Shown: piece after piece, positions 1 to 64,000 of the stretch
Layout of the letters: the number at the start of each line of letters is the position of its first letter
Numbering within the stretch: position 1 is the first letter of the stretch
Assembly (NCBI GenBank): GCA_950097015.1
Contig: CATNEN010000041.1
Location: 2,170,001-2,234,000 of the forward strand
Origin: Macrostomum hystrix
Taxonomy: Eukaryota; Animalia; Platyhelminthes
Length of the DNA: 64,000 nt
Direction: 5' to 3'
The notes under the pieces: model-generated
Told to the model about the DNA's origin: nothing
Databases searched by the model: none
Seen by the model: the letters and a program-made list of their open reading frames with translations, nothing else
Translations under genes and position numbers: made by a program

Positions 1-483
1 AGTCAACTCTGAGTAATTTGCTGTAACCGATACTAATTTATGTTTCTTAATTAATTGTTTCGATCTGGTGTATTGTAATTTTTTCTTCCTTTGCCCGAGA
101 TAATCTGAGCACCGCTTTCTTTAACAATTGTGCTTTCCTGTGTTTGACTCACCCGGCTGTGTCAATCACCTGGCTTTTTTAACTTTAAGGTTTTCATAAG
201 GGTGTTAGTCCAACCAACTATTCCCATACTAGTAGCATGCAGTTATTATTTGTGTGCCACAATGCACCATTTTGCTTTCTCTTGCAAAGTCTAACATGAC
301 CCGCCAACCACCCCACCTCCGTTGCCACATTTAAGGTTACTTTGACGACACCATCGACTGCAACTTCGTTGAAGTAATCGTGGAAGACTTTCCAAGGTTT
401 GTTACTGCTGTCAGTTGCACTGTTGCTGTTGTCTGTTTGTTGTTAAACTAGTGCTTTTCCACACTTTAACTGCTTCTATCCGT

Positions 484-2095
484 TCCTGATTCCCAGATTC
501 GATCCCAACCCTCCCTGATCTCAAATTCGATCCCAACCATTCCTGATTCTCAGATTCGATGCCAACCATTCCTGATTCCCAGATTCGATCCCAACCCTCC
601 CTGATCTCAAATTCGATCCCAACCATTCCTGATTCTCAGATTCGATCCCAACCATTCCTGATCCTCAGATTCGATCCCAACCATTCCTGATCCCCAGATT
701 CGATCCCAACCCTCCCTGATCTCAAATTCGATCCCAACCATTCCTGATTCTCAGATTCGATGCCAACCATCCCAGATCCTCAGATTTGATCCCAACCATT
801 CCTGATCCCCAGATTCGATCCCAACCATCCCAGATCCTCAGATTTGATCCCAACCATTCCTGATTCTCAGATTCGATGCCAACCATTCCTGATCCTCAGA
901 TTCGATCCCAACCATCCCAGATCCTCAGATTTGATCCCAGCCATTCCTGATTCTCAGATTCGATGCCAACCATTCCTGATCCTCAGATTTGATCCCAACC
1001 ATTCCTGATTCTCAGATTCGATCCCAACCATTCCAGATCCTCAGATTTGATCCCAACCATTCCTGATCCCCAGATTCGATCCCAACCATTCCTGATCCCC
1101 AGATTCGATCCCAACCATTCCTGATCCCCAGATTCGATCCCAACCATTCCAGATCCTCAGATTTGATCCCAACCATTCCTGATTCTCAGATTTGATCCCA
1201 ACCATTCCTGATTCTCAGATTCGATGCCAACCATTCCTGATCCTCAGATTCGATCCCAACCATCCCAGATCCTCAGATTTGATCCCAGCCATTCCTGATC
1301 CCCAGATTCGATCCCAACCATTCCTGATCCCCAGATTCGATCCCAACCATTCCTGATCCCCAGATTCGATCCCAACCATCCCAGATCCTCAGATTTGATC
1401 CCAACCATTCCTGATTCTCAGATTCGATGCCAACCATTCCTGATCCTCAGATTCGATGCCAACCATTCCTGATCCTCAGATTTGATCCCAACCATCCCAG
1501 ATCCTCAGATTTGATCCCAACCATTCCTGATTCTCAGATTCGATGCCAACCATTCCTGATCCTCAGATATGATCCCAACCATTCCTGATTCTCAGATTCG
1601 ATCCCAACCATTCCAGATCCTCAGATTTGATCCCAACCATTCCTGATTCTCAGATTCGATGCCAACCATTCCTGATCCTCAGATTCGATCCCAACCATTC
1701 CTGATTCTCAGATTCGATGCCAACCATTCCTGATCCTCAGATTCGATCCCAACCATTCCTGATCCCCAGATTCGATCCCAACCATTCCTGATCCCCAGAT
1801 TCGATCCCAACCATCCCAGATCCTCAGATTTGATCCCAACCATTCCTGATCCCCAGATTCGATCCCAACCATCCCAGATCCTCAGATTCGATCCCAACCA
1901 TTCCTGATCCCCAGATTCGATCCCAACCATCCCAGATCCTCAGATTTGATCCCAACCATTCCTGATCCCCAGATTCGATCCCAACCATTCCTGATCCCCA
2001 GGTTCAATCTGATCCCAAACCATTCCTGATCCCCAGGTTCGATCCCATCCCAAGCCATCCCTGATCCCCTGGTTCGATCTCAACCATCCCTGGTC
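484..2095. repeat. Minisatellite, 29-bp unit, about 55 copies
   Basis: Unit TGATCCTCAGATTCGATCCCAACCATTCC with variants. Confidence 0.95.
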
Positions 2096-2858
2096 CCCAT
2101 GTGTGACACCCTGTTTCAAATCTCATCTCCCCATGTCCCCAGTTGCACTCTAAATACTACTAGCTCTTGGTTTTCCTAAAAATTGTCTTTCTGATAAAAT
2201 ATCGGGCAGCTTTGAGTCCAATGAACTGCTCTTCTTTTAGTTTCTATTTGAATTGGGATTCCCAGTTCAAGAGGTGTACTGTCAGTCAGCTGATTAGGGT
2301 TGAGCACGGCAGTCTCGAGCAGTTCGGTCATCAGGCCCCATGCTTCTCAGATGATTCACAGAGGGCTTTTGTTGAATTAGCGGCTTTCAATTAGCTCCTG
2401 TCTCGCCTGGCCTGCCTTAGCTCACCTCTGCTGCGCCGCACTCTTGCAGCACTGCGGCTGGGGTGGCTGGGGTGGCTGGGGTAGACCTCGGCTGATCGCG
2501 GGCTGCGTACACCACCCTGCCACCGCCCGCCCCCCTCATTGCGATCTGCTGCTTCACGCTTGGCCGGCTCTTCTTTTCTCTTTGCGGGTCTCGCCTGTCC
2601 TGCCTCTCCGGGCGCCTCACCGGAGATTTCGGTGGGGCCTCCGCGCGTTCTGTCCCCCCGCACACCCAGGGCTGTTCCAAGCCGTGCGAAACGCCTCCCC
2701 CGCTCCGCTCTCTCCTGCCGTCCTGTAGTAGCAGCTCCGCCGCCTCTCCGACTGTCTCTGCATGGCGTGACTCAGTTTTCTTATATGGCCCGGTGTAGCC
2801 CACCGCCTTGCGTCCAGCCTGCCCCGCGCTTTCCCAATCGGATTTCCTGCTGTCCCAG

Positions 2859-5841
2859 CTGGGCTGGCAATGCGCAGCCCCTCCAGCACAATGGACTCGG
2901 CCGCCATGGTGCCGTCTCCGTCCTACCCACCTCCCGTGGCTCGGCGACCGCGGCCACCGCCACCTCCTGTGCCACCTGGCCCGGCTGCAGTCGTTGGCGG
3001 CTCCGCCTCCCTGCTGCTTCAGCAGCCGCCTTCAGAAGCCCAGCGGCCGCGGCCGGCGCCCCGGCTGTCGATTGAAGGATCCCGAGCTCTGCCCTACAGC
3101 AGATCTGACACTGCGCTCAGACCACCGCCTCCCGATGTGCTGATTGTGCCTGCCAACCTGCCGAGGTAGACAGAATTGCTGCACCTGCATCTCACTGCTC
3201 ACTGCTTGGATCCAGCCTCTTGGATCCAGCCCGCATTCTGCTGGCTTTGACCCCCCAGCAGTGCGGCCTCCTGGATCCAGCCCGCATTCTGCTGGCTGTG
3301 ACCCCCCAGCAGTGTGGCCTCCTGGATCCAGCCCGCATTCTGCTGGCTGTGACCCCCCAGCAGTGTGGCCTCCTGGATCCAGCCCGCATTCTGCTGGCTG
3401 TGACCCCCCAGAAGTGCGGCCTCCTGGATCCAGCCCGCATTCTGCTGGCTGTGACCCCCCAGCAGTGTGGCCTCTTGTCTTTGCACAGAGCTTAGAATTT
3501 AACTGACACATGCCACCGGATCTCAGTGCATTCCTACGGTAGACAGCCTAACCTCTGTGGGTACAGCTTTTAGCCTTATCTTTTGGCTCAACTTCAGTCT
3601 TTGATGATGATTGAATTCGGTGAGATTTCAGCCTGCGCACTTTTATCTGTGACTACTCTTATATTCTTATCGTTGTGCTGTTCTCACTGCCCATGAGTTT
3701 GCTCAAAATTGTAATTCCAATAAGTGGTGCTGTTCTGCAGTTGTAGTGAAAATGTAGCACTTTTAACTGCCCGCTAGCTATGGGGTTGTCGCTGACATAA
3801 AATACCCATCATATGCGTTGCCCTGCGGAATTAGGTGTTCAATCGCTTGGACTCTGACCCCGTGTCAGTGCGGTCTCCTGACTAGCAGGCTTAGGATTGT
3901 TTTTGTCTATATTGCTCTACCAGTTTGACCCACTGATCCAAAAAGGAACCCTACACCTGGTTCTGTTTATATTTATTGCTGTTGAGACAGCTTTCATGCG
4001 TGCACAATTTATTCTGTGCAAGCTCCTTACCGCCTTGTCTAGTGTTGGCAATACTGTCTCCTCTGCTCCAGTCTGTCCACCTACTCCTGTCTGTCCACCT
4101 ACTCCTTTCTGTCCACCTACTCCTGTCTGTCCACCTACTCCTGTCTGTCCGCCTACTCCTGTCTGTCCACCTACTCCTGTCTGTCCACCTACTCTTGTCT
4201 GTCCACCTACTCCTGTCTGTCCACCTACTCCTGTCAATGAGTTCTCCGTCAGTCACCAGGTGAGTCACATGTAATGCCCCACAGGGAGCCCCGCCTGGTG
4301 GCTCTGCGGCGCGGTCCCACCGGCCTCGGCTTCAATATTGTCGGCGGCGAGAACGGCGAGGGCATCTTCGTGAGCTTCATCTTGACGGGCGGCCCGGCGG
4401 ATCTCTCTCAGCAGCTGCACCGCGGCGACCAACTGCTGGCCGTGAACAGCGTCGACCTGACCGGCGCTACGCACGAGCAGGCCGCCCTGGCGCTGAAGGG
4501 CGCCGGCGAGACCGCCCAGCTGCTGGTGGCCTACAGGCCTGAGGACTACAACCGCTTCGAGGCCCGGGTGCAGGTGAGCCCTGGCGTCTCCTTAGGGCTC
4601 AGAGCTGATTCACGACTAAACATTAGGAGCTGTGGAGGTTGAAGACCCAATCTGAGGATCTGGGGAGGTTGAAGACCCAATCTGAGGATCTGTGGAATTA
4701 AAGACCCAATCTGAGGATCTGTGGAATTAAAGACCCAATCTGAGGATCTGGGGAGGTTGAAGACCCAATCTGAGGATCTGTGGAGTTAAAGACCCAATCT
4801 GAGGATCTGGGGAGGTTGAAGACCCAATCTGAGGATCTGGGGAGGTTGAAGACCCAATCTGAGGATCTGTGGAATTAAAGACCCAATCTGAGGATCTGTG
4901 GAATTAAAGACCCAATCTGAGGATCTGGGGAGGTTGAAGACCCAATCTGAGGATCTGTGGAGTTAAAGACCCAATCTGAGGATCTGGGGAGGTTGAAGAC
5001 CCAATCTGAGGATCTGGGGAGGTTGAAGACCCAATCTGAGGATCTGGGGAGGTTGAAGACCCAATCTGAGGATCTGGGGAGTTAAAGACCCAATCTGAGG
5101 ATCTGTGGAGTTAAAGACCCAATCTGAGGATCTGTGGAGTTAAAGACCCAATCTGAGGATCTGTGGAGTTAATGACCCAATCTGAGGATCTGTGGAGGTT
5201 GAAGACCCAATCTGAGGATCTGTGGAGATTGAAGGATCTCCCAATCCCAACCTCCATGGGGAGGTTAGAGACCCAATCTGGGGATCTTGGGAGGTTGAAG
5301 ACCCAATATGAGGATCTGGGGAGGTTGAAGAAGACTAGGGATCACAGTGTCCACCAGGAAACGGGCTGATTGAATTCCGCACTAAAATGACCCGCAACTC
5401 CGCAGGATCTGCGCGACCAGATGCTGACGGGCAGCACCGGCGCTCTGCGCACCACGCAGAAGCGCAGCCTGTACGTCCGCGCCCTGTTCGACTACGACCC
5501 GCTGAAAGACACCGGCCTGCCGAACCGCGGCGTCGCCTTCCAGCAGGGCGACATCCTGCACGTGACCAACGCATCCGACGACGAGTGGTGGCAGGCCCGC
5601 CTGGTGGCCTGCGCCGCCAACGGTGGGGACCCGCCGTCTGCTGCGGAACAAGCGGCCGCCTTCGGCATCATCCCGTCCAGGCGGCGCGTGGAGCGGCGAG
5701 AGCGGGCCAAGCTGCGCAAGGTTAGGCTGGAGAATGTTTTGTCTGTTCGGATTGAATCTGGCTGTGGAACCTGAGGCTTGTTACAGAGTTCGTTTCTCTT
5801 CTCAAATATATTATTTTCAGGTGAACTTTAACAGTCAGCAA

Positions 5842-5890
<49 letters not shown>

Positions 5891-7787
5891 CCAGCTCCAT
5901 CGACCAGAGCCTGGCCTCAAGCAACAACAGCCGGAGCAGCGGCGGCAGCGGCGGAGGCAGCAGCACCCTGGAGAAGAAGAAGAAGGCCTCCCTGCTGAGA
6001 AAGCTGCACCTCAAGTCCGGCAAGGACGGCACTGCGGGCAGCCTGGACAGCTGCGAGTCTGTCCAGCAGCAGCAGCAGCAGCCGCCCTCCGAAGACGCGG
6101 CCTCGGCCGGCAACCTCTCCGACTCGCACGTCGCCGTGCCAACCTACGAGGCAGTGCAGCAGCTGGACATCCGCCTGGCCCGGCCGGTCATCATCCTCGG
6201 CCCGCTGAAGGACCAGCTTAACGACGCCCTGATTGGCCAGTTCCCCGACCGCTTCAGCAGTTGCGTCCCGCACACCACCCGGCCGCCGCGCGACGGCGAG
6301 ACCGACGGCCGGGAGTACCACTTCGTGGCCAGCCGGGAGCAGATGGAGCGGGACATTGCCGAGCACCTGTTTATCGAGGCCGGCCAGTACAACGGAAACC
6401 TGTACGGCACCAGCGTCAATAGCGTCCGGCGGGTGGCGCAGAGCGGCCGTCATTGCATCCTGGACGTTTCCGGCAACGCCATCCGGCGTCTGGAGGCGGC
6501 CGGTTTGCCTCCCATTGCCATCTTCGTGCGCGCCGCCTCGCTGGAGAATCTGGCGCAACTGCGGCGCGGCCTGAGCGAGGAGCAGGCCAGGAAACTCATG
6601 GACCGCTCCGCCCGCACCGAGGCCGAGTTCTCCGCCTATTTTACAGGTGAGGCGTCCGGCTGGATGACTCATCCTTAATTTGCTTGTTATACCCTCAGGC
6701 TGACCCAAAGTCTTCCCCTAACCCTCAGGCTGACCCAAAGTCTTCCACTAACCCTCAGGCTGACCCAAAGTCTTCCACTAACCCTCAGGCTGACCCAAAG
6801 TCTTCCCCTAACCCTCAGGCTGACCCAAAGTCTTCCACTAACCCTCAGGCTGACCCAAAGTCTTCCACTAACCCTCAGGCTGACCCAAAGTCTTCCACTA
6901 ACCCTCAGGCTGACCCAAAGTCTTCCACTAACCCTCAGGCTGACCCAAAGTCTTCCACTAACCCTCAGGCTGACCCAAAGTCTTCCACTAACCCTCAGGC
7001 TGACCCAAAGTCTTCCACTAACCCTCAGGCTGACCCAAAGTCTTCCACTAACCCTCAGGCTGACCCAAAGTCTTCCACTAACCCTCAGGCTGACCCAAAG
7101 TCTTCCACTAACCCTCAGGCTGACCCAAAGTCTTCCACTAACCCTCAGGCTGACCCAAAGTCTTCCCCTAACCCTCAGGCTGACCCAAAGTCTTCCACTA
7201 ACCCTCAGGCTGACCCAAAGTCTTCCCCTAACCCTCAGGCTGACCCAAAGTCTTCCACTAACCCTCAGGCTGACCCAAAGTCTTCCACTAACCCTCAGGC
7301 TGACCCAAAGTCTTCCCCTAACCCTCAGGCTGACCCAAAGTCTTCCCCTAACCCTCAGGCTGACCCAAAGTCTTCCCCTAACCCTCAGGCTGACCCAAAG
7401 TCTTCCCCTAACCCTCAGACTGACCCAAAGTCTTCCACTAACCCTCAGACTGACCCAAAGTCTTCCCCTAACCCTCAGACTGACCCAAAGTCTTCCCCTA
7501 ACCCTCAGACTGACCCAAAGTCTTCCCCTAACCCTCAGACTGACCCAAAGTCTTCCCCTAACCCTCAGACTGACCCCAAGTCTTCCCCGGATTCTGTGGC
7601 CGGTCCCACACGCTCTCCAGATTCAATTGAGTGTGCAGCCAGTCACTGCCACCCATCCACCCCCTGATGCCTTTCAGCAACAGTTTCCGGCCAGTCATTC
7701 GATGAGATCTTCTCCCAGGTGAAGCGGGTCATCGCCGCCCAGTCGGACCGGCCCGTGTGGGTCACCTGCCGAGATGAGGATATCTGA
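2859..7787 (+). CDS. DLG1: Discs-large MAGUK scaffold (PDZ3-SH3-HOOK-GK), 5' end probably outside or unresolved
   Basis: Exons 2859?-3165 (Pro-rich, ends ANLPR, phase 2), 4285-4573 (PDZ: [22 protein letters not shown]), 5406-5720 (SH3: [19 protein letters not shown]), 5821-6646 (HOOK plus GK: [38 protein letters not shown]) and 7678-7787 ([32 protein letters not shown] 7785-7787). All GT-AG junctions are phase-compatible. PDZ1/2 are not seen, so the first exon boundary is less certain. Confidence 0.93.
3207..3473. repeat. Minisatellite, 51-bp unit, about 5 copies (DLG intron)
   Basis: Unit CTGGATCCAGCCCGCATTCTGCTGGCTGTGACCCCCCAGCAGTGTGGCCTC. Confidence 0.93.
4070..4233. repeat. Minisatellite, 18-bp unit, about 9 copies (DLG intron)
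   Basis: Unit GTCTGTCCACCTACTCCT. Confidence 0.93.
4628..5332. repeat. Minisatellite, 29/30-bp unit, about 24 copies (DLG intron)
   Basis: Unit GACCCAATCTGAGGATCTGGGGAGGTTGAA with a 29-bp variant. Confidence 0.94.
5836..5889 (+). repeat. Coding CAG/CAA trinucleotide tract (18 Gln) in the DLG HOOK region
   Basis: 18 consecutive CAG/CAA codons after VNFNS in exon 5821-6646. Confidence 0.92.
6691..7588. repeat. Minisatellite, 30-bp unit, about 30 copies (DLG last intron)
   Basis: Unit ACCCTCAGGCTGACCCAAAGTCTTCC(A/C)CTA. Confidence 0.96.
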
Positions 7788-9344
7788 GCACCTTCCGCCC
7801 AGTCCCCCGAGCCTTCCATGGAGCAGCAAGCAGCGAACGAACGGCTTTTATTAGGCTTATTTCATGTTATCCAGTGCATTCGTGAATGCTTGACTCCGAT
7901 CCGCCGCCTGTGCGGTTTTTGCTTGCCTGCTGGCTGATCTGGGTCTTGAGAATGCCACTCTGATCACAGAATCCCAGGTGCAGCCAGTAGCGCCAGGTCA
8001 CAGGTATTATCAAGGCAACTGTAATGCTCGTTTTAAAAGGCTTCTGTATTTTATAATTAAGCATATAATAGTTCCTACTCTCATAACACATTTATAAATT
8101 GCATTGCCATCCTCATACTAACTGATAGTAACTGTATTGCTGCTACTTTTTATCACTGATTTTAAACACCCATGCTCAAACTAGGCGGCAGCAGACCCTC
8201 CGAGTTTGCAGTCGCTCACAATTTTCTGGGAAGCAGTATTCTCATCACCTAAAGCTATAGAGCTATCAGACCCAGAATTTGAGTCAGACAAGTCAGTCAA
8301 TCACTTAAAGGGGCCTCAGCCTCACCCGGCATCTTAATGTTTCTTAGCGGCAGTAGCAGTTCACTTGTCTCAGCTTGTGTTCATTATCGCGTACTTATCA
8401 TTTATTTTATTCGCGTTAACAAAAGAATGCTTACAAATCGAATAACTACTCTAAATGCTTTGCTACTTACTGCCAGTAGTCTGTGACCCACAGCGCAGAT
8501 TTTGCACTAAAAGTGTGGAATAAAATGCGCGCTGTTATTTTTTAAGTGAAAACTCATCCGACTTTCCTTGGCTTTTAAATAACTGCTCCTGATTAAAAGC
8601 GAGTGGACGAAGGACTGGCAAGCAGAACCGATGCGAGTTTGCCTAATTAGTTCATTGTTGACAACTAGGCGAACTGTTTGAGTACTGCTCCGATTCAGTC
8701 TTAATCATCTTAATCATTAAAATGATGTTTTAATCATCATTTCATTCTGGACATCCCCCTACTGGCCTGGGAGTAAATGTGACTCCATGAGCAACTCACG
8801 GCTGTTGAATTCTGTTTTCTATAGTAACAAGCAAGCAATTATGTCATTAATCTGCGCAATCGTTCTATTTGCAGTCCAAACCGTATTGAATGCGATAATA
8901 CATGATGCAGGGTAATACATTTCAGGCATAGAAAACTGGCCATCGCAGCACGTGGATAAAAATGTTCACATTTCTATTGAGAGAGTAATTAATTTTTAGT
9001 TCAGTTGCGCAAATCCGGAAATATCGATTGTCTTTCTACCGTAATACGCCTCAGAGCGATGACCTAGTTTAAATGGTTTGAGGCTAAAAAACAAGTTTTA
9101 ACTACTTTTAACTGTATATTATGGTAAAACATCAAGTAAAAGCAGAATATTTGTTGGCAAATAAGAGTTTGAACTTTATACAATGAAAACAAAGGGGGGC
9201 ATGCAGGACACAGACAAAACGTTTGATACTATTTGATCAAATGACAAACGATTACGACAAAGATTAAAGCTTATCACAGTTTAGCAAAATAATAGCAGCA
9301 AGATAATCACTGAAAATCATTGACCCTTGTTGGAGCTTCAATGC

Positions 9345-9600
9345 AGTGGTGACAGTCAGTGAAACCCAGAGGGTGTCAGCCTTAAAAGCAATGGTGTCAG
9401 TCACCGAGACCCAGTGGGTGTCAGCTTCAAGGCAGTGGTGACAGTCACTGAGACCCAGTGGGTGCCAGCTTCAAGGCAGTGGTGACAGTCAGTGAAACTC
9501 AGAGGGTGTCAGCCTTAAAAGCAGTGGTGTCAGTCACTGAGACCCAGTGGGTGTCAGGTTCAAGGCAGTGGTGACAGTCACTGAGACCCAGTGTGTGTCT
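9345..9600. repeat. Degenerate minisatellite, about 44-bp unit, about 6 copies
   Basis: Unit approximately CAGTGGTGACAGTCACTGAGACCCAGTGGGTGTCAGCTTCAAGG, between the DLG and ATG16L1 3' ends. Confidence 0.85.
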
Positions 9601-9738
9601 GAGCTTCACACCAAGAGTCACAAAATCGAAGTTGGGACAGAAATGTGTTTCAGAAGAGGCAGGACAGGACAGCGGTTTTCGATTTCAGAGTACAAGAGAA
9701 CAGTTGTCAGGGCAAGATCATTGCTGCAGCAACAGGTG

Positions 9739-12700
9739 TCAGGCCCACAGGCACAGGTGGCGGGCCCTGTCACAGGTGGCCACACAGCCGCCGCCAGGGT
9801 GCCAGGAGACGCCGATGATGGTGGCGGCCTGCGATTGGTCGGGCTGCAGGCGGGCCTCCAGCTTGCCGCTGACGGCATTCCAGACGAACAGCTCGCCGTG
9901 CTCCGTGCCAGCGGCGGCGTACTGCCCGTCCGGGCTGAAGGAGCAGCCTGCGTGGTCCAGGCCGATGTGAAAGCCGTCGGCGCGGAGGTCGTGCAGCTGC
10001 AAGCGGGATCGCAGGTCCAGCACGCAAAGCTGGTCGTCCCGGGTGGCGGCCAGCACCTGCGGATTGCGAATCGGACGACTGCTTGCTGTGCCTGGGAGGG
10101 CGAGTAAGTAAACAAGCCAGTTGCTCACCTTGAAGCCGTCCGTCGCCACGTCCAGGCCAGTAACCTTGCCGGCCAGCTGCATCTCCCCGACGCTGCTCTC
10201 GCCTCGGCAGTCGTACAGGCGGACCTTTTTGTCAAAGTGGCCGCTGACGATGAGGTCGTTAAGGCTAGGAGACACGGCCAGGTCGTTGCAGGAGGAGCCG
10301 GCGAACACAGTCTTCACGCAGGCCCGGCTGCGCAGGTCCCACAGCTTCAAGGTGCGGTCGTGGCTGCCCGTCACTAGGCGGTTGCTAAAGCCCAGGAAGC
10401 CGGCCGCAAGCACCTGGTGGAGGGGAGCAGGGAAGCGCTACTTAAATAAGTCTGTCTAGAAAGATTGCAGTTAATTATCTTCAGTGTCAGTGTGAGCGCA
10501 GTGTGAGCAGTGGAGCTTGAGCCCTATCACAGCAGTGAGGTGTGCAGCAGGCCACACCTTGTTGCTGTGTCCAGTCAGGCATGCTCGCATCCGCTGGTCT
10601 GCGTAGCTCCAGACCCGCACAGCGAAGTCGCTGGAAGGCGCGGCCAGCAGCTGGTCCTCGGAGTCAAAGCACACGCTGTTGACGCTGGCGTTGCTGCCAG
10701 TGAGGCAGCCGCGCGACTCGAAGCGCCCGCCGCTGATCGCCCAGAGCTTCACCTTGCGGTCGGTGCCAGCGGTGGCGAGTAGTCGGCCGGAGGGCGACCA
10801 TCGGACTCCGTTGACTTCGCCTTCGTGTGCGGCGTCCATCGCACAGTCCAGCCGGCGAGGCAGGCAGACGACGCCTCCGCCGCCGCTGTAGCCGGGCGAT
10901 GCGTCGCCGCCGGACGCGTCGAGGTTAACGGTGACGGGCTCGTTGGCCGCCTCCTCCAGCTCGCGGCGAACTCGCTCCTGGCGTCAGGGAGGGGCGGGTG
11001 GAATGGCTCGAAATGATGCGGGCCACCTGAGCATCTGGCACGGTGGATATCACCTGAGGATCTGGCAGGGTGGTAGCCACCTGAGGATCTGGCAGGGTGG
11101 AAGCCACCTGAGGATCTGGCAGGTTGGAAGCCACCTGAGGATCTGGCAGGGTGGTAGCCACCTGAGGATCTGGCAGGGTGGTAGCCACCTGAGGATCTGG
11201 CAGAGTGGTAGCCACCTGAGGATCTGGCAGGGTGGTAGCCACCTGAGGATCTGGCAGGGTGGTAGCCACCTGAGGATCTGGCAGGGTGGTAGCCACCTGA
11301 GGATCTGGCAGGGTGGTAGCCACCTGAGGATCTGGCAGGGTGGTAGCCACCTGAGGATCTGGCAGGGTGGTAGCCACCTGAGGATCTGGCAGGGTGGTAG
11401 CCACCTGAGGATCTGGCAGGGTGGTAGCCACCTGAGGATCTGGCAGGGTGGTAGCCACCTGAGGATCTGGCAGGGTGGTAGCCACCTGAGGATCTGGCAG
11501 GGTGGTAGCCACCTGAGGATCTGGCAGGGTGGTAGCCACCTGAGGATCTGGCAGGGTGGTAGCCACCTGAGGATCTGGCAGGGTGGTAGCCACCTGAGGA
11601 TCTGGCAGGGTGGTAGCCACCTGAGGATCTGGCAGGGTGGTAGCCACCTGAGGATCTGGCAGGGTGGTAGCCACCTGAGGATCTGGCAGGGTGGTAGCCA
11701 CCTGAGGATCTGGCAGGGTGGTAGCCACCTGAGGATCTGGCAGGGTGGTAGCCACCTGAGGATCTGGCAGGGTGGTAGCCACCTGAGGATCTGGCAGGGT
11801 GGTAGCCACCTGAGGATCTGGCAGGGTGGTAGCCACCTGAGGATCTGGCAGGGTGGTAGCCACCTGAGGATCTGGCAGGGTGGTAGCCACCTGAGGATCT
11901 GGCAGGGTGGTAGCCACCTGAGGATCTGGCAGGGTGGTAGCCACCTGAGGATCTGGCAGGGTGGTAGCCACCAGAAAGGCTAGCTGAGAAATTCTCACCT
12001 GCTGCTTCTTCAGCGCCTCCTCGTTCTGCTTGTTGACTTTGGTGGCCAGCTTCCCCTTGTGCTCCATCCAGCGCTGGATGAGGTCGGCATTCTCATCCGC
12101 CAACCGCTTCATGCTGGCCTCAATTTGATTGTAGGCCAGCTGGTTGGCTTGCAGCTCATCCGTGAGGGTCTGGTTGGTGTCCCGCAGTTGCTCGACGTCC
12201 AGGCGAAGTCGCTGCAGTTCGTCCTGCAGTTCGGCGGCCCGTCGCTTCGAAGCCAGCAGCTGTGCGTCGCGAGACTGCAGCTCGCGGTCCTTCTCGTGCA
12301 GATCACTGAGCAGCGCGTGCAGCTGGGTGTTCAGGCGGTCCTTCTCGCGCAGAAACTCCAGCTCGCGCTCCTGCAGGGCCCGCTGCTTTTGCTCCATCAG
12401 CTGGGCGGAGAGGCCGCCGCTCTTCATGCTGCAGTTGGGACAAATCATAATAAATAAATAATCAACTACTTTTACTGAGAAGTCTTGGATGCGACTATCC
12501 ATTAATAGGCATGCTGCATGTGACAATGGCACCTAATCAGGATTCAATAGGCCACAGAGCATGCTGCATGTGACAATGGCACCTAATCAGGATTCAATAG
12601 GCCACAGAGCATGCTGCATGTGACAATGGCACCTAATCAGGATTCAATAGGCCACAGAGCATGCTGCATGTGACAATGGCACCTAATCAGGATTCAATAG

Positions 12701-14903
12701 GCCACAGAGCATGCTGCATGTGACAATGGCACCTAATCAGGATTCAATAGGCCACAGAGCATGCTGCATGTGACAATGGCACCTAATCAGGATTCAATAG
12801 GCCACAGAGCATGCTGCATGTGACAATGGCACCTAATCAGGATTCAATAGGCCACAGAGCATGCTGCATGTGACAATGGCACCTAATCAGGATTCAATAG
12901 GCCACAGAGCATGCTGCATGTGACAATGGCACCTAATCAGGATTCAATAGGCCACAGAGCATGCTGCATTTGACAATGGCACCTAATCAGGATTCAATAG
13001 GCCACAGAGCATGCTGCATGTGACAATGGCACCTAATCAGGATTCAATAGGCCACAGAGCATGCTGCATGTGACAATGGCACCTAATCAGGATTCATTAG
13101 GCCACAGAGCATGCTGCATGTGACAATGGCACCTAATCAGGATTCAATAGGCCACAGAGCATGCTGCATGTGACAATGGCACCCAATCAGGATTCAATAG
13201 GCCACAGAGCATGCTGCATGTGACAATGGCACCTAATCAGGATTCAATAGGCCACAGAGCATGCTGCATGTGACAATGGCACCTAATCAGGATTCAATAG
13301 GCCAAAGAGCATGCTGCATGTGACAATGGCACCTAATCAGGATTCAATAGGCCACAGAGCATGCTGCATGTGACAATGGCACCTAATCAGGATTCAATAG
13401 GCCACAGAGCATGCTGCATGTGACAATGGCACCTAATCAGGATTCAATAGGCCACAGAGCATGCTGCATGTGACAATGGCACCTAATCAGGATTCAATAG
13501 GCCAAAGAGCATGCTGCATGTGACAATGGCACCTAATCAGGATTCAAAAGGCCACAGATCATGCTGCATGTGACAATGGCACCTAATCAGGATTCAATAG
13601 GCCAAAGAGCATGCTGCATGTGACAATGGCACCCAATCAGGATTCAATAGGCCACAGAGCATGCTGCATGTGACAATGGCACCTAATCAGGATTCAATAG
13701 GCCAAAGAGCATGCTGCATGTGACAATGGCACCTAATCAGGATTCAATAGGCCAAAGAGCATGCTGCATGTGACAATGGCACCTAATCAGGATTCAATAG
13801 GCCACAGAGCATGCTGCATGTGACAATGGCACCTAATCAGGATTCAATAGGCCACAGAGCATGCTGCATGTGACAATGGCACCTAATCAGGATTCAATAG
13901 GCCAAAGAGCATGCTGCATGTGACAATGGCACCTAATCAGGATTCAATAGGCCACAGAGCATGCTGCATGTGACAATGGCACCTAATCAGGATTCAATAG
14001 GCCACAGAGCATGCTGCATGTGACAATGGCACCTAATCAGGATTCAATAGGCCACAGAGCATGCTGCATGTGACAATGGCACCTAATCAGGATTCAATAG
14101 GCCACAGAGCATGCTGCATGTGACAATGGCACCTAATCAGGATTCAATAGGCCACAGAGCATGCTGCATGTGACAATGGCACCTAATCAGGATTCAATAG
14201 GCCACAGAGCATGCTGCATGTGACAATGGCACCTAATCAGGATTCAATAGGCCAAAGAGCATGCTGCATGTGACAATGGCACCTAATCAGGATTCAATAG
14301 GCCACAGAGCATGCTGCATGTGACAATGGCACCTAATCAGGATTCAATAGGCCACAGAGCATGCTGCATGTGACAATGGCACCTAATCAGGATTCAATAG
14401 GCCACAGAGCATGCTGCATGTGACAATGGCACCTAATCAGGATTCAATAGGCCACAGAGCATGCTGCATGTGACAATGGCACCTAATCAGGATTCAATAG
14501 GCCACAGAGCATGCTGCATGTGACAATGGCACCTAATCAGGATTCAATAGGCCACAGAGCATGCTGCATGTGACAATGGCACCTAATCAGGATTCAATAG
14601 GCCATCTCACCTGTCTGGATTCCCCAGCTTGCTGGACAGTTCACTCTTCAGCTTGTCATTCTCCACCTTCAGGTGCATGTTCTTCTGCTTTGTGATCTCT
14701 AGCCGGTCTTGCAGCTTGTTGACTGTGAAATCGAATTAGGAGGTGGTAAATAGACCTACACACTGAACTCCTGGAGTTAAGAGTATGCAAAGTATTGCTG
14801 GGTTATAGGTAGCTACAAACTCACAGGCAGTGATGACTGCAACAAACGAGTGCTCCCTGGCATTGCGCTGCCTCAGCTGCTGACTGATCACTTCTGCCCA
14901 CAT
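9739..14903 (-). CDS. ATG16L1: Autophagy protein ATG16-like (ATG5-binding helix, coiled coil, WD40 propeller), about 547 aa
   Basis: Minus-strand exons 14903-14825 (MWAEVISQQLRQRNARE), 14722-14611 (FNKLQDRL), 12428-11999 (coiled coil ENADLIQRWMEHK), 10977-10558 (ERVRRELEEAANEP; AHEGEVNGVRWSPSG), 10413-10129 (TGSHDRTLKLWDLR; SGHFDKKVRLYD) and 10056-9739 (stop). They sum to 1644 nt with consistent phases. Confidence 0.93.
11021..11971. repeat. Minisatellite, 27-bp unit, about 35 copies (ATG16L1 intron 3)
   Basis: Unit CTGAGGATCTGGCAGGGTGGTAGCCAC, almost invariant. Confidence 0.97.
12507..14604. repeat. Minisatellite, 50-bp unit, about 42 copies (ATG16L1 intron 2)
   Basis: Unit GATTCAATAGGCCACAGAGCATGCTGCATGTGACAATGGCACCTAATCAG, very homogeneous, begins a few bases inside the donor site. 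Confidence 0.97.
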
Positions 14904-17128
14904 GGCTAGGTCTGCAGATGTTGGCACTCCTTTGTCAGCTAGAGTGCACAGACTATATTAGTCTGAAAGCTGGATTGCAATTGGGGCTGGGCAATTGTGC
15001 ACTCCAGAATAGTGTTCTAAACTGCAGCTAAACTGTTCTGAAATACTATTACTTTCAAAGATAGCTTAAAATTATGAAGGAAGTGTATTGAGGCCAATTT
15101 TTTTTTTGAGTGAATTGCAAACAAGTATTAATAAGTATAAAAATACACTAAAATTTCAATCACAAAATATTTATTTGGCCTTAGAAAAAATATGCCATGA
15201 ATATGCTATACCATGCCAATAGAATGGCTTCATAACCTTTTCCCCAATATTATAGCTGGCTTTGAGAAATTATGCATGTATTGCCATTCATAGCAACCTG
15301 TAGGCCTATAAATGTGAAGGGAACAAAGAATAGGCTGAGCAAGCTTGGCAACTATCAATCCACCTAGTTTTACAATTATTAGCTAAATTGCAGCCAGACC
15401 AGGGCATTCCACACTCTTTTCTTTAAAACCACACTTCTTTGGCTATAATTTATTTTATGCAATCTGTTAAGAGCTTTGTGCATTGGTTCTATTAATTTTT
15501 TGTGATTTTGCTAGCCTGAATGCTGGAGCCAAGGCCTAGCTGGTTAAAAGAAAGTATAAAATAAAAAAACATAGCTTAAAAGGCACCATTTTTTCTAACA
15601 TGAAATCTTATAGCAAATTTTAACAGACAGTTTACTTCAATTAAGATTGGGAATAAATAGATCATTTAGCATATAATAGAAAATTAAAGAAACACACAAA
15701 AACTTAAGTTATTTGAGGTGAAAGAATTTTTTACCACTGACTGCAATGGTAAATTATATTTCAAAATTCCCAGCTTTTACACCTTGCGCTAGCAAGCCTT
15801 GACCTTAACTTCATCTCAACTATATTATATTTTGGTCTTATATTTTAGATCTTATATCTTAATGTTTTTTATTACTGGTTTTGAAAAAAGGAAACACAAA
15901 TTTCGACTTTGCAGACTTTTCAGCTGGCTGGTGCTATAATTTAACTAGTTCAAGTAGCTAATATATCTTTTAGATTAAAAAGTCCGTAACACCACACTCA
16001 GTCGACACATCTACAATGTTTTGACTGTGTACTTGTGAAGCGCATTCGAATTAGTTTAAATATTTTATTGTAATATGCTACTACACAGCGAACGAGGATC
16101 TGAAAATATTGCTCCTTTGTTATACACCCTATATTTCCTAGAAAAAAATGATTTAACATTAGAGGAGTTGAGTGAGTTTTCTATTTGATGAATATGACCG
16201 TAGGCCCCCCTAATATAAATATGAATATGGAGGAATATGACTGTTCCTTGTTTCATATTCTCGGCCTCGCATGACTTGATAATTTATCTGCTAGGCCAAG
16301 TGCAAGACTCGCGCTAGACCGACATTACAACGAGCACTTAAATAAATTATGTTGGAATAAAGTTTTTTGGTTTTATTTTTCTTTGACTTGTTTGGTTAAA
16401 TTACGTCCTAGGTCCTGTGTCTAAAAATTAAAATAGGCCCTACAGGCTGGGTTTTATGGCTTTGAGTCTGCAGAGTACAGATTACTGATGAAGAAAAATG
16501 CAACTAAATATATGTGAACCTAATTGGGACCATCTGTATGTTGAGTTTTGACCCATTGCATTTTGTTGCAGTCTATTTTACTCTGATTGTGGTCAATGGT
16601 AGTCTATTATAGTGGTTAATATCAATTTCAGTCTATATTGTAGTCCATTCCTTCAATATTATTTATACTCAATTAAATAATTATGCCCTATAGTTAAACC
16701 TTTATGGCAAAAAATCGAATTAGTAAATTATATAAATATAAATTATTTGAATTGTTAATAATACAATTACAAATACAAACCACAAAGAAAGTTTGCATAA
16801 AATGCTCATCAGAGCTAGCAAGACATAATTTCAACATTAGTGCAACTAATATTTGCATTGGTTATAACATTCTATCAAGGAGATAGAAAATTATGCAATC
16901 CTGTAATTTTGCACATAAAATAATTTAATGAAATACAATATTTTGTTTTAAAAATTTAACCAGTTAATAATTAAACTGGGATTTGATTCCAGTTTTGAAT
17001 AGTGTGATAATGCATAGATATGTCTATCATTATAGTGAAGATATACAAGAGCATCTAAAAATTCATGATCCATGTCCATGATCTACTAGATCAACACCCA
17101 TTTGGATGAATTTCTATGGCATTGCTGC

Positions 17129-17536
17129 CAGTGGTGCAACCAGGGGGGCGGGGATGGCAGCCGCCCCCCCCTTCAGCCTAGGGGGCAATGTACGCTAAGG
17201 GCAAGCCAAGATGCTTCTTAATTTATTACCTTATCTCATTCCCTGTCCCCCAAGTCCAACATACATAGACCAAAGACCAAGTCCAAGACCATTTGTCATA
17301 TATTAATTTTCAAGCTTTCATTATAATCATGCATGCATTCTGATTTTTTAAACCTTTTAAATCATCTGGGTCCTACCCTACCAGCCCTTGAAATTGGCCC
17401 AGGAATGATGGGCGAAAACCGCGAAACAGAGCCCGTTCCACCTGGCGGCCGCCCCCTTCAACCCGCGGGGCAATGTACGCAAAGGGCAATGTACACAAAG
17501 ACTGCCCCCCTAAGGCAAAACCTGGTTGCGCCACTG
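17129..17536. mobile_element. Non-autonomous hAT-type DNA transposon (MITE), 408 bp
   Basis: Terminal inverted repeats CAGTGGTGCAACCAGG (17129-17144) and CCTGGTTGCGCCACTG (17521-17536) match at 15/16. A perfect 8-bp target-site duplication ATTGCTGC lies at 17121-17128 and 17537-17544. An 8-bp TSD with CAG ends is typical of hAT. No transposase. Confidence 0.88.
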
Positions 17537-18242
17537 ATTGCTGCTACCCATGCAACACCTTTGACAACATCCTTTTCTAGGTAGGATACTACTACACTGT
17601 CTGAGCATATCATAACTGAGTGGCTTGTTGGTTGTCTAGTTGGCTGTTACTCATTAAAATATAAAAAAGTTGTTATCTTCATAATATAATCAAATGTTCA
17701 AAACAATGAGGATTGACAAATGTTATCTAATTAGGCCTAATCTATCATATATCGTGTATAAAATGAAACATAGATTGAGTTGCTTGCTAAGATTTCCATG
17801 TAATTTATTTGCCAATGCACTCTTATAAAAACTCTAGCCTCTGAACTATTGAGAACTGTGATCTATCTTAAAGTCACTGGAACTGCAACTACAGTTGAGT
17901 CTAGCTGCTTAGGAGAGGCAAGCAATGTTAAGGGCAACCAGATCACAAGACACAAGGTCTTCAATTTAAGCTGGGCCTAGGCTGCTGGCCTGGTCACGGG
18001 CACTGGCTTTGGCGAGTGGTCAGTCCATATAGCTTCAGCTCTTACTTGTCCTTGCTTGCGTGAGCCCTCCAGGATTAATGATACGGATTCAGTAACATTA
18101 TAGACCAGCTAGATAAGCAATATCTGAGAAAAGGTGTCATCCCCCCAGACAGCTGTCATGCTTAGCTAACATTTGTTAAATTGCAGTGAGCCGCCTGGCA
18201 GCTGAGCCGCAGCCCAGCCAGCCCTTCAAAGCTCTCACAGCC

Positions 18243-21200
18243 ATGATTGGCGGTCTGTTCATTTACAACCACAAGGGCGAGGTGCTTATCTCCCGGGTCT
18301 ACCGTGATGACATCGGGCGCGAGGCGGTTGACGCCTTCCGCGTGAATGTGATCCACGCCAGGCAGCAGGTGCGGTCCCCAGTCAGCAGCATCGGCCGCAT
18401 AAGCTACTTCCACGTGAAGCGCGCCAACATCTGGCTGTGCGCGGTGGCCAAGAAGAATGTCAGCGCCTCGCTGGTGTTCCAGTTCCTCTATAAGATGATC
18501 GAGGTCATGATGTCATACTTTGGCAAGATCAACGAGGAGAACATCAAGAACAATTTTGTGCTCATCTACGAGCTGCTAGATGAGCTGCTGGACTACGGCT
18601 ATCCGCAGAACACGGACACCGGTGTGCTCAAGACCTACATCACCCAGCAGGGCATTAAGGCCCAGACCAAAGAGGAGACCACGAGAATCACCAACCAGGT
18701 ACAGCTGAAAGATGCCAATATGTCTGAGTGCCAGCAGTTTATAAAAGTAAAAATATTTGTACGAGCTAGGCGGGCAGTGGACCCTGGCACATCAGTTCGT
18801 GACGGTAAACCCGCAGCCAGCAAAGCGCAATTCTACCCTTTCCGCTGGCTCCTGAATACTTGCACGTCTATACCGTGCTTTTTAATTGTCAGGCAGCACA
18901 CATGTACTAAATTAATGTGACCTCGCGACGCATTCGAGCTCAGGATGCCTTAACCGCTGCTACTCAGCACCGGCTCCTCAAACCACCCGGCCTGCAGTTC
19001 ACCGGCCTCCTAAACCACCCGGCCTGCAGGTCACTGGCCCCCAAACCACCCGGCCTGCAGGTCACTGGCCCCCCAAACCACCAGGCCCCCAAACCACCAG
19101 GCCCCCCAAACCACCAGGCCCCCCAAACCACCAGGCCCCCCAAACCACCAGGCCCCCCAAACCACCAGGCCCCCCAAACCACCAGGCCTCCCAAACCACC
19201 AGGCCCCCCAAACCACCAGGCCCCCCAAACCACCAGGCCCCCCAAACCACCAGGCCCCCCAAACCACCAGGCCCCCCAAACCACCAGGCCCCCCAAACCA
19301 CCAGGCCCCCCAAACCACCAGGCCCCCCAAACCACCAGGCCTCCCAGACCACCAGGCCCCCCAAACCACCAGGCCCCCCAAACCACCAGGCCCCCCAAAC
19401 CACCAGGCCCCCCAAACCACCAGGCCCCCCAAACCACCAGGCCTCCCAAACCACCAGGCCTCCCAAACCACCAGGCCCCCCAAACCACCAGGCCTGCAGG
19501 TCACTGGCCCCCCAAACCACCAGGCCCCCAAACCACCAGGCCCCCCAAACCACCCGGCCCACAAACCGCCAGGCCCCCCAAACCACCAGGCCCCCAAACC
19601 ACCAGGCCCCCCAAACCACCAGGCCCACAAGCCACCCGGCCCACAAACCACCCGGCCCACAGGTCACCGGCCAGATCGCCTGGCGCCGCGAGGGCATTAA
19701 GTACCGACGCAACGAGCTCTTCTTGGACGTGATCGAGTCCGTCAACCTGCTGATGTCACCGCAGGGCCAGGTGCTGTCCGCTCACGTGTCCGGCCGGGTG
19801 CGCATGAAGTCTTACCTGTCCGGCATGCCCGAGTGCAAATTCGGCATCAACGACAAGGTCGTTCTGGAGAGCCGGCGCGGTGGCGGCGGCGCATCTGGCG
19901 AGGCCACAGGCGGCAAAGCCGGCCATATCGCCATCGACGACTGCCAGTTCCACCAGTGCGTGAAGCTGAGCAAGTTTGACACGGAGCACTCCATCTCGTT
20001 TATTCCCCCGGATGGCGAATTCGAACTCATGACCTACCGCACCACCAAGGACATCAGCCTGCCGTTCCGGGTGATCCCGCTAATGCGCGAGACTGGCCGA
20101 TCCGGCTTGGAGGTGAAGGTGGTGGTGAAGAGCAACTTCAAGCCCTCCCTGCTGGCGCAGAAGGTCGAGGTTCGAATCCCGACCCCGCTGAACACCAGCG
20201 GGGTGCAGGTGGTCTGTATGAAGGGCCGCGCCAGGTACAAGGCGGCCGACAACGCCATCGTTTGGAAGATAAAGAGGATGGGCGGCATGAAGGAGCTGCA
20301 GCTCAGCGCCGAGATCGACATGCTGAGCTCCACTGACAAGGCCAAGAAGTGGACCCGGCCTCCCATCTCCATGAACTTCGAGGTGAGTCTGATTGCTTTG
20401 TGTTTCCTCCTGCAACCCACCCATTGTCCCATCCTGCAACCCACCCATTATCCCATCCTGCAGCCCACCCATTATCCCATCCTGCAACCCACCCATTATC
20501 CCATCCTGCAAGCCACCCATTGTCCCATCCTGTAAACCACCCATTGTCCCATCCTGCAACCCACCCATTGTCCCATCCTGCAACCCACCCATTATCCCAT
20601 CCTGCAGCCCACCCATTATCCCATCCTGCAACCCACCCATTATCCCATCCTGCAAGCCACCCATTGTCCCATCCTGTAAACCACCCATTGTCCCATCCTG
20701 CAACCCACCCATTGTCCCATCCTGCAACCCACCCATTATCCCATCCTGCAACCCACCCATATCCCATTTTGCAGCCCACCCATTATCCCATCCTGCAGCC
20801 CAACCATTATCCCATCCTGCAACCCACCCATTATCCCGTCCTGTAAACCACCCATTATCCCATCCTGTAAACCACCCATTATCCCATCCTGCAAGCCACC
20901 CATTATCCCATCCTGCAGCCCACCCATTATCCCATCCTGCAAGCCACCCATTATCCCATCCGGCAACCCACCCATTATCCCATCCTGTAAACCACCCATT
21001 ATTCCATCCTGTAAACCACCCATTATCCCATCCTGTAAACCACCCATTATCCCATCCTGCAAGCCACCCATTATCCCATCCTGCAGCCCACCCATTATCC
21101 CATCCTGCAAACCACCCATTATCCCATCCTGCAGCCCACCCATTATCCCATCCTGCAACCCACCCATTATCCCATCCTGCAGCCCACCCATTATCCCATC

Positions 21201-21999
21201 CTGTAAACCACCCATTATCCCATCCTGTAAACCACCCATTATCCTATCCTGTAAACCACCCATTATCCCATCCTGCAGCCCACCCATTATCCCATCCTGC
21301 AACCCACCCATTATCCCATCCTGTAAACCACCCATTATCCCATCCTGTAAACCACCCATTATCCCATCCTGTAAACCACCGATTATCCTATCCTGTAAAC
21401 CACCCATTATCCCATCCTGTAAACCACCCATTATCCCATCCTGTAAACCACCCATTATCCCATCCTGCAACCCACCCATTATCCGATCCTGCAACCCACC
21501 CATTATCCCATCCTGCAACCCACCCATTATCCCATCCTGCAACCCACCCATTATCCCATCCTGTAAACCACCCATTATCCCATCCTGCAACCCACCCATT
21601 ATCCCATCCTGTAAACCACCCATTATCCCATCCTGTAAACCACCCATTATCCCATCCTGTAAACCACCCATTATCCTATCCTGTAAACCACCCATTATCC
21701 CATCCTGTAAACCACCCATTATCCCATCCTGTAAACCACCCATTATCCCATCCTGCAGCCGACCCATTATCCCATCCTGCAGCCCACCCATTATCCCATC
21801 CTGCAACCCACCCAGCCATCCAGCAGCCACCCAACTGTACTACTGTACCGCAAACATTCCGCAGGTGCCGTTCGCACCGTCCGGCTTCAAGGTGCGCTAC
21901 CTGAAGGTGTTTGAGTCCAAGCTGAACTACTCCGATCACGACGTCATCAAGTGGGTTCGGTACATAGGCAAAAGCGGTTTCTACGAGACTAGATGCTGA
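18243..21999 (+). CDS. AP2M1: AP-2 complex subunit mu, about 436 aa
   Basis: Exons 18243-18698 ([25 protein letters not shown]), 19663-20382 ([41 protein letters not shown]) and 21865-21999 ([37 protein letters not shown]). Total 1311 nt, both introns phase 0. Confidence 0.98.
18978..19662. repeat. Minisatellite, about 17-bp unit, about 40 copies (AP2M1 intron 1)
   Basis: Unit AAACCACCAGGCCCCCC with variants. Confidence 0.93.
20409..21815. repeat. Minisatellite, 24-bp unit, about 58 copies (AP2M1 intron 2)
   Basis: Unit ATCCTGCAACCCACCCATTATCCC with GTAAA/GCAGC variants. Confidence 0.96.
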
Positions 22000-22557
22000 G
22001 AGCTGGCCTACTGTATGCTGCCGGTCTCACAGACAGCTGCAGATAATCTATTCTGTTTTACTCAATCGTTTTTCAATTACTGTCGCAAATCTGCTGCAGT
22101 TTTTATTTTCGAGTTTCTTTTTTTATCTTCATCTATTCTGGCAGAGTATTTTCAGTGTTTTTAGTCTTTGTTGTCAAGTCTTTGTTGGCGATCGCAGCCG
22201 CCCAGATGTGCTATAAATTGGATTGCCTTTTCAATACCATTGGCCGCATGTTCACATGTCTTTTTTTTGCGCTTTTCTTTACCCAGGTCGCTCCCTTTGT
22301 TTTCTCTTTTGGTTCTCGGCTTCCAGCAGCTTTTTGCTTGAGTTTCGGATTCACACTAGAGCAATGGCGATGGATGCTAGTGCGGTCTGAGCCGCAAAAT
22401 TTTATTCTGCACATCTGCTGTTTATACTACTGTTAGTATCTTACTCTAACAAATTCTCTGCTGAATAATCTATTGTATGAGGTGGGCAAAACTCCCTGTT
22501 TGCATGCGCGTTCGACCTAGGACCTGGTCATTGTCAGCTGTTCATCAACCCACCCGT

Positions 22558-23325
22558 TTAGCTGACCGCTCCCCAATCCTTCAGCTGACCGCTCCCCCAA
22601 CCCTTCAGCTGACCGCTCCCCAATCCTTCAGCTGACCGCTCCCCCAACCCTTCAGCTGACCGCTCCCCCCAACCCTTCAGCTGACCGCTTCCCAACCCTT
22701 CAGCTGACCGCTCCCCAATCCTTCAGCTGACCGCTCCCCCAACCCTTCAGCTGACCGCTCCCCAATCCTTCAGCTGACCGCTCCCCCAACCCTTCAGCTG
22801 ACCGCTCCCCCCAACCCTTCAGCTGACCGCTTCCCAACCCTTCAGCTGACCGCTCCCCAATCCTTCAGCTGACCGCTCCCCAATCCTTCAGCTGACCGCT
22901 CCCCAATCCTTCAGCTGACCGCTCCCCAATCCTTCAGCTGACCGCTCCCCAATCCTTCAGCTGACCGCTCCCCCAACCCTTCAGCAGACCGCTCCCCAAT
23001 CCTTCAGCTGACCGCTCCCCAATCCTTCAGCTGACCGCTCCCCAATCCTTCAGCTGACCGCTCCCCAACCCTTCAGCTGACCGCTCCCCAATCCTTCAGC
23101 TGACCGCTCCCCAACCCTTCAGCTGACCGCTCCCCAATCCTTCAGCTGACCGCTCCCCAATCCTTCAGCTGACCGCTCCCCCAACCCTTCAGCAGACCGC
23201 TCCCCAATCCTTCAGCTGACCGCTCCCCAATCCTTCAGCTGACCGCTCCCCCAACCCTTCAGCTGACCGCTCCCCAGCCCTTCAGCTGACCGCTCCCCAG
23301 CCCTTCAGCTGACCGCTTCCCAGCC
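22558..23325. repeat. Minisatellite, 23-25-bp unit, about 32 copies
   Basis: Unit TTCAGCTGACCGCTCCCCAATCC. Confidence 0.95.
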
Positions 23326-23553
23326 CTTGCAAGCCGATCGCGCCTGACAAATCATTGAATCCCAGCTCGGTGCAATCTCACTTTATTGCTAACATATTAA
23401 AATATTAATTGAAGCTTTAAGGTATTAAATACACCTGACTAATCTATTCGTACAGTTTGTTGCCGTTTTTTGCTGCCTGTGTTTGTTCGCACGCCACTGT
23501 CTTCCCGCGCTGTCTCCCTGTGTATTTTTGCATGCCGCTAATAAATGCTTTAG

Positions 23554-23685
23554 GCCTCTGAATCTACTGGCCAGCTACTTGCAGCACTCGCGTTCTACCA
23601 ACAGCTCTTCGTCATTTGCCTTTGGCTGGGAACTTGGCTGGGCTGCAAGCTGGTGCTGCTGCTGCCTGGCAACATCGGTGGCAGA
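23554..23685 (+). other. Candidate orphan coding exon (132 nt, phase 0-0, hydrophobic)
   Basis: CTAAT branch-like motif, TTTAG acceptor and AGA|GTAAGT donor flank an open 44-codon frame ASESTGQLLAALAFYQQLFVICLWLGTWLGCKLVLLLPGNIGGR. No partner exons were identified. Confidence 0.3.
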
Positions 23686-23730
23686 GTAAGTTGATTAAAC
23701 AAAACTTAAAGAATTGCTACTCTCAATCAT

Positions 23731-23995
23731 ATGCATCAAGCCCTAGCCAATCAGAACGCATTGCTAGTCTCCCTAATAGCATCAAGCTCTAGCCAATCAG
23801 AACGCATTGCTAGTCTCCATAATACGATCAAGCACTAGCCAATCAGAACGCATTGTTAGTCTCCATAATAGCATCAAGCTCTAGCCAATCAGAACGCATT
23901 GCTAGTCTCCATAATATGCATCAAGCTCTAGCCAATCAGAACGCATTGCTAGTCTCCATAATATGCATCAAGCTCTAGCCAATCATAACGCATGC
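23731..23995. repeat. Minisatellite, 44-47-bp unit, about 6 copies, each with a CCAAT box
   Basis: Unit ATGCATCAAGCTCTAGCCAATCAGAACGCATTGCTAGTCTCCATAAT. Confidence 0.9.
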
Positions 23996-25746
23996 GTAAT
24001 CAGCTAAGTCATGCCCAGTCAAAGCATTTTCTACGTTCTCGAGCCCGTTGGACTTGCGTCGCCCAAATGTACAGCAGAATTCGATTGTAAAGTAAAGGTC
24101 CTGACTGAATGAGAGTAGGCTAACAAAGCGAGCACAACACAGGCTGGTAACAAAGCGATCGATTCTCTGAAACTGTGAACCTTCCCCGAATCCAGGCTGC
24201 GTCCAGTTTCAATCAAACAAAAAATCGTGGGCAGCTATAAATTGTCATTGGCTTGAAATCTGAAAATTAACTCTCGGTGGTTAGTTATCCTTGCAGTAAT
24301 CCTACACTTCAACAGTTGGTTATATGGATGTACAGCATGTCTCCATGTACGCGGCGAACATTTCGCTTTCTCAAATCCGATCTACCTATATAAAAATATT
24401 CGTGTTAACTCGCCAAATGCTCCGATGGGTGAAACAAAAACTTCAATAATTACATTTCGCTCGCAAATCGTGAATTTTTACACCCAGTTTTTTTATTGAG
24501 GTCTAGTTCTTCGCTTGCTTTTTTACAAAGTAAGTAAAAAAATTATAAAAACCTGCATATCTCCTACTAATATTTTACCCTATTTAAACTAGCTATATAA
24601 GCATTATCAGCTGAAGATTAGTGCTCATCCATTTTCGGATCAGTTGAAATACACTTGCAATAAAATGTTTCAGCTTCTTCAAGTAAGTTGATATCCTAGA
24701 TTTTAGCTGATTATATTCCAAACGAATGGTTGTACTCAGCAATATCAAACCAAAATGGTGTAACAACCGCGTTGTGCAATGTCGCTTCTACCGAGAAACA
24801 ATTTGACGGCGGCGGATTTAAATAGAACGAATTGCTGTTAAGAAGAAGTGAACTATTTATTGTAAACATATATTAATGCTAAGAAATACTTGCGTGCCTT
24901 TTATTTGAAAGCATAAAAGAAGTATGTCATAATATTCTTAGAACAATTTCTGAAACTTTTTATAAAAAAGCAGGATTACGACTATCAGTGTATTTAAACG
25001 AAGACAACAATATTTTTTAGCAGAACAACCTCATCAAAACATAAAATGCTGTTAAGCCGAAAAATATGTTTTATTTATATATATATAATATATATAAACC
25101 AAAATTTCTTTTTTTATTTTTTTACAAAAAACATGTTTCTCATGCCTCTTCGTGGTACGGACGTTTAAATTATCATTAAATGTCCTCTTTTTAGTGCAGG
25201 GCGCCCTTTAACTTGAGTTTACCTTTTAAAAAGATATCGTTTCGGTCTTGATGCTATATTTAAAATGTCAGGGGATGAAGTAATATTAGTCTAGATTATT
25301 AGTTTTGAGCAGAAGCAGGGAAATGCGCTACTTGAACACATTTTGTTCACGCACTTAACATAGTTGGTGAGGAATCTGAGGATATAAGCGTTTTACGAGC
25401 GTAAATCTAGCTATCTATTTTTCCTTTGTGTGTACGAAGCGTGCTTCATAACCTTTGGCCCTTTTGTGGTAAGGCAAATCTTTTTCTGGCTTAGTTTAAA
25501 GAAAAACCAAAAAAAAATATTTTTTTTTCTTTATAGATTTTAGATTTATAGATTTTTAGATGTATATATTTTTAAAAAGGTATCGTAAAAACAATTTTTT
25601 GTAATATTTTACCAGGGACTACTAAATACTCCTGTAGTATTTAGTAGTTCCCTCAACTTCCCTGTATTTAATTTACTTGATCTGTTTAACTGAATAATTA
25701 AAGCAGTGCTTTTAACTCTGAAAAGCAGTTTCCATTGGAAAATAAA

Positions 25747-26008
25747 GGGTTGAAGAGCCCCTCTCCAGGCATCTGTAAGATGGAAGAGCCAGACAAGTGA
25801 GGGTTGAAGAGCCCCTCTCCAGGCATCTGTAAGATGGAAGAGCCAGACAAGTGAGGGTTGAAGAGCCCCTCTCCAGGCATCTGTAAGATGGAAGAGCCAG
25901 ACAAGTGAGGGTTGAAGAGCCCCTCTCCAGGCATCTGTAAGATGGAAGAGCCAGACAAGTGAGGGTTGAAGAGCCCCTCTCCAGGCATCTGTAAGATGGA
26001 AGAGCCAG
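25747..26008. repeat. Minisatellite, 54-bp unit, about 5 copies
   Basis: Unit GGGTTGAAGAGCCCCTCTCCAGGCATCTGTAAGATGGAAGAGCCAGACAAGTGA. Confidence 0.94.
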
Positions 26009-26431
26009 CTGGTGGATGATTGCTGGTGGATGATTGCTGGTGGATGGTTGCTGGTGGATGGTTGCTGGTGGATGATTGCTGGTGGATGGTTGCTGGTGGA
26101 TGATTGCTGGTGGATGATTGCTGGTGGATGATTGCTGGTGGATGATTGCTGGTGGATGATTGCTGGTGGATGATTGCTGGTGGATGGTTACTGGTGGATG
26201 ATTGCTGGTGGATGGTTGCTGGTGGATGGTTGCTGGTGGATGATTGCTGGTGGATGGTTGCTGTTGGATGATTGCTGGTTGATGGTTGCTGGTGGATGAT
26301 TGCTGGTGGATGATTGCTGGTGGATGATTGCTGGTGGATGATTGCTGGTGGATGATTGCTGTTGGATGATTGCTGGTTGATGGTTGCTGGTGGATGATTG
26401 CTGGTGGATGATTGCTGGTGGATGATTGCTG
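26009..26431. repeat. Minisatellite, 14-bp unit, about 30 copies, abutting the 54-bp array
   Basis: Unit TGCTGGTGGATGAT / TGCTGGTGGATGGT. Confidence 0.94.
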
Positions 26432-26784
26432 GTCGCTTGTCACTTTGCAGTAGAAACTGTTCGGTAGATGAGAAACAACATTTTCTGAATTGACTCCAAC
26501 ACTTGGCACGACAGCTGAACTGCATGTTTACTACATTTAAGAGATACTTTTTAATAATTTTATAAATATGGACTTGTCGTAAATGTTTTTGCGTGCTTAA
26601 CAACCAGAGCCAAGCCAAAATTGCTAGAAAACAATAGCCGATAAAAGATAGTTTCCCAACAAACAATAGTATAATCAGTAGATAGGGAAGGTATGAACAG
26701 CTAATAAATAATAGAAAACTAATAATTGCATGAGGGCTGCGGGCACTGGCTTTGGTAACACTGAACCAGCAGCCAGCGAGGGTC

Positions 26785-26912
26785 AATTGCACGACAAGCC
26801 TCCAAAGCCCTGTCTCCGCGGCTGCGACACAAATGATGTGGCTCGCTGCGGAATCGAGCTTAGAGACCGTGGTGCGAGAGGCAAACGCGTGAACCGTTCT
26901 GCAACTCACCCC
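26785..26912 (+). repeat. About 130-bp dispersed repeat, copy 1 (second copy at 36608-36726)
   Basis: AATTGCACGA..AAGCC...CGGCTGCG...CAAATGA...GCGGAATCGAGCT.AG.GACC...CGAGAG.CAAACGC...TCTGC.ACTCACCC is shared with intron 2 of copy B. Confidence 0.65.
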
Positions 26913-29900
26913 TGTATGACCAGGAATAGAATTTGCTTACCTTCTGGATACTTTTTTCCTCCATGTCTTGCAAGCCCTCATGGAGGTTCCTGAACAGACG
27001 ATCCCACAACTAGTTTTCTCTCCGTTTTTACAATATTTTTTTTGCCGAGCTATTGACAGACCTGACTTATACTTCAGACCGACGCAAAAAGGTAGCCCCA
27101 TGCCGCTGGACGATACCGGCAGCGGCAGCGGCAGCGATGGGCAGGACAATGAGCTCGGAGGCCCATATCGGCGGAAGCGTCCACTGCCAGCCAGTGCGAG
27201 GCCCCAAAGCCTGCCAGCCTTCATGCGCGAGCGTGCAGTGCCGAACGCCACGGTCACCAGCCTCATGACAGGCCAGCTGGGCAACCTTCCAGAGAGAAAC
27301 TCGCGGACGGTGCGGATTTTCATCAGCTCCACTTTCTCAGGTCCGTTGAGGAGCCTAAAAGAATCGATTGATTTTAAATGGTTAAATTGGTTTCTTGCAC
27401 GAAATCCGACATTGTCCCTTAACCCTGGCCTGACAATTCTGTTCTAATATTTCTTATCGGTTTCTACTTAAAGGCAAGATCTGACAGTTTGTGATAAATA
27501 AGGCTACTAAAAAGAAAGAGCTGGCTACTTTTCTTTGAACTAGGAAGAGCGGAAATGATGGACATGCTGTCCTACCAGGATTGCCCATGCCAGCTGCGAT
27601 GGTGTAAGAACCTTTAGCCCTGGTTCTTGATGGCTGCAGCCGCTCTGCATTGTTACGAAATCTAGAAACGGACGTAGGGTTCTTGGTGGAATGAATGCAT
27701 GAATCTTTGATGGTTCAACTCACGAGCTGAACATCGGGTTGGGACAGAAGCGCAACGCCACACTTATTTGAAATGAAATTATACCCATCATACCAAGACG
27801 TCTGTAAACCGAGATTTTCCTTCTATTTCCCTGGCCTCATCTATATGCAGACATGCACCTAGAGCGAAACGTTCTGATGCAACACGTCTACCCAAGGCTA
27901 AAGCACATGTGCATGATCCGGTATGGATTGGCCTTTCACGTGAGTCTAAACTATTCGGACTGAACTATTCAAAGCTATTCTAAACTATTCAAAATTTCAC
28001 TCAACCACAAAACAAACTCAGTCGTGCTTGGCTAAATTTTCAGTTGGTGGACCTGCGCTGGGGAATTCAGGAAGGGGCCTCGATGGACCAGAAGGCTAGT
28101 GAGATTTGCATGCAGGAAATTGCCCATTGCCAGAGCACTTCTGTCGGCCCACACTTCCTGGTAATCACTGATACAAGCACAAAAATTATGATACCTCAAA
28201 TAAAATGAGTAATTAGCGGCAAAACCAACACAATATTACAGGCTATTTTAAGTCATAGGTACGGAACAAAAACACTTCCATACGCTGTGGCAAAGTCTGT
28301 CATGGAAGCCCTACTGAGCATCATGGAGGGCCGCGGCATGGATGATGCTAGACAGCTCATCGAGAAGTGGTACCACTTAGACGAGAACCAGTTTGATCCA
28401 GTCTACGTGCTTCAACCAATACTTCAGAAATGGTCGGTAACAACGACTGTAAAGCTGGCGCTAGCTGCGTGGCAAAACGATGAGGCGGCACTGCTGCGAG
28501 CGTTGCAAGCCTGTGCTGTGGCCGCGAAGGAAGCCGGAACATTTGGCGAGGACACAGCTGTTCAATTCACGACGTCCGTAACACACCAAGAAGTGCTGAA
28601 TGGCGTGCAGAAGTCAACGTTTGCAAGACGACAGGATGCTCTGCTTTTTCACCGCGACCTCACGGATGTGCTTGACTACGTTCAGATGAAGGAGCCAGGG
28701 GTCCGGAGGTTAATCGACATTAAGGACGATGGTGAGATTGACGATAATGCGAAGCTTCTGCTGGATACCTTGAAAGAGCAGAAGCTACCAAATCTACTGC
28801 CCACTGAAAACAATCTACTGCCCAATGAGCCAGGTGAGGAGATACATCGAGAGTGAAGCCAGACACCCGCTCATGATTCACGGAGCCTCCGGCTGTGGAA
28901 AGACGTCGGTGATGGCTCGAGCTGCAAATCTCGCTCGACAATGGCTTCCCGAATCCGACAGAGAAGGCGCGATCGTGATCATCCGATTCCTCGGAACGAG
29001 TCCGTCGTCATCCAGCATCCGTCAGACACTGCGCTCGATCTGTCAACAAATGGCTGTTGTCTTAGGGACATCAGAAGTGACTGACAGCATTCAGGAAATC
29101 GATTTCAGAGAGATTGTGAACAACTTTTACAAGCTGGCAGAGAAGCTCTGTCAACAATCTCGAAAGGTGTTAATCTTCCTCGACTCGGTTGACCAGCTTG
29201 ATGCTTCAGACGGTGCTCACACACTGGGCTGGCTGAGACCCAACTTGCCGACTGGAATAAAGATTGTGCTCAGCTCACTTCCCGACATGTTCGACATTCT
29301 CGACTCGTGTCGCAGTCTTCTTCGAGACATTGACTCAAGCGAATGCTTTGTGGAGATTTGTGAGCTCAATCCGGAGCTGTGCTGTCACATTGTGAGAGAC
29401 ATGCTGACTGAGAGAGGTCGGTGTCTCACTGAGCCTCAGTGGTGTGTGTTGCGAGCTGCATTCGAAAAGTGCAGTCTCCCGATCTACATGAATCTCGTGT
29501 TCAACCAGGTGATGGCATGGAACTCGTACACTCCAGTAGACTCTCACTCACTCGAGTACACAGTCCGAGGCGCGATCGAGCACCTGTTCAATCGTCTTGA
29601 GCGTCAGCACGGTCAGCTGCTCGTGTCTCACGCTCTCGCCTACATTACCGCATCGAGGAGTGGTCTCGGAGAAGGAGAGATCGAGGACTTGCTATCGTTG
29701 GATGAGGAGGTTCTCGGAGAGGTGTTTGCGCACCACCTTCCGCCATTCATCCGTCTTCCGCCATTGTGTTGGACTCGCGTTCGTCACGAGATCGGACCAT
29801 ACTTGGTAGAGCGCGAAGCAGACGAGGCTCGAGTGTTGACGTGGTACCATAGACAGTTCTGGGAGGTGTGCCGCGATCGCTACTTCTCTAACGCAGAGTT

Positions 29901-32900
29901 CATGAGGCAGATGCACTCACGACTCGCGGACTACTTTCTTGGAGTATGGTCCGATCGACCGAAGCCGTTCAAGTGTCCACCGAATCTGGCAGCAAAGCTG
30001 GCGAGACAGGTGAGTAACAAACGATCGTTAATGTGTCTGCAATGTTTATGAACTATTATTTTCTGACGTATACAAGTACAAATTTGTCTTCAGGGCACCC
30101 CTCCTCCGAGCGAAGCTGACAGACAGGTCCCTCAACAGCCTCATGTTCTTCAGCGAGACGACAGCGGATCAGTGCGCTTCAATCTAAGGAAGTTGAGCGA
30201 GCTGCCGTTCCACCTGCTCCGTAGCGGTCGCATTGATGACTTTCTTGATCACGTGACGTTCAACATGGACTTTCTCGAGTCAAAGCTGAGTGCCACATCT
30301 CACCACTTGCTGCTGCGAGACCTCCAGTTGTTCTTCGATGTGGACGAGTCGGTCCGGGGTAGCGGATCCGACTCAGTAGACGCCGAGAGACTGTTCAATG
30401 CGATGAGGATCGCTGGACCGAGTCTGAGTCACAGTCCGTTGTGTCTTCCGGTGGACCTTTGCGGCCGGCTGAGATCATTCGCAGAGAGCTCGTCTCGGAT
30501 TCGCAAGCTTCTGTCGGACTGCAGACATCGAGATCAGTCGACTTGCATATTGCCTCTGAACGGATGCTTTGACAGCGGCAGCAGCTACACGCACTGCAGC
30601 ATTCAGGGTCAAATGAGCCTTGGTAGGCTATGTGAAAACGGTCAATTCTTTACAGTTTCCTCAGCGGATAACATTGTGACCTGGTTTGATGCGCAGGGCA
30701 AAATGATCAAAACCGTCACCTGTGACTATTTTCCAGCTGTTCACGTAGGCTTGTTTTCGGTACTGCCTAAGAGTGGCAGTTTCTTGACTATTGAAGATCC
30801 TCAAATTGCAAGTACGTATAAAATTTTCCAAGCGAATTTTTTCAGTGGAGTTTGGCATCCGATAATTTCAAACGTCGCTTCTTTTGTATCCGACAGTTAC
30901 TTTGGTGAAACTTATAATTTAGTCGCTTCAAGTGAAAGCCACATCATTCTCAGGAGTAGGATGCGGTCGGCAAACAGATTTTTTTACGTTTGTCTGAAAC
31001 CAGAGCCCCAAATGTTGGGGTACTTTAGCACTAATAAAGAATTTGTGCCTCGTCTAAGTGAAGATTGTTTTGTCTTCTTTGTTGGATCTGCTGTTTCAAA
31101 CGAAGAGCGTGACTTAACCAATGATTCCGTGGTACTGAAACCTCACGTTCTACTTCTTAATGATTTCACCGATGTGTGCCTTCAATGTGCGGAGTTTGAG
31201 TCCGGAGAGCTTCTTAACTACAAAGCATTCGTTGAAGGCTCCGACATTCTGTTTGTAACGACCAGCAAACACGAGCTTGAAAGTACGGTCACATTCACAG
31301 TGCGTCGATTCATTGTGGACGAAAAATCAGTTCGAGAAGACATTTGTTGTCAGGTGCAGTCAGCACATGACCCTGGCAGCATGTTCGATGTCACCCTGTC
31401 GCTGGATCGCACGACCGCCGCCATCTGCTTCACCTGTTTGAAGGAAAGCATGGGGTTCTTGTGCAAGCTGCCGCAGTGCACTTTTACACCGCTGGCCTAT
31501 CACACAGTGTTGCAGAGCTCTTTGCTGAACATTGATAGCTTTGAAAATTATGTTCCTAACTCAAAAAATATTCACATCAGCCATGATGGTCGATTTCTGC
31601 TGTGTAAAACGAAGTGTCAATACATGTTCAACATCTGGTCCGCTCATGACGGCTCGTTTCTGACTGCCATTCCTTATTCGGAAGCATTCTATTGTCTTGG
31701 CCAGATGGCCGGAACTGACTTCTTTCTGATTAACTCAATCCCAAGCAACATTGTTAGTGGTTCGGTCTCACTGACAAAGGTTCTCAAGCTAAGCTTGCTG
31801 ACCGCATATAACATGAGCTCTGATCGCGAGCGAATCAAGTCTCAGCAGCTAGCTGACGCAGTGCTTCACATTGACACCGAAGCTGGTCGTTTTGTATGGG
31901 CGTTTTTTGATCCTCAGTCTGGTGGGTGCGCCTGGCAGCTGGACTTGCGTTCGGCAGCAAAATCAACCATTCTTCTTCACCAACTGGAAAATGCGTCTCA
32001 CGCGAAGTTCCTGAACAAACCAGAAAGCTTAAACAGGATTTCAGACTCAGAAGTCACTGAGGAAAAACCTGAACGAACTCAGAAGTCTGAATTTGTTCAA
32101 TCGCTTATTGAAGTGTTGAAGGACCGGATTGTCCACCGGGATCTTCAAGAGCTTAATATTTTGCTGATTCAAGAGCCAGGGAGTCTTGAACTTTTATTGA
32201 CCGATGTAGGCGATGTCGCTAACTTTGCGTTGAAAAACCGAAGCTCTAATTTTGGGTGTCGCTTCAAAGCCACAAGGCAGTCGACTGATATGAAATTGAG
32301 AATCGATGCACAACATGAAGATCAGCTGACTCACGATCTTCTTAGTCAAATAGAAAACAAGGAACTCGCTATACTGGTTTCAAATCACGCAACACTGAAG
32401 TCATTTCCTATTTCCTATTTGATCCCAGGTAGAACATTAAATATATTCTCTCACAGCAGCAAACTTTCAGGTGTTCTGAGCAAAAGTAAAATTGAAATTT
32501 ATCTGCTGGTAAAATCTGAAAATGCAACAGGTGTTGACTCCAGCCTGCATTCAGTCAGTCAATCATTTAGTGATCCAAGCACAGAATCTTTCCTGTGTAC
32601 GCTCGGTCTTCAAGATCGGTCCATAAAGCGAAGCTTGCATTTGCCAGTCTTGCACCTGGGAAGTCCTTTTATGAAGTATTGCGGCAGGAGAGTCGCCCTG
32701 AACACTCTAAAGCAAGCAGTCTTCAATTTTGTGACAATTTTTGGCAAAAGTGATATGTATATACCTGACGGAGGTCAAAGTATTCAACAGAAAAAGATCA
32801 TCGACTTCACAAAGATGATTTTCCAGCATTCCTTAGACTTCATTCGCATGAAAATCACCGAGTTTTCAAACACAGAAGACATGGACTATTCAAGTAATAC

Positions 32901-33949
32901 TGAACGAATGCAGCAAGAGCTGATGGCTTATCTAAAAAGCTCTCTCAGCGCGAACTCTCAGCAGCAGTCAGGTATTTTCCCTGGAATGCCACTGCTTCAG
33001 CAGCAAAGCATCGACACTCTCATCACGATGATATTCACGACCAATGAAACCAGCTACCTAAGCTTAAATTACAAACTGAAGTTGAGCGCCACCGACCGCT
33101 GCACTCCAACATTGGTATTCGAGCGCCCACTTCACCCTCATCACATGGTGGTGCTGTACCTGTGTGAGTCCGTCTCGAGCTACTCGGATGCGCTCGATCG
33201 TGAGCGAATGTGCTGGCCGGGTCGGCTGGTCGTGTGCGACACGAGCACAATGCAGGTGATGTCCGTGAGCAGCACCTTCGATGCAGGCGCTCTGTACCTG
33301 CTTCCGGACGGAGTTCACTGCATCACGTACCGGTTGAAGGTGTTCAACATTGAGACGGGTGATCTGGTTCGTGATCTAGATCTCGAGGACTCCGTCATCC
33401 TCATCGACATGGTGGCCACTCCGGACCGTCGGCTGGTCATTGGACTGAGATACGAGGTCTTCGAAGCGACGAAAATGATCATTGACTACATGCGAGCAGG
33501 TGGTAGGCTGAAGTCAGCGGAGGCTCAAGAGTTCTGCAGTGAAACTGCTATCAGCAATTCAAAAACGATTCAGGTGAAAATCGCTTTTTGGATCATTTTA
33601 GTTCAGTGCAGAAATTTTGTTCAAACACTTTGTTATTTAAATCGCTTACCTTGTAACAGGCCTACAGCACATGTGACGGCTCGTTGTTGTTTAATTATCG
33701 TTTCGAGGCCGAGCCTATTGCCTTGCTGGTACCTGCCAACGATCGTCTGTTACTGCTCGTGAAGGATCACCCAGTTCAGCTTTATGAGATCCTTTCAGAT
33801 GGCCTTGATTTAAAAGAAAATTGGCCCCATAAGTCTCGGGCAAGCAAAGAGTTTCCTCAGGAACCAGAGTGCTTGGAGCTGATTACGGCTAATCTGAGGA
33901 CGGATTACATGGCCTACCTGAGTAAGTTTTACTTTTGACCCACAAATTC

Positions 33950-34400
33950 TGCCTTTCGTCAATATTTACACTCTTTCCCTTGTTTTCGCCCTTGCCACCC
34001 CGTCCCGTGGCAGAGTTCGTTAGGCCCTCCCGTTTGGCCCCACCCGTCCAATCCGGTTCTCAGGCCCGGTTTGTGCTCGCTAAGCCGGGGCTTTCTGATT
34101 GGTTGATTTTCTCGTTCGCCCTCACCCTTCCGCGGCTCTGCGCTTTAGGCCTAACCCCACCCCCATCCGGTGGCTGACACAAACCTGTTCTGCGTTGCAG
34201 GGTCAGTGCCTAATTGGTCTGTCTTGCCCCACCTTTCTCTCTCTGCCCCATTTTAGGCGTCACCCTGCCCCATCGCCCACCCTCCCTGTCTCGGGCTTTG
34301 CGAGTATTTAACGCGCACCGTAAACCCCCCCACGCGAGTGCCGGTCTCTTCGCACTGTGGCCATTGGGTTAGCTTAAGAAAAGAGGGTTGTAAATACAAA
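33950..34400 (-). mobile_element. LTR-like dispersed repeat in intron 6 of copy A (related to 55150-55460 in opposite orientation)
   Basis: The reverse complement GACCAATTAGGCACTGACCCTGCAACGCAGAACAGGTTTGTGTCAGCCACCGGATGGGGTGGGGTTAGGCCTAAAGC aligns by eye to GACCAATCAGGTGCCGACCCGGCCACGCAGAACCGGTTTGTGTCGGTCACCGGATTGGGGCTGGGGTTCGGGCTAAAGC at about 55270. Ends and class are not defined. Confidence 0.55.
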
Positions 34401-34694
34401 CTGACCAAACAAACAAATACGTTCGTACAACAAGAAGTGAAAGTCAGCAGCAATCGTACAAACCAGCGAATGAGTAGAGCAGCCTTCGATCCCTCGCGGT
34501 AAGACTGACGATTCCGACTTGATCATTTGAACGTCCCCTGCTCAACATTCCCGAAAAAGATCTGGCAACGGAATAAAAAAATCAAGCACAGTTTTCATGT
34601 GGGATCGATGCTAATCCACTGCAAGTTTTAGAGTAGAGTAGATCGAAATTTCTCAAATGAGCTACTCCGAAAAATTCCTGCAACCATACCGCAG

Positions 34695-34813
34695 GGAAGG
34701 TGCTGGCACGTGGTCTGGCCCGGGTTGCCGACGTCCGACCATCAGATCCGATTGAGTACCTGGCCAGGTGGCTGTTGCAGTTCGTGGCTCATCGCGATGG
34801 ACCTGGGCATTGA
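34695..34813 (+). other. Terminal exon of copy A encoding a Dpy-30/RIIa-like motif
   Basis: Acceptor CCGCAG at 34689-34694, phase 1 matching the donor at 33921. Translates [39 protein letters not shown]-stop. Not in the ORF track. Confidence 0.8.
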
Positions 34814-35677
34814 AGGAGACATTCGGCAGTCAAGAAAATCGACAACAGTTTGTACGGCCTATGGTTGAGAGGCAACTCCTTGATGAATGCATCTAACAAA
34901 TAAAAAATAATTAGTTCCTCAGTGTTTCGACGCTTTGTGTTGCTAAGAAGAGATTAAGAAAGGTGTTTAATAAGTACTCGTATTTTTGTAATTCATTTGG
35001 CAATGATTCCGTAACCGCATAACATGCTTATTCTTCTATAATCAAGGCGTGAGCTTTCTACTCGTAACTTACGCTCGTATACTGCATGAAATGCACTGCC
35101 TGTCTACCTTTTCTTCTCCAGACTGGCGGTCCGGAGTACCTGTATCTTTACAAGCCGTCGGTACTATGAGTACTATGAGGTGTTTTCAACAGTCCAGTTT
35201 TCAACTCCACAAATTTCCATATCGACCATGCGGAAATTATATTACGTTAAATATTTTTACGGTCACAAGTGAATAATTTCGTCTGTATTTTCAATGCGCA
35301 ATTTAACGTATGAGCATAATGTGCTCGATTCTTGATATTGGATGATCAGTTCACGCCAGCCGTTTGTAAGCAAGCAAACTGGCTCATGTGAAATGGTTCA
35401 ACTTAAAAGCAGAATTGTTCATTCTTGGTTGTTTTTTGTAGTATTTTTGCGGAAAGTCCAAATTCAGAGCCGTGTTTTGAGCATGGCAGCCGTACGGTCA
35501 ATTACAGTGCGAGTGTCAAGTACAAAGCAATTAAGAATTTTTTCTCGTTAATAAATTTCGCTTCAGCCTTCTCATTTAAATCTATAGGATTGAATCCTTA
35601 GAATCACATATTCGCATGTATGCCACCGCTCTAGCAGGTTCGTGATGCCCTAATCGTTTCCCCTCAGCCCTGACTGA

Positions 35678-38600
35678 ATGCAGCCTGCGTCAGCGCAGGG
35701 CAGCAACCCGCAACAGCAAAACGATGCCAACGACGTCACCGGTGGAACCCACAGAGAGGACTCCACCAAACCAAAAGGAGCACCAATGAGACCGCGACTG
35801 AGCAATCGGAGAACCCAGAATCTGCCGGCGTTTCTGCAGGGAGCGGTGCAACGTGCCGAGGCCCTCCAGGTCCCTCTCATGGCCGGTGAGATGAGCAACT
35901 TACCTGAGCGTAACTCCAGGACTGTTCGCGTCTTTATCAGCTCGACCTTCTCCGGTTTGATTTTTTCTCCGTTGCAAAATTTCTAACCAAATTTCAACTA
36001 GAAGAGTATAAATTTTTGCAAGCAAGCTTTTAAAACACACTGCAGACATGCATGTTGAACGAAACGTACTCATGCGGTACGTGTACCCGGAACTGAAGGA
36101 GTCGTGCCTGCTGAAGTATGGCCTGGCATTTCAGGTTGGATCGAGTTGTTGTCTATAAATCTGAATAAGCAAATTTTCCAATTACACTTAAAATAAAACA
36201 AATTCTAACCAGAGTTTGATTAGTTGAATAAAACTGCTGTCAGGCTGACAGAATCAGAAGTCTGGCAAATTACTCTTGTGAAAAAATATGGCCTAGGAAA
36301 ATTCCTGATACTCGTAATTTAGTCTAATTAGTCTATTGTTTGTCAAACCTAAATAAAAAAGTGCTAATTTGCTTCCTTACATGTATAACAATAGTAGCAA
36401 TAATATTTGCAGGAGGACTGTGGTGACTGGCACATAATTTGTTGACAGTCGACCATCAGCCAGCGACCTTGGTGAATTCCGCACACACGCACACAGATAT
36501 TGTACACAGGCACTCACTCGCTAAGGGGTGTACATCTGCATTGACTTTCTCATCGTCAGTCAGGTGTGCACTGTCACATGCCTTGGAGGTTGGCCCTCAA
36601 GGGCGTAAATTGCACGAAGCCGCCAAGCCTTCTATCCACGGCTGCGCCCCAAATGAATATGGCCTCGCCGCGGAATCGAGCTCAGGGACCTCGCCACGAG
36701 AGACAAACGCTCTGCCACTCACCCTCTTCCTAACATCATTAGCCTTGCACTGGGACAGTTGCTTGCCAACGGCCTCGAAAATTCCTTCCATCGCGTTCTT
36801 GCAGATCGTAGACATGCGCTGGGGAATTCAAGACGGGGCCTCGCTGGACCAGATGGCATCCGAGATTTGCTTCCGCGAAATTCAGCTGTGCCAGGAAACG
36901 TCTGTGGGACCGCACTTCCTGGTAAACAGCGATTTTCACTGTGATTTTTCTCCCGAGGATGCCCTCTGGCGCTCAAAACAATTCTTAGAAATATCCTTCA
37001 AATTCTACTTAGGTGATCTCGTATCTGAACTTATCCGATGAGTAGCTTAGCTTACAACGTGCTTAGTAACCTGAAAAAACATCTTGGTGCCCGCAGGCCC
37101 TTCTGGGGCATCGCTACGGTACAAAGAAATTACCATATACCGTTGAAAAGACTGTCCTGGACAACCTTATGCAGCAGATGAGCGACACTGCTGCACTTGA
37201 ACTAACAGAGAAATGGTATCGCAAAGATGATAACCAGCTTGAACCTGTGTATGTGCTGCAGCCAGTGCTTTTAAGTCCCGCGTCCGGCAAAGCAGCTACT
37301 TTCACTTGGGAGAAAGAAGAGAAGATGCTGCTCAACATTTTGGAAAATGCGTCTCGAGAAGCCGTCAAGTCTGGTAAAATTGACGAGGCAGAAGCGCTAG
37401 TATTTTGCTCATCGGTGACTGACCAAGAGGTGACGAAAGGAATAATAACATGCAAAGCCGACAGACGTCCGGACACGCTGCTGTGCATCAGGGAACTGAC
37501 TGACGTGCGCGACTTATTAAAGAGCGAAGTAGCTGATGTTTCCAGGTTTATTGAGACAACGATCGATGGGCAAGTTAACGAAAGCACTGTCCAAAGACTC
37601 GAAGAAATAAAAAGCTGTCTAAAGTCAGGCGCTATCCCATGCGAAAATATTATGGAGTACAAAACTACATATGGATCAGTAGCTGACACTGAAAGTATGA
37701 CAAGAACTGAATATGAAACAAAACTTGCAGCAGACCTGAAGCTCCAATTGCAAATACTGATTGACAGAGCAATCGAGAGAATCTCTGAGCTAGAGTCCGA
37801 CAGTCTGTACTCCGAGGTGTTGCAGCACTCGCACCAGTGTGTCAGCTCTGTCCGTCAGTTCCAAGGACGAGAAGACACAATGAGCCAGGTGAGGAGATAC
37901 ATCGAGAGTGAAGCCAGACACCCGCTCATGATTCACGGAGCCTCCGGCTGTGGAAAGACGTCGGTGATGGCTCGAGCTGCAAATCTCGCTCGACAATGGC
38001 TTCCCGAATCCGACAGAGAAGGCGCGATCGTGATCATCCGATTCCTCGGAACGAGTCCGTCGTCATCCAGCATCCGTCAGACACTGCGCTCGATCTGTCA
38101 ACAAATGGCTGTTGTCTTAGGGACATCAGAAGTGACTGACAGCATTCAGGAAATCGATTTCAGAGAGATTGTGAACAACTTTTACAAGCTGGCAGAGAAG
38201 CTCTGTCAACAATCTCGAAAGGTGTTAATCTTCCTCGACTCGGTTGACCAGCTTGATGCTTCAGACGGTGCTCACACACTGGGCTGGCTGAGACCCAACT
38301 TGCCGACTGGAATAAAGATTGTGCTCAGCTCACTTCCCGACATGTTCGACATTCTCGACTCGTGTCGCAGTCTTCTTCGAGACATTGACTCAAGCGAATG
38401 CTTTGTCGAGATTTGTGAGCTCAATCCGGAGCTGTGCTGTCACATTGTGAGAGACATGCTGACTGAGAGAGGTCGGTGTCTCACTGAGCCTCAGTGGTGT
38501 GTGTTGCGAGCTGCATTCGAAAAGTGCAGTCTCCCGATCTACATGAATCTCGTGTTCAACCAGGTGATGGCATGGAACTCGTACACTCCAGTAGACTCTC

Positions 38601-41600
38601 ACTCACTCGAGTACACAGTCCGAGGCGCGATCGAGCACCTGTTCAATCGTCTTGAGCGTCAGCACGGTCAGCTGCTCGTGTCTCACGCTCTCGCCTACAT
38701 TACCGCATCGAGGAGTGGTCTCGGAGAAGGAGAGATCGAGGACTTGCTATCGTTGGATGAGGAGGTTCTCGGAGAGGTGTTTGCGCACCACCTTCCGCCA
38801 TTCATCCGTCTTCCGCCATTGTGTTGGACTCGCGTTCGTCACGAGATCGGACCATACTTGGTAGAGCGCGAAGCAGACGAGGCTCGAGTGTTGACGTGGT
38901 ACCATAGACAGTTCTGGGAGGTGTGCCGCGATCGCTACTTCTCTAACGCAGAGTTCATGAGGCAGATGCACTCACGACTCGCGGACTACTTTCTTGGAGT
39001 ATGGTCCGATCGACCGAAGCCGTTCAAGTGTCCACCGAATCTGGCAGCAAAGCTGGCGAGACAGGTGAGTAACAAACGATCGTTAATGTGTCTGCAATGT
39101 TTATGAACTATTATTTTCTGACGTATACAAGTACAAATTTGTCTTCAGGGCACCCCTCCTCCGAGCGAAGCTGACAGACAGGTCCCTCAACAGCCTCATG
39201 TTCTTCAGCGAGACGACAGCGGATCAGTGCGCTTCAATCTAAGGAAGTTGAGCGAGCTGCCGTTCCACCTGCTCCGTAGCGGTCGCATTGATGACTTTCA
39301 TGATCACGTGACGTTCAACATGGACTTTCTCGAGTCAAAGCTGAGTGCCACATCTCACCACTTGCTGCTGCGAGACCTCCAGTTGTTCTTCGATGTGGAC
39401 GAGTCGGTCCGGGGTAGCGGATCCGACTCAGTAGACGCCGAGAGACTGTTCAATGCGATGAGGATCGCTGGACCGAGTCTGAGTCACAGTCCGTTGTGTC
39501 TTCCGGTGGACCTTTGCGGCCGGCTGAGATCATTCGCAGAGAGCTCGTCTCGGATTCGCAAGCTTCTGTCGGACTGCAGACATCGAGATCAGTCGACTTG
39601 CATATTGCCTCTGAACGGATGCTTTGACAGCGGCAGCAGCTACACGCACTGCGCAATTCAGAACCACTTGAGTGTGTCAAAGTTGTGCGAAAACAACAAG
39701 TTTTACACCATTGGGATTTCCGGTCTCAACGTCACGTGGTATGACCAAGACGGCGTCGTATGGAAGAGCGTGACCTGCGACAGGCTTCCCGTCTTGCATA
39801 TTGGATTGATGCCAGTTCTTTCCTCTAATGGTTGCTTTTTGACTGTTGACAAGGACATTACACAACAACATTTCAAGCTTTACAGAGGCAATCTGCTGAC
39901 AGGTGTATGGAAGTGTGTTCTTGATTTCATGCCGTCTGAAATTCCAGAGAACTTCTATAATTATCACGACCCTGTGCTTGCTGCTTGGGAGAATCACATT
40001 GTTCTACGCAGAGACAACTTTGATAAGATAGAGCAAGGCCTTTGCATCGTATTAAAACCATCGTTACCTACGAAAAGTGTTTGGCTCGTTGCGACGAAAA
40101 CTTCTCCACCGTTGCTGAGCAAGGATTTGTTTTTGTTTTATGTCGGATCACTCGTGCCGCCTTCATGGACTAGCGGCGACTCGTTTCAGCCTTCCTTTAG
40201 GCCCCGCGCGCTTGTTCTTGAAAACTTTCAAGAGGTAAATCTTCCCTCTTCAGAGTTTGATTCCGGGCTTTTAATTAACTTTAAGGCATTTGTTCGTGAC
40301 AATGATATTCTGCTTGTCACATCCAGCAAAGTGAGCCTTGAAAGCACAGCCATCGTCTTTACGATTCGTCGATTTGTCGTGGATGCTGCAAATGTTGTGG
40401 AGGACGTTTGCTCACAGGTCGAGTCTGAGCACGATCCAGGTGACAACTACAACGTCACAATGTCTCTCGATCGCATGACCATTGCAATATGTTTCACCTG
40501 CGTGAGAGAGAGCATGGGCTTTTTATTGAAGCTGCCCCACAGAGCATTCGTGCCTCTGGCTTTTCAACCGATTTTGCGGAAGTCAGTCGGCGTTGTGCTG
40601 TCCAAGTTCTCGAAGGTGCAGGCAAGCACTTTCCAGTTGTTCTTGAGTCACAATGGCGAATATCTGCTTTCGAAGACGCGAAGCCACTTCATGTTCAACA
40701 TTTGGTCTGGTCGTGACGGCTCGTTTCTGGCCGCGATCCCATTCTCGAGCCGCTTCTACTGTCTGGGCCAGATTCCCGGCACAGACCTGTTTCTGATCAA
40801 CACGATTCCTGTTAGCATTGCCAACTCCGCGTGCAATACGATCGTTGTGAATCTCAACAAGCTCGCCACAAGCTCGGCAATGCAAGGCAGCATAGTGACG
40901 GCCGAATGGTGCGTAGGCGGCACTTTCTCGTTCAGTCCTCATGAAAACAGTCTGGTGTCGTTCTACTTCGACAGACATCTTGGCGGCTCCGCTGCAGAAA
41001 TGAGCCTTGAATCAGGTGCCATGCAGGACATTCTGAAGCTGCCGCTTGAACTCTCAGACCCCACTGCTGAAGCGATTGATCAGATCGAAGCGAGATTTTC
41101 TCGCGAAATCAGCATGAAGCTGAAGAGTCGCAGTCTGCACCCTGACATTCGGGAGTTTGGTCTGGAGCTCTTCCAGGCACCGGGCAGCCTTCAAATGCGC
41201 ATCGCGGATGCCGAGACCGTCTTGAATGGAGGATTTGACGGAACTGACAAGAGCTTGACGAATGCAGTTTTCAATGTGAAGCATTTCTCAGGAGAGTATA
41301 AAGTGAATGACGTGACCGTTTCGGGGTCAGACATCTCTGATTTCATAAGCAAATTTTTGAACGAGAGAGGACTGAATTTCGTCATATCTAACCACAGAGC
41401 TCTGGATGCATTTCCTCTCAGCTACTTGATGGCGTCAGAACTGCCTCACGCGTTCAGCCGAACTTCAGTGCTGCCAGCCGTGCTCAGCACCGATGAGCGA
41501 AGGCTGCATCTTCTGCTGGTTGGGAATGCGAAGCCGCCAGCTCGGAGACCGGTCGACAGTGAACTGGCTGAAGTCGCAGCCCCAAAAGAGAGTGCAAACT

Positions 41601-43874
41601 CCGTTCCGAGCAGTTCCGAATCAGAGCAGTCTCGACTGCCAGAAGAGGAAGTTGGTGCCTATGGCAAGATCTGGGGCAGGGATTGCTCGCTTCTGTGCAG
41701 CGTGGATGTCGCGAATCGAGAGATGGACAAGTGCCTGAGTCTGCCAGTTTTGGAAGTCGGAGATGCCTTTATAAAGTTTGCAGGAAGACAGGTGGCCGTA
41801 GAGACTGTTAGAAAATCTGCTGAGAACTTTTTGCTGCTGCTTACGAATGCTTCATTCATGTGGACTAACTCTGATGGTGCAAGTCAACAGGAATTTGGTA
41901 TTTTTATTGCGCGCCATATATTCCAGCACATCCTTCATTTCATTCGACGCAAGCTCCAGGAATTCATGGCTGGAGCTCACGCAGACATTGACTTTTCGAC
42001 AAACGGCGAATTCTTGGCCCGTGAAATGAAAGCGTCTGTTAGCGATTATCTTCTTAAAACACCAGAAATTCTTGGAAAAATGATTCCGATCCAGCTGATC
42101 TCTCTGATTGACATGGATGAAATTGTAGAAAGAATGCTGTTTGCGGATCCAAGGATGAGCTTTCTGTCAATGAAGTATAACATCAAATTGAGCTCCACCG
42201 ACCGCTGCAGTCCAGCAATGATCCTCCAGCGCCCACTTCACCCTCATCACATGGTGGTGCTGTACCTGTGTGAGTCCGTCTCGAGCTACTCGGATGCGCT
42301 CGATCGTGAGCGAATGTGCTGGCCGGGTCGGCTGGTCGTGTGCGACACGAGCACAATGCAGGTGATGTCCGTGAGCAGCACCTTCGATGCAGGCGCTCTG
42401 TACCTGCTTCCGGACGGAGTTCACTGCATCACGTACCGGTTGAAGGTGTTCAACATTGAGACGGGTGATCTGGTTCGTGAACTAGATCCCGAGGACTCCG
42501 TTGTCCTCATCGACATGGTGGCCACTCCGGACCGTCGGCTGGTCATCGGCAAGCAACTGGAGATGCTTCGCGACCTGGAAACAATGGGTGACATTGCCAA
42601 GATTGCAAGCAATAATGACGAGAACAATCCGGATAGAGACAATTTTCTGTCGAGTCAGTCTACGCGGGGCTCAAGAGTAATTCAGGTAAGCTTGGTGTGT
42701 TGAAATTATGTTGCCTTACTTTTCTCATATACGGAAAGTTTCTCATTTTCTTGTACATTCGGGTTCTAGAAAACTTTTGATTTTGGCGAGATAAGTCCTT
42801 TCGCGAAATTCAATGATCGTAAAAGATATTTCTGAATTTCTGAATGCATCTAAGGCGACCATTGTACATTGAATGTCCACTAATATGTTTAGTTGGACTG
42901 TCAGCAAATTTATATATCTGGAATAAACTCAGAAAAATCATCTTCATTACAGGCCTACAACTCATTGGATGGCACTCTTGTTTTTAATTATCGCTTTGAG
43001 TTCGATCCGCTCGCCTTACTAGTACCGTCAAATGGGCGTTTGGTGATTCTGCTCAGGGACCATCCCATTCAGCTTTTCGAGATTGTTGATCCAACAGAGC
43101 GCTCTTCGGCTGAGGCAATCGAATCTGCCTTGCTGCGCATTGATTCGAAGAATGCCAATGCTGTGCTTGTGTCGGAAATTCTTAAGTCTGATTACCTGAA
43201 TTTTCTCAGTGAGTACCCCACACGGATCTTGTCTACGCATATTCTCTAGTATAGCTTGTAGAAGGCGCTATATAACAATTGGCCTGGCCTGCACAGTCAC
43301 AGTATTAGGGCTCAGCCAATGATGTTTGGGACTGGAGGGAACGCTTGTAGCTTGCGTCAGCTTGAGCGTCAATTGTGACCCAGGAGGGCCAGCCTCCAGG
43401 TCGCATTGGAGATGCGCGTCTGATGATGCGAAAGTTAGGACAGCCCTGAGAACACCTCTGTATGAGCGGATTCCGCAATTATCTTTCCTTGTTTGGGACA
43501 GGAAGCCACTTGTTCCGCGTGCTAATCTGGATTATTACTCAGTGTGTACCAAATTTTAACACCAATCGAGGGCGTCAATACGTGAACAATAGGGCGCTCG
43601 TAATTATAATTAGGGTTCCATATGTTACGGGTTGATTCTCAATAGCTTTCAGTCCTGATCGACTGAGCCATTAGAACTAGCATTGACGCTCTGCAAGTTA
43701 AATCACGGCATCCGCAGAGTGGATTATCGACGAATCAACTTAATTCCACTTGCAGAGTCGGTGCTGACCCAGGGACTGGCGCGCGTTGCCGAGTCGCGTC
43801 CACCAGACCCTATCGAATTCCTCGCTCGTTGGCTGCTACAGTTCGCAGCAGCTCAGTCCGCTGGACTGAATTAG
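35678..43874 (+). CDS. NWD1/NWD2-like STAND protein, copy B, intact, about 2120 aa (DUF4062-like, NACHT, propeller, Dpy-30 motif)
   Basis: Exons 35678-35954, 36046-36134, 36805-36921, 37097-39064, 39149-42685, 42953-43208 and 43756-43874. They sum to 6363 nt, all GT-AG with matching phases and no internal stop. Exon 2 and 3 sizes (89 and 117 nt) match copies A and C. Confidence 0.9.
36608..36726 (+). repeat. About 130-bp dispersed repeat, copy 2
   Basis: Aligns by eye with 26785-26912 in the same orientation. Confidence 0.65.
43756..43874 (+). other. Terminal exon of copy B encoding a Dpy-30/RIIa-like motif
   Basis: Acceptor TTGCAG at 43750-43755, phase 1. Translates [39 protein letters not shown]-stop. 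Confidence 0.82.
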
Positions 43875-45257
43875 CTTTCCTAATCTAATGTCAACTGGGC
43901 CGGTCAGGGAATGACCGGTTTGACTTGTTTACAATAGCAATCAGCGAGCTGGCTCGAGATTGGCTCGTTTGCTGGCTCGCTGTTTGTGATCGTGCGAGAA
44001 GTCGGTTTCAGAAACGATGCTTAAATTTAAGGACGAAGCTTAAAAACGCGCATAGGTAAGGGGCCGTACTATAAAGCTAGCATTTCCGTAAGTTCAAACT
44101 TAAGGAATAAAATTCACGCTGCCGAGGTAGGAGCTAAGATTCAACTTATCTTACGAACGCTTTATAGCACGACCCCTATTTTACTTATTTATTTTTATTG
44201 CACGACCCCCTTTAGGACTTCGAAGTATCACGCTTGATGTTATAAATTGTTTTCAACGCTGGCGAATTTGAAAATGTATCTTTTTTCTTGTATCAATCTA
44301 TTTTGTATCAATTTATTTGTATTTTTACCAATTTGTATCTATTTCGTATCAATGCATCAACTTTTCTTGCACTTGTCGAGGAAATAATAAAAAACTTTAT
44401 ATCGAGGGGGTTGGCGATGTAATAACAGGAGAGTGAGTGAGTGCGCGACTGTGGTAAGGGAAAGAGGCTAGAAGGTGAGATCTGGACCAATTAGAACGCG
44501 GCGTAACGAGAAAGATTAAATATTGAGGCGCAGAGCCAGACAGACAGAACTTAAGCGAGGTGAGAAACAGAGAGTGAAGGATGGCAGTCAAACAGACGAA
44601 AGGTGCAAAAGAATCAGAGAGAAGACATGGGTGTCCCGACACCACTTATTACTTCTGGTATCCGATAATCTTTGAGACTAGTGCTACTACGACAAAGCAG
44701 TAGTACGAGTAGATTAACACAAATATTTTTTGTTTTTAGCTGTGCATCTATAGTGACACAAAAGTGGCACTATATAAAGCTCCAAACTTCTTTTATTAAC
44801 TGGTCCCAAAGCGGCATAAAGCGTAAATTTATATAGCATAAAGCGCAACGCCAAAAAATTCTAACGCTATTAGAAAATGTGCAATTTCAGTTTGAGATAA
44901 CAGGAAACTTAGGTCAGCGGGCATGTGTAAAATATTCTCCCTAAGAAGCTACAACAGCGTCGCAGTGTTCCAACAACCTGTTCACATCTCGCTGTCGTGA
45001 GGCTCGCATCCAGTCCTTGGCCTCGCAACGGTTATTGGACACACGCTGCTCAAAGTCCTGCTTCTTCCAGTTGAATGGAAACCTGTCACACAGATTAAAG
45101 TCAAGGCTGTATGAAGCCAGTTGTAGTATTGTCCTGTTTCTTTGCTCAATATAGGCAATGAAAGTATAGGAGGAAGTTTTTCTTTTCGGTTTGCATAGCG
45201 CCTTTGCAACCATGGCACTAAACGGTGAAAGGTCTGGCTTTGGTGTCTGTGGCGACT

Positions 45258-46348
45258 ACTTAAGTACTTAACAAACTATCTATGGAGCATCGCATGAGTT
45301 GTACACATGGGACACCCGAAGTACTTAACAAACTATCTATGGAGCATCCCATGAGTTGTACACATGGGACACCCAAAGTACTTAAACTATCTATGGAGCA
45401 TCGCATGAGTTGTACACATGGGACACCCGAAGTACTTAACAAACTATCTATGGAGCATCGCATGAGTTGTACACATGGGACACCCAAAGTACTTAAACTA
45501 TCTATGGAGCATCGCACGAGTTGTACACATGGGACACCCAAAGTACTTAACAAACTATCTATGGAGCATCACACGAGTTGTACACATGGGACACCCAAAG
45601 TACTTAAACTATCTATGGAGCATCGCACGAGTTGTACACATGGGACACCCAAAGTACTTAACAAACTATCTATGGAGCATCGCACGAGTTGTACACATGG
45701 GACACCCAAAGTACTTAACAAACTATCTATGGAGCATCACACGAGTTGTACACATGGGACACCCAAAGTACTTAAACTATCTATGGAGCATCGCACGAGT
45801 TGTACACATGGGACACCCAAAGTACTTAACAAACTATCTATGGAGCATCACACGAGTTGTACACATGGGACACCCAAAGTACTTAAACTATCTATGGAGC
45901 ATCGCATGAGTTGTACACATGGGACACCCGAAGTACTTAACAAACTATCTATGGAGCATCGCATGAGTTGTACACATGGGACACCCGAAGTACTTAAACT
46001 ATCTATGGAGCATCGCACGAGTTGTACACATGGGAAAAACTATCTATGGAGCATCACACGAGTTGTACACATGGGACACCCAAAGTACTTAACAAACTAT
46101 CTATGGAGCATCGCATGAGTTGTACACATGGGACACCCAAAGTACTTAAACTATCTATGGAGCATCGCACGAGTTGTACACATGGGACACCCAAAGTACT
46201 TAACAAACTATCTATGGAGCATCGCATGAGTTGTACACATGGGACACCCAAAGTACTTAAACTATCTATGGAGCATCGCACGAGTTGTACACATGGGACA
46301 CCCAAAGTACTTAACAAACTATCTATGGAGCATCGCACGAGTTGTACA
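45258..46348. repeat. Minisatellite, 54/57-bp units, about 19 copies, between copies B and C
   Basis: Unit AACTATCTATGGAGCATCGCATGAGTTGTACACATGGGACACCCAAAGTACTTA with or without ACA. Confidence 0.95.
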
Positions 46349-46884
46349 GGGCCAGTAGCTGATATTGTTCGGGTAAAGGCTAGTTCACGCTGCCATAAGA
46401 CGAGACTAAAACACACGATTGTACGAGTACATTATTTTTTATGAGCATGCAGTGTGAGCAAGCCCTTGGGACTGTTCTGACAGTAAAGAAGCGGAGCCTT
46501 CGGACCGTTGAAAATTGACTATGCGTCTCTTTGTGTCCATGACTTTTCAATAATTTTATATACTCTTTTTGCACCATGTCTGCGTCTATTTCGCTGAGTT
46601 ATATTCATAGTTTTAACTAAATATACGGTATCTTTTGTTTTAAGTAGAACTAAGTGTCCTGTATCTTCTACACATATTAGCGAGCACACGTGTCTTGTGA
46701 GTAATTCCATTGCTGAAAGCAGATACAAATTTGCAAACTTTGCCTACTAGCTCTTAGACTGGCTTTGCCCTGTCCAGCCCGAGTTCAAGCGTCCATTCAT
46801 TATAAGAAGCAACATGTTGATGATGTTATAGAATCCAGGCCAATAGCCAATCATTTTCCAGCAAGTGTGTGAGAGCGCACCTGA

Positions 46885-49800
46885 ATGCCTTTCGAGTTTC
46901 TTCTGAGTGACTCCGGCAGCGAGGATGCGGACGAGCTCGACGATGAAGCCCCAGATACGCAGGGGCGCCCGCCGCTCGTCAGCCGGAAGTCGCAGAGCCT
47001 GCGGGCCTTCCTGCACCAGCGAGCATTGCAGCAGGTCAGTGTGACCAAACTCATGAGCGGCGCGATGGACTCTCTGCCAGAGAGAAACTCGCGTGTCGTG
47101 CGAGTGTTCATCAGCTCTACTTTCTCAGGTGAGATATTTTCTTCGAAGTTCTCGTATTTTATGCAACTTAAACATCCATGGCAGAGCGCTAGGCGAGCTT
47201 ACTTTGGTTGGGTGACATTGTTGGTGTGTAAATAGGGTTTGTGCAGTGGCAGGTGGGTACAAAGGTTGAACACGTGGGTGGTTACATAGGGTGGGGGACT
47301 GGTGGGTGGGTACATAGAGTGGGGGGACTGATGGGTGGGTACGTAGGGTGGGTGGACATGTGGGTAGGTACATAAGGTGGGTGCAATGGTAGGTAGATCC
47401 ATAGGCTGGGCGGTGTGTTAGGTGGGTTGGGTTATTAACCAATAAGCTGCAAGCTACACCAGTTTTATTTTACTTCCGCCGAGTAAAAATGTCTCCCCCA
47501 ATTAAGATATGCATCTCGAACGCAACGTCCTAATGCAGCGAGTCTATCCGAAGCTGAAAGAAATGTGCTTGGCGAAGTTTGGATTAGCGTTTCAGGTGAT
47601 GGTCATGTCAAGAATACTGTTCAAGCCTAATGAATTAAAATCCTCAAAGTTGTCTTTAAACTAGACTTGCATCTCCTTTAAACATAGATGGTGGACATGC
47701 GCTGGGGAATCCAGGACGGCGCCTCGATGGACCAAAGAGCCAGTGAAATTTGCATGCAGGAGATCGCACACTGCCAGAGCACTTCTGTCGGCCCGCACTT
47801 CCTGGTAACTTTATGATCCTTATGTCCTCGGAAAAAATTCTGCATACAGCTAGCTCATCATGCTGAAAGATTTGACATCGAAAAAACTTTGCAGGCCATT
47901 CTAAGTCACAGATACGGGACGAAAACACTGCCGTACGCTGTGAAAAAGTCAGTTATGGAAGCTCTAATAAGCACGATGCAAAGCAGCAACATGGATGAGG
48001 CTATTACGCTCACTGCGAAGTGGTATCTGTTGGACGAAAACCAGTTAGAGCCTGTCTACGTGCTTCAACCTATAATGCAGGATTCCTCTATTAAGATAGA
48101 AGCAAAGCATGCCTTGACTGCGTGGCAAAACGATGAGGCCGACACTGCTGCGAGCGTTACAAGCCTGTGCTGTGGCCGCGAAGGAAGCCGGAACATTTGG
48201 CGAGGACACAGCCGTTCAATTCACGACGTCCGTAACACACCAAGAAGTGCTGAATGGCGTGCAGAAGTCAACGTTTGCAAGACGACAGGATGCTCTGCTG
48301 TTTCACCGCGACCTCACGGATGTGCTTGACTACGTTCAGATGAAGGAGCCAGGGGTCCGGAGGTTAATCGACATTAAGGACGATGGTGAGATTGACGATA
48401 ATGCGAAGCTTCTGCTGGATACCTTGAAAGAGCAGAAGCTACCGAATCTACTGCCCACTGAAAACATTATTGTGTACCGACTGGCCTGCAAGTCAGTGCT
48501 CGAAACTGATTGCAACGATGCAAAGGAATACGCTGACAGGTTTGCGATTGATGTTGAAAATCAGCTAGAGAGACTGATAGACAGAGCTGTGGAAAATATT
48601 TCTGAACTAGAGTCCGACAGTCTGTACTCCGAGGTGTTGCAGCACTCGCACCAGTGTGTCAGCTCTGTCCGTCAGTTCCAAGGACGAGAAGACACAATGA
48701 GCCAGGTGAGGAGATACATCGAGAGTGAAGCCAGACACCCGCTCATGATTCACGGAGCCTCCGGCTGTGGAAAGACGTCGGTGATGGCTCGAGCTGCAAA
48801 TCTCGCTCGACAATGGCTTCCCGAATCCGACAGAGAAGGCGCGATCGTGATCATCCGATTCCTCGGAACGAGTCCGTCGTCATCCAGCATCCGTCAGACA
48901 CTGCGCTCGATCTGTCAACAAATGGCTGTTGTCTTAGGGACATCAGAAGTGACTGACAGCATTCAGGAAATCGATTTCAGAGAGATTGTGAACAACTTTT
49001 ACAAGCTGGCAGAGAAGCTCTGTCAACAATCTCGAAAGGTGTTAATCTTCCTCGACTCGGTTGACCAGCTTGATGCTTCAGACGGTGCTCACACACTGGG
49101 CTGGCTGAGACCCAACTTGCCGACTGGAATAAAGATTGTGCTCAGCTCACTTCCCGACATGTTCGACATTCTCGACTCGTGTCGCAGTCTTCTTCGAGAC
49201 ATTGACTCAAGCGAATGCTTTGTCGAGATTTGTGAGCTCAATCCGGAGCTGTGCTGTCACATTGTGAGAGACATGCTGACTGAGAGAGGTCGGTGTCTCA
49301 CTGAGCCTCAGTGGTGTGTGTTGCGAGCTGCATTCGAAAAGTGCAGTCTCCCGATCTACATGAATCTCATGTTCAACCAGGTGATGGCATGGAACTCGTA
49401 CACTCCAGTAGACTCTCACTCACTCGAGTACACAGTCCGAGGCGCGATCGAGCACCTGTTCAATCGTCTTGAGCGTCAGCACGGTCAGCTGCTCGTGTCT
49501 CACGCTCTCGCCTACATTACCGCATCGAGGAGTGGTCTCGGAGAAGGAGAGATCGAGGACTTGCTATCGTTGGATGAGGAGGTTCTCGGAGAGGTGTTTG
49601 CGCACCACCTTCCGCCATTCATCCGTCTTCCGCCATTGTGTTGGACTCGCGTTCGTCACGAGATCGGACCATACTTGGTAGAGCGCGAAGCAGACGAGGC
49701 TCGAGTGTTGACGTGGTACCATAGACAGTTCTGGGAGGTGTGCCGCGATCGCTACTTCTCGAACGCAGAGTTCATGAGGCAGACGCACTCACGACTCGCG

Positions 49801-52800
49801 GACTACTTTCTTGGAGTATGGTCCGATCGACCGAAGCCGTTCAAGTGTCCACCGAATCTGGCAGCAAAGCTGGCGAGACAGGTGAGTAACAAACGATCGT
49901 TAATGTGTCTGCAATGTTTATGAACTATTATTTTCTGACGTATACAAGTACAAATTTGTCTTCAGGGCACCCCTCCTCCCAGCGAAGCTGACAGACAGGT
50001 CCCTCAACAGCCTCATGTTCTTCAGCGAGACGACAGCGGATCAGTGCGCTTCAATCTAAGGAAGTTGAGCGAGCTGCCGTTCCACCTGCTCCGTAGCGGT
50101 CGCATTGATGACTTTCATGATCACGTGACGTTCAACATGGACTTTCTCGAGTCAAAGCTGAGTGCCACATCTCACCACTTGCTGCTGCGAGACCTCCAGT
50201 TGTTCTTCGATGTGGACGAGTCGGTCCGGGGTAGCGGATCCGACTCAGTAGACGCCGAGAGACTGTTCAATGCGATGAGGATCGCTGGACCGAGTCTGAG
50301 TCACAGTCCGTTGTGTCTTCCGGTGGACATTTGCGGCCGGCTGAGATCATTCGCAGAGAGCTCGTCTCGGATTCGCAAGCTTCTGTCGGACTGCAGACAT
50401 CGAGATCAGTCGACTTGCATATTGCCTCTGAACGGATGCTTTGACAGCGGCAGCAGCTACACGCACTGCAGCATTCAGGGTCAAATGAGCCTTGGTAGGC
50501 TATGTGAAAACGGCAATTTCTACACTGTTCCGATATCCGAAAATATTATTACTTGGTTTGACATTGATGGTAATGTTTTGAAAACAGTGACTTGTGACTA
50601 CCTACCTGCGCTCCACATTGGATTGCTTCCGATTTTGCCACGAAGTGGCAGCTTTCTGACCCTGGAGCACCTGCAAATAAGTAACACTTTCAGGCTTTTC
50701 AGAGGCAATTTATTTAGCGGTGTTTGGCGTCCTTTGATTTCGAATGTGGCCTCAGTTGTTGGAGACAGCTTTTATGGCGATAACGACAACCCTTACGCTT
50801 CCAGCGAAAATCACATTGTTTTGAAAAGCAATAAGAAAGCGGCATCTATTGCCTGGTTTTGCTGCCTTAAGCCCGAGCCTCTTAATGTAGCCTACTTCGC
50901 AACTGACAAGACTGGCCAACCTCTTCTAAGTGAAGATTGTTTTGTCTTCTTTGTTGGATCTGATGTTTCAAACGAAGAGCGTGACTTAACCAATGATTCC
51001 GTGGTACTGAAACCTCACGTTCTACTTCTTAATGATTTCACCGATGTGTGCCTTCAATGTGCGGAGTTTGAATCCGGAGAGCTTCTTAACTACAAAGCAT
51101 TCGTTGAAGGCTCCGACATTCTGTTTGTAACGACCAGCAAACACGAGCTTGAAAGTACGGTCACATTCACAGTGCGTCGATTCATTGTGGACGAAAAATC
51201 AGTTCGAGAAGACATTTGTTGTCAGGTGCAGTCAGCACATGACCCTGGCAGCATGTTCGATGTCACTCTGTCGCTGGATCGCACGACCGCCGCCATCTGC
51301 TTCACCTGTTTGAAGGAAAGCATGGGGTTCTTGTGCAAGCTGCCGCAGTGCACTTTTACACCGCTGGCTTTCAACCCCGTGCTGAAGAAGAGCATGCTAG
51401 AGCTTAAAAACTTCAAAAATGACATTCCGAACTCAAAACTATTGCACATCAGTAACGACAATCGGTTTCTTCTGAGCAAAACAAAGTGCCAGTACATGTT
51501 CAACATATGGTCCGCTCGTGACGGCTCATTTTTGACCGCCATTCCTTACTCAGGCAATTTCTATTGCCTTGGTCAAAAGCCAGGGACGGACTTTCTTCTG
51601 ATCTGTTCAGTTCCAGAGGATGTAAGTGGTGCTTCAATTTCCTTGACAAAGGTTCTGAAGCTGAGCATGCTGGCCGCCTACGACATGAATTCTGAGAACG
51701 AAAGAATGACAAATCAGCAGTTGGCTGACGCAGTGCTGCACATTGACGTCGGATCTGGTCGGTTTGTGTTAGCCCAGTTCGATGAGCAGTCTGGTGCATC
51801 GGTATGGGAAATGGACTTGATTTCAGGAGCGAAATCACCAATTAAAATTCCTTCAGCTTTTACTGAGGAGCGTTTGAAGAAGAGCGATGAGTCGTCAGAA
51901 GCATCACCGATTGCCGACGAAGAAGGTGTGGTAGGAGGATCCAAATTAAAAGAGAAGCTAAGAGATGGCCTTGGTAAAATGCACATCGACACTGATTTGA
52001 AAGCACCAAACTTGCTGCTGTTTCAGGACCCAGGAAGCATCCAAGTCAGCCTCAAGGATGCAGGTGGAGTTGCTGTCGGAGAAAGCCTCAAGGGGGCCTT
52101 CTTTGAAGTTTCTAAGTCCCTTTTGGAAATCCAAGCGAATGAAAAGAATAATGGCGGGCTGAAGATGGCAGAATGCCTTCGATTTCAGCTCGCCAACAAA
52201 GAGCTCGAGCTGATAATTTCGAACCATGCATCAACGAAATCATTTCCCGTGAGTGCGCTCATTCCGGGGCACGCTCCGAAGCCCTTCTCACACACAGCTA
52301 AACATTCTGGAGTTCTTTCTAAAGATAAAAGTGAGATTTACTTGTTAGTGAATGCGGCAAACGGACCAAAAATGGAATCCGGAGGTGAAGGCGACTTGAG
52401 CAGCGAATCGCTTTTATGCACACTGAGCCTCGCAGATAGATCAGTGAAACAATGCATGGTCCTTCCTTCGCAGCAACTCGACAGACAGTTCATTAAGTAT
52501 AGTGCAAGACAAGTGGCACTGGAAACCCTGAAGCAGGCGGCGTTTAATTTCTGGATGCTGGTCAACAAGATGGACATTTTTGTGGCCGGATCTGGTGAAA
52601 GTCCTCAGGAAGTAATTGGCATAGATTTCTCAAAGCAGATTTTCCTCAACTCCTTAGACTTTGTGCGCAAGAGAAAGGCAGAATTCTCTATTGATAATGA
52701 TTTCGACTATTCAGCAGACACAGCAGTATTGCACAAAGAACTCATGAGCCATCTCCGCAGCTCACTGATGTTAAATGCTGGCCCTCTGATGGGACAATCA

Positions 52801-55651
52801 GGACTCGGACAGTTGCAACAGTTTGGCGTTGATGTCATTATCACGATGCTCTTTGCGGCCAATGAAATCGACTTTCTTGGGTTGAAGTACAAACTGAAAT
52901 TGAGCGCCACCGACCGCTGCACTCCAACATTGGTATTCGAGCGCCCACTTCACCCTCATCACATGGTGGTGCTGTACCTGTGCGAGTCCGTCTCGAGCTA
53001 CTCGGATGCGCTCGATCGTGAGCGAATGTGCTGGCCGGGTCGGCTGGTCGTGTGCGACACGAGCTCAATGCAGGTGGTGTCTGTGAGCAGCACTTTCGAT
53101 GCAGGCGCTCTGTACCTGCTTCCAGACGGAGTTCACTGCATCTCGTACCGGTTGAAGGTGTTCAACATTGAGACTGGTGATCTGGTTCGTGATCTAGATC
53201 CCGAGGAATCAGTCATCCTCATCGACATGGTGGCTACTCCGGACCGTCGGCTTGTCATTGGGAAGCAGCATGAGCCGTTTGAAGTCATGACTATGATTGG
53301 CGACGCCATACGTGCAAGCAATCAGCCGAATTCTGAAGAGGCGCTGGAGTTTTTCAGTCCTTCTGTGGCCACAAGTTCAAAGATTTTTCAGGTCAATTTT
53401 GCGTGTTCATGATTTTTAACCTTTATTTCGCAATTCTACTTTAAAGGGAAAGCAAAACCTGTGCGAGGAGCATGAACATTCAAGCTTTTAATCACATTTT
53501 GGACCTTTGCGATGACTTAGAGGGCGTGGCATCGCTTCTATAAATCGCGATGACTTAGAGAGCCTGACCTTTATACGCTCGTGTTGTACCCAGGGCCCAA
53601 AGAAACGGCCTGGCTGGGCGACAGCCCGGGAGAGGGACCCTCTAGCTGGGACAACCCCGGTCCCACCTGCCTGTTCCCTTGACGACGCCACGAAAGTTCG
53701 CTGGCGCCGCCGCCCTGAGACCTGCGAGAGTTCGCGAGGACTCAGGTCCCTAAGCAGAGCGAGAGTTCACTCCGAGTGCCCGCGCGACGCCCGGAAGAAA
53801 CGGAAGCACACTCACGAGTCAGCCGGAGTTAGAGGTTGGGTGTATATTTGGTTGTATTGCAGTTCTATCGATTTATCGCACTGATGACCGTGACGTGAGG
53901 ACGTCGGACAAAAACAGGGGGTCGGTCCAGCTGCGGCTCTTTAAATATGCGGTGGGGCAGAGAAAGGAGGGGCAGGGACAGTGAGACTTTGTGCTACATG
54001 CGTGTCCAGCCAATCGCTGGGGCCAGGGCTGGAGCACGAAGGAACGGGGGAGGGTAGAAAAATAAAAGGGCACGCCAATCGCAGGACAGCAGAGGCAGGG
54101 AGGAAAGAAAAGGAGGGCAGGCCGCGCCAGGGGGTGGAGCATAAGCCCCTAACCCCTGGGTCAGCACACGGGGGATGGGCGCAGCTTAGAGCAAGGGACA
54201 AGAGAGAGGGAAAACTGTCACAGGCCTCGGGGGGAAGGGTTGGGCACGCACAACACTCGAATAAAGCGATCGTATATCAACCAGATGATACGCGAGCTGC
54301 TGATGGAGCGATGAACGATATGAACGATGGAGCGCATCTGCAGTAACCCCACTCGCCCATCACCAATTCCAACAGGCGTACAGCACATCGGACGGCTCGC
54401 TGGTCTTCAACTATCGCTTCGAGGCCGAGCCACAGATTGTGCTGGTCCCATCGAATGATCGCCTGTTGCTGCTTATCAAGGACCATCCGGTGCAGCTGTA
54501 CGAGATCCTCTACGGGTCGGATGGAAGCGAAGAGTCGCCAGCGTCCGATTCCAGATGTTCAGCGTCGGTTCCGTTGGATCCTGTGTGTCCCGACCCGGTG
54601 GCTGCAGCTCTTCAGACTGACTACCTCTGCTATATCAGTGCGTATCTACAAGATTAAGAGCTTTGGCAGTCTCACATTTGCCACATTTGTTGTATTTTGC
54701 TACCGTGCACGGGTACTAGGCCTCCAGTCTAGCTGTGGGCGGTGTATGCACAGGGTTTGAGTTCTGGACCACCCGAAGTTTACCATGAAAGAGAGGAGGA
54801 GGAAAGGGGGCCGGCAACCGTCGAGGCGTTCAGAAGCTTCAGGGTCGGGGTTAAATAATGGACAAGAAGTGTAAGGACAATCTAATTGTCTCGTAAATTT
54901 AACTGTTAACGTAGCCCTGTGAGCGGTTGGCCACTTGATAGGAAATAATTGGGCAGGATATACATTTGTAATTGGCAAGGGATTGGCGGACAGCCACTTA
55001 AATCCCTCTGAACTAAAGGTAATAAAGACAGACTAAGAGAATCGAAGCGTAGAAAAATAATGAAGTCGGTTTGATGGTCTCACAGTTTGGTGGTTAGTAC
55101 TTTCTAACTTTCTGTCTGTTTAGCCAGCTCAATAGACTGTTCCTCGTGCATAACGAAAAAACCGGCAACAGCGCGGAGGGAAGGGTCGCACAACGTGTCC
55201 TAAATATACTTACGAGACAGGAGGGTGGGCGCTTGGGCAGGAACTTAGGGCAGCAAGATAAATTGGGGCTGACCAATCAGGTGCCGACCCGGCCACGCAG
55301 AACCGGTTTGTGTCGGTCACCGGATTGGGGCTGGGGTTCGGGCTAAAGCCATACAGGGCTGAGGGTCGGGTGGGGCATGACTACGCAGAGCCGGCAACGA
55401 GGTTGGGGCCAGGGAGGAACTGAGACGGGGAAACAGGGCGAAACAAGGGCAAGGGTAAAGGATAATTAAAGGTAATCCACTATGCGAAGCGCAATCGATC
55501 GCAGTACAGCTCTAAAACTCCCTTTTCTTATTTTGCAGGAAAAGTGCTGTCTCGGGGTCTGGCCCATGTGGCCGACGCTCGGCCCGCGGATCCCGTGGAG
55601 TTCCTGGCCAGGTGGCTGCTGCAGTTCGCTGCACTGCGGCCTGTCGAATGA
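46885..55651 (+). CDS. NWD1/NWD2-like STAND protein, copy C, about 2078 aa if a +1 frameshift near 48139 is corrected
   Basis: Exons 46885-47128, 47507-47595, 47688-47804, 47895-49881, 49966-53391, 54376-54637 and 55539-55651. At about 48139 it reads GAGGCCGACACTG versus GAGGCGGCACTG in copy A (one extra base), which splits exon 4 into ORFs 47889-48329 and 48133-49923. This may be a true lesion or an assembly error. Confidence 0.82.
53460..54341 (+). mobile_element. Probable insertion (solo-LTR-like) inflating intron 5 of copy C
   Basis: This intron is 984 nt versus 86 and 267 nt in the paralogues. It contains a TATA-like CTATAAAT, an AATAAA near 54260, and GTGGGGCAGAGAAAGGAGGGGCAGGGACAG, which resembles the intron-6 element. 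No convincing TSD was found, so boundaries are approximate. Confidence 0.4.
55150..55460 (+). mobile_element. LTR-like dispersed repeat in intron 6 of copy C
   Basis: Homologous to the reverse complement of 33950-34400 (shared TAAATA...CGAGACAGG(G)AGGGTGGGCG, CCAAT and CGCAGAAC.GGTTTGTGTC blocks). Confidence 0.55.
55539..55651 (+). other. Terminal exon of copy C encoding a Dpy-30/RIIa-like motif
   Basis: Acceptor TTTTGCAG at 55531-55538, phase 1. Translates [37 protein letters not shown]-stop. Not in the ORF track in this frame. Confidence 0.8.
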
Positions 55652-56290
55652 TCGCCGCGTGGAGCTGTACATCGGCGAGCCCAAGTCGAAGAAGTCTATT
55701 TAAGCAAACAAATATATTTCCCTTATTTTCTTCGCGCAAAAGTACACAATGCTTGTGAGCAATCAGGGATCAGTGATGCTGCAGGCCAAGACTTATTAAC
55801 AGTAGCAGATCAACTTGAGATTGAGAATTCATTTGGAACTCATCTGCCGTTATGCGAGCTATGAACAAAGTACATTTGCTAAGTCTGCAGCAACACTGAA
55901 TGGCTTAATGCCATTATTCGATGCAGCACTTGAATGCCCACACCTAACCTGAGTTTCTACTACATGGCACCCTTTTTACAACTGTCTCTTTGTGTAACTC
56001 TAAATTGAAAAGTCCTTTTTTATCACAATTTAATGGCCTTTATCACAATTTAATTGTATGCGCATTGCTAGAGAATTTTGTGCGAAAGAAAACCAGATGA
56101 AGCCGAAACACACGAGGAAAGTTACTTTATACTCAAATTAATTCGACGCAAACACACGAGCTTGTCTCATTAATTAAGCTAAAACTATCCCTCATCAAAT
56201 GGCCTAATCTTTGCTTATACACTGATGTGTACTGCCTTTCAAAAAGTGGAAGTGGGTGTTGTCACATATGATACAGGAAAGAAAGGCATT

Positions 56291-57046
56291 GCTGAGTCAC
56301 GTGATCCTGACAGTGCACACGCTTAGTCACGTGATCTTTGACAGTGCACAGGAAAAAGCACATGCTGAGTCACGTGATCTTGACAGTGCACAAGAAAGAG
56401 CACATGCTGAGTCACGTGATCTTGACAGTGCACAAGAAAGAGCACATGCTGAGTCACGTGATCTTGACAGTGCACAAGAAAGAGCACATGCTGAGTCACG
56501 TGATCTTGACAGTGCATAGGAAAGAGCACATGCTGATTCACGTGATCTTGACAGTGCACAGGAAAGAGCACATGCTGAGTCACGTGATCTTGACAGTGCA
56601 CAAGAAAGAGCACATGCTGAGTCACGTGATCTTGACAGTGCATAGGAAAGAGCACATGCTGAGTCACGTGATCTTGACAGTGCACAGGAAAGAGCACATG
56701 CTGAGTCACGTGATCTTGACAGTGCACAAGAAAGAGCACATGCTGAGTCACGTGATCTTGACAGTGCATAGGAAAGAGCACATGCTGAGTCACGTGATCT
56801 TGACAGTGCACAGGAAAGAGCACATGCTGAGTCACGTGATCTTGACAGTGCACAGGAAAGAGCACATGCTGAGTCACGTGATCTTGACAGTGCACAAGAA
56901 AGAGCACATGCTGAGTCACGTGATCTTGACAGTGCACAAGAAAGAGCACATGCTGAGTCACGTGATCTTGACAGTGCACAAGAAAGAGCACATGCTGAGT
57001 CACGTGATCTTGACAGTGCACATGCCAAAGCACATGCTGAGTCACA
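56291..57046. repeat. Minisatellite, 42-bp unit, 18 copies, each carrying TCACGTGA
   Basis: Unit GCTGAGTCACGTGATCTTGACAGTGCACAAGAAAGAGCACAT. Confidence 0.96.
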
Positions 57047-57713
57047 CTGAAAGACAGTGCACATGTATATTTTCTCTATCAAGTGAGTTGAAATATTAAA
57101 GTAGCCTTTAAACTACCTTTCTTTCATAACTTACGAACTAACTAACCAGTGGCATGTTCGCTCATTTTTAATTATTTCCAAGCCAAAAGGGCAGAAAACA
57201 GCGTGCATTGTTGAGCTGCTCAGGACCTCATAATATGCTGCAGACTGCAGGCCGAGACAACAGAACTGGAGGGTCACAGATGTTCGACAGGAATTTACTT
57301 TTAAGCAGCCAGTTATATATATTTTATAAATTATTAATTTCATTACAAAACAGTACAGTATTGAAAACTATACGATAAACACAAAGAGCAATTCCTGACT
57401 AATGACAGCTCAATCATTGTCAGGGAGGAAATCGAGTTACCGACAGAAGCTCACATGCGCTATACAAACTACTGAATACTGACCAAATGAGTAGCATAGC
57501 AAAACGCAGAGGAATGTCCGACGAGCGATTGAAAATACAAGGAAACATTTGGTAGTGAGAAATCGATTTCAGATTCATTGGGTAACTTGACAGAACAGCA
57601 GTCAAACAGGTCCGCGCTGTGAACAATGATATGAAGATTTGATCGAGATTTACCATCTGATTGAAGTACAAAATCGAACAAAAATGTAGGAGGATTAGAG
57701 ACAGGTTTGCAGA

Positions 57714-58746
57714 TCAGAGGGTATGGGAAATGAGCCTGAAGTTCAGGCGGTGGGAGACGAGCCTGAAGTTCAGGCGGTGGGAGACGAGCCTGAAGTTCAG
57801 GCGGTGGGAGACGAGCCTGAAGTTCAGGGTATGGGAGACGAGCCTGAAGTTCAGGCGGTGGGAGACGAGCCTGAAGTTCAGGCGGTGAGAGACGAGCCTG
57901 AAGTTTAGGGTATGGGAGACGAGCCTGAAGTTCAGGGTATGGGAGACGAGCCTGAAGTTCAGGCGGTGGGAGACGAGCCTGAAGTTCAGGCGGTGAGAGA
58001 CGAGCCTGAAGTTTAGGGTATGGGAGACGAGCCTGAAGTTCAGGGTATGGGAGACGAGCCTTAAGTTCAGGGTATGGGAGACGAGCCTGAAGTTCAGGCG
58101 GTGGGAGACGAGCCTGAAGTTCAGGCGGTGGGAGACGAGCCTGAAGTTCAGGCGGTGGGAGACAAGCCTGAAGTTCAGGCGGTGGGAGACGAGCCTGAAG
58201 TTCAGGCGGTGGGAGACAAGCCTGAAGTTCAGGCGGTGGGAGACGAGCCTGAAGTTCAGGCGGTGGGAGACAAGCCTGAAGTTTAGGGAGTGGTTGACGA
58301 GCCTGAAGTTCAGGGTATGGGAGACGAGCCTGAAGTTCAGGGTATGGGAGACGAGCCTGAAGTTCAGGCGGTGGGAGACGAGCCTGAAGTTCAGGCGGTG
58401 GGAGACGAGCCTGAAGTTCAGGCGGTGGGAGACAAGCCTGAAGTTCAGGCGGTGGGAGACGAGCCTGAAGTTCAGGCGGTGGGAGACAAGCCTGAAGTTT
58501 AGGGAGTGGTTGACGAGCCTGAAGTTCAGGGTATGGGAGACGAGCCTGAAGTTCAGGGTATGGGAGACGAGCCTGAAGTTCAGGCGGTGGGAGACGAGCC
58601 TGAAGTTCAGGCGGTGGGAGACGAGCCTGAAGTTTAGGGAGTGGTTGACGAGCCTGAAGTTCAGGGTATGGGAGACGAGCCTGAAGTTCAGGCGGTGGGA
58701 GACAAGCCTGAAGTTTAGGGAGTGGTTGACGAGCCTGAAGTTCAGG
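57714..58746. repeat. Minisatellite, 27-bp unit, about 38 copies
   Basis: Unit GAGCCTGAAGTTCAGGCGGTGGGAGAC with variants. Confidence 0.95.
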
Positions 58747-59077
58747 GGGAATAGGAGTAAGCAGATGATGCGCAGTTTAGCAAAACTACAGTTAGATTAG
58801 CAAATTCAAGAATTGAATAAGCAATCAAAACCAACAAAGTGTTTGATGAAAAATCAGCACTTTATCGTGATTATCAGTAGTGCAAGCTCGAATTAATGAA
58901 TTTGTTTATCTTCAAACTGAACAAAACTGGCACAGGTGAGATAATTGGCATTCATATTTCAATGACGGGACACTTCTGCGGTTTTTATAAACTGATCATT
59001 TGAAAATGCTGCAGCCACTCAGCACTTTGAAAAGCATGCTCCACCTTGCAGCAGCTGACAGCTTGACGATGCTCCGG

Positions 59078-62000
59078 TCACTTAAAAAAGAATTGGCCGA
59101 CAAAGTTGGCCACGCCCATCAGGATGATGCAGCAGTGCGGCAGCAGGCGGCCCAGTGTCAGGCTGCCGCTCCTGCGGGCCTCCAGGATGCTGATGAGCGG
59201 CGGCAGGGTGAAGATGTAGGCCAGGCCACACAGAGCTCCGGAGAACCTGCGGGCATGTCAACTGATGATGACAAGTTTCAAAGCGGTTTGGCTTGGCCTT
59301 TGTATAGCTGGGAGATCTGCTTCTGGAGCAGCTGCTAGCAGACTGGTAGCAGGAGATCTGCTTCTGGAGCAGCTGCTAGCAGACTGGTAGCAGGAGATCT
59401 GCTTCTGGAGCAGCTGCTAGCAGACTGGTAGCAGGAGATCTGCTTCTGGAGCAGCTGCTAGCAGACTGGTAGCAGGAGATCTGCTTCTGGAGCAGCTGCT
59501 AGCAGACTGGTAGCAGGAGATCTGCTTCTGGAGCAGCTGCTAGCAAACTGGTAGCAGGAGATCTGCTTCTGGAGCAGCTGCTAGCAGACCGGTAGCAGGA
59601 GATCTGCTTCTGGAGCAGCTGCTAGCAGACCGGTAGCAGGAGATCTGCTTCTGGAGCAGCTGCTAGCAGACCGGTAGCAGGAGATCTGCTTCTGGAGCAG
59701 CTGCTAGCAGACCGGTAGCAGGAGATCTGCTTCTGGAGCAGCTGCTAGCAGACCGGTAGCAGGAGATCTGCTTCTGGAGCAGCTGCTAGCAGACCGGTAG
59801 CAGGAGATCTACTTCTGGAGCAGCTGCTAGCAGACCGGTAGCAGGAGATCTGCTTCTGGAGCAGCTGCTAGCAGACCGGTAGCAGGAGATCTGCTTCTGG
59901 AGCAGCTGCTAGCAGACCGGTAGCAGGAGATCTACTTCTGGAGCAGCTGCTAGCAGACCGGTAGCAGGAGATCTGCTTCTGGAGCAGCTGCTAGCAGACC
60001 GGTAGCAGGAGATCTGCTTCTGGAGCAGCTGCTACGCTCGTAGCAGATGGCGCACCTGTATGGCTGTATTCTAGGCGGATACATGCTAGATTTAGAAGCC
60101 CCAAGACTAGATGGCGCACCTGAGAATGCTGCCGATGTTGGGGTAGAACATGGCCATAGCAATGGCCGCTCCGATGACGCAGACGTGCAGAGCAGTCACG
60201 TGTAGCCAGCTGGGGAAGACACTCTTGAAGATGTAGTGCATGAGCTGGGCGCGCAGGATGTACATGAGCAGCGGGAACACCGTCACCATCTGGATGAACA
60301 GGAAGATTCTAGCGGTGAAGGCCAGCACATCCGCGCTGGGGATGTTGTCCAGCAGATTCTGTGGGTTGGCGAACAGCGACAAGTGCTTCCAGAATGCTGG
60401 GGCAACAGCGGAGGGGAATCCCAATGGGATTTTCTGGAGGTTGAATCCCAATAGGATTATTATGGAGGGTGAACCCCAATAGGATTATCTAGAGTGTGAA
60501 TCCCAATAGGACTATCTAGAGTGTGAATCCCAATAGGACTATCTAGAGTGTGAATCCCAATAGGACTATCTAGAGTGTGAATCCCAATAGGATTATCTAG
60601 AGTATAAATCCCAATAGGATTATCTAGAGTGTGAATCCCAATAGGACTATCTAGAGTGTGAATCCCAATAGGACTATCTAGAGTGTGAATCCCAATAGGA
60701 CTATCTAGAGTGTGAATCCCAATAGGATTATCTAGAGTATAAATCCCAATAGGATTATCTAGAGTGTGAATCCCAATAGGACTATCTAGAGTGTGAATCC
60801 CAATAGGACTATCTAGAGTGTGAATCCCAATAGGATTATCTAGAGTATAAATCCCAATAGGATTATCTAGAGTGTAAATCCCAATAGGACTATCTAGAGT
60901 ATAAATCCCAATAGGACTATCTAGAGTGTAAATCCCAATAGGACTATCTAGAGTGTAAATCCCAATAGGACTATCTAGAGTGTGAATCCTAATAGGATTA
61001 TCTAGAGTATAAATCCCATTAGGACTATCTAGAGAGTGAATCCTAATAGGATTTTCGAGAGGGTGACTACAAATGGGATTTTCTAGAGGGTGAAACCCAA
61101 TGGGATTTTGTGAAAGGTGAATCCCAAAAGGATTATCGATTGGGTGAATCCCTAAAGCATTTTAGAGGGTTAATCCCAATATGGTGTTCTGGAAGACAAA
61201 ACCACCTGTTCCTTCTATACACAGGTACTGACCTGTTCAATGCAGTCCTTGGCCAGCGGGTACGCGGCAAAGAACACGAGGCCCACAATGATGTAGGTGA
61301 GCGAGACGCACACGTACGCGATGAGCAGGTCGCGAGTCTGAGCAACCGGAGTGAGCAGTGGAGATGATGATTCTATTTTATAAAGTGAAATTAAAACAAA
61401 ATGTTACTATAGAAACGCAAGAGTTCCAGCTTTTTTGCTTTTTTTCTCACGTAATGCTAAATAAGCTAAAAAAATTGGAAAGTTTCTTGGAATCCCAAGT
61501 ATTCTAGAATCCTAAATGTTCTTCACATACATTTTTCCTTTAAAACACGAGTTTCTTGGAATCCCAAGTATTCTAGAATCCTAAATGTTCTTCACATACA
61601 TTTTTCCTTTAAAACACGAGTTTCTTGGAATCCCAAGTATTCTAGAATCCTGAATTTTCTTCACATACATTTTTCCTTTAAAACACGAGTTTCTTGGAAT
61701 CCCAAGTATTCTAGAATCCTGAATGTTCTTCACATACATTTTTCCTTTAAAACACGAGTTTCTTGGAATCCCAAGTATTCTAGAATCCTGAATTTTCTTC
61801 ACATACATTTTTCCTTTAAAACACGATTTTCTTGGAATGTAGGCTTTTTAAACGAATTTCTTAATTATTTAATTATTTTCTTGGGATCCCAAGTTTCCAG
61901 GAATCCCGATTTTCTGGGAATCCTAAGATTTCTTGAACCTGGATTTTCTTGAATCGCGATCCGTATTTCTTCGCACAATGAGGCGGCATTAATGCCTGCT

Positions 62001-63981
62001 GGAGTAATTGCAATTTGTATGCAGCGAAAACCGTGCGTGATGCCGAGTTTAGAGGACATGTACTTCTACGAGAACTTATAAAATCAAGGGCATATTATTA
62101 GCACAATTGGTTCTAAAAACGACAAAAAATCATGATAAATCTTCGTAAAAACAATGAAAAATGCACTTTTAGAAAAATTAATGAAGCGAACTCTAAAAAT
62201 CAAAGCATGACTTTTGTTAGTCTAAATCATAATTTTCTTGGAAATCAAAACGTGTAAAATTATTTTCAGATGCTACAAAACTCGACATTCCTTTTCTGCT
62301 GTTCTGAGGCTGACGTGGACTTCAGATCCCACTGAATCCCAGCCACTCTCTACTCCTGAGATCCCTAGCATCCCACTGAATCCCAGCCACTCCCTACTCC
62401 TGAGATTCCTGGCATCCCACTGAATCCCAGCCACTCCCTACTCCTGAGATCCCTGGCATCCCACTGAATCCCAGCCACTCCCTACTCCTGAGATCCCTGG
62501 CATCCCACTGAATCCCAGCCACTCCCTACTCCTGAGATCCCTGGCATCCCACTGAATCCCAGCCACTCCCTACTCCTGAGATCCCTGGCATCCCACTGAA
62601 TCCCAGCCACTCCCTACTCCTGAGATCCCTAGCATCCCACTGAATCCCAGCCACTCCCTACACCTGAGATCCCTGGCATCCCACTGAATCCCAGCCACTC
62701 TCTACTCCTGAGATCCCTGGCATCCCACTGAATCCCAGCCACTCCCTACTCCTGAGATCCCTAGCATCCCACTGAATCCCAGCCACTCCCTACACCTGAG
62801 ATCCCTGGCATCCCACTGAATCCCAGCCACTCCCTACACCTGAGATCCCTGGCATCCCACTGAATCCCAGCCACTCCCTACACCTGAGATCCCTGGCATC
62901 CCACTGAATCCCAGCCACTCCCTACACCTGAGATCCCTGGCATCCCACTGAATCCCAGCCACTCCCTACACCTGAGATCCCTGGCATCCCACTGAATCCC
63001 AGCCACTCCCTACACCTGAGATCCCTGGCATCCCACTGAATCCCAGCCACTCCCTACACCTGAGATCCCTGGCATCCCACTGAATCCCAGCCACTCCCTA
63101 CACCTGAGATCCCTAGCATCCCACTGAATCCCAGCCACTCCCTACACCTGAGATCCCTAGCATCCCACTGAATCCCAGCCACTCCCTACACCTGAGATCC
63201 CTAGCATCTTACTGAATCCCAGCCACTCCCTACTCCTGAGATCCCTGGCATCCCACTGAATCCCAGCCACTCCCTACACCTGAGATCCCTAGCATCTTAC
63301 CGAATCCCAGCCACTCCCTACTCCTGAGATCCCTGGCATCCAAGTGAATCCCAGCCACTCCCTACACCTGAGATCCCTAGCATCTTACTGAATCCTAGCC
63401 ACTCCCTACTCCTGAGATCCCTAGCATCCCACTGAATCCCAGCCACTCCCTACTCCTGAGATCCCTGGCATCCCACTGAATCCCAGCCACTCCCTACTCC
63501 TGAGATCCCTGGCATCCCAGTGAATCCCAGCCACTCCCTACTCCTGAGATCCCTGGCATCCAAGTGAATCCCAGCCACTCCCTACACCTGAGATCCCTAG
63601 CATCTTACTGAATCCTAGCCACTCCCTACACCTGAGATCCCTAGCATCTTACTGAATCCTAGCCACTCCCTACACCTGAGATCCCTAGCATCCCACTGAA
63701 TCCCAGCCACTCCCTACTCCTGAGATCCCTGGCATCCCAGTGAATCCCAGCCACTCCCTACAACTGAGATCCCTGGGTACAGTGCAAGCCTTCAGTAAGG
63801 TAGAATTTCGCGGAAATGAAAGCCTGGAATCGCCAGCAATTAAGGCGGCGCAAGCGCTAAATGCTTTGGTTTACATTGTTCTCTGGCCGTTTCTGCTCCC
63901 GCATCAGCGACACGATGAAGCAGTGACTGAACAGGGCCAGAGACAGCACGCCGGCCATGGTCACAAAGCTGGGGGAGAACT
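59078..63981 (-). CDS. SLC38A9: Lysosomal amino-acid transporter SLC38A9, last four exons (gene continues past the window end)
   Basis: Minus-strand exons 63981-63875 (FVTMAGVLSLALFSHCFIVSLMREQKRPENN), 61337-61233 (TRDLLIAYVCVSLTY...KDCIEQ), 60358-60120 (NLLDNIPSADVLAFTARIFLFIQMVTVFPLL...FYPNIGSILR) and 59246-59078 (FSGALCGLAYIFTLP...ANFVGQFFFK, TGA). Phases are compatible and the sequence follows the C-terminal half of SLC38A9 as I recall it. Confidence 0.9.
59310..60032. repeat. Minisatellite, 41-bp unit, about 17 copies (SLC38A9 last intron)
   Basis: Unit GGTAGCAGGAGATCTGCTTCTGGAGCAGCTGCTAGCAGAC(T/C). Confidence 0.96.
60444..61135. repeat. Minisatellite, 27-bp unit, about 25 copies (SLC38A9 intron)
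   Basis: Unit AATCCCAATAGGACTATCTAGAGTGTG, degenerate at the edges. Confidence 0.93.
61482..61838. repeat. Minisatellite, 69-bp unit, about 5 copies (SLC38A9 intron)
   Basis: Unit TTTCTTGGAATCCCAAGTATTCTAGAATCCTGAATGTTCTTCACATACATTTTTCCTTTAAAACACGAG. Confidence 0.93.
62323..63776. repeat. Minisatellite, 44-bp unit, about 33 copies (SLC38A9 intron)
   Basis: Unit ATCCCACTGAATCCCAGCCACTCCCTACTCCTGAGATCCCTGGC. Confidence 0.96.
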
Positions 63982-64000
63982 CTGCAAGGCGGGGTGGGCA

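Follow-up and report, generated by a model that had tools for sequence, protein, structure and literature searches.

Three neighbouring genes arranged in tandem on the plus strand of the Macrostomum hystrix window (the whole stretch of 64,000 nucleotides analysed here) appear to be old paralogues from a flatworm branch of the NWD1/NWD2/TEP1 STAND proteins. By analogy with characterised relatives, their products may act as propeller-gated TIR-like NADases with Dpy-30 docking, a reading to which we assign a probability of roughly 0.6. The cluster is transcribed, and its transcripts are both cis- and trans-spliced. The encoded proteins follow a common order: a variable N-terminus of ~80 aa, DUF4062, NACHT, a winged helix, a helical domain, a predicted propeller, a variable stretch, a beta module and Dpy-30.

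Gene structure, splicing and lesions in the cluster

Each copy is built of seven exons with the same intron phases and with constant lengths of 89 nt for exon 2 and 117 nt for exon 3, and GT..AG borders are present at all 18 introns. Copy 1 occupies positions 27100..34813 (+; exons 27100-27340, 27851-27939, 28044-28160, 28242-30009, 30094-33573, 33660-33921 and 34695-34813). Copy 2 lies at 35678..43874 (+; exons 35678-35954, 36046-36134, 36805-36921, 37097-39064, 39149-42685, 42953-43208 and 43756-43874), and copy 3 at 46885..55651 (+; exons 46885-47128, 47507-47595, 47688-47804, 47895-49881, 49966-53391, 54376-54637 and 55539-55651). RNA contigs from runs X3-X6 exactly matched 11 of the 18 introns, namely introns 5 and 6 of copy 1, all six introns of copy 2, and introns 1-3 of copy 3. 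The identical seven-exon structure proposed in an earlier note for three same-strand paralogues is thus reproduced by the exon models and, for these 11 introns, by RNA. Loose ends of RNA contigs marked spliced-leader (SL) trans-splice acceptors at 35667 (+) for copy 2 and at 46861 (+) for copy 3; the contig ends preceding these two sites are identical to the 3′ terminus of the SL published for M. lignano. A tblastn search of the window revealed no additional copies or fragments of the gene, and scanning it for Rfam families and for tRNAs gave no matches.

Only copy 2 is intact in the assembly. It encodes 2120 aa with no internal stop, so the length of about 2100 aa expected by the earlier note for every copy holds for copy 2 and fails, as assembled, for the broken copy 1 and the frameshifted copy 3. 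The frameshift of copy 3 is caused by one extra base at position 48139, which has to be omitted to keep the frame open. This base is missing from the RNA contigs of runs X4, X5 and X6, and without it copy 3 has an open frame of 2078 aa. Taken at face value, the assembly frameshift would falsely label a second copy dead.

The frame of copy 1 is broken in exon 4, where a 10-nt filler at 28813..28822 (+) replaces 228 nt (equivalent to 48467-48694 in copy 3). The filler is a duplicate of positions 28791-28800. The net change of -218 nt falls just before the P-loop and shifts the frame, leading to a stop at 28854-28856. What is left is an upstream open reading frame of 353 aa that covers the DUF4062 part only, and an uninterrupted downstream frame of 1681 aa that starts from Met 28825 and extends from NACHT to Dpy-30. 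In a word search, words spanning the deletion junction were present in two DNA runs of 2023, and in DNA runs only. Rescue of the frame by a cryptic short intron was considered and rejected by inspection, since any GT..AG pair of the right length removes the P-loop. In the favoured reading, copy 1 was disabled recently, when a deletion removed sequence bordering a gene-conversion tract (described below).

Domain architecture of the encoded proteins

Pfam scans of single N-terminal exons gave no match, because DUF4062 is spread over exons 1-4, each too short to be recognised. Once spliced, the N-termini share 53-56% identity (E 1e-54 or better) with the PF13271-positive stretch of M. lignano protein P0002. 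In addition, the crystal sequence of the TEP1 TIR domain (11gz_A) was matched by relatives at E 2e-14. PDB sequence searches with N-terminal pieces of exon 4 returned chance matches only (TRPM3 and DHODH). Offsetting the chain numbering by 893 places R908, R976 and E1008 of TEP1 on matching letters; E1008 aligned to the invariant Glu of the SVT[HD]QE motif and R976 to the Arg of RYG. The residue aligned with the catalytic Glu1008 of human TEP1 is Glu272 in copy 2 (codon 37427..37429, +; motif SVTDQEV), and copies 1 and 3 carry SVTHQEV. The catalytic Glu is kept, as is the Arg of RYG, in all copies and in all Macrostomum relatives, while the position of R908 is occupied by Ser in the Macrostomum copies (STFSDM). 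The N-terminal TIR-like DUF4062 domain of the earlier note is therefore upheld by both the P0002 identity and the TEP1 structure match. It was not until 2026 that DUF4062 was identified as a TIR-like NADase, and TEP1 is the only animal protein with demonstrated activity; E1008 is catalytic, the R908 Ala mutant has reduced activity, and human NWD1, NWD2 and NPHP3 were NADase-inactive in vitro in the one published test (preprint 10.64898/2026.05.01.722283). Since these human proteins are inactive, a kept Glu is no proof of activity.

The following region was recognised by Pfam in all three copies as NACHT (PF05729, 39.6-40.7 bits at a cut-off of 26.7) and HTH_NWD1 (PF25469, 69.8-70.9 bits at a cut-off of 27). 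In copy 2 the NACHT core spans 37937..38254 (+), from the Walker A motif GASGCGKTS (aa 442-450) to the Walker B motif (aa 538-547). All motifs quoted by the earlier note were recovered, including those at aa 442 and aa 538. An NWD helical domain opens the Pfam-negative part of the protein, and 253 HMMER matches were obtained through this domain, about 240 for the helical region alone. Together with the TEP1 TIR match, the Pfam and HMMER results agree with the assignment of the N-terminal half to an NWD1/NWD2/TEP1-like protein.

For the large exon 5, Pfam found no family in any of the three copies, WD40 and NWD2 propeller models included, and hhalign comparison among sensor segments detected no internal blade repeat. 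An AlphaFold model of exon 5 residues 165-650 (pLDDT 76.8, pTM 0.77) nevertheless predicts a WD40-type beta-propeller of about 8 blades, located in copy 2 at exon 5 aa 165-571 (39641..40861, +). In VIA-align this model superposed on 8-bladed WD40 propellers with Z 13-17 (top 17.4) over 300-333 residues; the propeller of Dark, the Drosophila Apaf-1 homologue, gave Z 15.3. The comparison covered 970 chains, all of them propellers. Foldseek matches of the model include NWD2, TEP1 and APAF1. Consistent with this, hhalign linked exon 5 aa 5-290 to an NWD-like WD40 protein at 99.2%, and the first blade aligned with a WD40 repeat of an NWD-like protein. When the whole 1179-aa exon 5 was modelled, pLDDT was 45 and Foldseek returned propellers at TM 0.1-0.2 only. 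On this model the sensor may thus contain a WD40-type propeller of roughly 8 blades whose sequence has diverged strongly, in line with the earlier guess.

The predicted propeller is followed by a variable, partly helical stretch; for exon 5 residues 640-1179 there is a weak language-model lead to WD40. Further downstream lies a conserved C-terminal beta module (42103..42552 in copy 2, +), which coincides with a second conversion patch and is the sole distal part common also to cestode and trematode relatives. The last exon encodes a C-terminal ~40 aa that pass the 22-bit Pfam cut-off for Dpy-30 (PF05186) in all three copies, with 46.9, 42.1 and 39.6 bits; the exon lies at 34695-34813 (+) in copy 1, 43756..43874 (+) in copy 2 and 55539-55651 (+) in copy 3. 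The last-exon Dpy-30-like motif was thus correctly anticipated; a co-match to RIIa is weak and sub-threshold. Taken together, these results agree with the order proposed earlier, from TIR-like DUF4062 through NACHT and propeller to Dpy-30, and place a winged helix and a helical domain between NACHT and the predicted beta-propeller.

Gene conversion and divergence between the copies

Identity between the copies is distributed very unevenly. A 1.8-kb tract at 28823..30606 (+) of copy 1 is 99-100% identical to 37878-39661 of copy 2 and 48695-50478 of copy 3. It takes in NACHT and the winged helix, continues through intron 4 (84 nt) and runs ~170 codons into exon 5. In the second patch, 33079-33440 of copy 1 matches 42185-42546 of copy 2 at 96% identity and copy 3 at 92-93%. 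Elsewhere nucleotide identity between copies is 43-65%; dS is about 0 within the tracts and saturated outside them. This pattern reflects gene conversion acting on old paralogues. The NACHT core is indeed nearly identical, as implied by the term 'invariant switch' in the earlier note. However, the identity results from recent gene conversion, which extends into an intron, and constraint alone is insufficient to explain it.

The description of the cluster as 'diversifying' is not supported. Where measurable, dN/dS is 0.14-0.7, with one 100-codon block at 1.49, and outside the tracts synonymous sites are saturated. Positive selection is unsupported at 100-codon resolution in this comparison of three sequences. 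Clustered NLR genes of plants and animals are similar in that converted tracts alternate with divergent ones among tandem paralogues. In contrast to them, the Macrostomum cluster has no LRRs, no positive-selection signal was found, and the parts made uniform by conversion are the NTPase core and two patches of the sensor. No LRR family was found in any Pfam scan, placing these proteins outside NLRs in the strict NACHT-LRR sense. The locus provides a clean example of tandem STAND genes in which concerted evolution is restricted to the NTPase core.

Relatives, alternative readings and proposed mechanism

Copy 2 is 41.6% identical from end to end to M. lignano P0001 (DUF4062 + NACHT + HTH_NWD1 + Dpy-30), and the same architecture is found in at least 5 M. 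lignano lineages; the three copies group as a clade of their own. Trematodes have the architecture in degenerate form, their NWD-like proteins carrying a weak C-terminal Dpy-30-like motif; none of the other ~140 NWD-like proteins compared showed a Dpy-30 motif. We found no paper on the DUF4062-NACHT-propeller-Dpy-30 combination and none joining Dpy-30 and NACHT, in line with the earlier note, to which no described family with it was known. Yet it also occurs elsewhere, since unnamed M. lignano predictions with DUF4062, NACHT, HTH_NWD1 and Dpy-30 are already in UniProt/NCBI, and the weak trematode motif points the same way. We classify the Macrostomum genes as an undescribed variant within the NWD/TEP1 family.

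With NWD1, NWD2 and flatworm NWD1/2-like proteins they share the N-terminal DUF4062, NACHT, HTH_NWD1, the helical domain and, on the structure model, a WD40-type propeller, but this predicted propeller is too diverged for the Pfam WD40 and NWD2 models and has no detectable repeat, and a long variable helix-rich insert and the Dpy-30 tail are added. TEP1 (PDB 11gz), itself a TIR-like DUF4062 NADase, has in common with them the matched TIR domain with the Glu1008 and Arg976 positions, the downstream NACHT and, on the structure model, the propeller. Unlike TEP1, the Macrostomum proteins lack TROVE and vWA, carry Ser in place of Arg908 and have a large insert between RYG and S-x-T-x-x-E; their NADase is putative. 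The general plan is that of Apaf-1, Dark and CED-4, in which an N-terminal effector precedes a STAND ATPase, winged-helix and helical domains and autoinhibiting WD40 propellers; the Macrostomum proteins differ in having NACHT instead of NB-ARC, a TIR-like domain instead of CARD, and an extra Dpy-30. The C-terminal match connects the proteins with Dpy-30/RIIa domains of DPY30 of COMPASS, PKA RII and radial spoke proteins; here, however, the motif terminates a STAND NTPase of 2100 aa.

Could the three copies be assembly or haplotype duplicates of a single gene? The near-identical 1.8-kb stretch would fit such an artefact. This explanation is refuted, as the earlier note had expected, because the copies diverge to 43-65% identity outside the tracts; moreover, their exon 1 sequences differ, intron 5 measures 86, 267 and 984 nt, and each copy has separate transcripts. 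We also consider it improbable that the cluster is decaying, with most copies being pseudogenes and the architecture a relic. The frame-breaking 228-nt deletion in copy 1, its junction being found in DNA runs only, and the assembly frameshift of copy 3 are what such decay would produce, but copy 2 has an unbroken frame and undergoes splicing, copy 3 regains an open frame in the RNA contigs, where its extra base is missing, and dN/dS is < 1 across the sensor. Even in copy 1, 1681 stop-free codons follow the lesion and the 3′ introns are spliced.

A further alternative, which we regard as possible though rather unlikely, is that the proteins are housekeeping or cilium-linked scaffolds similar to NPHP3 or NWD1, with Dpy-30 bound to an AKAP-like helix, as in axonemal radial spokes, and a silent TIR-like domain. 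Many ciliary and chromatin proteins contain Dpy-30 domains, which suits a non-immune role equally well, and Dpy-30/RIIa motifs are frequent in flagellar proteins. The top structural matches of the propeller model include many WD40 proteins of cilia or IFT (ODA16/DAW1, IFT-A, IFT172); such matches are generic, though, since every one of the 970 compared chains is a propeller. The low dN/dS gives no sign of an arms race, conserved islands are shared with parasitic flatworms, and the in vitro inactivity of human NWD1, NWD2 and NPHP3 (10.64898/2026.05.01.722283) is in agreement with a scaffold. Against it, the catalytic Glu and RYG Arg are retained in all copies and all Macrostomum relatives, and expansion in multiple lineages, tandem copies and conversion are more receptor-like than expected for single-copy ciliary genes.

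If the proteins are gated NADases, as we favour, ligand binding would release a NACHT that the propeller region otherwise keeps closed, by analogy with Apaf-1 and the mode proposed for TEP1. Following the same analogy, nucleotide-dependent oligomerisation would gather the TIR-like domains and switch on NAD(P)+ hydrolysis. The Dpy-30 domain, as a four-helix-bundle dimer, could pre-pair the protein or dock it on a scaffold through an amphipathic helix. Gene conversion, acting repeatedly, keeps the NACHT core uniform, with the sensor parts remaining far apart. No NLR or Apaf-1-like protein is known to be anchored at a defined cell site by Dpy-30. A more tentative extension is that these genes represent a distinct flatworm STAND class, in which a ligand-gated NACHT ring fires a TIR-like NAD(P)ase and Dpy-30 pre-dimerises or anchors the protein; the fusion would have arisen early in rhabditophorans, become degenerate in trematodes and expanded in Macrostomum under conversion.

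Macrostomum is a free-living flatworm genus, and M. lignano, its best-studied species, is a laboratory model. The Macrostomum branch of NWD proteins is expanded and transcribed, keeps the catalytic Glu and carries an extra docking domain; it is thus a workable system for learning about the signals and the sites of action of such switches.

Structure, transcription and integrity of the three copies

The window is eukaryotic, minisatellite-rich sequence, and its interval 27100–55651 holds three genes, all on the + strand: copy 1 (27100–34813), copy 2 (35678–43874) and copy 3 (46885–55651). We reconstructed their exon chains from open frames and splice signals. Each copy has seven exons with identical intron phases, all 18 introns are of the GT..AG type, and the common structure claimed in the earlier note (exon 2 of 89 nt, exon 3 of 117 nt) was recovered in all three. 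A tblastn search with the copy 2 protein as query detected no further copies in the window. Much of the non-genic sequence is occupied by at least 15 long minisatellite arrays with unit identity of 85–100% (480–2100, 4625–5331, 6691–7588, 11022–11972, 12509–14604, 18968–19672, 20404–21833, 22549–23328, 25746–26433, 56309–57065, 57718–58747, 59311–60046, 60410–61181, 62326–63776 and, between copies 2 and 3 and covered in part by RNA contigs, 45262–46348). Several arrays give rise to long spurious ORFs.

Predicted junctions were compared with RNA contigs from four small 2020 runs, in which 81–89% of sampled copy 2 exon 4 words are present. Of the 18 introns, 11 coincide exactly with contig joints: two in copy 1 (introns 5 and 6), all six in copy 2 and the first three in copy 3. 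The copy 2 contigs that begin at 35667 and the copy 3 contigs that begin at 46861 carry extra 5′ letters, which match exactly the 3′ terminus of the 35-nt spliced leader published for Macrostomum lignano (PMC8629364). Thus, the genes are genuine, expressed and spliced-leader trans-spliced, and they belong to a Macrostomum genome.

These two positions are the trans-splice sites. At 35667 the leader-terminal ATG is out of frame with the ATG of copy 2 itself at 35678 and meets a stop after one codon; it therefore adds a minimal upstream ORF, not a start codon. A single contig extends the last exon of copy 1 by about 690 nt past the stop codon (34814–35501) and ends 166 nt upstream of the copy 2 trans-splice site; the 3′ UTR of copy 1 is thus long, or copies 1 and 2 share an operon-like read-through precursor. 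Contigs from all four runs partially match copy 3 exons 2–3 (47542–47707), with 34 different letters in between and then unrelated flanks; these contigs represent transcription of a further family member at a different genomic location. A short dispersed element (36556–36746; related copy at 26782–26888) lies in intron 2 of copy 2; it reaches a word depth above 1000 in RNA contigs, where it is joined to diverse flanks (loose ends). The minus strand of the element is tRNA-derived in appearance, with a B-box-like GGTCCCTGAGCTCGATTCC; ARAGORN and Rfam made no call on it, and it is probably a SINE-like repeat abundant in transcripts.

Each gene had been described as encoding about 2100 aa, but not all three are intact. 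Copy 2 has an uninterrupted frame of 2120 aa. Copy 3 as assembled carries one surplus base at 48139 relative to copy 1; this base is absent from RNA contigs of three runs, and its removal leaves an open frame of 2078 aa. The surplus base reflects a strain variant or a mistake in the assembly, and does not signify a dead gene. Copy 1 lacks 228 nt found in copy 3 at 48467–48694, which encode the linker immediately upstream of the P-loop; a 10-nt filler duplicating 28791–28800 takes their place. The resulting frameshift leads to a stop at 28854 and splits the gene into a 353-aa ORF with DUF4062 alone and a second ORF that starts at Met 28825 and stays open for 1681 codons. Deletion-junction words are present in two 2023 DNA runs (possibly the source of the assembly itself), and copy 1 is truly broken at the DNA level. 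The lesion looks recent, because the 3′ introns are still spliced in RNA and dN/dS in the copy 1 sensor is below 1.

Gene conversion between old paralogues

Identity between the copies is mosaic. A 1.8-kb tract (28823–30606 and equivalents), including the 84-nt intron 4, is 99–100% identical across all three copies; shorter patches are common to copies 1 and 3 (28467–28812, 31147–31440) or to all three (33079–33440), and elsewhere identity is 43–65%. Synonymous divergence is ~0 within tracts and saturated outside, while dN/dS, where measurable, is 0.14–0.7 (1.49 in one 100-codon block). The cluster had been proposed to be diversifying; judged from these comparisons, the pattern is one of old paralogues under repeated gene conversion and purifying selection, and diversifying selection is not demonstrated by it. 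The copy 1 deletion lies precisely at the left boundary of the main tract, a position suggestive of conversion or repair gone wrong. In a propeller-region tree the copies form one clade (support 0.96; copies 1 and 3 sisters); the M. lignano lineages, at least five in number, fall outside it.

Domain architecture and proposed mechanism

The anatomy proposed in the earlier note, DUF4062(TIR-like)-NACHT-variable propeller-Dpy-30, proved largely right. In all three copies, exon 4 encodes a NACHT domain and an NWD1-type winged helix, and the last exon a Dpy-30 motif, each above the curated Pfam cut-off. DUF4062, whose coding sequence is spread over exons 1–4, was recognized by alignment: the spliced N-termini are 53–56% identical to the PF13271-passing segment of P0002, an uncharacterised M. 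lignano predicted protein, and that segment matches the human TEP1 TIR-like crystal sequence 11gz_A (E 2e-14).

The sensor, encoded by exon 5 (1140–1180 aa), matched no Pfam family. HMMER, run exhaustively against 1.84 billion representatives, gave 253 matches, nearly all confined to residues 1–240 (an NWD-type helical domain and the first blade); past residue 240, matches came only from Macrostomum and a few other flatworm proteins. Profile comparison aligned residues 5–290 with an NWD-like WD40 protein (99.2% probability), whose first WD40 repeat falls on 'NVTWYDQ'. AlphaFold failed on the entire exon (pLDDT 45); residues 165–650, with 12 sequences, gave a model (pLDDT 76.8, pTM 0.77) of ~36 strands grouped by four. 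Model residues 1–407 matched 8-bladed WD40-type propellers in VIA-align (Z 13–17 over 300–333 residues), including Rsa4, Fbw7/Cdc4, ODA16, DPP-IV and the Drosophila Apaf-1 homologue Dark; Foldseek against Swiss-Prot models listed NWD2, TEP1 and APAF1 among propeller matches. These results support a predicted propeller in the first half of the sensor. Such support does not extend to residues 640–1179; this part contains a stretch of poor model quality, long helices (~872–997) and a conserved beta module (~1020–1111), and a language-model search gives it a weak pointer to WD40 families.

DUF4062 has been shown to be a TIR-like NADase, TEP1 acting via Glu1008 with contributions from Arg908 and Arg976 (preprint 10.64898/2026.05.01.722283, 2026). 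When the chain is offset by 893, each of these three TEP1 residues lands on a matching letter. In the alignment, Glu1008 (the second Glu in SVTEMEV) is matched by an invariant Glu, which belongs to SVTDQEV in copy 2 (putative catalytic Glu272, codon 37427–37429 in exon 4, + strand) and to SVTHQEV in copies 1 and 3. Arg976, the Arg of RYG, is also invariant, whereas Ser occupies the position of Arg908 in copies 1–3. Human NWD1, NWD2 and NPHP3 showed no activity in vitro (10.64898/2026.05.01.722283), which suggests the main rival reading, in which the cluster proteins would be non-immune, possibly cilium-linked scaffolds and the TIR-like domain would be silent. On the favoured reading, by analogy with Apaf-1 and the activation model proposed for TEP1 in the same preprint, we infer that the propeller region would keep NACHT shut until ligand binding, after which oligomerisation would gather the TIR-like domains and NAD(P)+ hydrolysis would start. 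The Dpy-30 motif may pre-dimerise the protein or dock it onto an amphipathic helix.

Distribution of the architecture

The earlier note knew this combination from no described family, and our literature search found no paper mentioning the NWD-type STAND/Dpy-30 fusion; unnamed relatives with the same architecture are, however, already in databases. The top public protein matches are all from M. lignano, at only 33–60% identity; the cluster probably comes from a different species of the genus or forms a subfamily that lacks annotation. The order DUF4062-NACHT-HTH_NWD1-sensor-Dpy-30 recurs in P0002 and three further uncharacterised proteins of that species (P0001, P0003, P0008), and P0009 has the same order with no DUF4062 detected. 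An HMM built on the last 50 residues of the family matched the extreme C-termini of NWD1/2-like proteins in two trematodes, Calicophoron daubneyi (E 9e-7) and Schistosoma spindale (E 1e-4), for which Pfam Dpy-30 is the best-matching model, below threshold. The C-terminal motif was absent from all ~140 further NWD-like proteins retrieved; the conserved C-terminal beta module was also found in one cestode protein. From these occurrences, the Dpy-30 fusion is likely a flatworm trait and not peculiar to this locus, and the cluster belongs to the NWD/TEP1 family as a variant with a Dpy-30 tail.

Follow-up and report, generated by a model that had tools for sequence, protein, structure and literature searches.

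Three tandem genes of the flatworm Macrostomum hystrix, termed A, B and C, are mosaics of shared tracts, the largest of which, the core, is present in all three and carries an entire NOD module together with an intron. The genes are old paralogues that have very probably exchanged sequence on repeated occasions by non-reciprocal, DNA-templated ectopic recombination, that is, interlocus gene conversion. All positions given below are those of the window, the stretch of 64,000 nucleotides of contig CATNEN010000041.1 that was analysed; the features are listed in Table 1.

Table 1. Genes, tracts and frame disruptions of the A/B/C cluster, with positions in the window
Feature	Position	Strand	Remarks
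Gene A	27223..34798	+	transcribed; frame broken at 28812
Gene A, exons	27223-27340, 27851-27939, 28044-28160, 28242-30009, 30094-33570, 33657 onward, Dpy-30 exon near 34700-34798		
Gene B	35837..43847	+	frame unbroken between DUF4062 and NACHT
Gene B, exons	..35954, 36046-36134, 36805-36921, 37097-39064, 39149-42700.., Dpy-30 exon near 43725-43847		
Gene C	47011..55648	+	frameshift near 48140
Gene C, exons	47011-47128, 47507-47595, 47688-47804, 47895-49881, 49966-53409.., Dpy-30 exon near 55493-55648		
Core tract, copy A	28824..30597	+	alignment, direct comparison, Pfam, dS
Core tract, copy B	37879..39652	+	2 sites differ from A, 5 from C
Core tract, copy C	48696..50469	+	5 private sites
Intron inside core A, 84 nt, phase 0, GT..AG	30010..30093	+	spliced out in RNA contigs
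A=C right extension of core	30598..30641 (C 50470-50513)	+	20 sites for A=C against B, 0 opposed
B=C left extension	37790..37878 (C 48607-48695)	+	stretch missing in A
A=C tract, linker exon	28465..28811 (C 48118-48465)	+	two-copy depth
A=C tract, sensor region	31053..31497 (C 50925-51369)	+	two-copy depth
Older three-way tract	33079..33443 (B 42185-42549, C 52897-53261)	+	conserved C-terminal module
A deletion junction	28812..28824	+	seen in assembly only
C extra base (+1)	48139..48142	+	seen in assembly only

Gene organization and domain structure

The three paralogues lie on the same strand, 9.1 and 10.8 kb apart, and belong to a family with at least 25 loci in the genome. They encode STAND proteins in which a probable DUF4062, NACHT, an NWD1-like wHTH, a helical region, a probable β-propeller and a Dpy-30 motif follow one another. 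Every domain search used single exons as queries. All three copies match the Pfam families PF05729 (NACHT, 2e-10 to 6e-10) and PF25469 (HTH_NWD1, 9e-20 to 2e-19). The short N-terminal exons, queried singly, gave no Pfam match, and the A/B/C locus is absent from the five matches of a genome-wide scan with PF13271 (DUF4062); full-length M. lignano homologues do exceed the PF13271 threshold, and exons a-d are collinear with the matching part of them at 54-73% identity. Protein identity to these homologues is 29-65%, and 60-65% over the core region.

The sensor exons of A, B and C gave no Pfam match to WD40, and no exon matched an LRR family in Pfam, which places the genes outside the canonical NACHT-LRR class. 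Neither B exon 1 nor a profile built from the exon-2 products of A, B and C found a match by sequence in the Protein Data Bank. Atlas features of the sensor lean to WD40. An AlphaFold2 model of exon-2 residues 1-560, based on a six-row alignment, has a mean pLDDT of 49.8 and hence only its secondary-structure trend and the class of its Foldseek matches are used here. After residue ~178 this low-confidence model is all-β, with a predicted transition from helix to strand near residue 175, and Foldseek returned propellers alone, at low TM-score.

As assembled, B appears to be the only copy in which the frame runs unbroken from DUF4062 to NACHT, which is a new point. The left edge of the core in A coincides exactly with a 13-nt filler, copied directly from 28791-28803, which stands in place of 231 nt found in C (48466-48696) and in B. 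This leaves A with a net loss (-218 nt), and the DUF4062/linker frame therefore hits a stop at 28856, with the NACHT frame restarting at ATG 28825. C has one base too many by comparison with A and with the frame conserved in the protein; this frameshift falls some 24 nt into an A=C tract from its left end, and the open reading frame restarts at ATG 48133. Long open frames follow downstream of the disruptions in both A and C.

The core tract

The core spans the NACHT P-loop NTPase, the NWD1-like winged helix and the helical region, and thus the whole NOD module. A preliminary description of this DNA had reported three collinear cores free of indels with, by eye, about seven single-base differences. 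MAFFT alignment and a position-by-position comparison of the copies bear this out exactly, with no indels and 7 variable sites in 1774 nt. Two sites are private to A (29352 and 30245) and five to C (29497, 29889, 29912, 30108 and 30457), giving pairwise differences of 2 (A-B), 5 (B-C) and 7 (A-C). Three of the variants are synonymous and four non-synonymous, with none in the intron. Identity is 99.6-99.9% in the core as against 30-65% in 100-nt windows of the flanks, which had been described as barely alignable. The abrupt ends noted earlier at YTHC for B and at LCENG for A and C also stand: the match to B stops at 30597, immediately after YTHC, and that between A and C continues through LCENG to 30641.

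Only three copies of the core occur in the 220-Mb assembly, the next paralogues being 66-67% identical. A search of the whole assembly found no closer relative of any A, B or C flank, and import of the flanks from other paralogues was ruled out on that basis.

Silent sites and the intron

Silent sites and intron share in this identity, as the preliminary description had claimed, and divergence is far from uniform along the genes. The silent sites of the core are young, with dS of 0.0026-0.0078, whereas those of the flanks are saturated (pS ~0.78), with 27-37% identity at 4-fold sites and an amino-acid identity of 30-49%. This saturation indicates that A, B and C were duplicated long ago.

The intron recurs at 39065-39148 in B and 49882-49965 in C, identical at 84/84 positions. 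It is a genuine intron: RNA contigs from two runs, belonging to two studies, lack precisely these 84 nt, which are bounded by GT..AG. In other paralogues the intron at the same position shows similarity no higher than shuffled sequence; L004 and L005 have exons that are 86% identical, yet their same-position intron is likewise at the level of shuffled sequence. Conversion templated by cDNA was considered, and is excluded because the intron sits inside the tract.

A mosaic of further tracts

The core is the largest tract of a mosaic (Table 1). In the linker exon, the tract shared by A and C carries 4 substitutions in 323 nt and a 1-nt indel, and B is ~50% identical there. Their tract in the sensor region has 3 differences in 445 nt, with 163 sites favouring A=C against B. 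Identity in the older three-way tract is 93-96%, and nested within it A and B are 100% identical over 33122-33374. Support for partners switches among AC, AB and BC between adjacent segments: at 28489-28811 there are 151 sites for AC against one for each of the other pairings, the core has 5 for AB, 2 for BC and none for AC, and at 33122-33374 the only support is for AB (8 sites). The longest identical runs are 892, 529 and 677 nt, to be compared with a maximum of 44-75 under column permutation, and 0 of 2000 permutations reached the observed values.

The order and direction of events were considered, but 7 variable sites are too few for this purpose and the difference between the left tract (A-C, 4/323) and the core (7/1774) is only suggestive. 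GC-biased conversion was also considered. GC3 is 0.61-0.74 in the tracts and 0.42-0.55 in the unique parts, a difference that is uninformative since the NACHT region of non-converting paralogues is also GC3-rich (0.52-0.75) and the enrichment in the tracts is therefore unspecific; biased conversion is thus unsupported.

Origin of the mosaic

The variety of partners and ages among the tracts suggests that ectopic gene conversion, templated by DNA, has happened repeatedly. The preliminary description had attributed the identity to a recent event, either ectopic gene conversion or a segmental exchange, and not to protein-level selection, and the young dS of the core, the identical intron, the switching pairings and a roughly threefold depth of reads over the core agree with it. 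On this model A, B and C would have duplicated anciently and then exchanged sequence repeatedly. The newest and largest exchange would have involved ~1.8 kb, the NOD module with its intron, now in all three genes; smaller tracts would have become common to A and C only or B and C only, and the older tract in the C-terminal module would have acquired a fresh A=B patch. Tracts probably persist at the most conserved parts of the family because homology there lets conversion start and its result is tolerated by purifying selection, and conversion in the diversified sensor would be rare or removed. The deletion in A may have arisen in one such break repair, in which a paralogue served as template for one end while end joining closed the other, leaving the 13-nt templated filler at the start of the identity of A to B and C.

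Has selection actively kept a single NOD module, such that A, B and C could form putative mixed oligomers? The entire oligomerization module lies within the three-way core tract, which ends at the start of the probable sensor, A and C retain long open frames downstream, and the same idea has been proposed for zebrafish NLR groups (PMC4852459). Nevertheless we consider it doubtful. Tracts also occur outside the NOD module, some of them between A and C only, and non-synonymous changes make up 4 of the 7 young differences. As assembled, both A and C have a broken frame ahead of NACHT, on its effector-domain side, and this makes cooperation among three subunits harder to envisage. Given that the tracts lie at the most conserved places of the family, a neutral model combining homology-dependence with a selective filter suffices to explain the pattern and an adaptive component is unneeded.

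Less probable again is that B is the sole complete receptor gene, and that A and C, uncoupled from the effector yet interchangeable by conversion, serve either as a reservoir of sensor cassettes or as effector-less NOD-sensor partners of B. As a reservoir, A and C would be a germline store of alternative sensor cassettes for B. As partners, their products from ATG 28825 and ATG 48133 would join B in a complex by way of the identical NOD module, as sensors, decoys or regulators. In either version exchange would be driven by break repair, of which the frame-breaking scars at the tract edges would be side effects.

The outcomes of conversion and of reciprocal exchange or cassette insertion are hardly separable. 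Unequal or double crossovers, or duplication of a young NOD cassette into three older genes, might account for tract ends that are sharp and near domain borders (as at the predicted helix-to-strand transition in exon 2) and for a deletion in A exactly at a tract end. However each tract has old sequence of the same gene on both sides, gene number and order are unaltered, and the tracts are nested and differ in age and partner; single crossovers would yield chimeras and a change in copy number. We regard such an origin as unlikely, and prefer gene conversion.

Near-identical repeats of 1.8 kb, 9-11 kb apart, are a classic site of consensus errors, and the true cores might differ, having been made alike by the assembler or polisher or by collapse. 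The evidence from reads comprises DNA unitigs and RNA contigs, and the best DNA run may derive from the sample used for the assembly itself. Unitig depth is ~68-86 in the unique parts, ~134 in the A=C tracts and ~253-268 in the core, a ratio of ~3:2:1 for three-copy, two-copy and unique parts that matches the assembled copy numbers; depth over the core is ~3x that of the unique parts, as three real copies predict. Unitigs break at the ends of tracts, so that their ends coincide with the mosaic boundaries, and the reads carry both the 7 paralogue-specific core variants and the variants of tract 3, the private differences of the three copies being retained. RNA contigs from both studies have the intron spliced out and run from the core into sequence unique to A, with the caveat that de Bruijn contigs can be chimeric within the identical core; those of the separate 2020 study show the same core sequence, with a hint in its run of another combination of alleles at 29497 and 30457. 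Neither the junction in A nor the extra base in C was present among the longest contigs compared. The ratio of depths and the splicing of the intron in RNA contigs therefore argue against collapse or a polishing artefact, which we judge very unlikely. Extreme constraint at the nucleotide level, from an overlapping RNA or antisense gene, has almost no likelihood, since over the core region other paralogues are only 66-67% and M. lignano proteins 60-65% identical, the same intron is unconstrained elsewhere in the family and the pair-specific tracts would be left unexplained.

Comparison with known systems

In plant NLR clusters such as lettuce RGC2 type I, tandem receptor paralogues are mosaics of exchanged tracts. 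Exchange in plants often shuffles the LRR sensor, and the NTPase is of the NB-ARC class; in the flatworm the largest tract homogenizes the NTPase module, which is NACHT and not NB-ARC. Among fungi the NWD/HET-E/HET-D genes are NACHT-WD STAND paralogues with concerted evolution of the WD repeats, by which diversity is created. Exchange between loci is common to both systems, although that of the flatworm is mainly in the NOD module.

In the human proteins NWD1, NWD2, TEP1 and NPHP3 a DUF4062, which has a TIR-like fold, precedes NACHT, and an APAF-1-like helical domain and a propeller follow; the DUF4062 effector fold has recently been linked to NAD+ hydrolysis (bioRxiv 10.64898/2026.05.01.722283). 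The flatworm proteins probably share the domain order of such NWD1-type STAND proteins, and they have a strong match to Pfam HTH_NWD1. They differ in giving no Pfam WD40 match and in ending with a Dpy-30 motif, and the human NWD1-type genes are single-copy in mammals.

No description of such NLR-like genes in flatworms was found in the literature searched. The type of event, conversion in clusters of receptor genes, is already familiar; the lineage is new and the example a clean one. The cluster provides a base-resolved, read-supported case of domain-restricted concerted evolution in NLR-like genes of flatworms. With three genes and sharp tract ends it is also a small system in which to ask whether an identical NOD module allows mixed oligomers, and, given the possible end-joining scar at one edge, how tracts start and end. 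For annotation, phylogenies and dating of A, B and C will mislead unless the tracts are masked.

The published precedent is in zebrafish. In the NLR-B30.2 genes gene conversion acts differently on the NACHT and recognition parts of clustered genes (Howe et al. 2016, Open Biol; PMC4852459). There NACHT is homogeneous within a group and the sensor diverse, and the authors speculate on group-specific multimerization (PMC4852459). The zebrafish case concerns hundreds of FISNA-NACHT-LRR-B30.2 genes and was inferred from dS distributions (PMC4852459), whereas the flatworm cluster has three genes of probable DUF4062-NACHT-propeller type, with base-level mapping of single tracts, an intron within one of them, and frame-disrupted partners. 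A homogenized NACHT beside a diverse sensor is nonetheless seen in both, and the contrast of a homogenized NOD module with a diversified sensor, already described in fish and plants, arises in this probable DUF4062-NACHT family too.

Gene family and architecture

Genes A, B and C, the three tandem NACHT paralogues, all lie on the + strand at spacings of 9055 and 10817 nt. Sequence searches were run one exon at a time. Pfam identifies NACHT (PF05729) and an NWD1-type winged helix (PF25469, E about 1e-19) in the core exon 1, and at least 25 loci in the genome carry this type of winged helix. Exon 2 (1150-1220 aa), the long exon that carries the sensor, has no match in Pfam. The closest matches in databases are proteins of Macrostomum lignano, 1800-2035 aa long, in which Pfam recognizes, in order, DUF4062, NACHT, HTH_NWD1, approximately 1100 aa without family, and Dpy-30 (PF05186 in homologues P0001 and P0002). 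Small exons in the upstream parts of A and B are collinear with the DUF4062 part, and small terminal exons in all three genes match the Dpy-30 motif. Identity to these proteins is 60-65% in the core, 29-42% in the sensor and 57-65% in the C-terminal module. Dpy-30 is unusual as the C-terminal docking motif of a STAND protein.

The part of exon 2 lacking a Pfam family is probably a beta-propeller, a lead drawn from prediction. By language-model features it lies closest to WD40 clusters. AlphaFold2 gives a low-confidence model (pLDDT 49.8) in which helices extend to approximately residue 175 of exon 2 and all structure after approximately 178 is beta; Foldseek with that model returns propellers only, at low TM-score. 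A TIR-like NADase fold has recently been described for DUF4062, with activity in human TEP1 and none in purified NWD1, NWD2 or NPHP3 (bioRxiv 10.64898/2026.05.01.722283). The parallel suggests a putative immune-type effector in this family.

Elsewhere in the 220-Mb assembly two family loci on contig C1, L004 (26.242-26.245 Mb, -) and L005 (26.527-26.531 Mb, +), form an inverted pair approximately 285 kb apart. They are 86% identical over NACHT and 93% upstream, with no tract above 99%, and are a younger duplicate pair. Other family loci have identical pairwise HMM scores (C13:57945/C31:3474282; C6:70411/C24:7006735; C34:7009128/7036025). Equal-score pairs lie on different contigs or as inverted pairs, and may represent recent duplications, haplotypes left uncollapsed or additional partners in conversion.

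The near-identical core

The preliminary description reported three stretches collinear without indels, with approximately seven single-base differences, an identical 84-nt intron and poorly alignable flanks, and alignment bears this out. Position-by-position comparison of the core (1774 nt) gives exactly 7 variable sites, three synonymous and four non-synonymous. None is private to B and none falls within the intron (84/84 identical in all three genes). Outside the tracts the genes are only 30-65% identical in 100-nt windows. As originally described, the match of B stops after YTHC, at 30597, and that of A and C extends to LCENG, at 30641; on the left, B and C remain identical for a further 89 nt (B 37790-37878). 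The left end of the core precedes the Pfam NTPase start by approximately 22 codons, and its right end coincides with a predicted helix-to-strand transition. Window self-BLAST and a search of the whole assembly find three copies only, the closest further paralogues being 66-67% identical over the region.

Feature coordinates in the window (gene A positions for tracts and variable sites unless marked)
Feature	Position	Strand	Remarks
Core	28824-30597 (A), 37879-39652 (B), 48696-50469 (C)		pair-supporting sites AB 5, BC 2, AC 0
Variable sites private to A	29352, 30245		
Variable sites private to C	29497, 29889, 29912, 30108, 30457		
A=C tract	28465-28811		4 substitutions/323 nt and a 1-nt indel; B ~50% identical; pair-supporting sites in 28489-28811 AC 151 vs 1 and 1
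A=C tract	30598-30641		pair-supporting sites AC 20 only
A=C tract	31053-31497		3 differences/445 nt; pair-supporting sites AC 163 vs 1 and 1
A=B=C tract	33079-33443		93-96% identity; covers conserved C-terminal module
A=B patch nested in A=B=C tract	33122-33374		253 nt, 0 differences; pair-supporting sites AB 8 only
Gene A further introns	27341-27850, 27940-28043, 28161-28241, 33571-33656	+	RNA contigs
Dpy-30 exons	34700-34798 (A), 43725-43847 (B), 55493-55648 (C)	+	small, terminal; match to M. lignano motif
Minisatellite arrays	578-2000, 12359-14550, 20281-21700, 22549-23328, 45262-46348		
Minisatellite arrays	56273-57063, 57698-58749, 59311-60034, 60416-61193, 62326-63776		

The dS along the genes, proposed earlier as a check, is non-uniform. 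It is low over the 563 codons of the core (Nei-Gojobori; A-B 0.0026, B-C 0.0052, A-C 0.0078) and saturating where exon 2 is unique to each gene: pS there is approximately 0.78, too high to correct, with 27-37% identity at 4-fold sites and 30-49% in amino acids.

Several other explanations were considered. GC3 is raised in the tracts, yet the corresponding region of other paralogues has GC3 just as high, and GC-biased conversion is therefore not demonstrated. A closer relative of the flanks was sought elsewhere in the genome and not found, indicating that the flanks were not imported. Constraint on the intron is ruled out: introns of 73-90 nt with GT..AG ends occupy this position in other paralogues and resemble that of A, B and C no more than shuffled sequence does, and the same holds between the introns of L004 and L005 despite 86% identical exons. 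A cDNA template is rejected because the identical intron requires genomic DNA.

Read evidence

Is the identity a product of assembly? In a DNA run, which may be the assembly's own sample, mean unitig k-mer depth is approximately 68-86 on A-unique sequence, 134-135 on two A=C tracts and 253-268 on the core. The ratio is roughly 1:2:3, as the assembled copy numbers, and the depth over the core, which the preliminary description wished to see checked, fits three real copies. Unitig ends coincide with mosaic boundaries (28506/28518, 28812/28823, 30597, 30641, 31048-31053, 31394 and 33111), the loose ends at 28812 and 28823 continuing as C-type and B/C-type sequence. Contigs, being de Bruijn products that may be chimeric inside the identical core, show paralogue-specific letters at 29352, 29889, 29912, 30108 and 30245 and in tract 3.

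Two runs, one belonging to a 2023 study and the other to a 2020 study, have the character of RNA. Contigs of both lack positions 30010-30093, a gap of 84 nt bounded by GT..AG, and one extends for 2590 nt across the core boundary into A-unique sequence, as far as 31496; the intron is therefore real and gene A transcribed. An RNA contig of run X4 (2020 study) has C letters at five of the seven variable sites and A/B letters at 29497 and 30457, reflecting either a chimera or paralogue-specific variants differing in that population. Run X2 (RNA, labelled 'organism B', same study as run X1) matches gene A at approximately 99.8%; either the label stands for a line or a sibling taxon, or the labelling is inconsistent. 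Run X9 ('organism C') contains A-unique sensor sequence (32628-33240, 1 difference/617 nt) and a core piece (28823-29027) with a B/C-type upstream end, whose 2 differences in 205 nt match no reference copy. The X9 core may have been homogenized separately, the sample being too small to judge.

Mosaic structure and frame disruptions

Tracts were mapped from sliding identity, windowed dS and lists of the exact mismatches. The longest identical runs are 892, 529 and 677 nt; in 2000 column permutations no run exceeded 75 nt. Pair support switches between segments, which points to several events differing in partners and ages; in unique gene parts it is mixed, A and C being somewhat nearer each other. 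The C-terminal module also matches distant paralogues at 76-79%.

Gene B has canonical splice sites, and its DUF4062 exons and NACHT share a single frame. In the assembly, A has 13 nt, a direct copy of 28791-28803, in place of 231 nt of the linker that B and C possess (C 48466-48696); the net change is -218 nt and the upstream frame meets a stop at 28856. The NACHT frame of A starts at ATG 28825, the exact start of its identity with B and C. In the assembly of C, one extra base near 48139-48142 lies beside two substitutions, approximately 24 nt to the right of where the A=C tract starts, and shifts the frame, which ATG 48133 reopens. Downstream, both genes keep frames of more than 1500 codons open across unique sequence, which makes the disruptions either recent or tolerated. 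End joining typically leaves a deletion that holds a short templated insertion, and the position of the one in A, at the core edge, suggests a break-repair event in that gene. One side of the break may have been repaired by copying the NOD module, the region covered by the core, from a paralogue and the other by end joining.

Long minisatellite arrays are unusually abundant in the window. Their periods are 29, 50, 24 nt and others; many copies are 90-100% identical, some arrays have strong GC skew, and one array lies between B and C.

Mechanism and comparison with other systems

We are confident that the best explanation is interlocus gene conversion, acting repeatedly between tandem paralogues of old origin. 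The recent ectopic conversion or segmental exchange first proposed is backed by the mosaic, low dS, intron identity and depth. Tracts sit where the family is most conserved, in the NOD and C-terminal modules, and elsewhere too in the more similar pair, A and C. This distribution is consistent with an initiation that depends on homology, followed by a selective filter, with no need for selection for uniformity. The core limits also fit such a filter, in a single case.

Conversion in receptor gene clusters is well known from fish, plants and fungi. Our literature search found no description of NACHT genes, or of conversion among them, for any flatworm, Macrostomum included; the present case is an already known phenomenon, found in flatworm genes. 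The functional idea raised earlier, that uniform NODs might let the products of A, B and C co-oligomerize, is speculation, and the same speculation has been published for zebrafish NLR groups (PMC4852459). There, gene conversion homogenizes NACHT within groups and the sensor, B30.2, stays diverse (PMC4852459).

Follow-up and report, generated by a model that had tools for sequence, protein, structure and literature searches.

The 64-kb window analysed here (64,000 nucleotides from Macrostomum hystrix) carries three tandem, flatworm-specific relatives of NWD1/NWD2 in which a C-terminal Dpy-30 dimerization-docking (D/D) tail, presumably joined on by splicing, probably pairs and docks a STAND NTPase. 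The tail of all three genes is a real Dpy-30 domain and belongs to the RIIa clan. By analogy, service as a constitutive dimerization and docking tail on the STAND NTPase is its most likely role. Each protein would present, in order, an N-terminal DUF4062/TeTIR-like region, a NACHT domain, an NWD1-type winged helix, a divergent propeller, a disordered linker and the Dpy-30 D/D domain. This architecture was already visible in the automatic Pfam annotation of UniProt entries from Macrostomum lignano, while the division of the domain between two exons, the conservation of the intron, the occurrence of the tail in trematodes and the single flatworm clade are new here. The features of the three genes are collected in the table.

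Table. Features of the three tandem genes, by copy (positions within the window)
Feature	Position	Strand	Remarks
Copy 1, NACHT and winged-helix open frame	28825-30051	+	Equivalent of the copy 2 frame
Copy 1, exon 6	33660-33921	+	Blade, linker, ..TDYMAYL; donor A/GTAAGT
Copy 1, exon 7, Dpy-30 tail	34695-34813	+	PF05186 42.1 bits; split codon A+GG = R
Copy 2, NACHT and NWD1-type winged helix	37169-39106	+	Bounds of the open reading frame, not exact exon ends
Copy 2, exon 5	39227-42685	+	About 1150 residues; ends ..RVIQ before donor GTAAGC, phase 0
Copy 2, exon 6	42953-43208	+	Last propeller-like blade, variable linker, ..SDYLNFL; acceptor cattacag/GCC, donor A/gtgagt; length 256 = 3n+1
Copy 2, intron 6	43209-43755	+	547 bases, phase 1, inside Dpy-30 helix 1
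Copy 2, exon 7	43756-43874	+	Rest of helix 1, RP.DP turn, helix 2, stop codon
Copy 3, NACHT and winged-helix open frame	48133-49923	+	Equivalent of the copy 2 frame
Copy 3, exon 6	54376-54637	+	Blade, linker, ..TDYLCYI; donor A/GTGCGT
Copy 3, exon 7, Dpy-30 tail	55539-55651	+	PF05186 39.6 bits; split codon A+GA = R

Upstream of the tails, Pfam recognizes in all three copies a NACHT domain (PF05729, 39.7-40.9 bits) and the NWD1-type winged helix (HTH_NWD1, PF25469, 69.8-71.1 bits), copy 2 scoring 39.7 and 70 bits respectively. The assignment of the last exon to the gene of a STAND NTPase, made in the preliminary description, is supported by this NACHT domain together with the matching phase-1 donors of exon 6. 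In copies 1 and 3 the long exon 5 runs as far as 33573 and 53391, respectively; it closes with ..[IV][IF]Q and a GT donor in phase 0. Against Pfam, exon 5 returned no family at E<=0.01 and nothing relevant at E<=10, and WD40 repeats were not recognizable. A structure model of the 446 residues that precede the tail in the M. lignano homologue P0003 (pTM 0.67) consists of strands with a long helical insert. Foldseek matched it to 203 structures at E<=0.001, and the 50 that rank best are all propellers, among them Atg18, DCAF1, Apaf-1 and WDR5. On this modelling the C-terminal part of exon 5 is predicted to form a divergent propeller of WD40-like type that contains a helical insert.

With exon 5 as query, a word search led to the M. 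lignano proteins P0001 and P0002, whose precomputed Pfam annotation comprises DUF4062 (PF13271), NACHT, HTH_NWD1 and Dpy-30; a third protein, P0003, is a partial model annotated with Dpy-30 alone. Residues 22-145 of P0001 and P0002 match exons of the window at 35789-36921 and at the equivalent places (tblastn). Identity between the window and the M. lignano proteins reaches at most about 54% over long HSPs, rising to about 65% between the NACHT-winged-helix (NACHT-WH) core and P0001, and the same core shows about 37-46% identity to NWD1/NWD2-like proteins of other animals.

The three terminal exons that had been described were confirmed at their positions, each starting in phase 1 right after a pyrimidine-rich stretch and an AG acceptor. 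Read at frame offset 2, all three encode [KS]VL..GLA.VA..RP.DP[IV]E[FY]LARWLLQF followed by a stop, and a six-frame scan of the window for the core RP.DP..[FY]L located three sites, all of them the exon 7 copies. The Dpy-30 motif proposed for these exons was substantiated by the Pfam model PF05186 (profile length 42, gathering cut-off 22 bits), which scores 39.6-46.9 bits on the exon 7 peptides, highest in copy 2 (E-values 4e-10 to 2e-12; 2.2e-12 for copy 2), and 35.9-44.8 bits on the full-length M. lignano proteins; the RIIa model gives a sub-threshold 18 bits on exon 7. Among solved structures, exon 7 of copy 2 matches DPY30 (29.7 bits, E 2.9e-6), DYDC2 (28.4 bits) and DYDC1 (26.4 bits), and more weakly NME5, RSP2 and AK7. 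Classification of the tail as DYDC type or as DPY30 type was rejected: P0003 lies nearest to DYDC2 and copy 2 nearest to DPY30, and since the nearest solved match differs in this way, a domain of 40 residues does not resolve the subfamily.

The structural evidence for the tail comes from the homologue. An AlphaFold model of P0003:1085-1206, made with an alignment of M. lignano proteins and window exons (mean pLDDT 72; identity to the window peptides 42-45% in exon 6 and 62-68% in exon 7), shows four to five strands at 7-53, a low-confidence linker and two helices at 82-101 and 106-120, the block-mean pLDDT being 94-95 for residues 91-110 and 85 for 111-120. The junction of exons 6 and 7 falls within the first of these helices. 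Foldseek returned no match for this model at E<=0.001 (best 0.29), and the non-significant hits that it lists are partly propeller blades and partly chains of DYDC2 or DPY30. Direct comparison of the tail by VIA-align gave Z 6.3 with RSP2 (7jtk_C; 2.3 A over 45 residues), 6.0 with DYDC2 (8j07_c3), 5.8 with the tail of AK7 (9d2f_D, residues 679-723; 2.1 A over 45 residues, 31% identity) and 4.9 with DPY30, the superpositions on these four proteins extending over 44-47 residues at 2.1-3.3 A. The D/D domains of RI-alpha and RII-alpha superpose at Z 5.4 and 4.9, and the strands of the model compare at Z 5-5.7 with a blade of clathrin or WD40 type. For helical pieces a Z of 5-6 is modest, only middling, as expected at about 45 residues, but it is accompanied by 31-43% identity.

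Two Dpy-30/RIIa domains together make up a bundle of four helices, to which an amphipathic helix binds, and effectors other than PKA are anchored by D/D domains, RSP2 and RSP23 on RSP3 and DPY30 on ASH2L (PMC3494852, PMC8339350). By analogy, two of the flatworm tails would pair into such a bundle, with a partner's amphipathic helix in its groove. In this way the tail would hold STAND proteins as pre-formed C-terminal dimers, either homo- or heterodimers, and would tether the protein to a scaffold in the manner of AK7, NME5 and RSP2 in radial spokes or DPY30 on ASH2L. Paralogues could plausibly form heterodimers, given that all three copies agree at the hydrophobic core positions. A more specific proposal, raised in the preliminary description, that the tail docks the NTPases in ciliated cells onto axonemal scaffolds such as the amphipathic RSP3/RSPH3-type helix of radial spokes, appears unlikely. 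The nearest neighbours of the tail in structure and sequence do include the radial-spoke proteins RSP2, DYDC1/2, AK7 and NME5, the top profile matches outside the family are DYDC2-like, and RSP3 is known to anchor Dpy-30 domains (PMC3494852); however, the best solved match of copy 2 is DPY30, a chromatin and trafficking factor, and D/D domains have been described as promiscuous (PMC3494852).

The Dpy-30 domain of these genes is divided between two exons. Exon 7 alone covers positions 13-41 of the 42 in the Pfam profile, while in the full-length M. lignano proteins the match reaches positions 2-38 or 8-41; searched alone, neither exon 6 nor exon 5 yields a Pfam family. Exon 6 starts with AY..DG..FNY.FE and finishes with ..DY[LM]x[YF][LI] and a single base of a split codon, its GT donor lying in phase 1 at the identical codon in all three copies. 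In the alignment with the M. lignano proteins the exon 6 and exon 7 rows adjoin, separated by a one-column gap which corresponds to the split codon (R in copy 1, K in copy 2 and R in copy 3), and the end of exon 6 aligns to DYLxYV. Helix 1 thus begins with the DYLxYL that closes exon 6, the part which exon 7 lacks, and intron 6 cuts the domain. The D/D domain would accordingly have its first helix begun by exon 6 and be completed, through splicing, by exon 7. From this comparative evidence we infer the splicing of exon 6 to exon 7, across introns of 773, 547 and 901 bases in copies 1, 2 and 3, in agreement with the spacing of 0.55-0.9 kb reported earlier. The three window genes share this phase-1 intron, at the same codon 14 residues ahead of RP, with the M. 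lignano loci L001 and L002, which are the genomic loci of two distant paralogues, and with the Schistosoma mansoni locus L003. An intron inside the domain, with position and phase kept as far as Schistosoma, argues against a simple shuffle of one exon and against a recent origin of the tail. The suggestion that the last exon is a self-contained, exon-shuffled module was not borne out, as exon 7 holds only profile positions 13-41 and helix 1 starts in exon 6.

The same tail is found in trematodes. A small HMM built from flatworm tails and DYDC-like domains, run over 123 proteins (P0001-P0123), matched the extreme C-termini of NWD-like proteins from Schistosoma spp., Paragonimus and Calicophoron (for example ..DYFEESGLTEMMKKAMFDVVDKRPIDPISYIAKSLL) and found no tail outside flatworms within this set. 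Dpy-30 is the top Pfam family for each of four trematode tails, at 27 (S. turkestanicum), 18, 14.6 and 12.7 bits, so that one of the four lies above the cut-off; the trematode tails are degenerate. In the S. mansoni RefSeq model P0017 (Smp_145280, GCF_000237925.1) the donor is read through and the tail exon missed, an example of how easily this terminal exon escapes annotation.

Such models bear on whether exon 7 might be an optional terminal exon, with read-through transcripts giving a protein without the tail and the tail acting as a regulated switch. In each of the three copies, reading on past the exon 6 donor leads to a stop after 5-13 codons (13 in copy 2), as this proposal would have it, and gene models that lack the tail or read through exist in S. 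mansoni (P0017), S. japonicum (P0046) and M. lignano (P0033). The tail-less models nevertheless resemble annotation misses, the S. mansoni tail exon being intact about 2.4 kb downstream in matching phase (L003), and the peptides that read-through would add show no conservation from copy to copy, whereas the tail is strongly constrained. We regard a regulated switch of this kind as improbable, to about the same degree as axonemal docking, and a constitutive tail as the preferred reading.

The constraint on the tail is apparent from the comparison of the three copies, whose 30-codon cores in exon 7 share 68-78% of their DNA pairwise, while the 150-base flanks align at just 58-60%. By the Nei-Gojobori method pS is 0.47-0.73 and pN 0.12-0.18, giving a dN/dS of 0.07-0.18 with silent sites near saturation; the earlier reading of a conserved protein with diverged silent sites under purifying selection is therefore sustained. 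The exon 7 frames are closed by a stop 11-34 codons upstream and contain no in-frame ATG before the motif in any copy, and the peptides are thus translatable only when spliced to an upstream exon. An Rfam search around exon 7 gave no match.

Plant NLRs with integrated domains provide the precedent for integrated decoys, and a tail at the sensor end of proteins encoded by tandem, NLR-like genes could be imagined to mimic a host D/D protein targeted by pathogens, forming a sensing surface and not an anchor. This is very unlikely: within a C-terminal half that otherwise diverges fast, the tail is what stays conserved, it is retained in the trematode orthologues, and no animal precedent was found. 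An origin of the three motifs as chance open frames, as a small gene of their own or as relics in decay is ruled out, since nothing beyond the short length of the motif speaks for it, while the Pfam E-values, the dN/dS, the lack of an ATG in any copy, the occurrence of exactly three sites at the same place in three paralogues and the intron conserved across flatworms all speak against it.

A maximum-likelihood tree of the NACHT-WH region (50 rows, 384 columns, IQ-TREE, LG+C20) gathers into one clade, with support of 100/100 and a stem length of 0.45, the window copies, all tail-bearing M. lignano proteins and those of the trematodes. This flatworm tail clade is separate from the NWD1/NWD2 proteins of other animals, and its members do not come out as orthologues of either. 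M. lignano also possesses its own NWD2 orthologue, P0069, which falls outside the tail clade with protostome NWD2 on a branch supported at 100/99, its place among lophotrochozoan NWD2 being weakly supported (58-90). Within the tail clade, M. lignano P0033 ends at the blade and is without the tail, which means that the tail was lost or that the model is truncated.

The distribution of the tail among other proteins follows the same division. Among the 120 best NACHT-WH matches, precomputed PF05186 occurs only in M. lignano rows, and the motif is absent from the non-flatworm NWD1/NWD2 proteins, which cover molluscs, rotifers, annelids, nemerteans, cnidarians, hemichordates, amphioxus and arthropods; the statement in the preliminary description that NWD1 and NWD2 lack Dpy-30 holds for the non-flatworm proteins among these matches. 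A profile of blade, linker and tail searched against 1.84 billion representatives found blade and tail jointly only in M. lignano P0012, P0002, P0003, P0009 and P0124, with the M. lignano fragments P0129 and P0133 matching in the blade only and short DYDC2-like proteins coming next after the M. lignano proteins. When the last 60 residues of P0007 served as query for a word search, only P0007 and P0002 came back, a weak test in that its E-values apply to 5.8 billion sequences.

The tree and this distribution are most simply read as one ancient fusion event in flatworms, with later expansion in Macrostomum. A more far-reaching proposal, which we offer tentatively and consider less likely than not, is that NLR-like STAND receptors pre-paired and anchored through Dpy-30 arose once in early flatworms, before the split of Macrostomorpha and trematodes, and that in the paralogue clusters of Macrostomum, with their variable propellers, the conserved tails would allow mixed pairs of sensors to form on a common AKAP-like scaffold. 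To our knowledge, such a docking logic of paired receptors on an AKAP-like scaffold is not known for any STAND/NLR protein.

Activation of STAND/NLR proteins is thought to proceed by induced oligomerization of monomers. A dimerization-docking tail at the sensor end would, if true, add pre-pairing and fixed subcellular anchoring to this scheme. The tail, at about 45 residues, also offers a small and defined handle for finding the partners of an opaque and fast-evolving receptor family. Macrostomum is genetically manipulable, and beyond it the same tail is present in schistosomes. Among the papers searched, none pairs Dpy-30 with NACHT, none mentions Smp_145280, and nothing relevant concerns Macrostomum together with NACHT.

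With NWD1/NWD2 the flatworm proteins share the NACHT domain, the winged helix, a predicted propeller-like region and probably, as seen through the M. lignano homologues, a DUF4062/TeTIR-type N-terminus, but they form a separate clade, carry a C-terminal Dpy-30 domain and have a propeller that the Pfam WD40 models do not see; the family that includes NWD1/NWD2 has been described as TeTIR-NACHT proteins with WD40 or TPR C-termini, with no D/D domain listed (bioRxiv 10.64898/2026.09.21.753143). The D/D domains of PKA RI and RII belong to the same clan and share the fold (RIIa 18 bits; Z 5.4 and 4.9), although the flatworm sequence is of the Dpy-30 and not the RIIa type and occurs without cAMP-binding domains. 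AK7 and NME5 resemble the flatworm proteins in being large catalytic proteins with a Dpy-30 D/D domain at or close to the C-terminus, the match in NME5 lying at residues 150-193 of 209; their catalytic part, docked in radial spokes, is a nucleotide kinase and not a STAND NTPase. DPY30, DYDC1 and DYDC2 have in common with the tail the motif Y-L..GLA..A..RP.[DN]PIE[FY]LA..L, and the WL that follows LA.. is shared with DYDC2. These are, however, small proteins of 99-177 residues of which the domain is the main feature, N-terminal in DYDC, whereas the flatworm tail, with a helix 1 one residue shorter than that of DPY30, ends a protein of about 1,800-2,000 residues.

The near-identity of the NACHT-winged helix (NACHT-WH) region among the three tandem copies in the window stops short of the 3' end of the genes, since the encoded NACHT-WH segments share 99-100% protein identity whereas DNA identity among the Dpy-30 tail exons is just 68-78%. 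Three further genes in the window, with guanylate-kinase, ATG16 and clathrin-adaptor small-chain-like products, are neighbours that bear no relation to the tail-bearing genes.

Features in the window and the Schistosoma mansoni locus
Feature	Position	Strand	Score (bits)
Guanylate-kinase domain gene	5623-6678	+	185
ATG16 domain gene	10925-12532	-	69.5
Clathrin-adaptor small-chain-like frame	18186-18920	+	28
NACHT-WH, copy 1	28825-30051		
NACHT-WH, copy 2	37169-39106		
NACHT-WH, copy 3	48133-49923		
Tail exon, copy 1	34695-34813		
Tail exon, copy 2	43756-43874		
Tail exon, copy 3	55539-55651		
Smp_145280 (P0017) locus, S. mansoni	L003:42947-45470 (NC_031502.1, GCF_000237925.1)		

In S. mansoni the RefSeq model Smp_145280 reads through the phase-1 donor that follows ..DYFEESGL and ends in intron sequence. 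An intact Dpy-30-like terminal exon lies about 2.4 kb downstream; the S. japonicum model (P0046) likewise ends before the tail. Several public M. lignano models of the tail-bearing family are garbled: the tails of P0006 and P0010 are frame-shifted, and three others (P0124, P0129 and P0133), fragmentary or chimeric, are listed in UniRef as 'Anaphase-promoting complex subunit 1', 'Snurportin-1' and 'HECT domain-containing protein'. In the partial M. lignano model P0003, AlphaFold predicts that four long helices make up an insert of some 115 residues (residues 822-937; 123-238 of the AlphaFold model), placed between blades of the propeller-like region immediately N-terminal to the tail.

Three proteins from ENA metagenome assemblies (P0113, P0116 and P0119; 1551-1768 residues) are eukaryotic NWD-like NACHT-WH proteins which have neither propeller Pfam matches nor a Dpy-30 tail, and they form a separate clade of their own in the maximum-likelihood tree. 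Among long non-flatworm proteins, the best matches with a similar Dpy-30 domain are P0125 from Lamprigera yunnana (662 aa), matched over two stretches of which the first scores 60 bits on Pfam, and P0258 from Tubulanus polymorphus (701 aa), the C-terminal halves of both being ankyrin-repeat-like in appearance.
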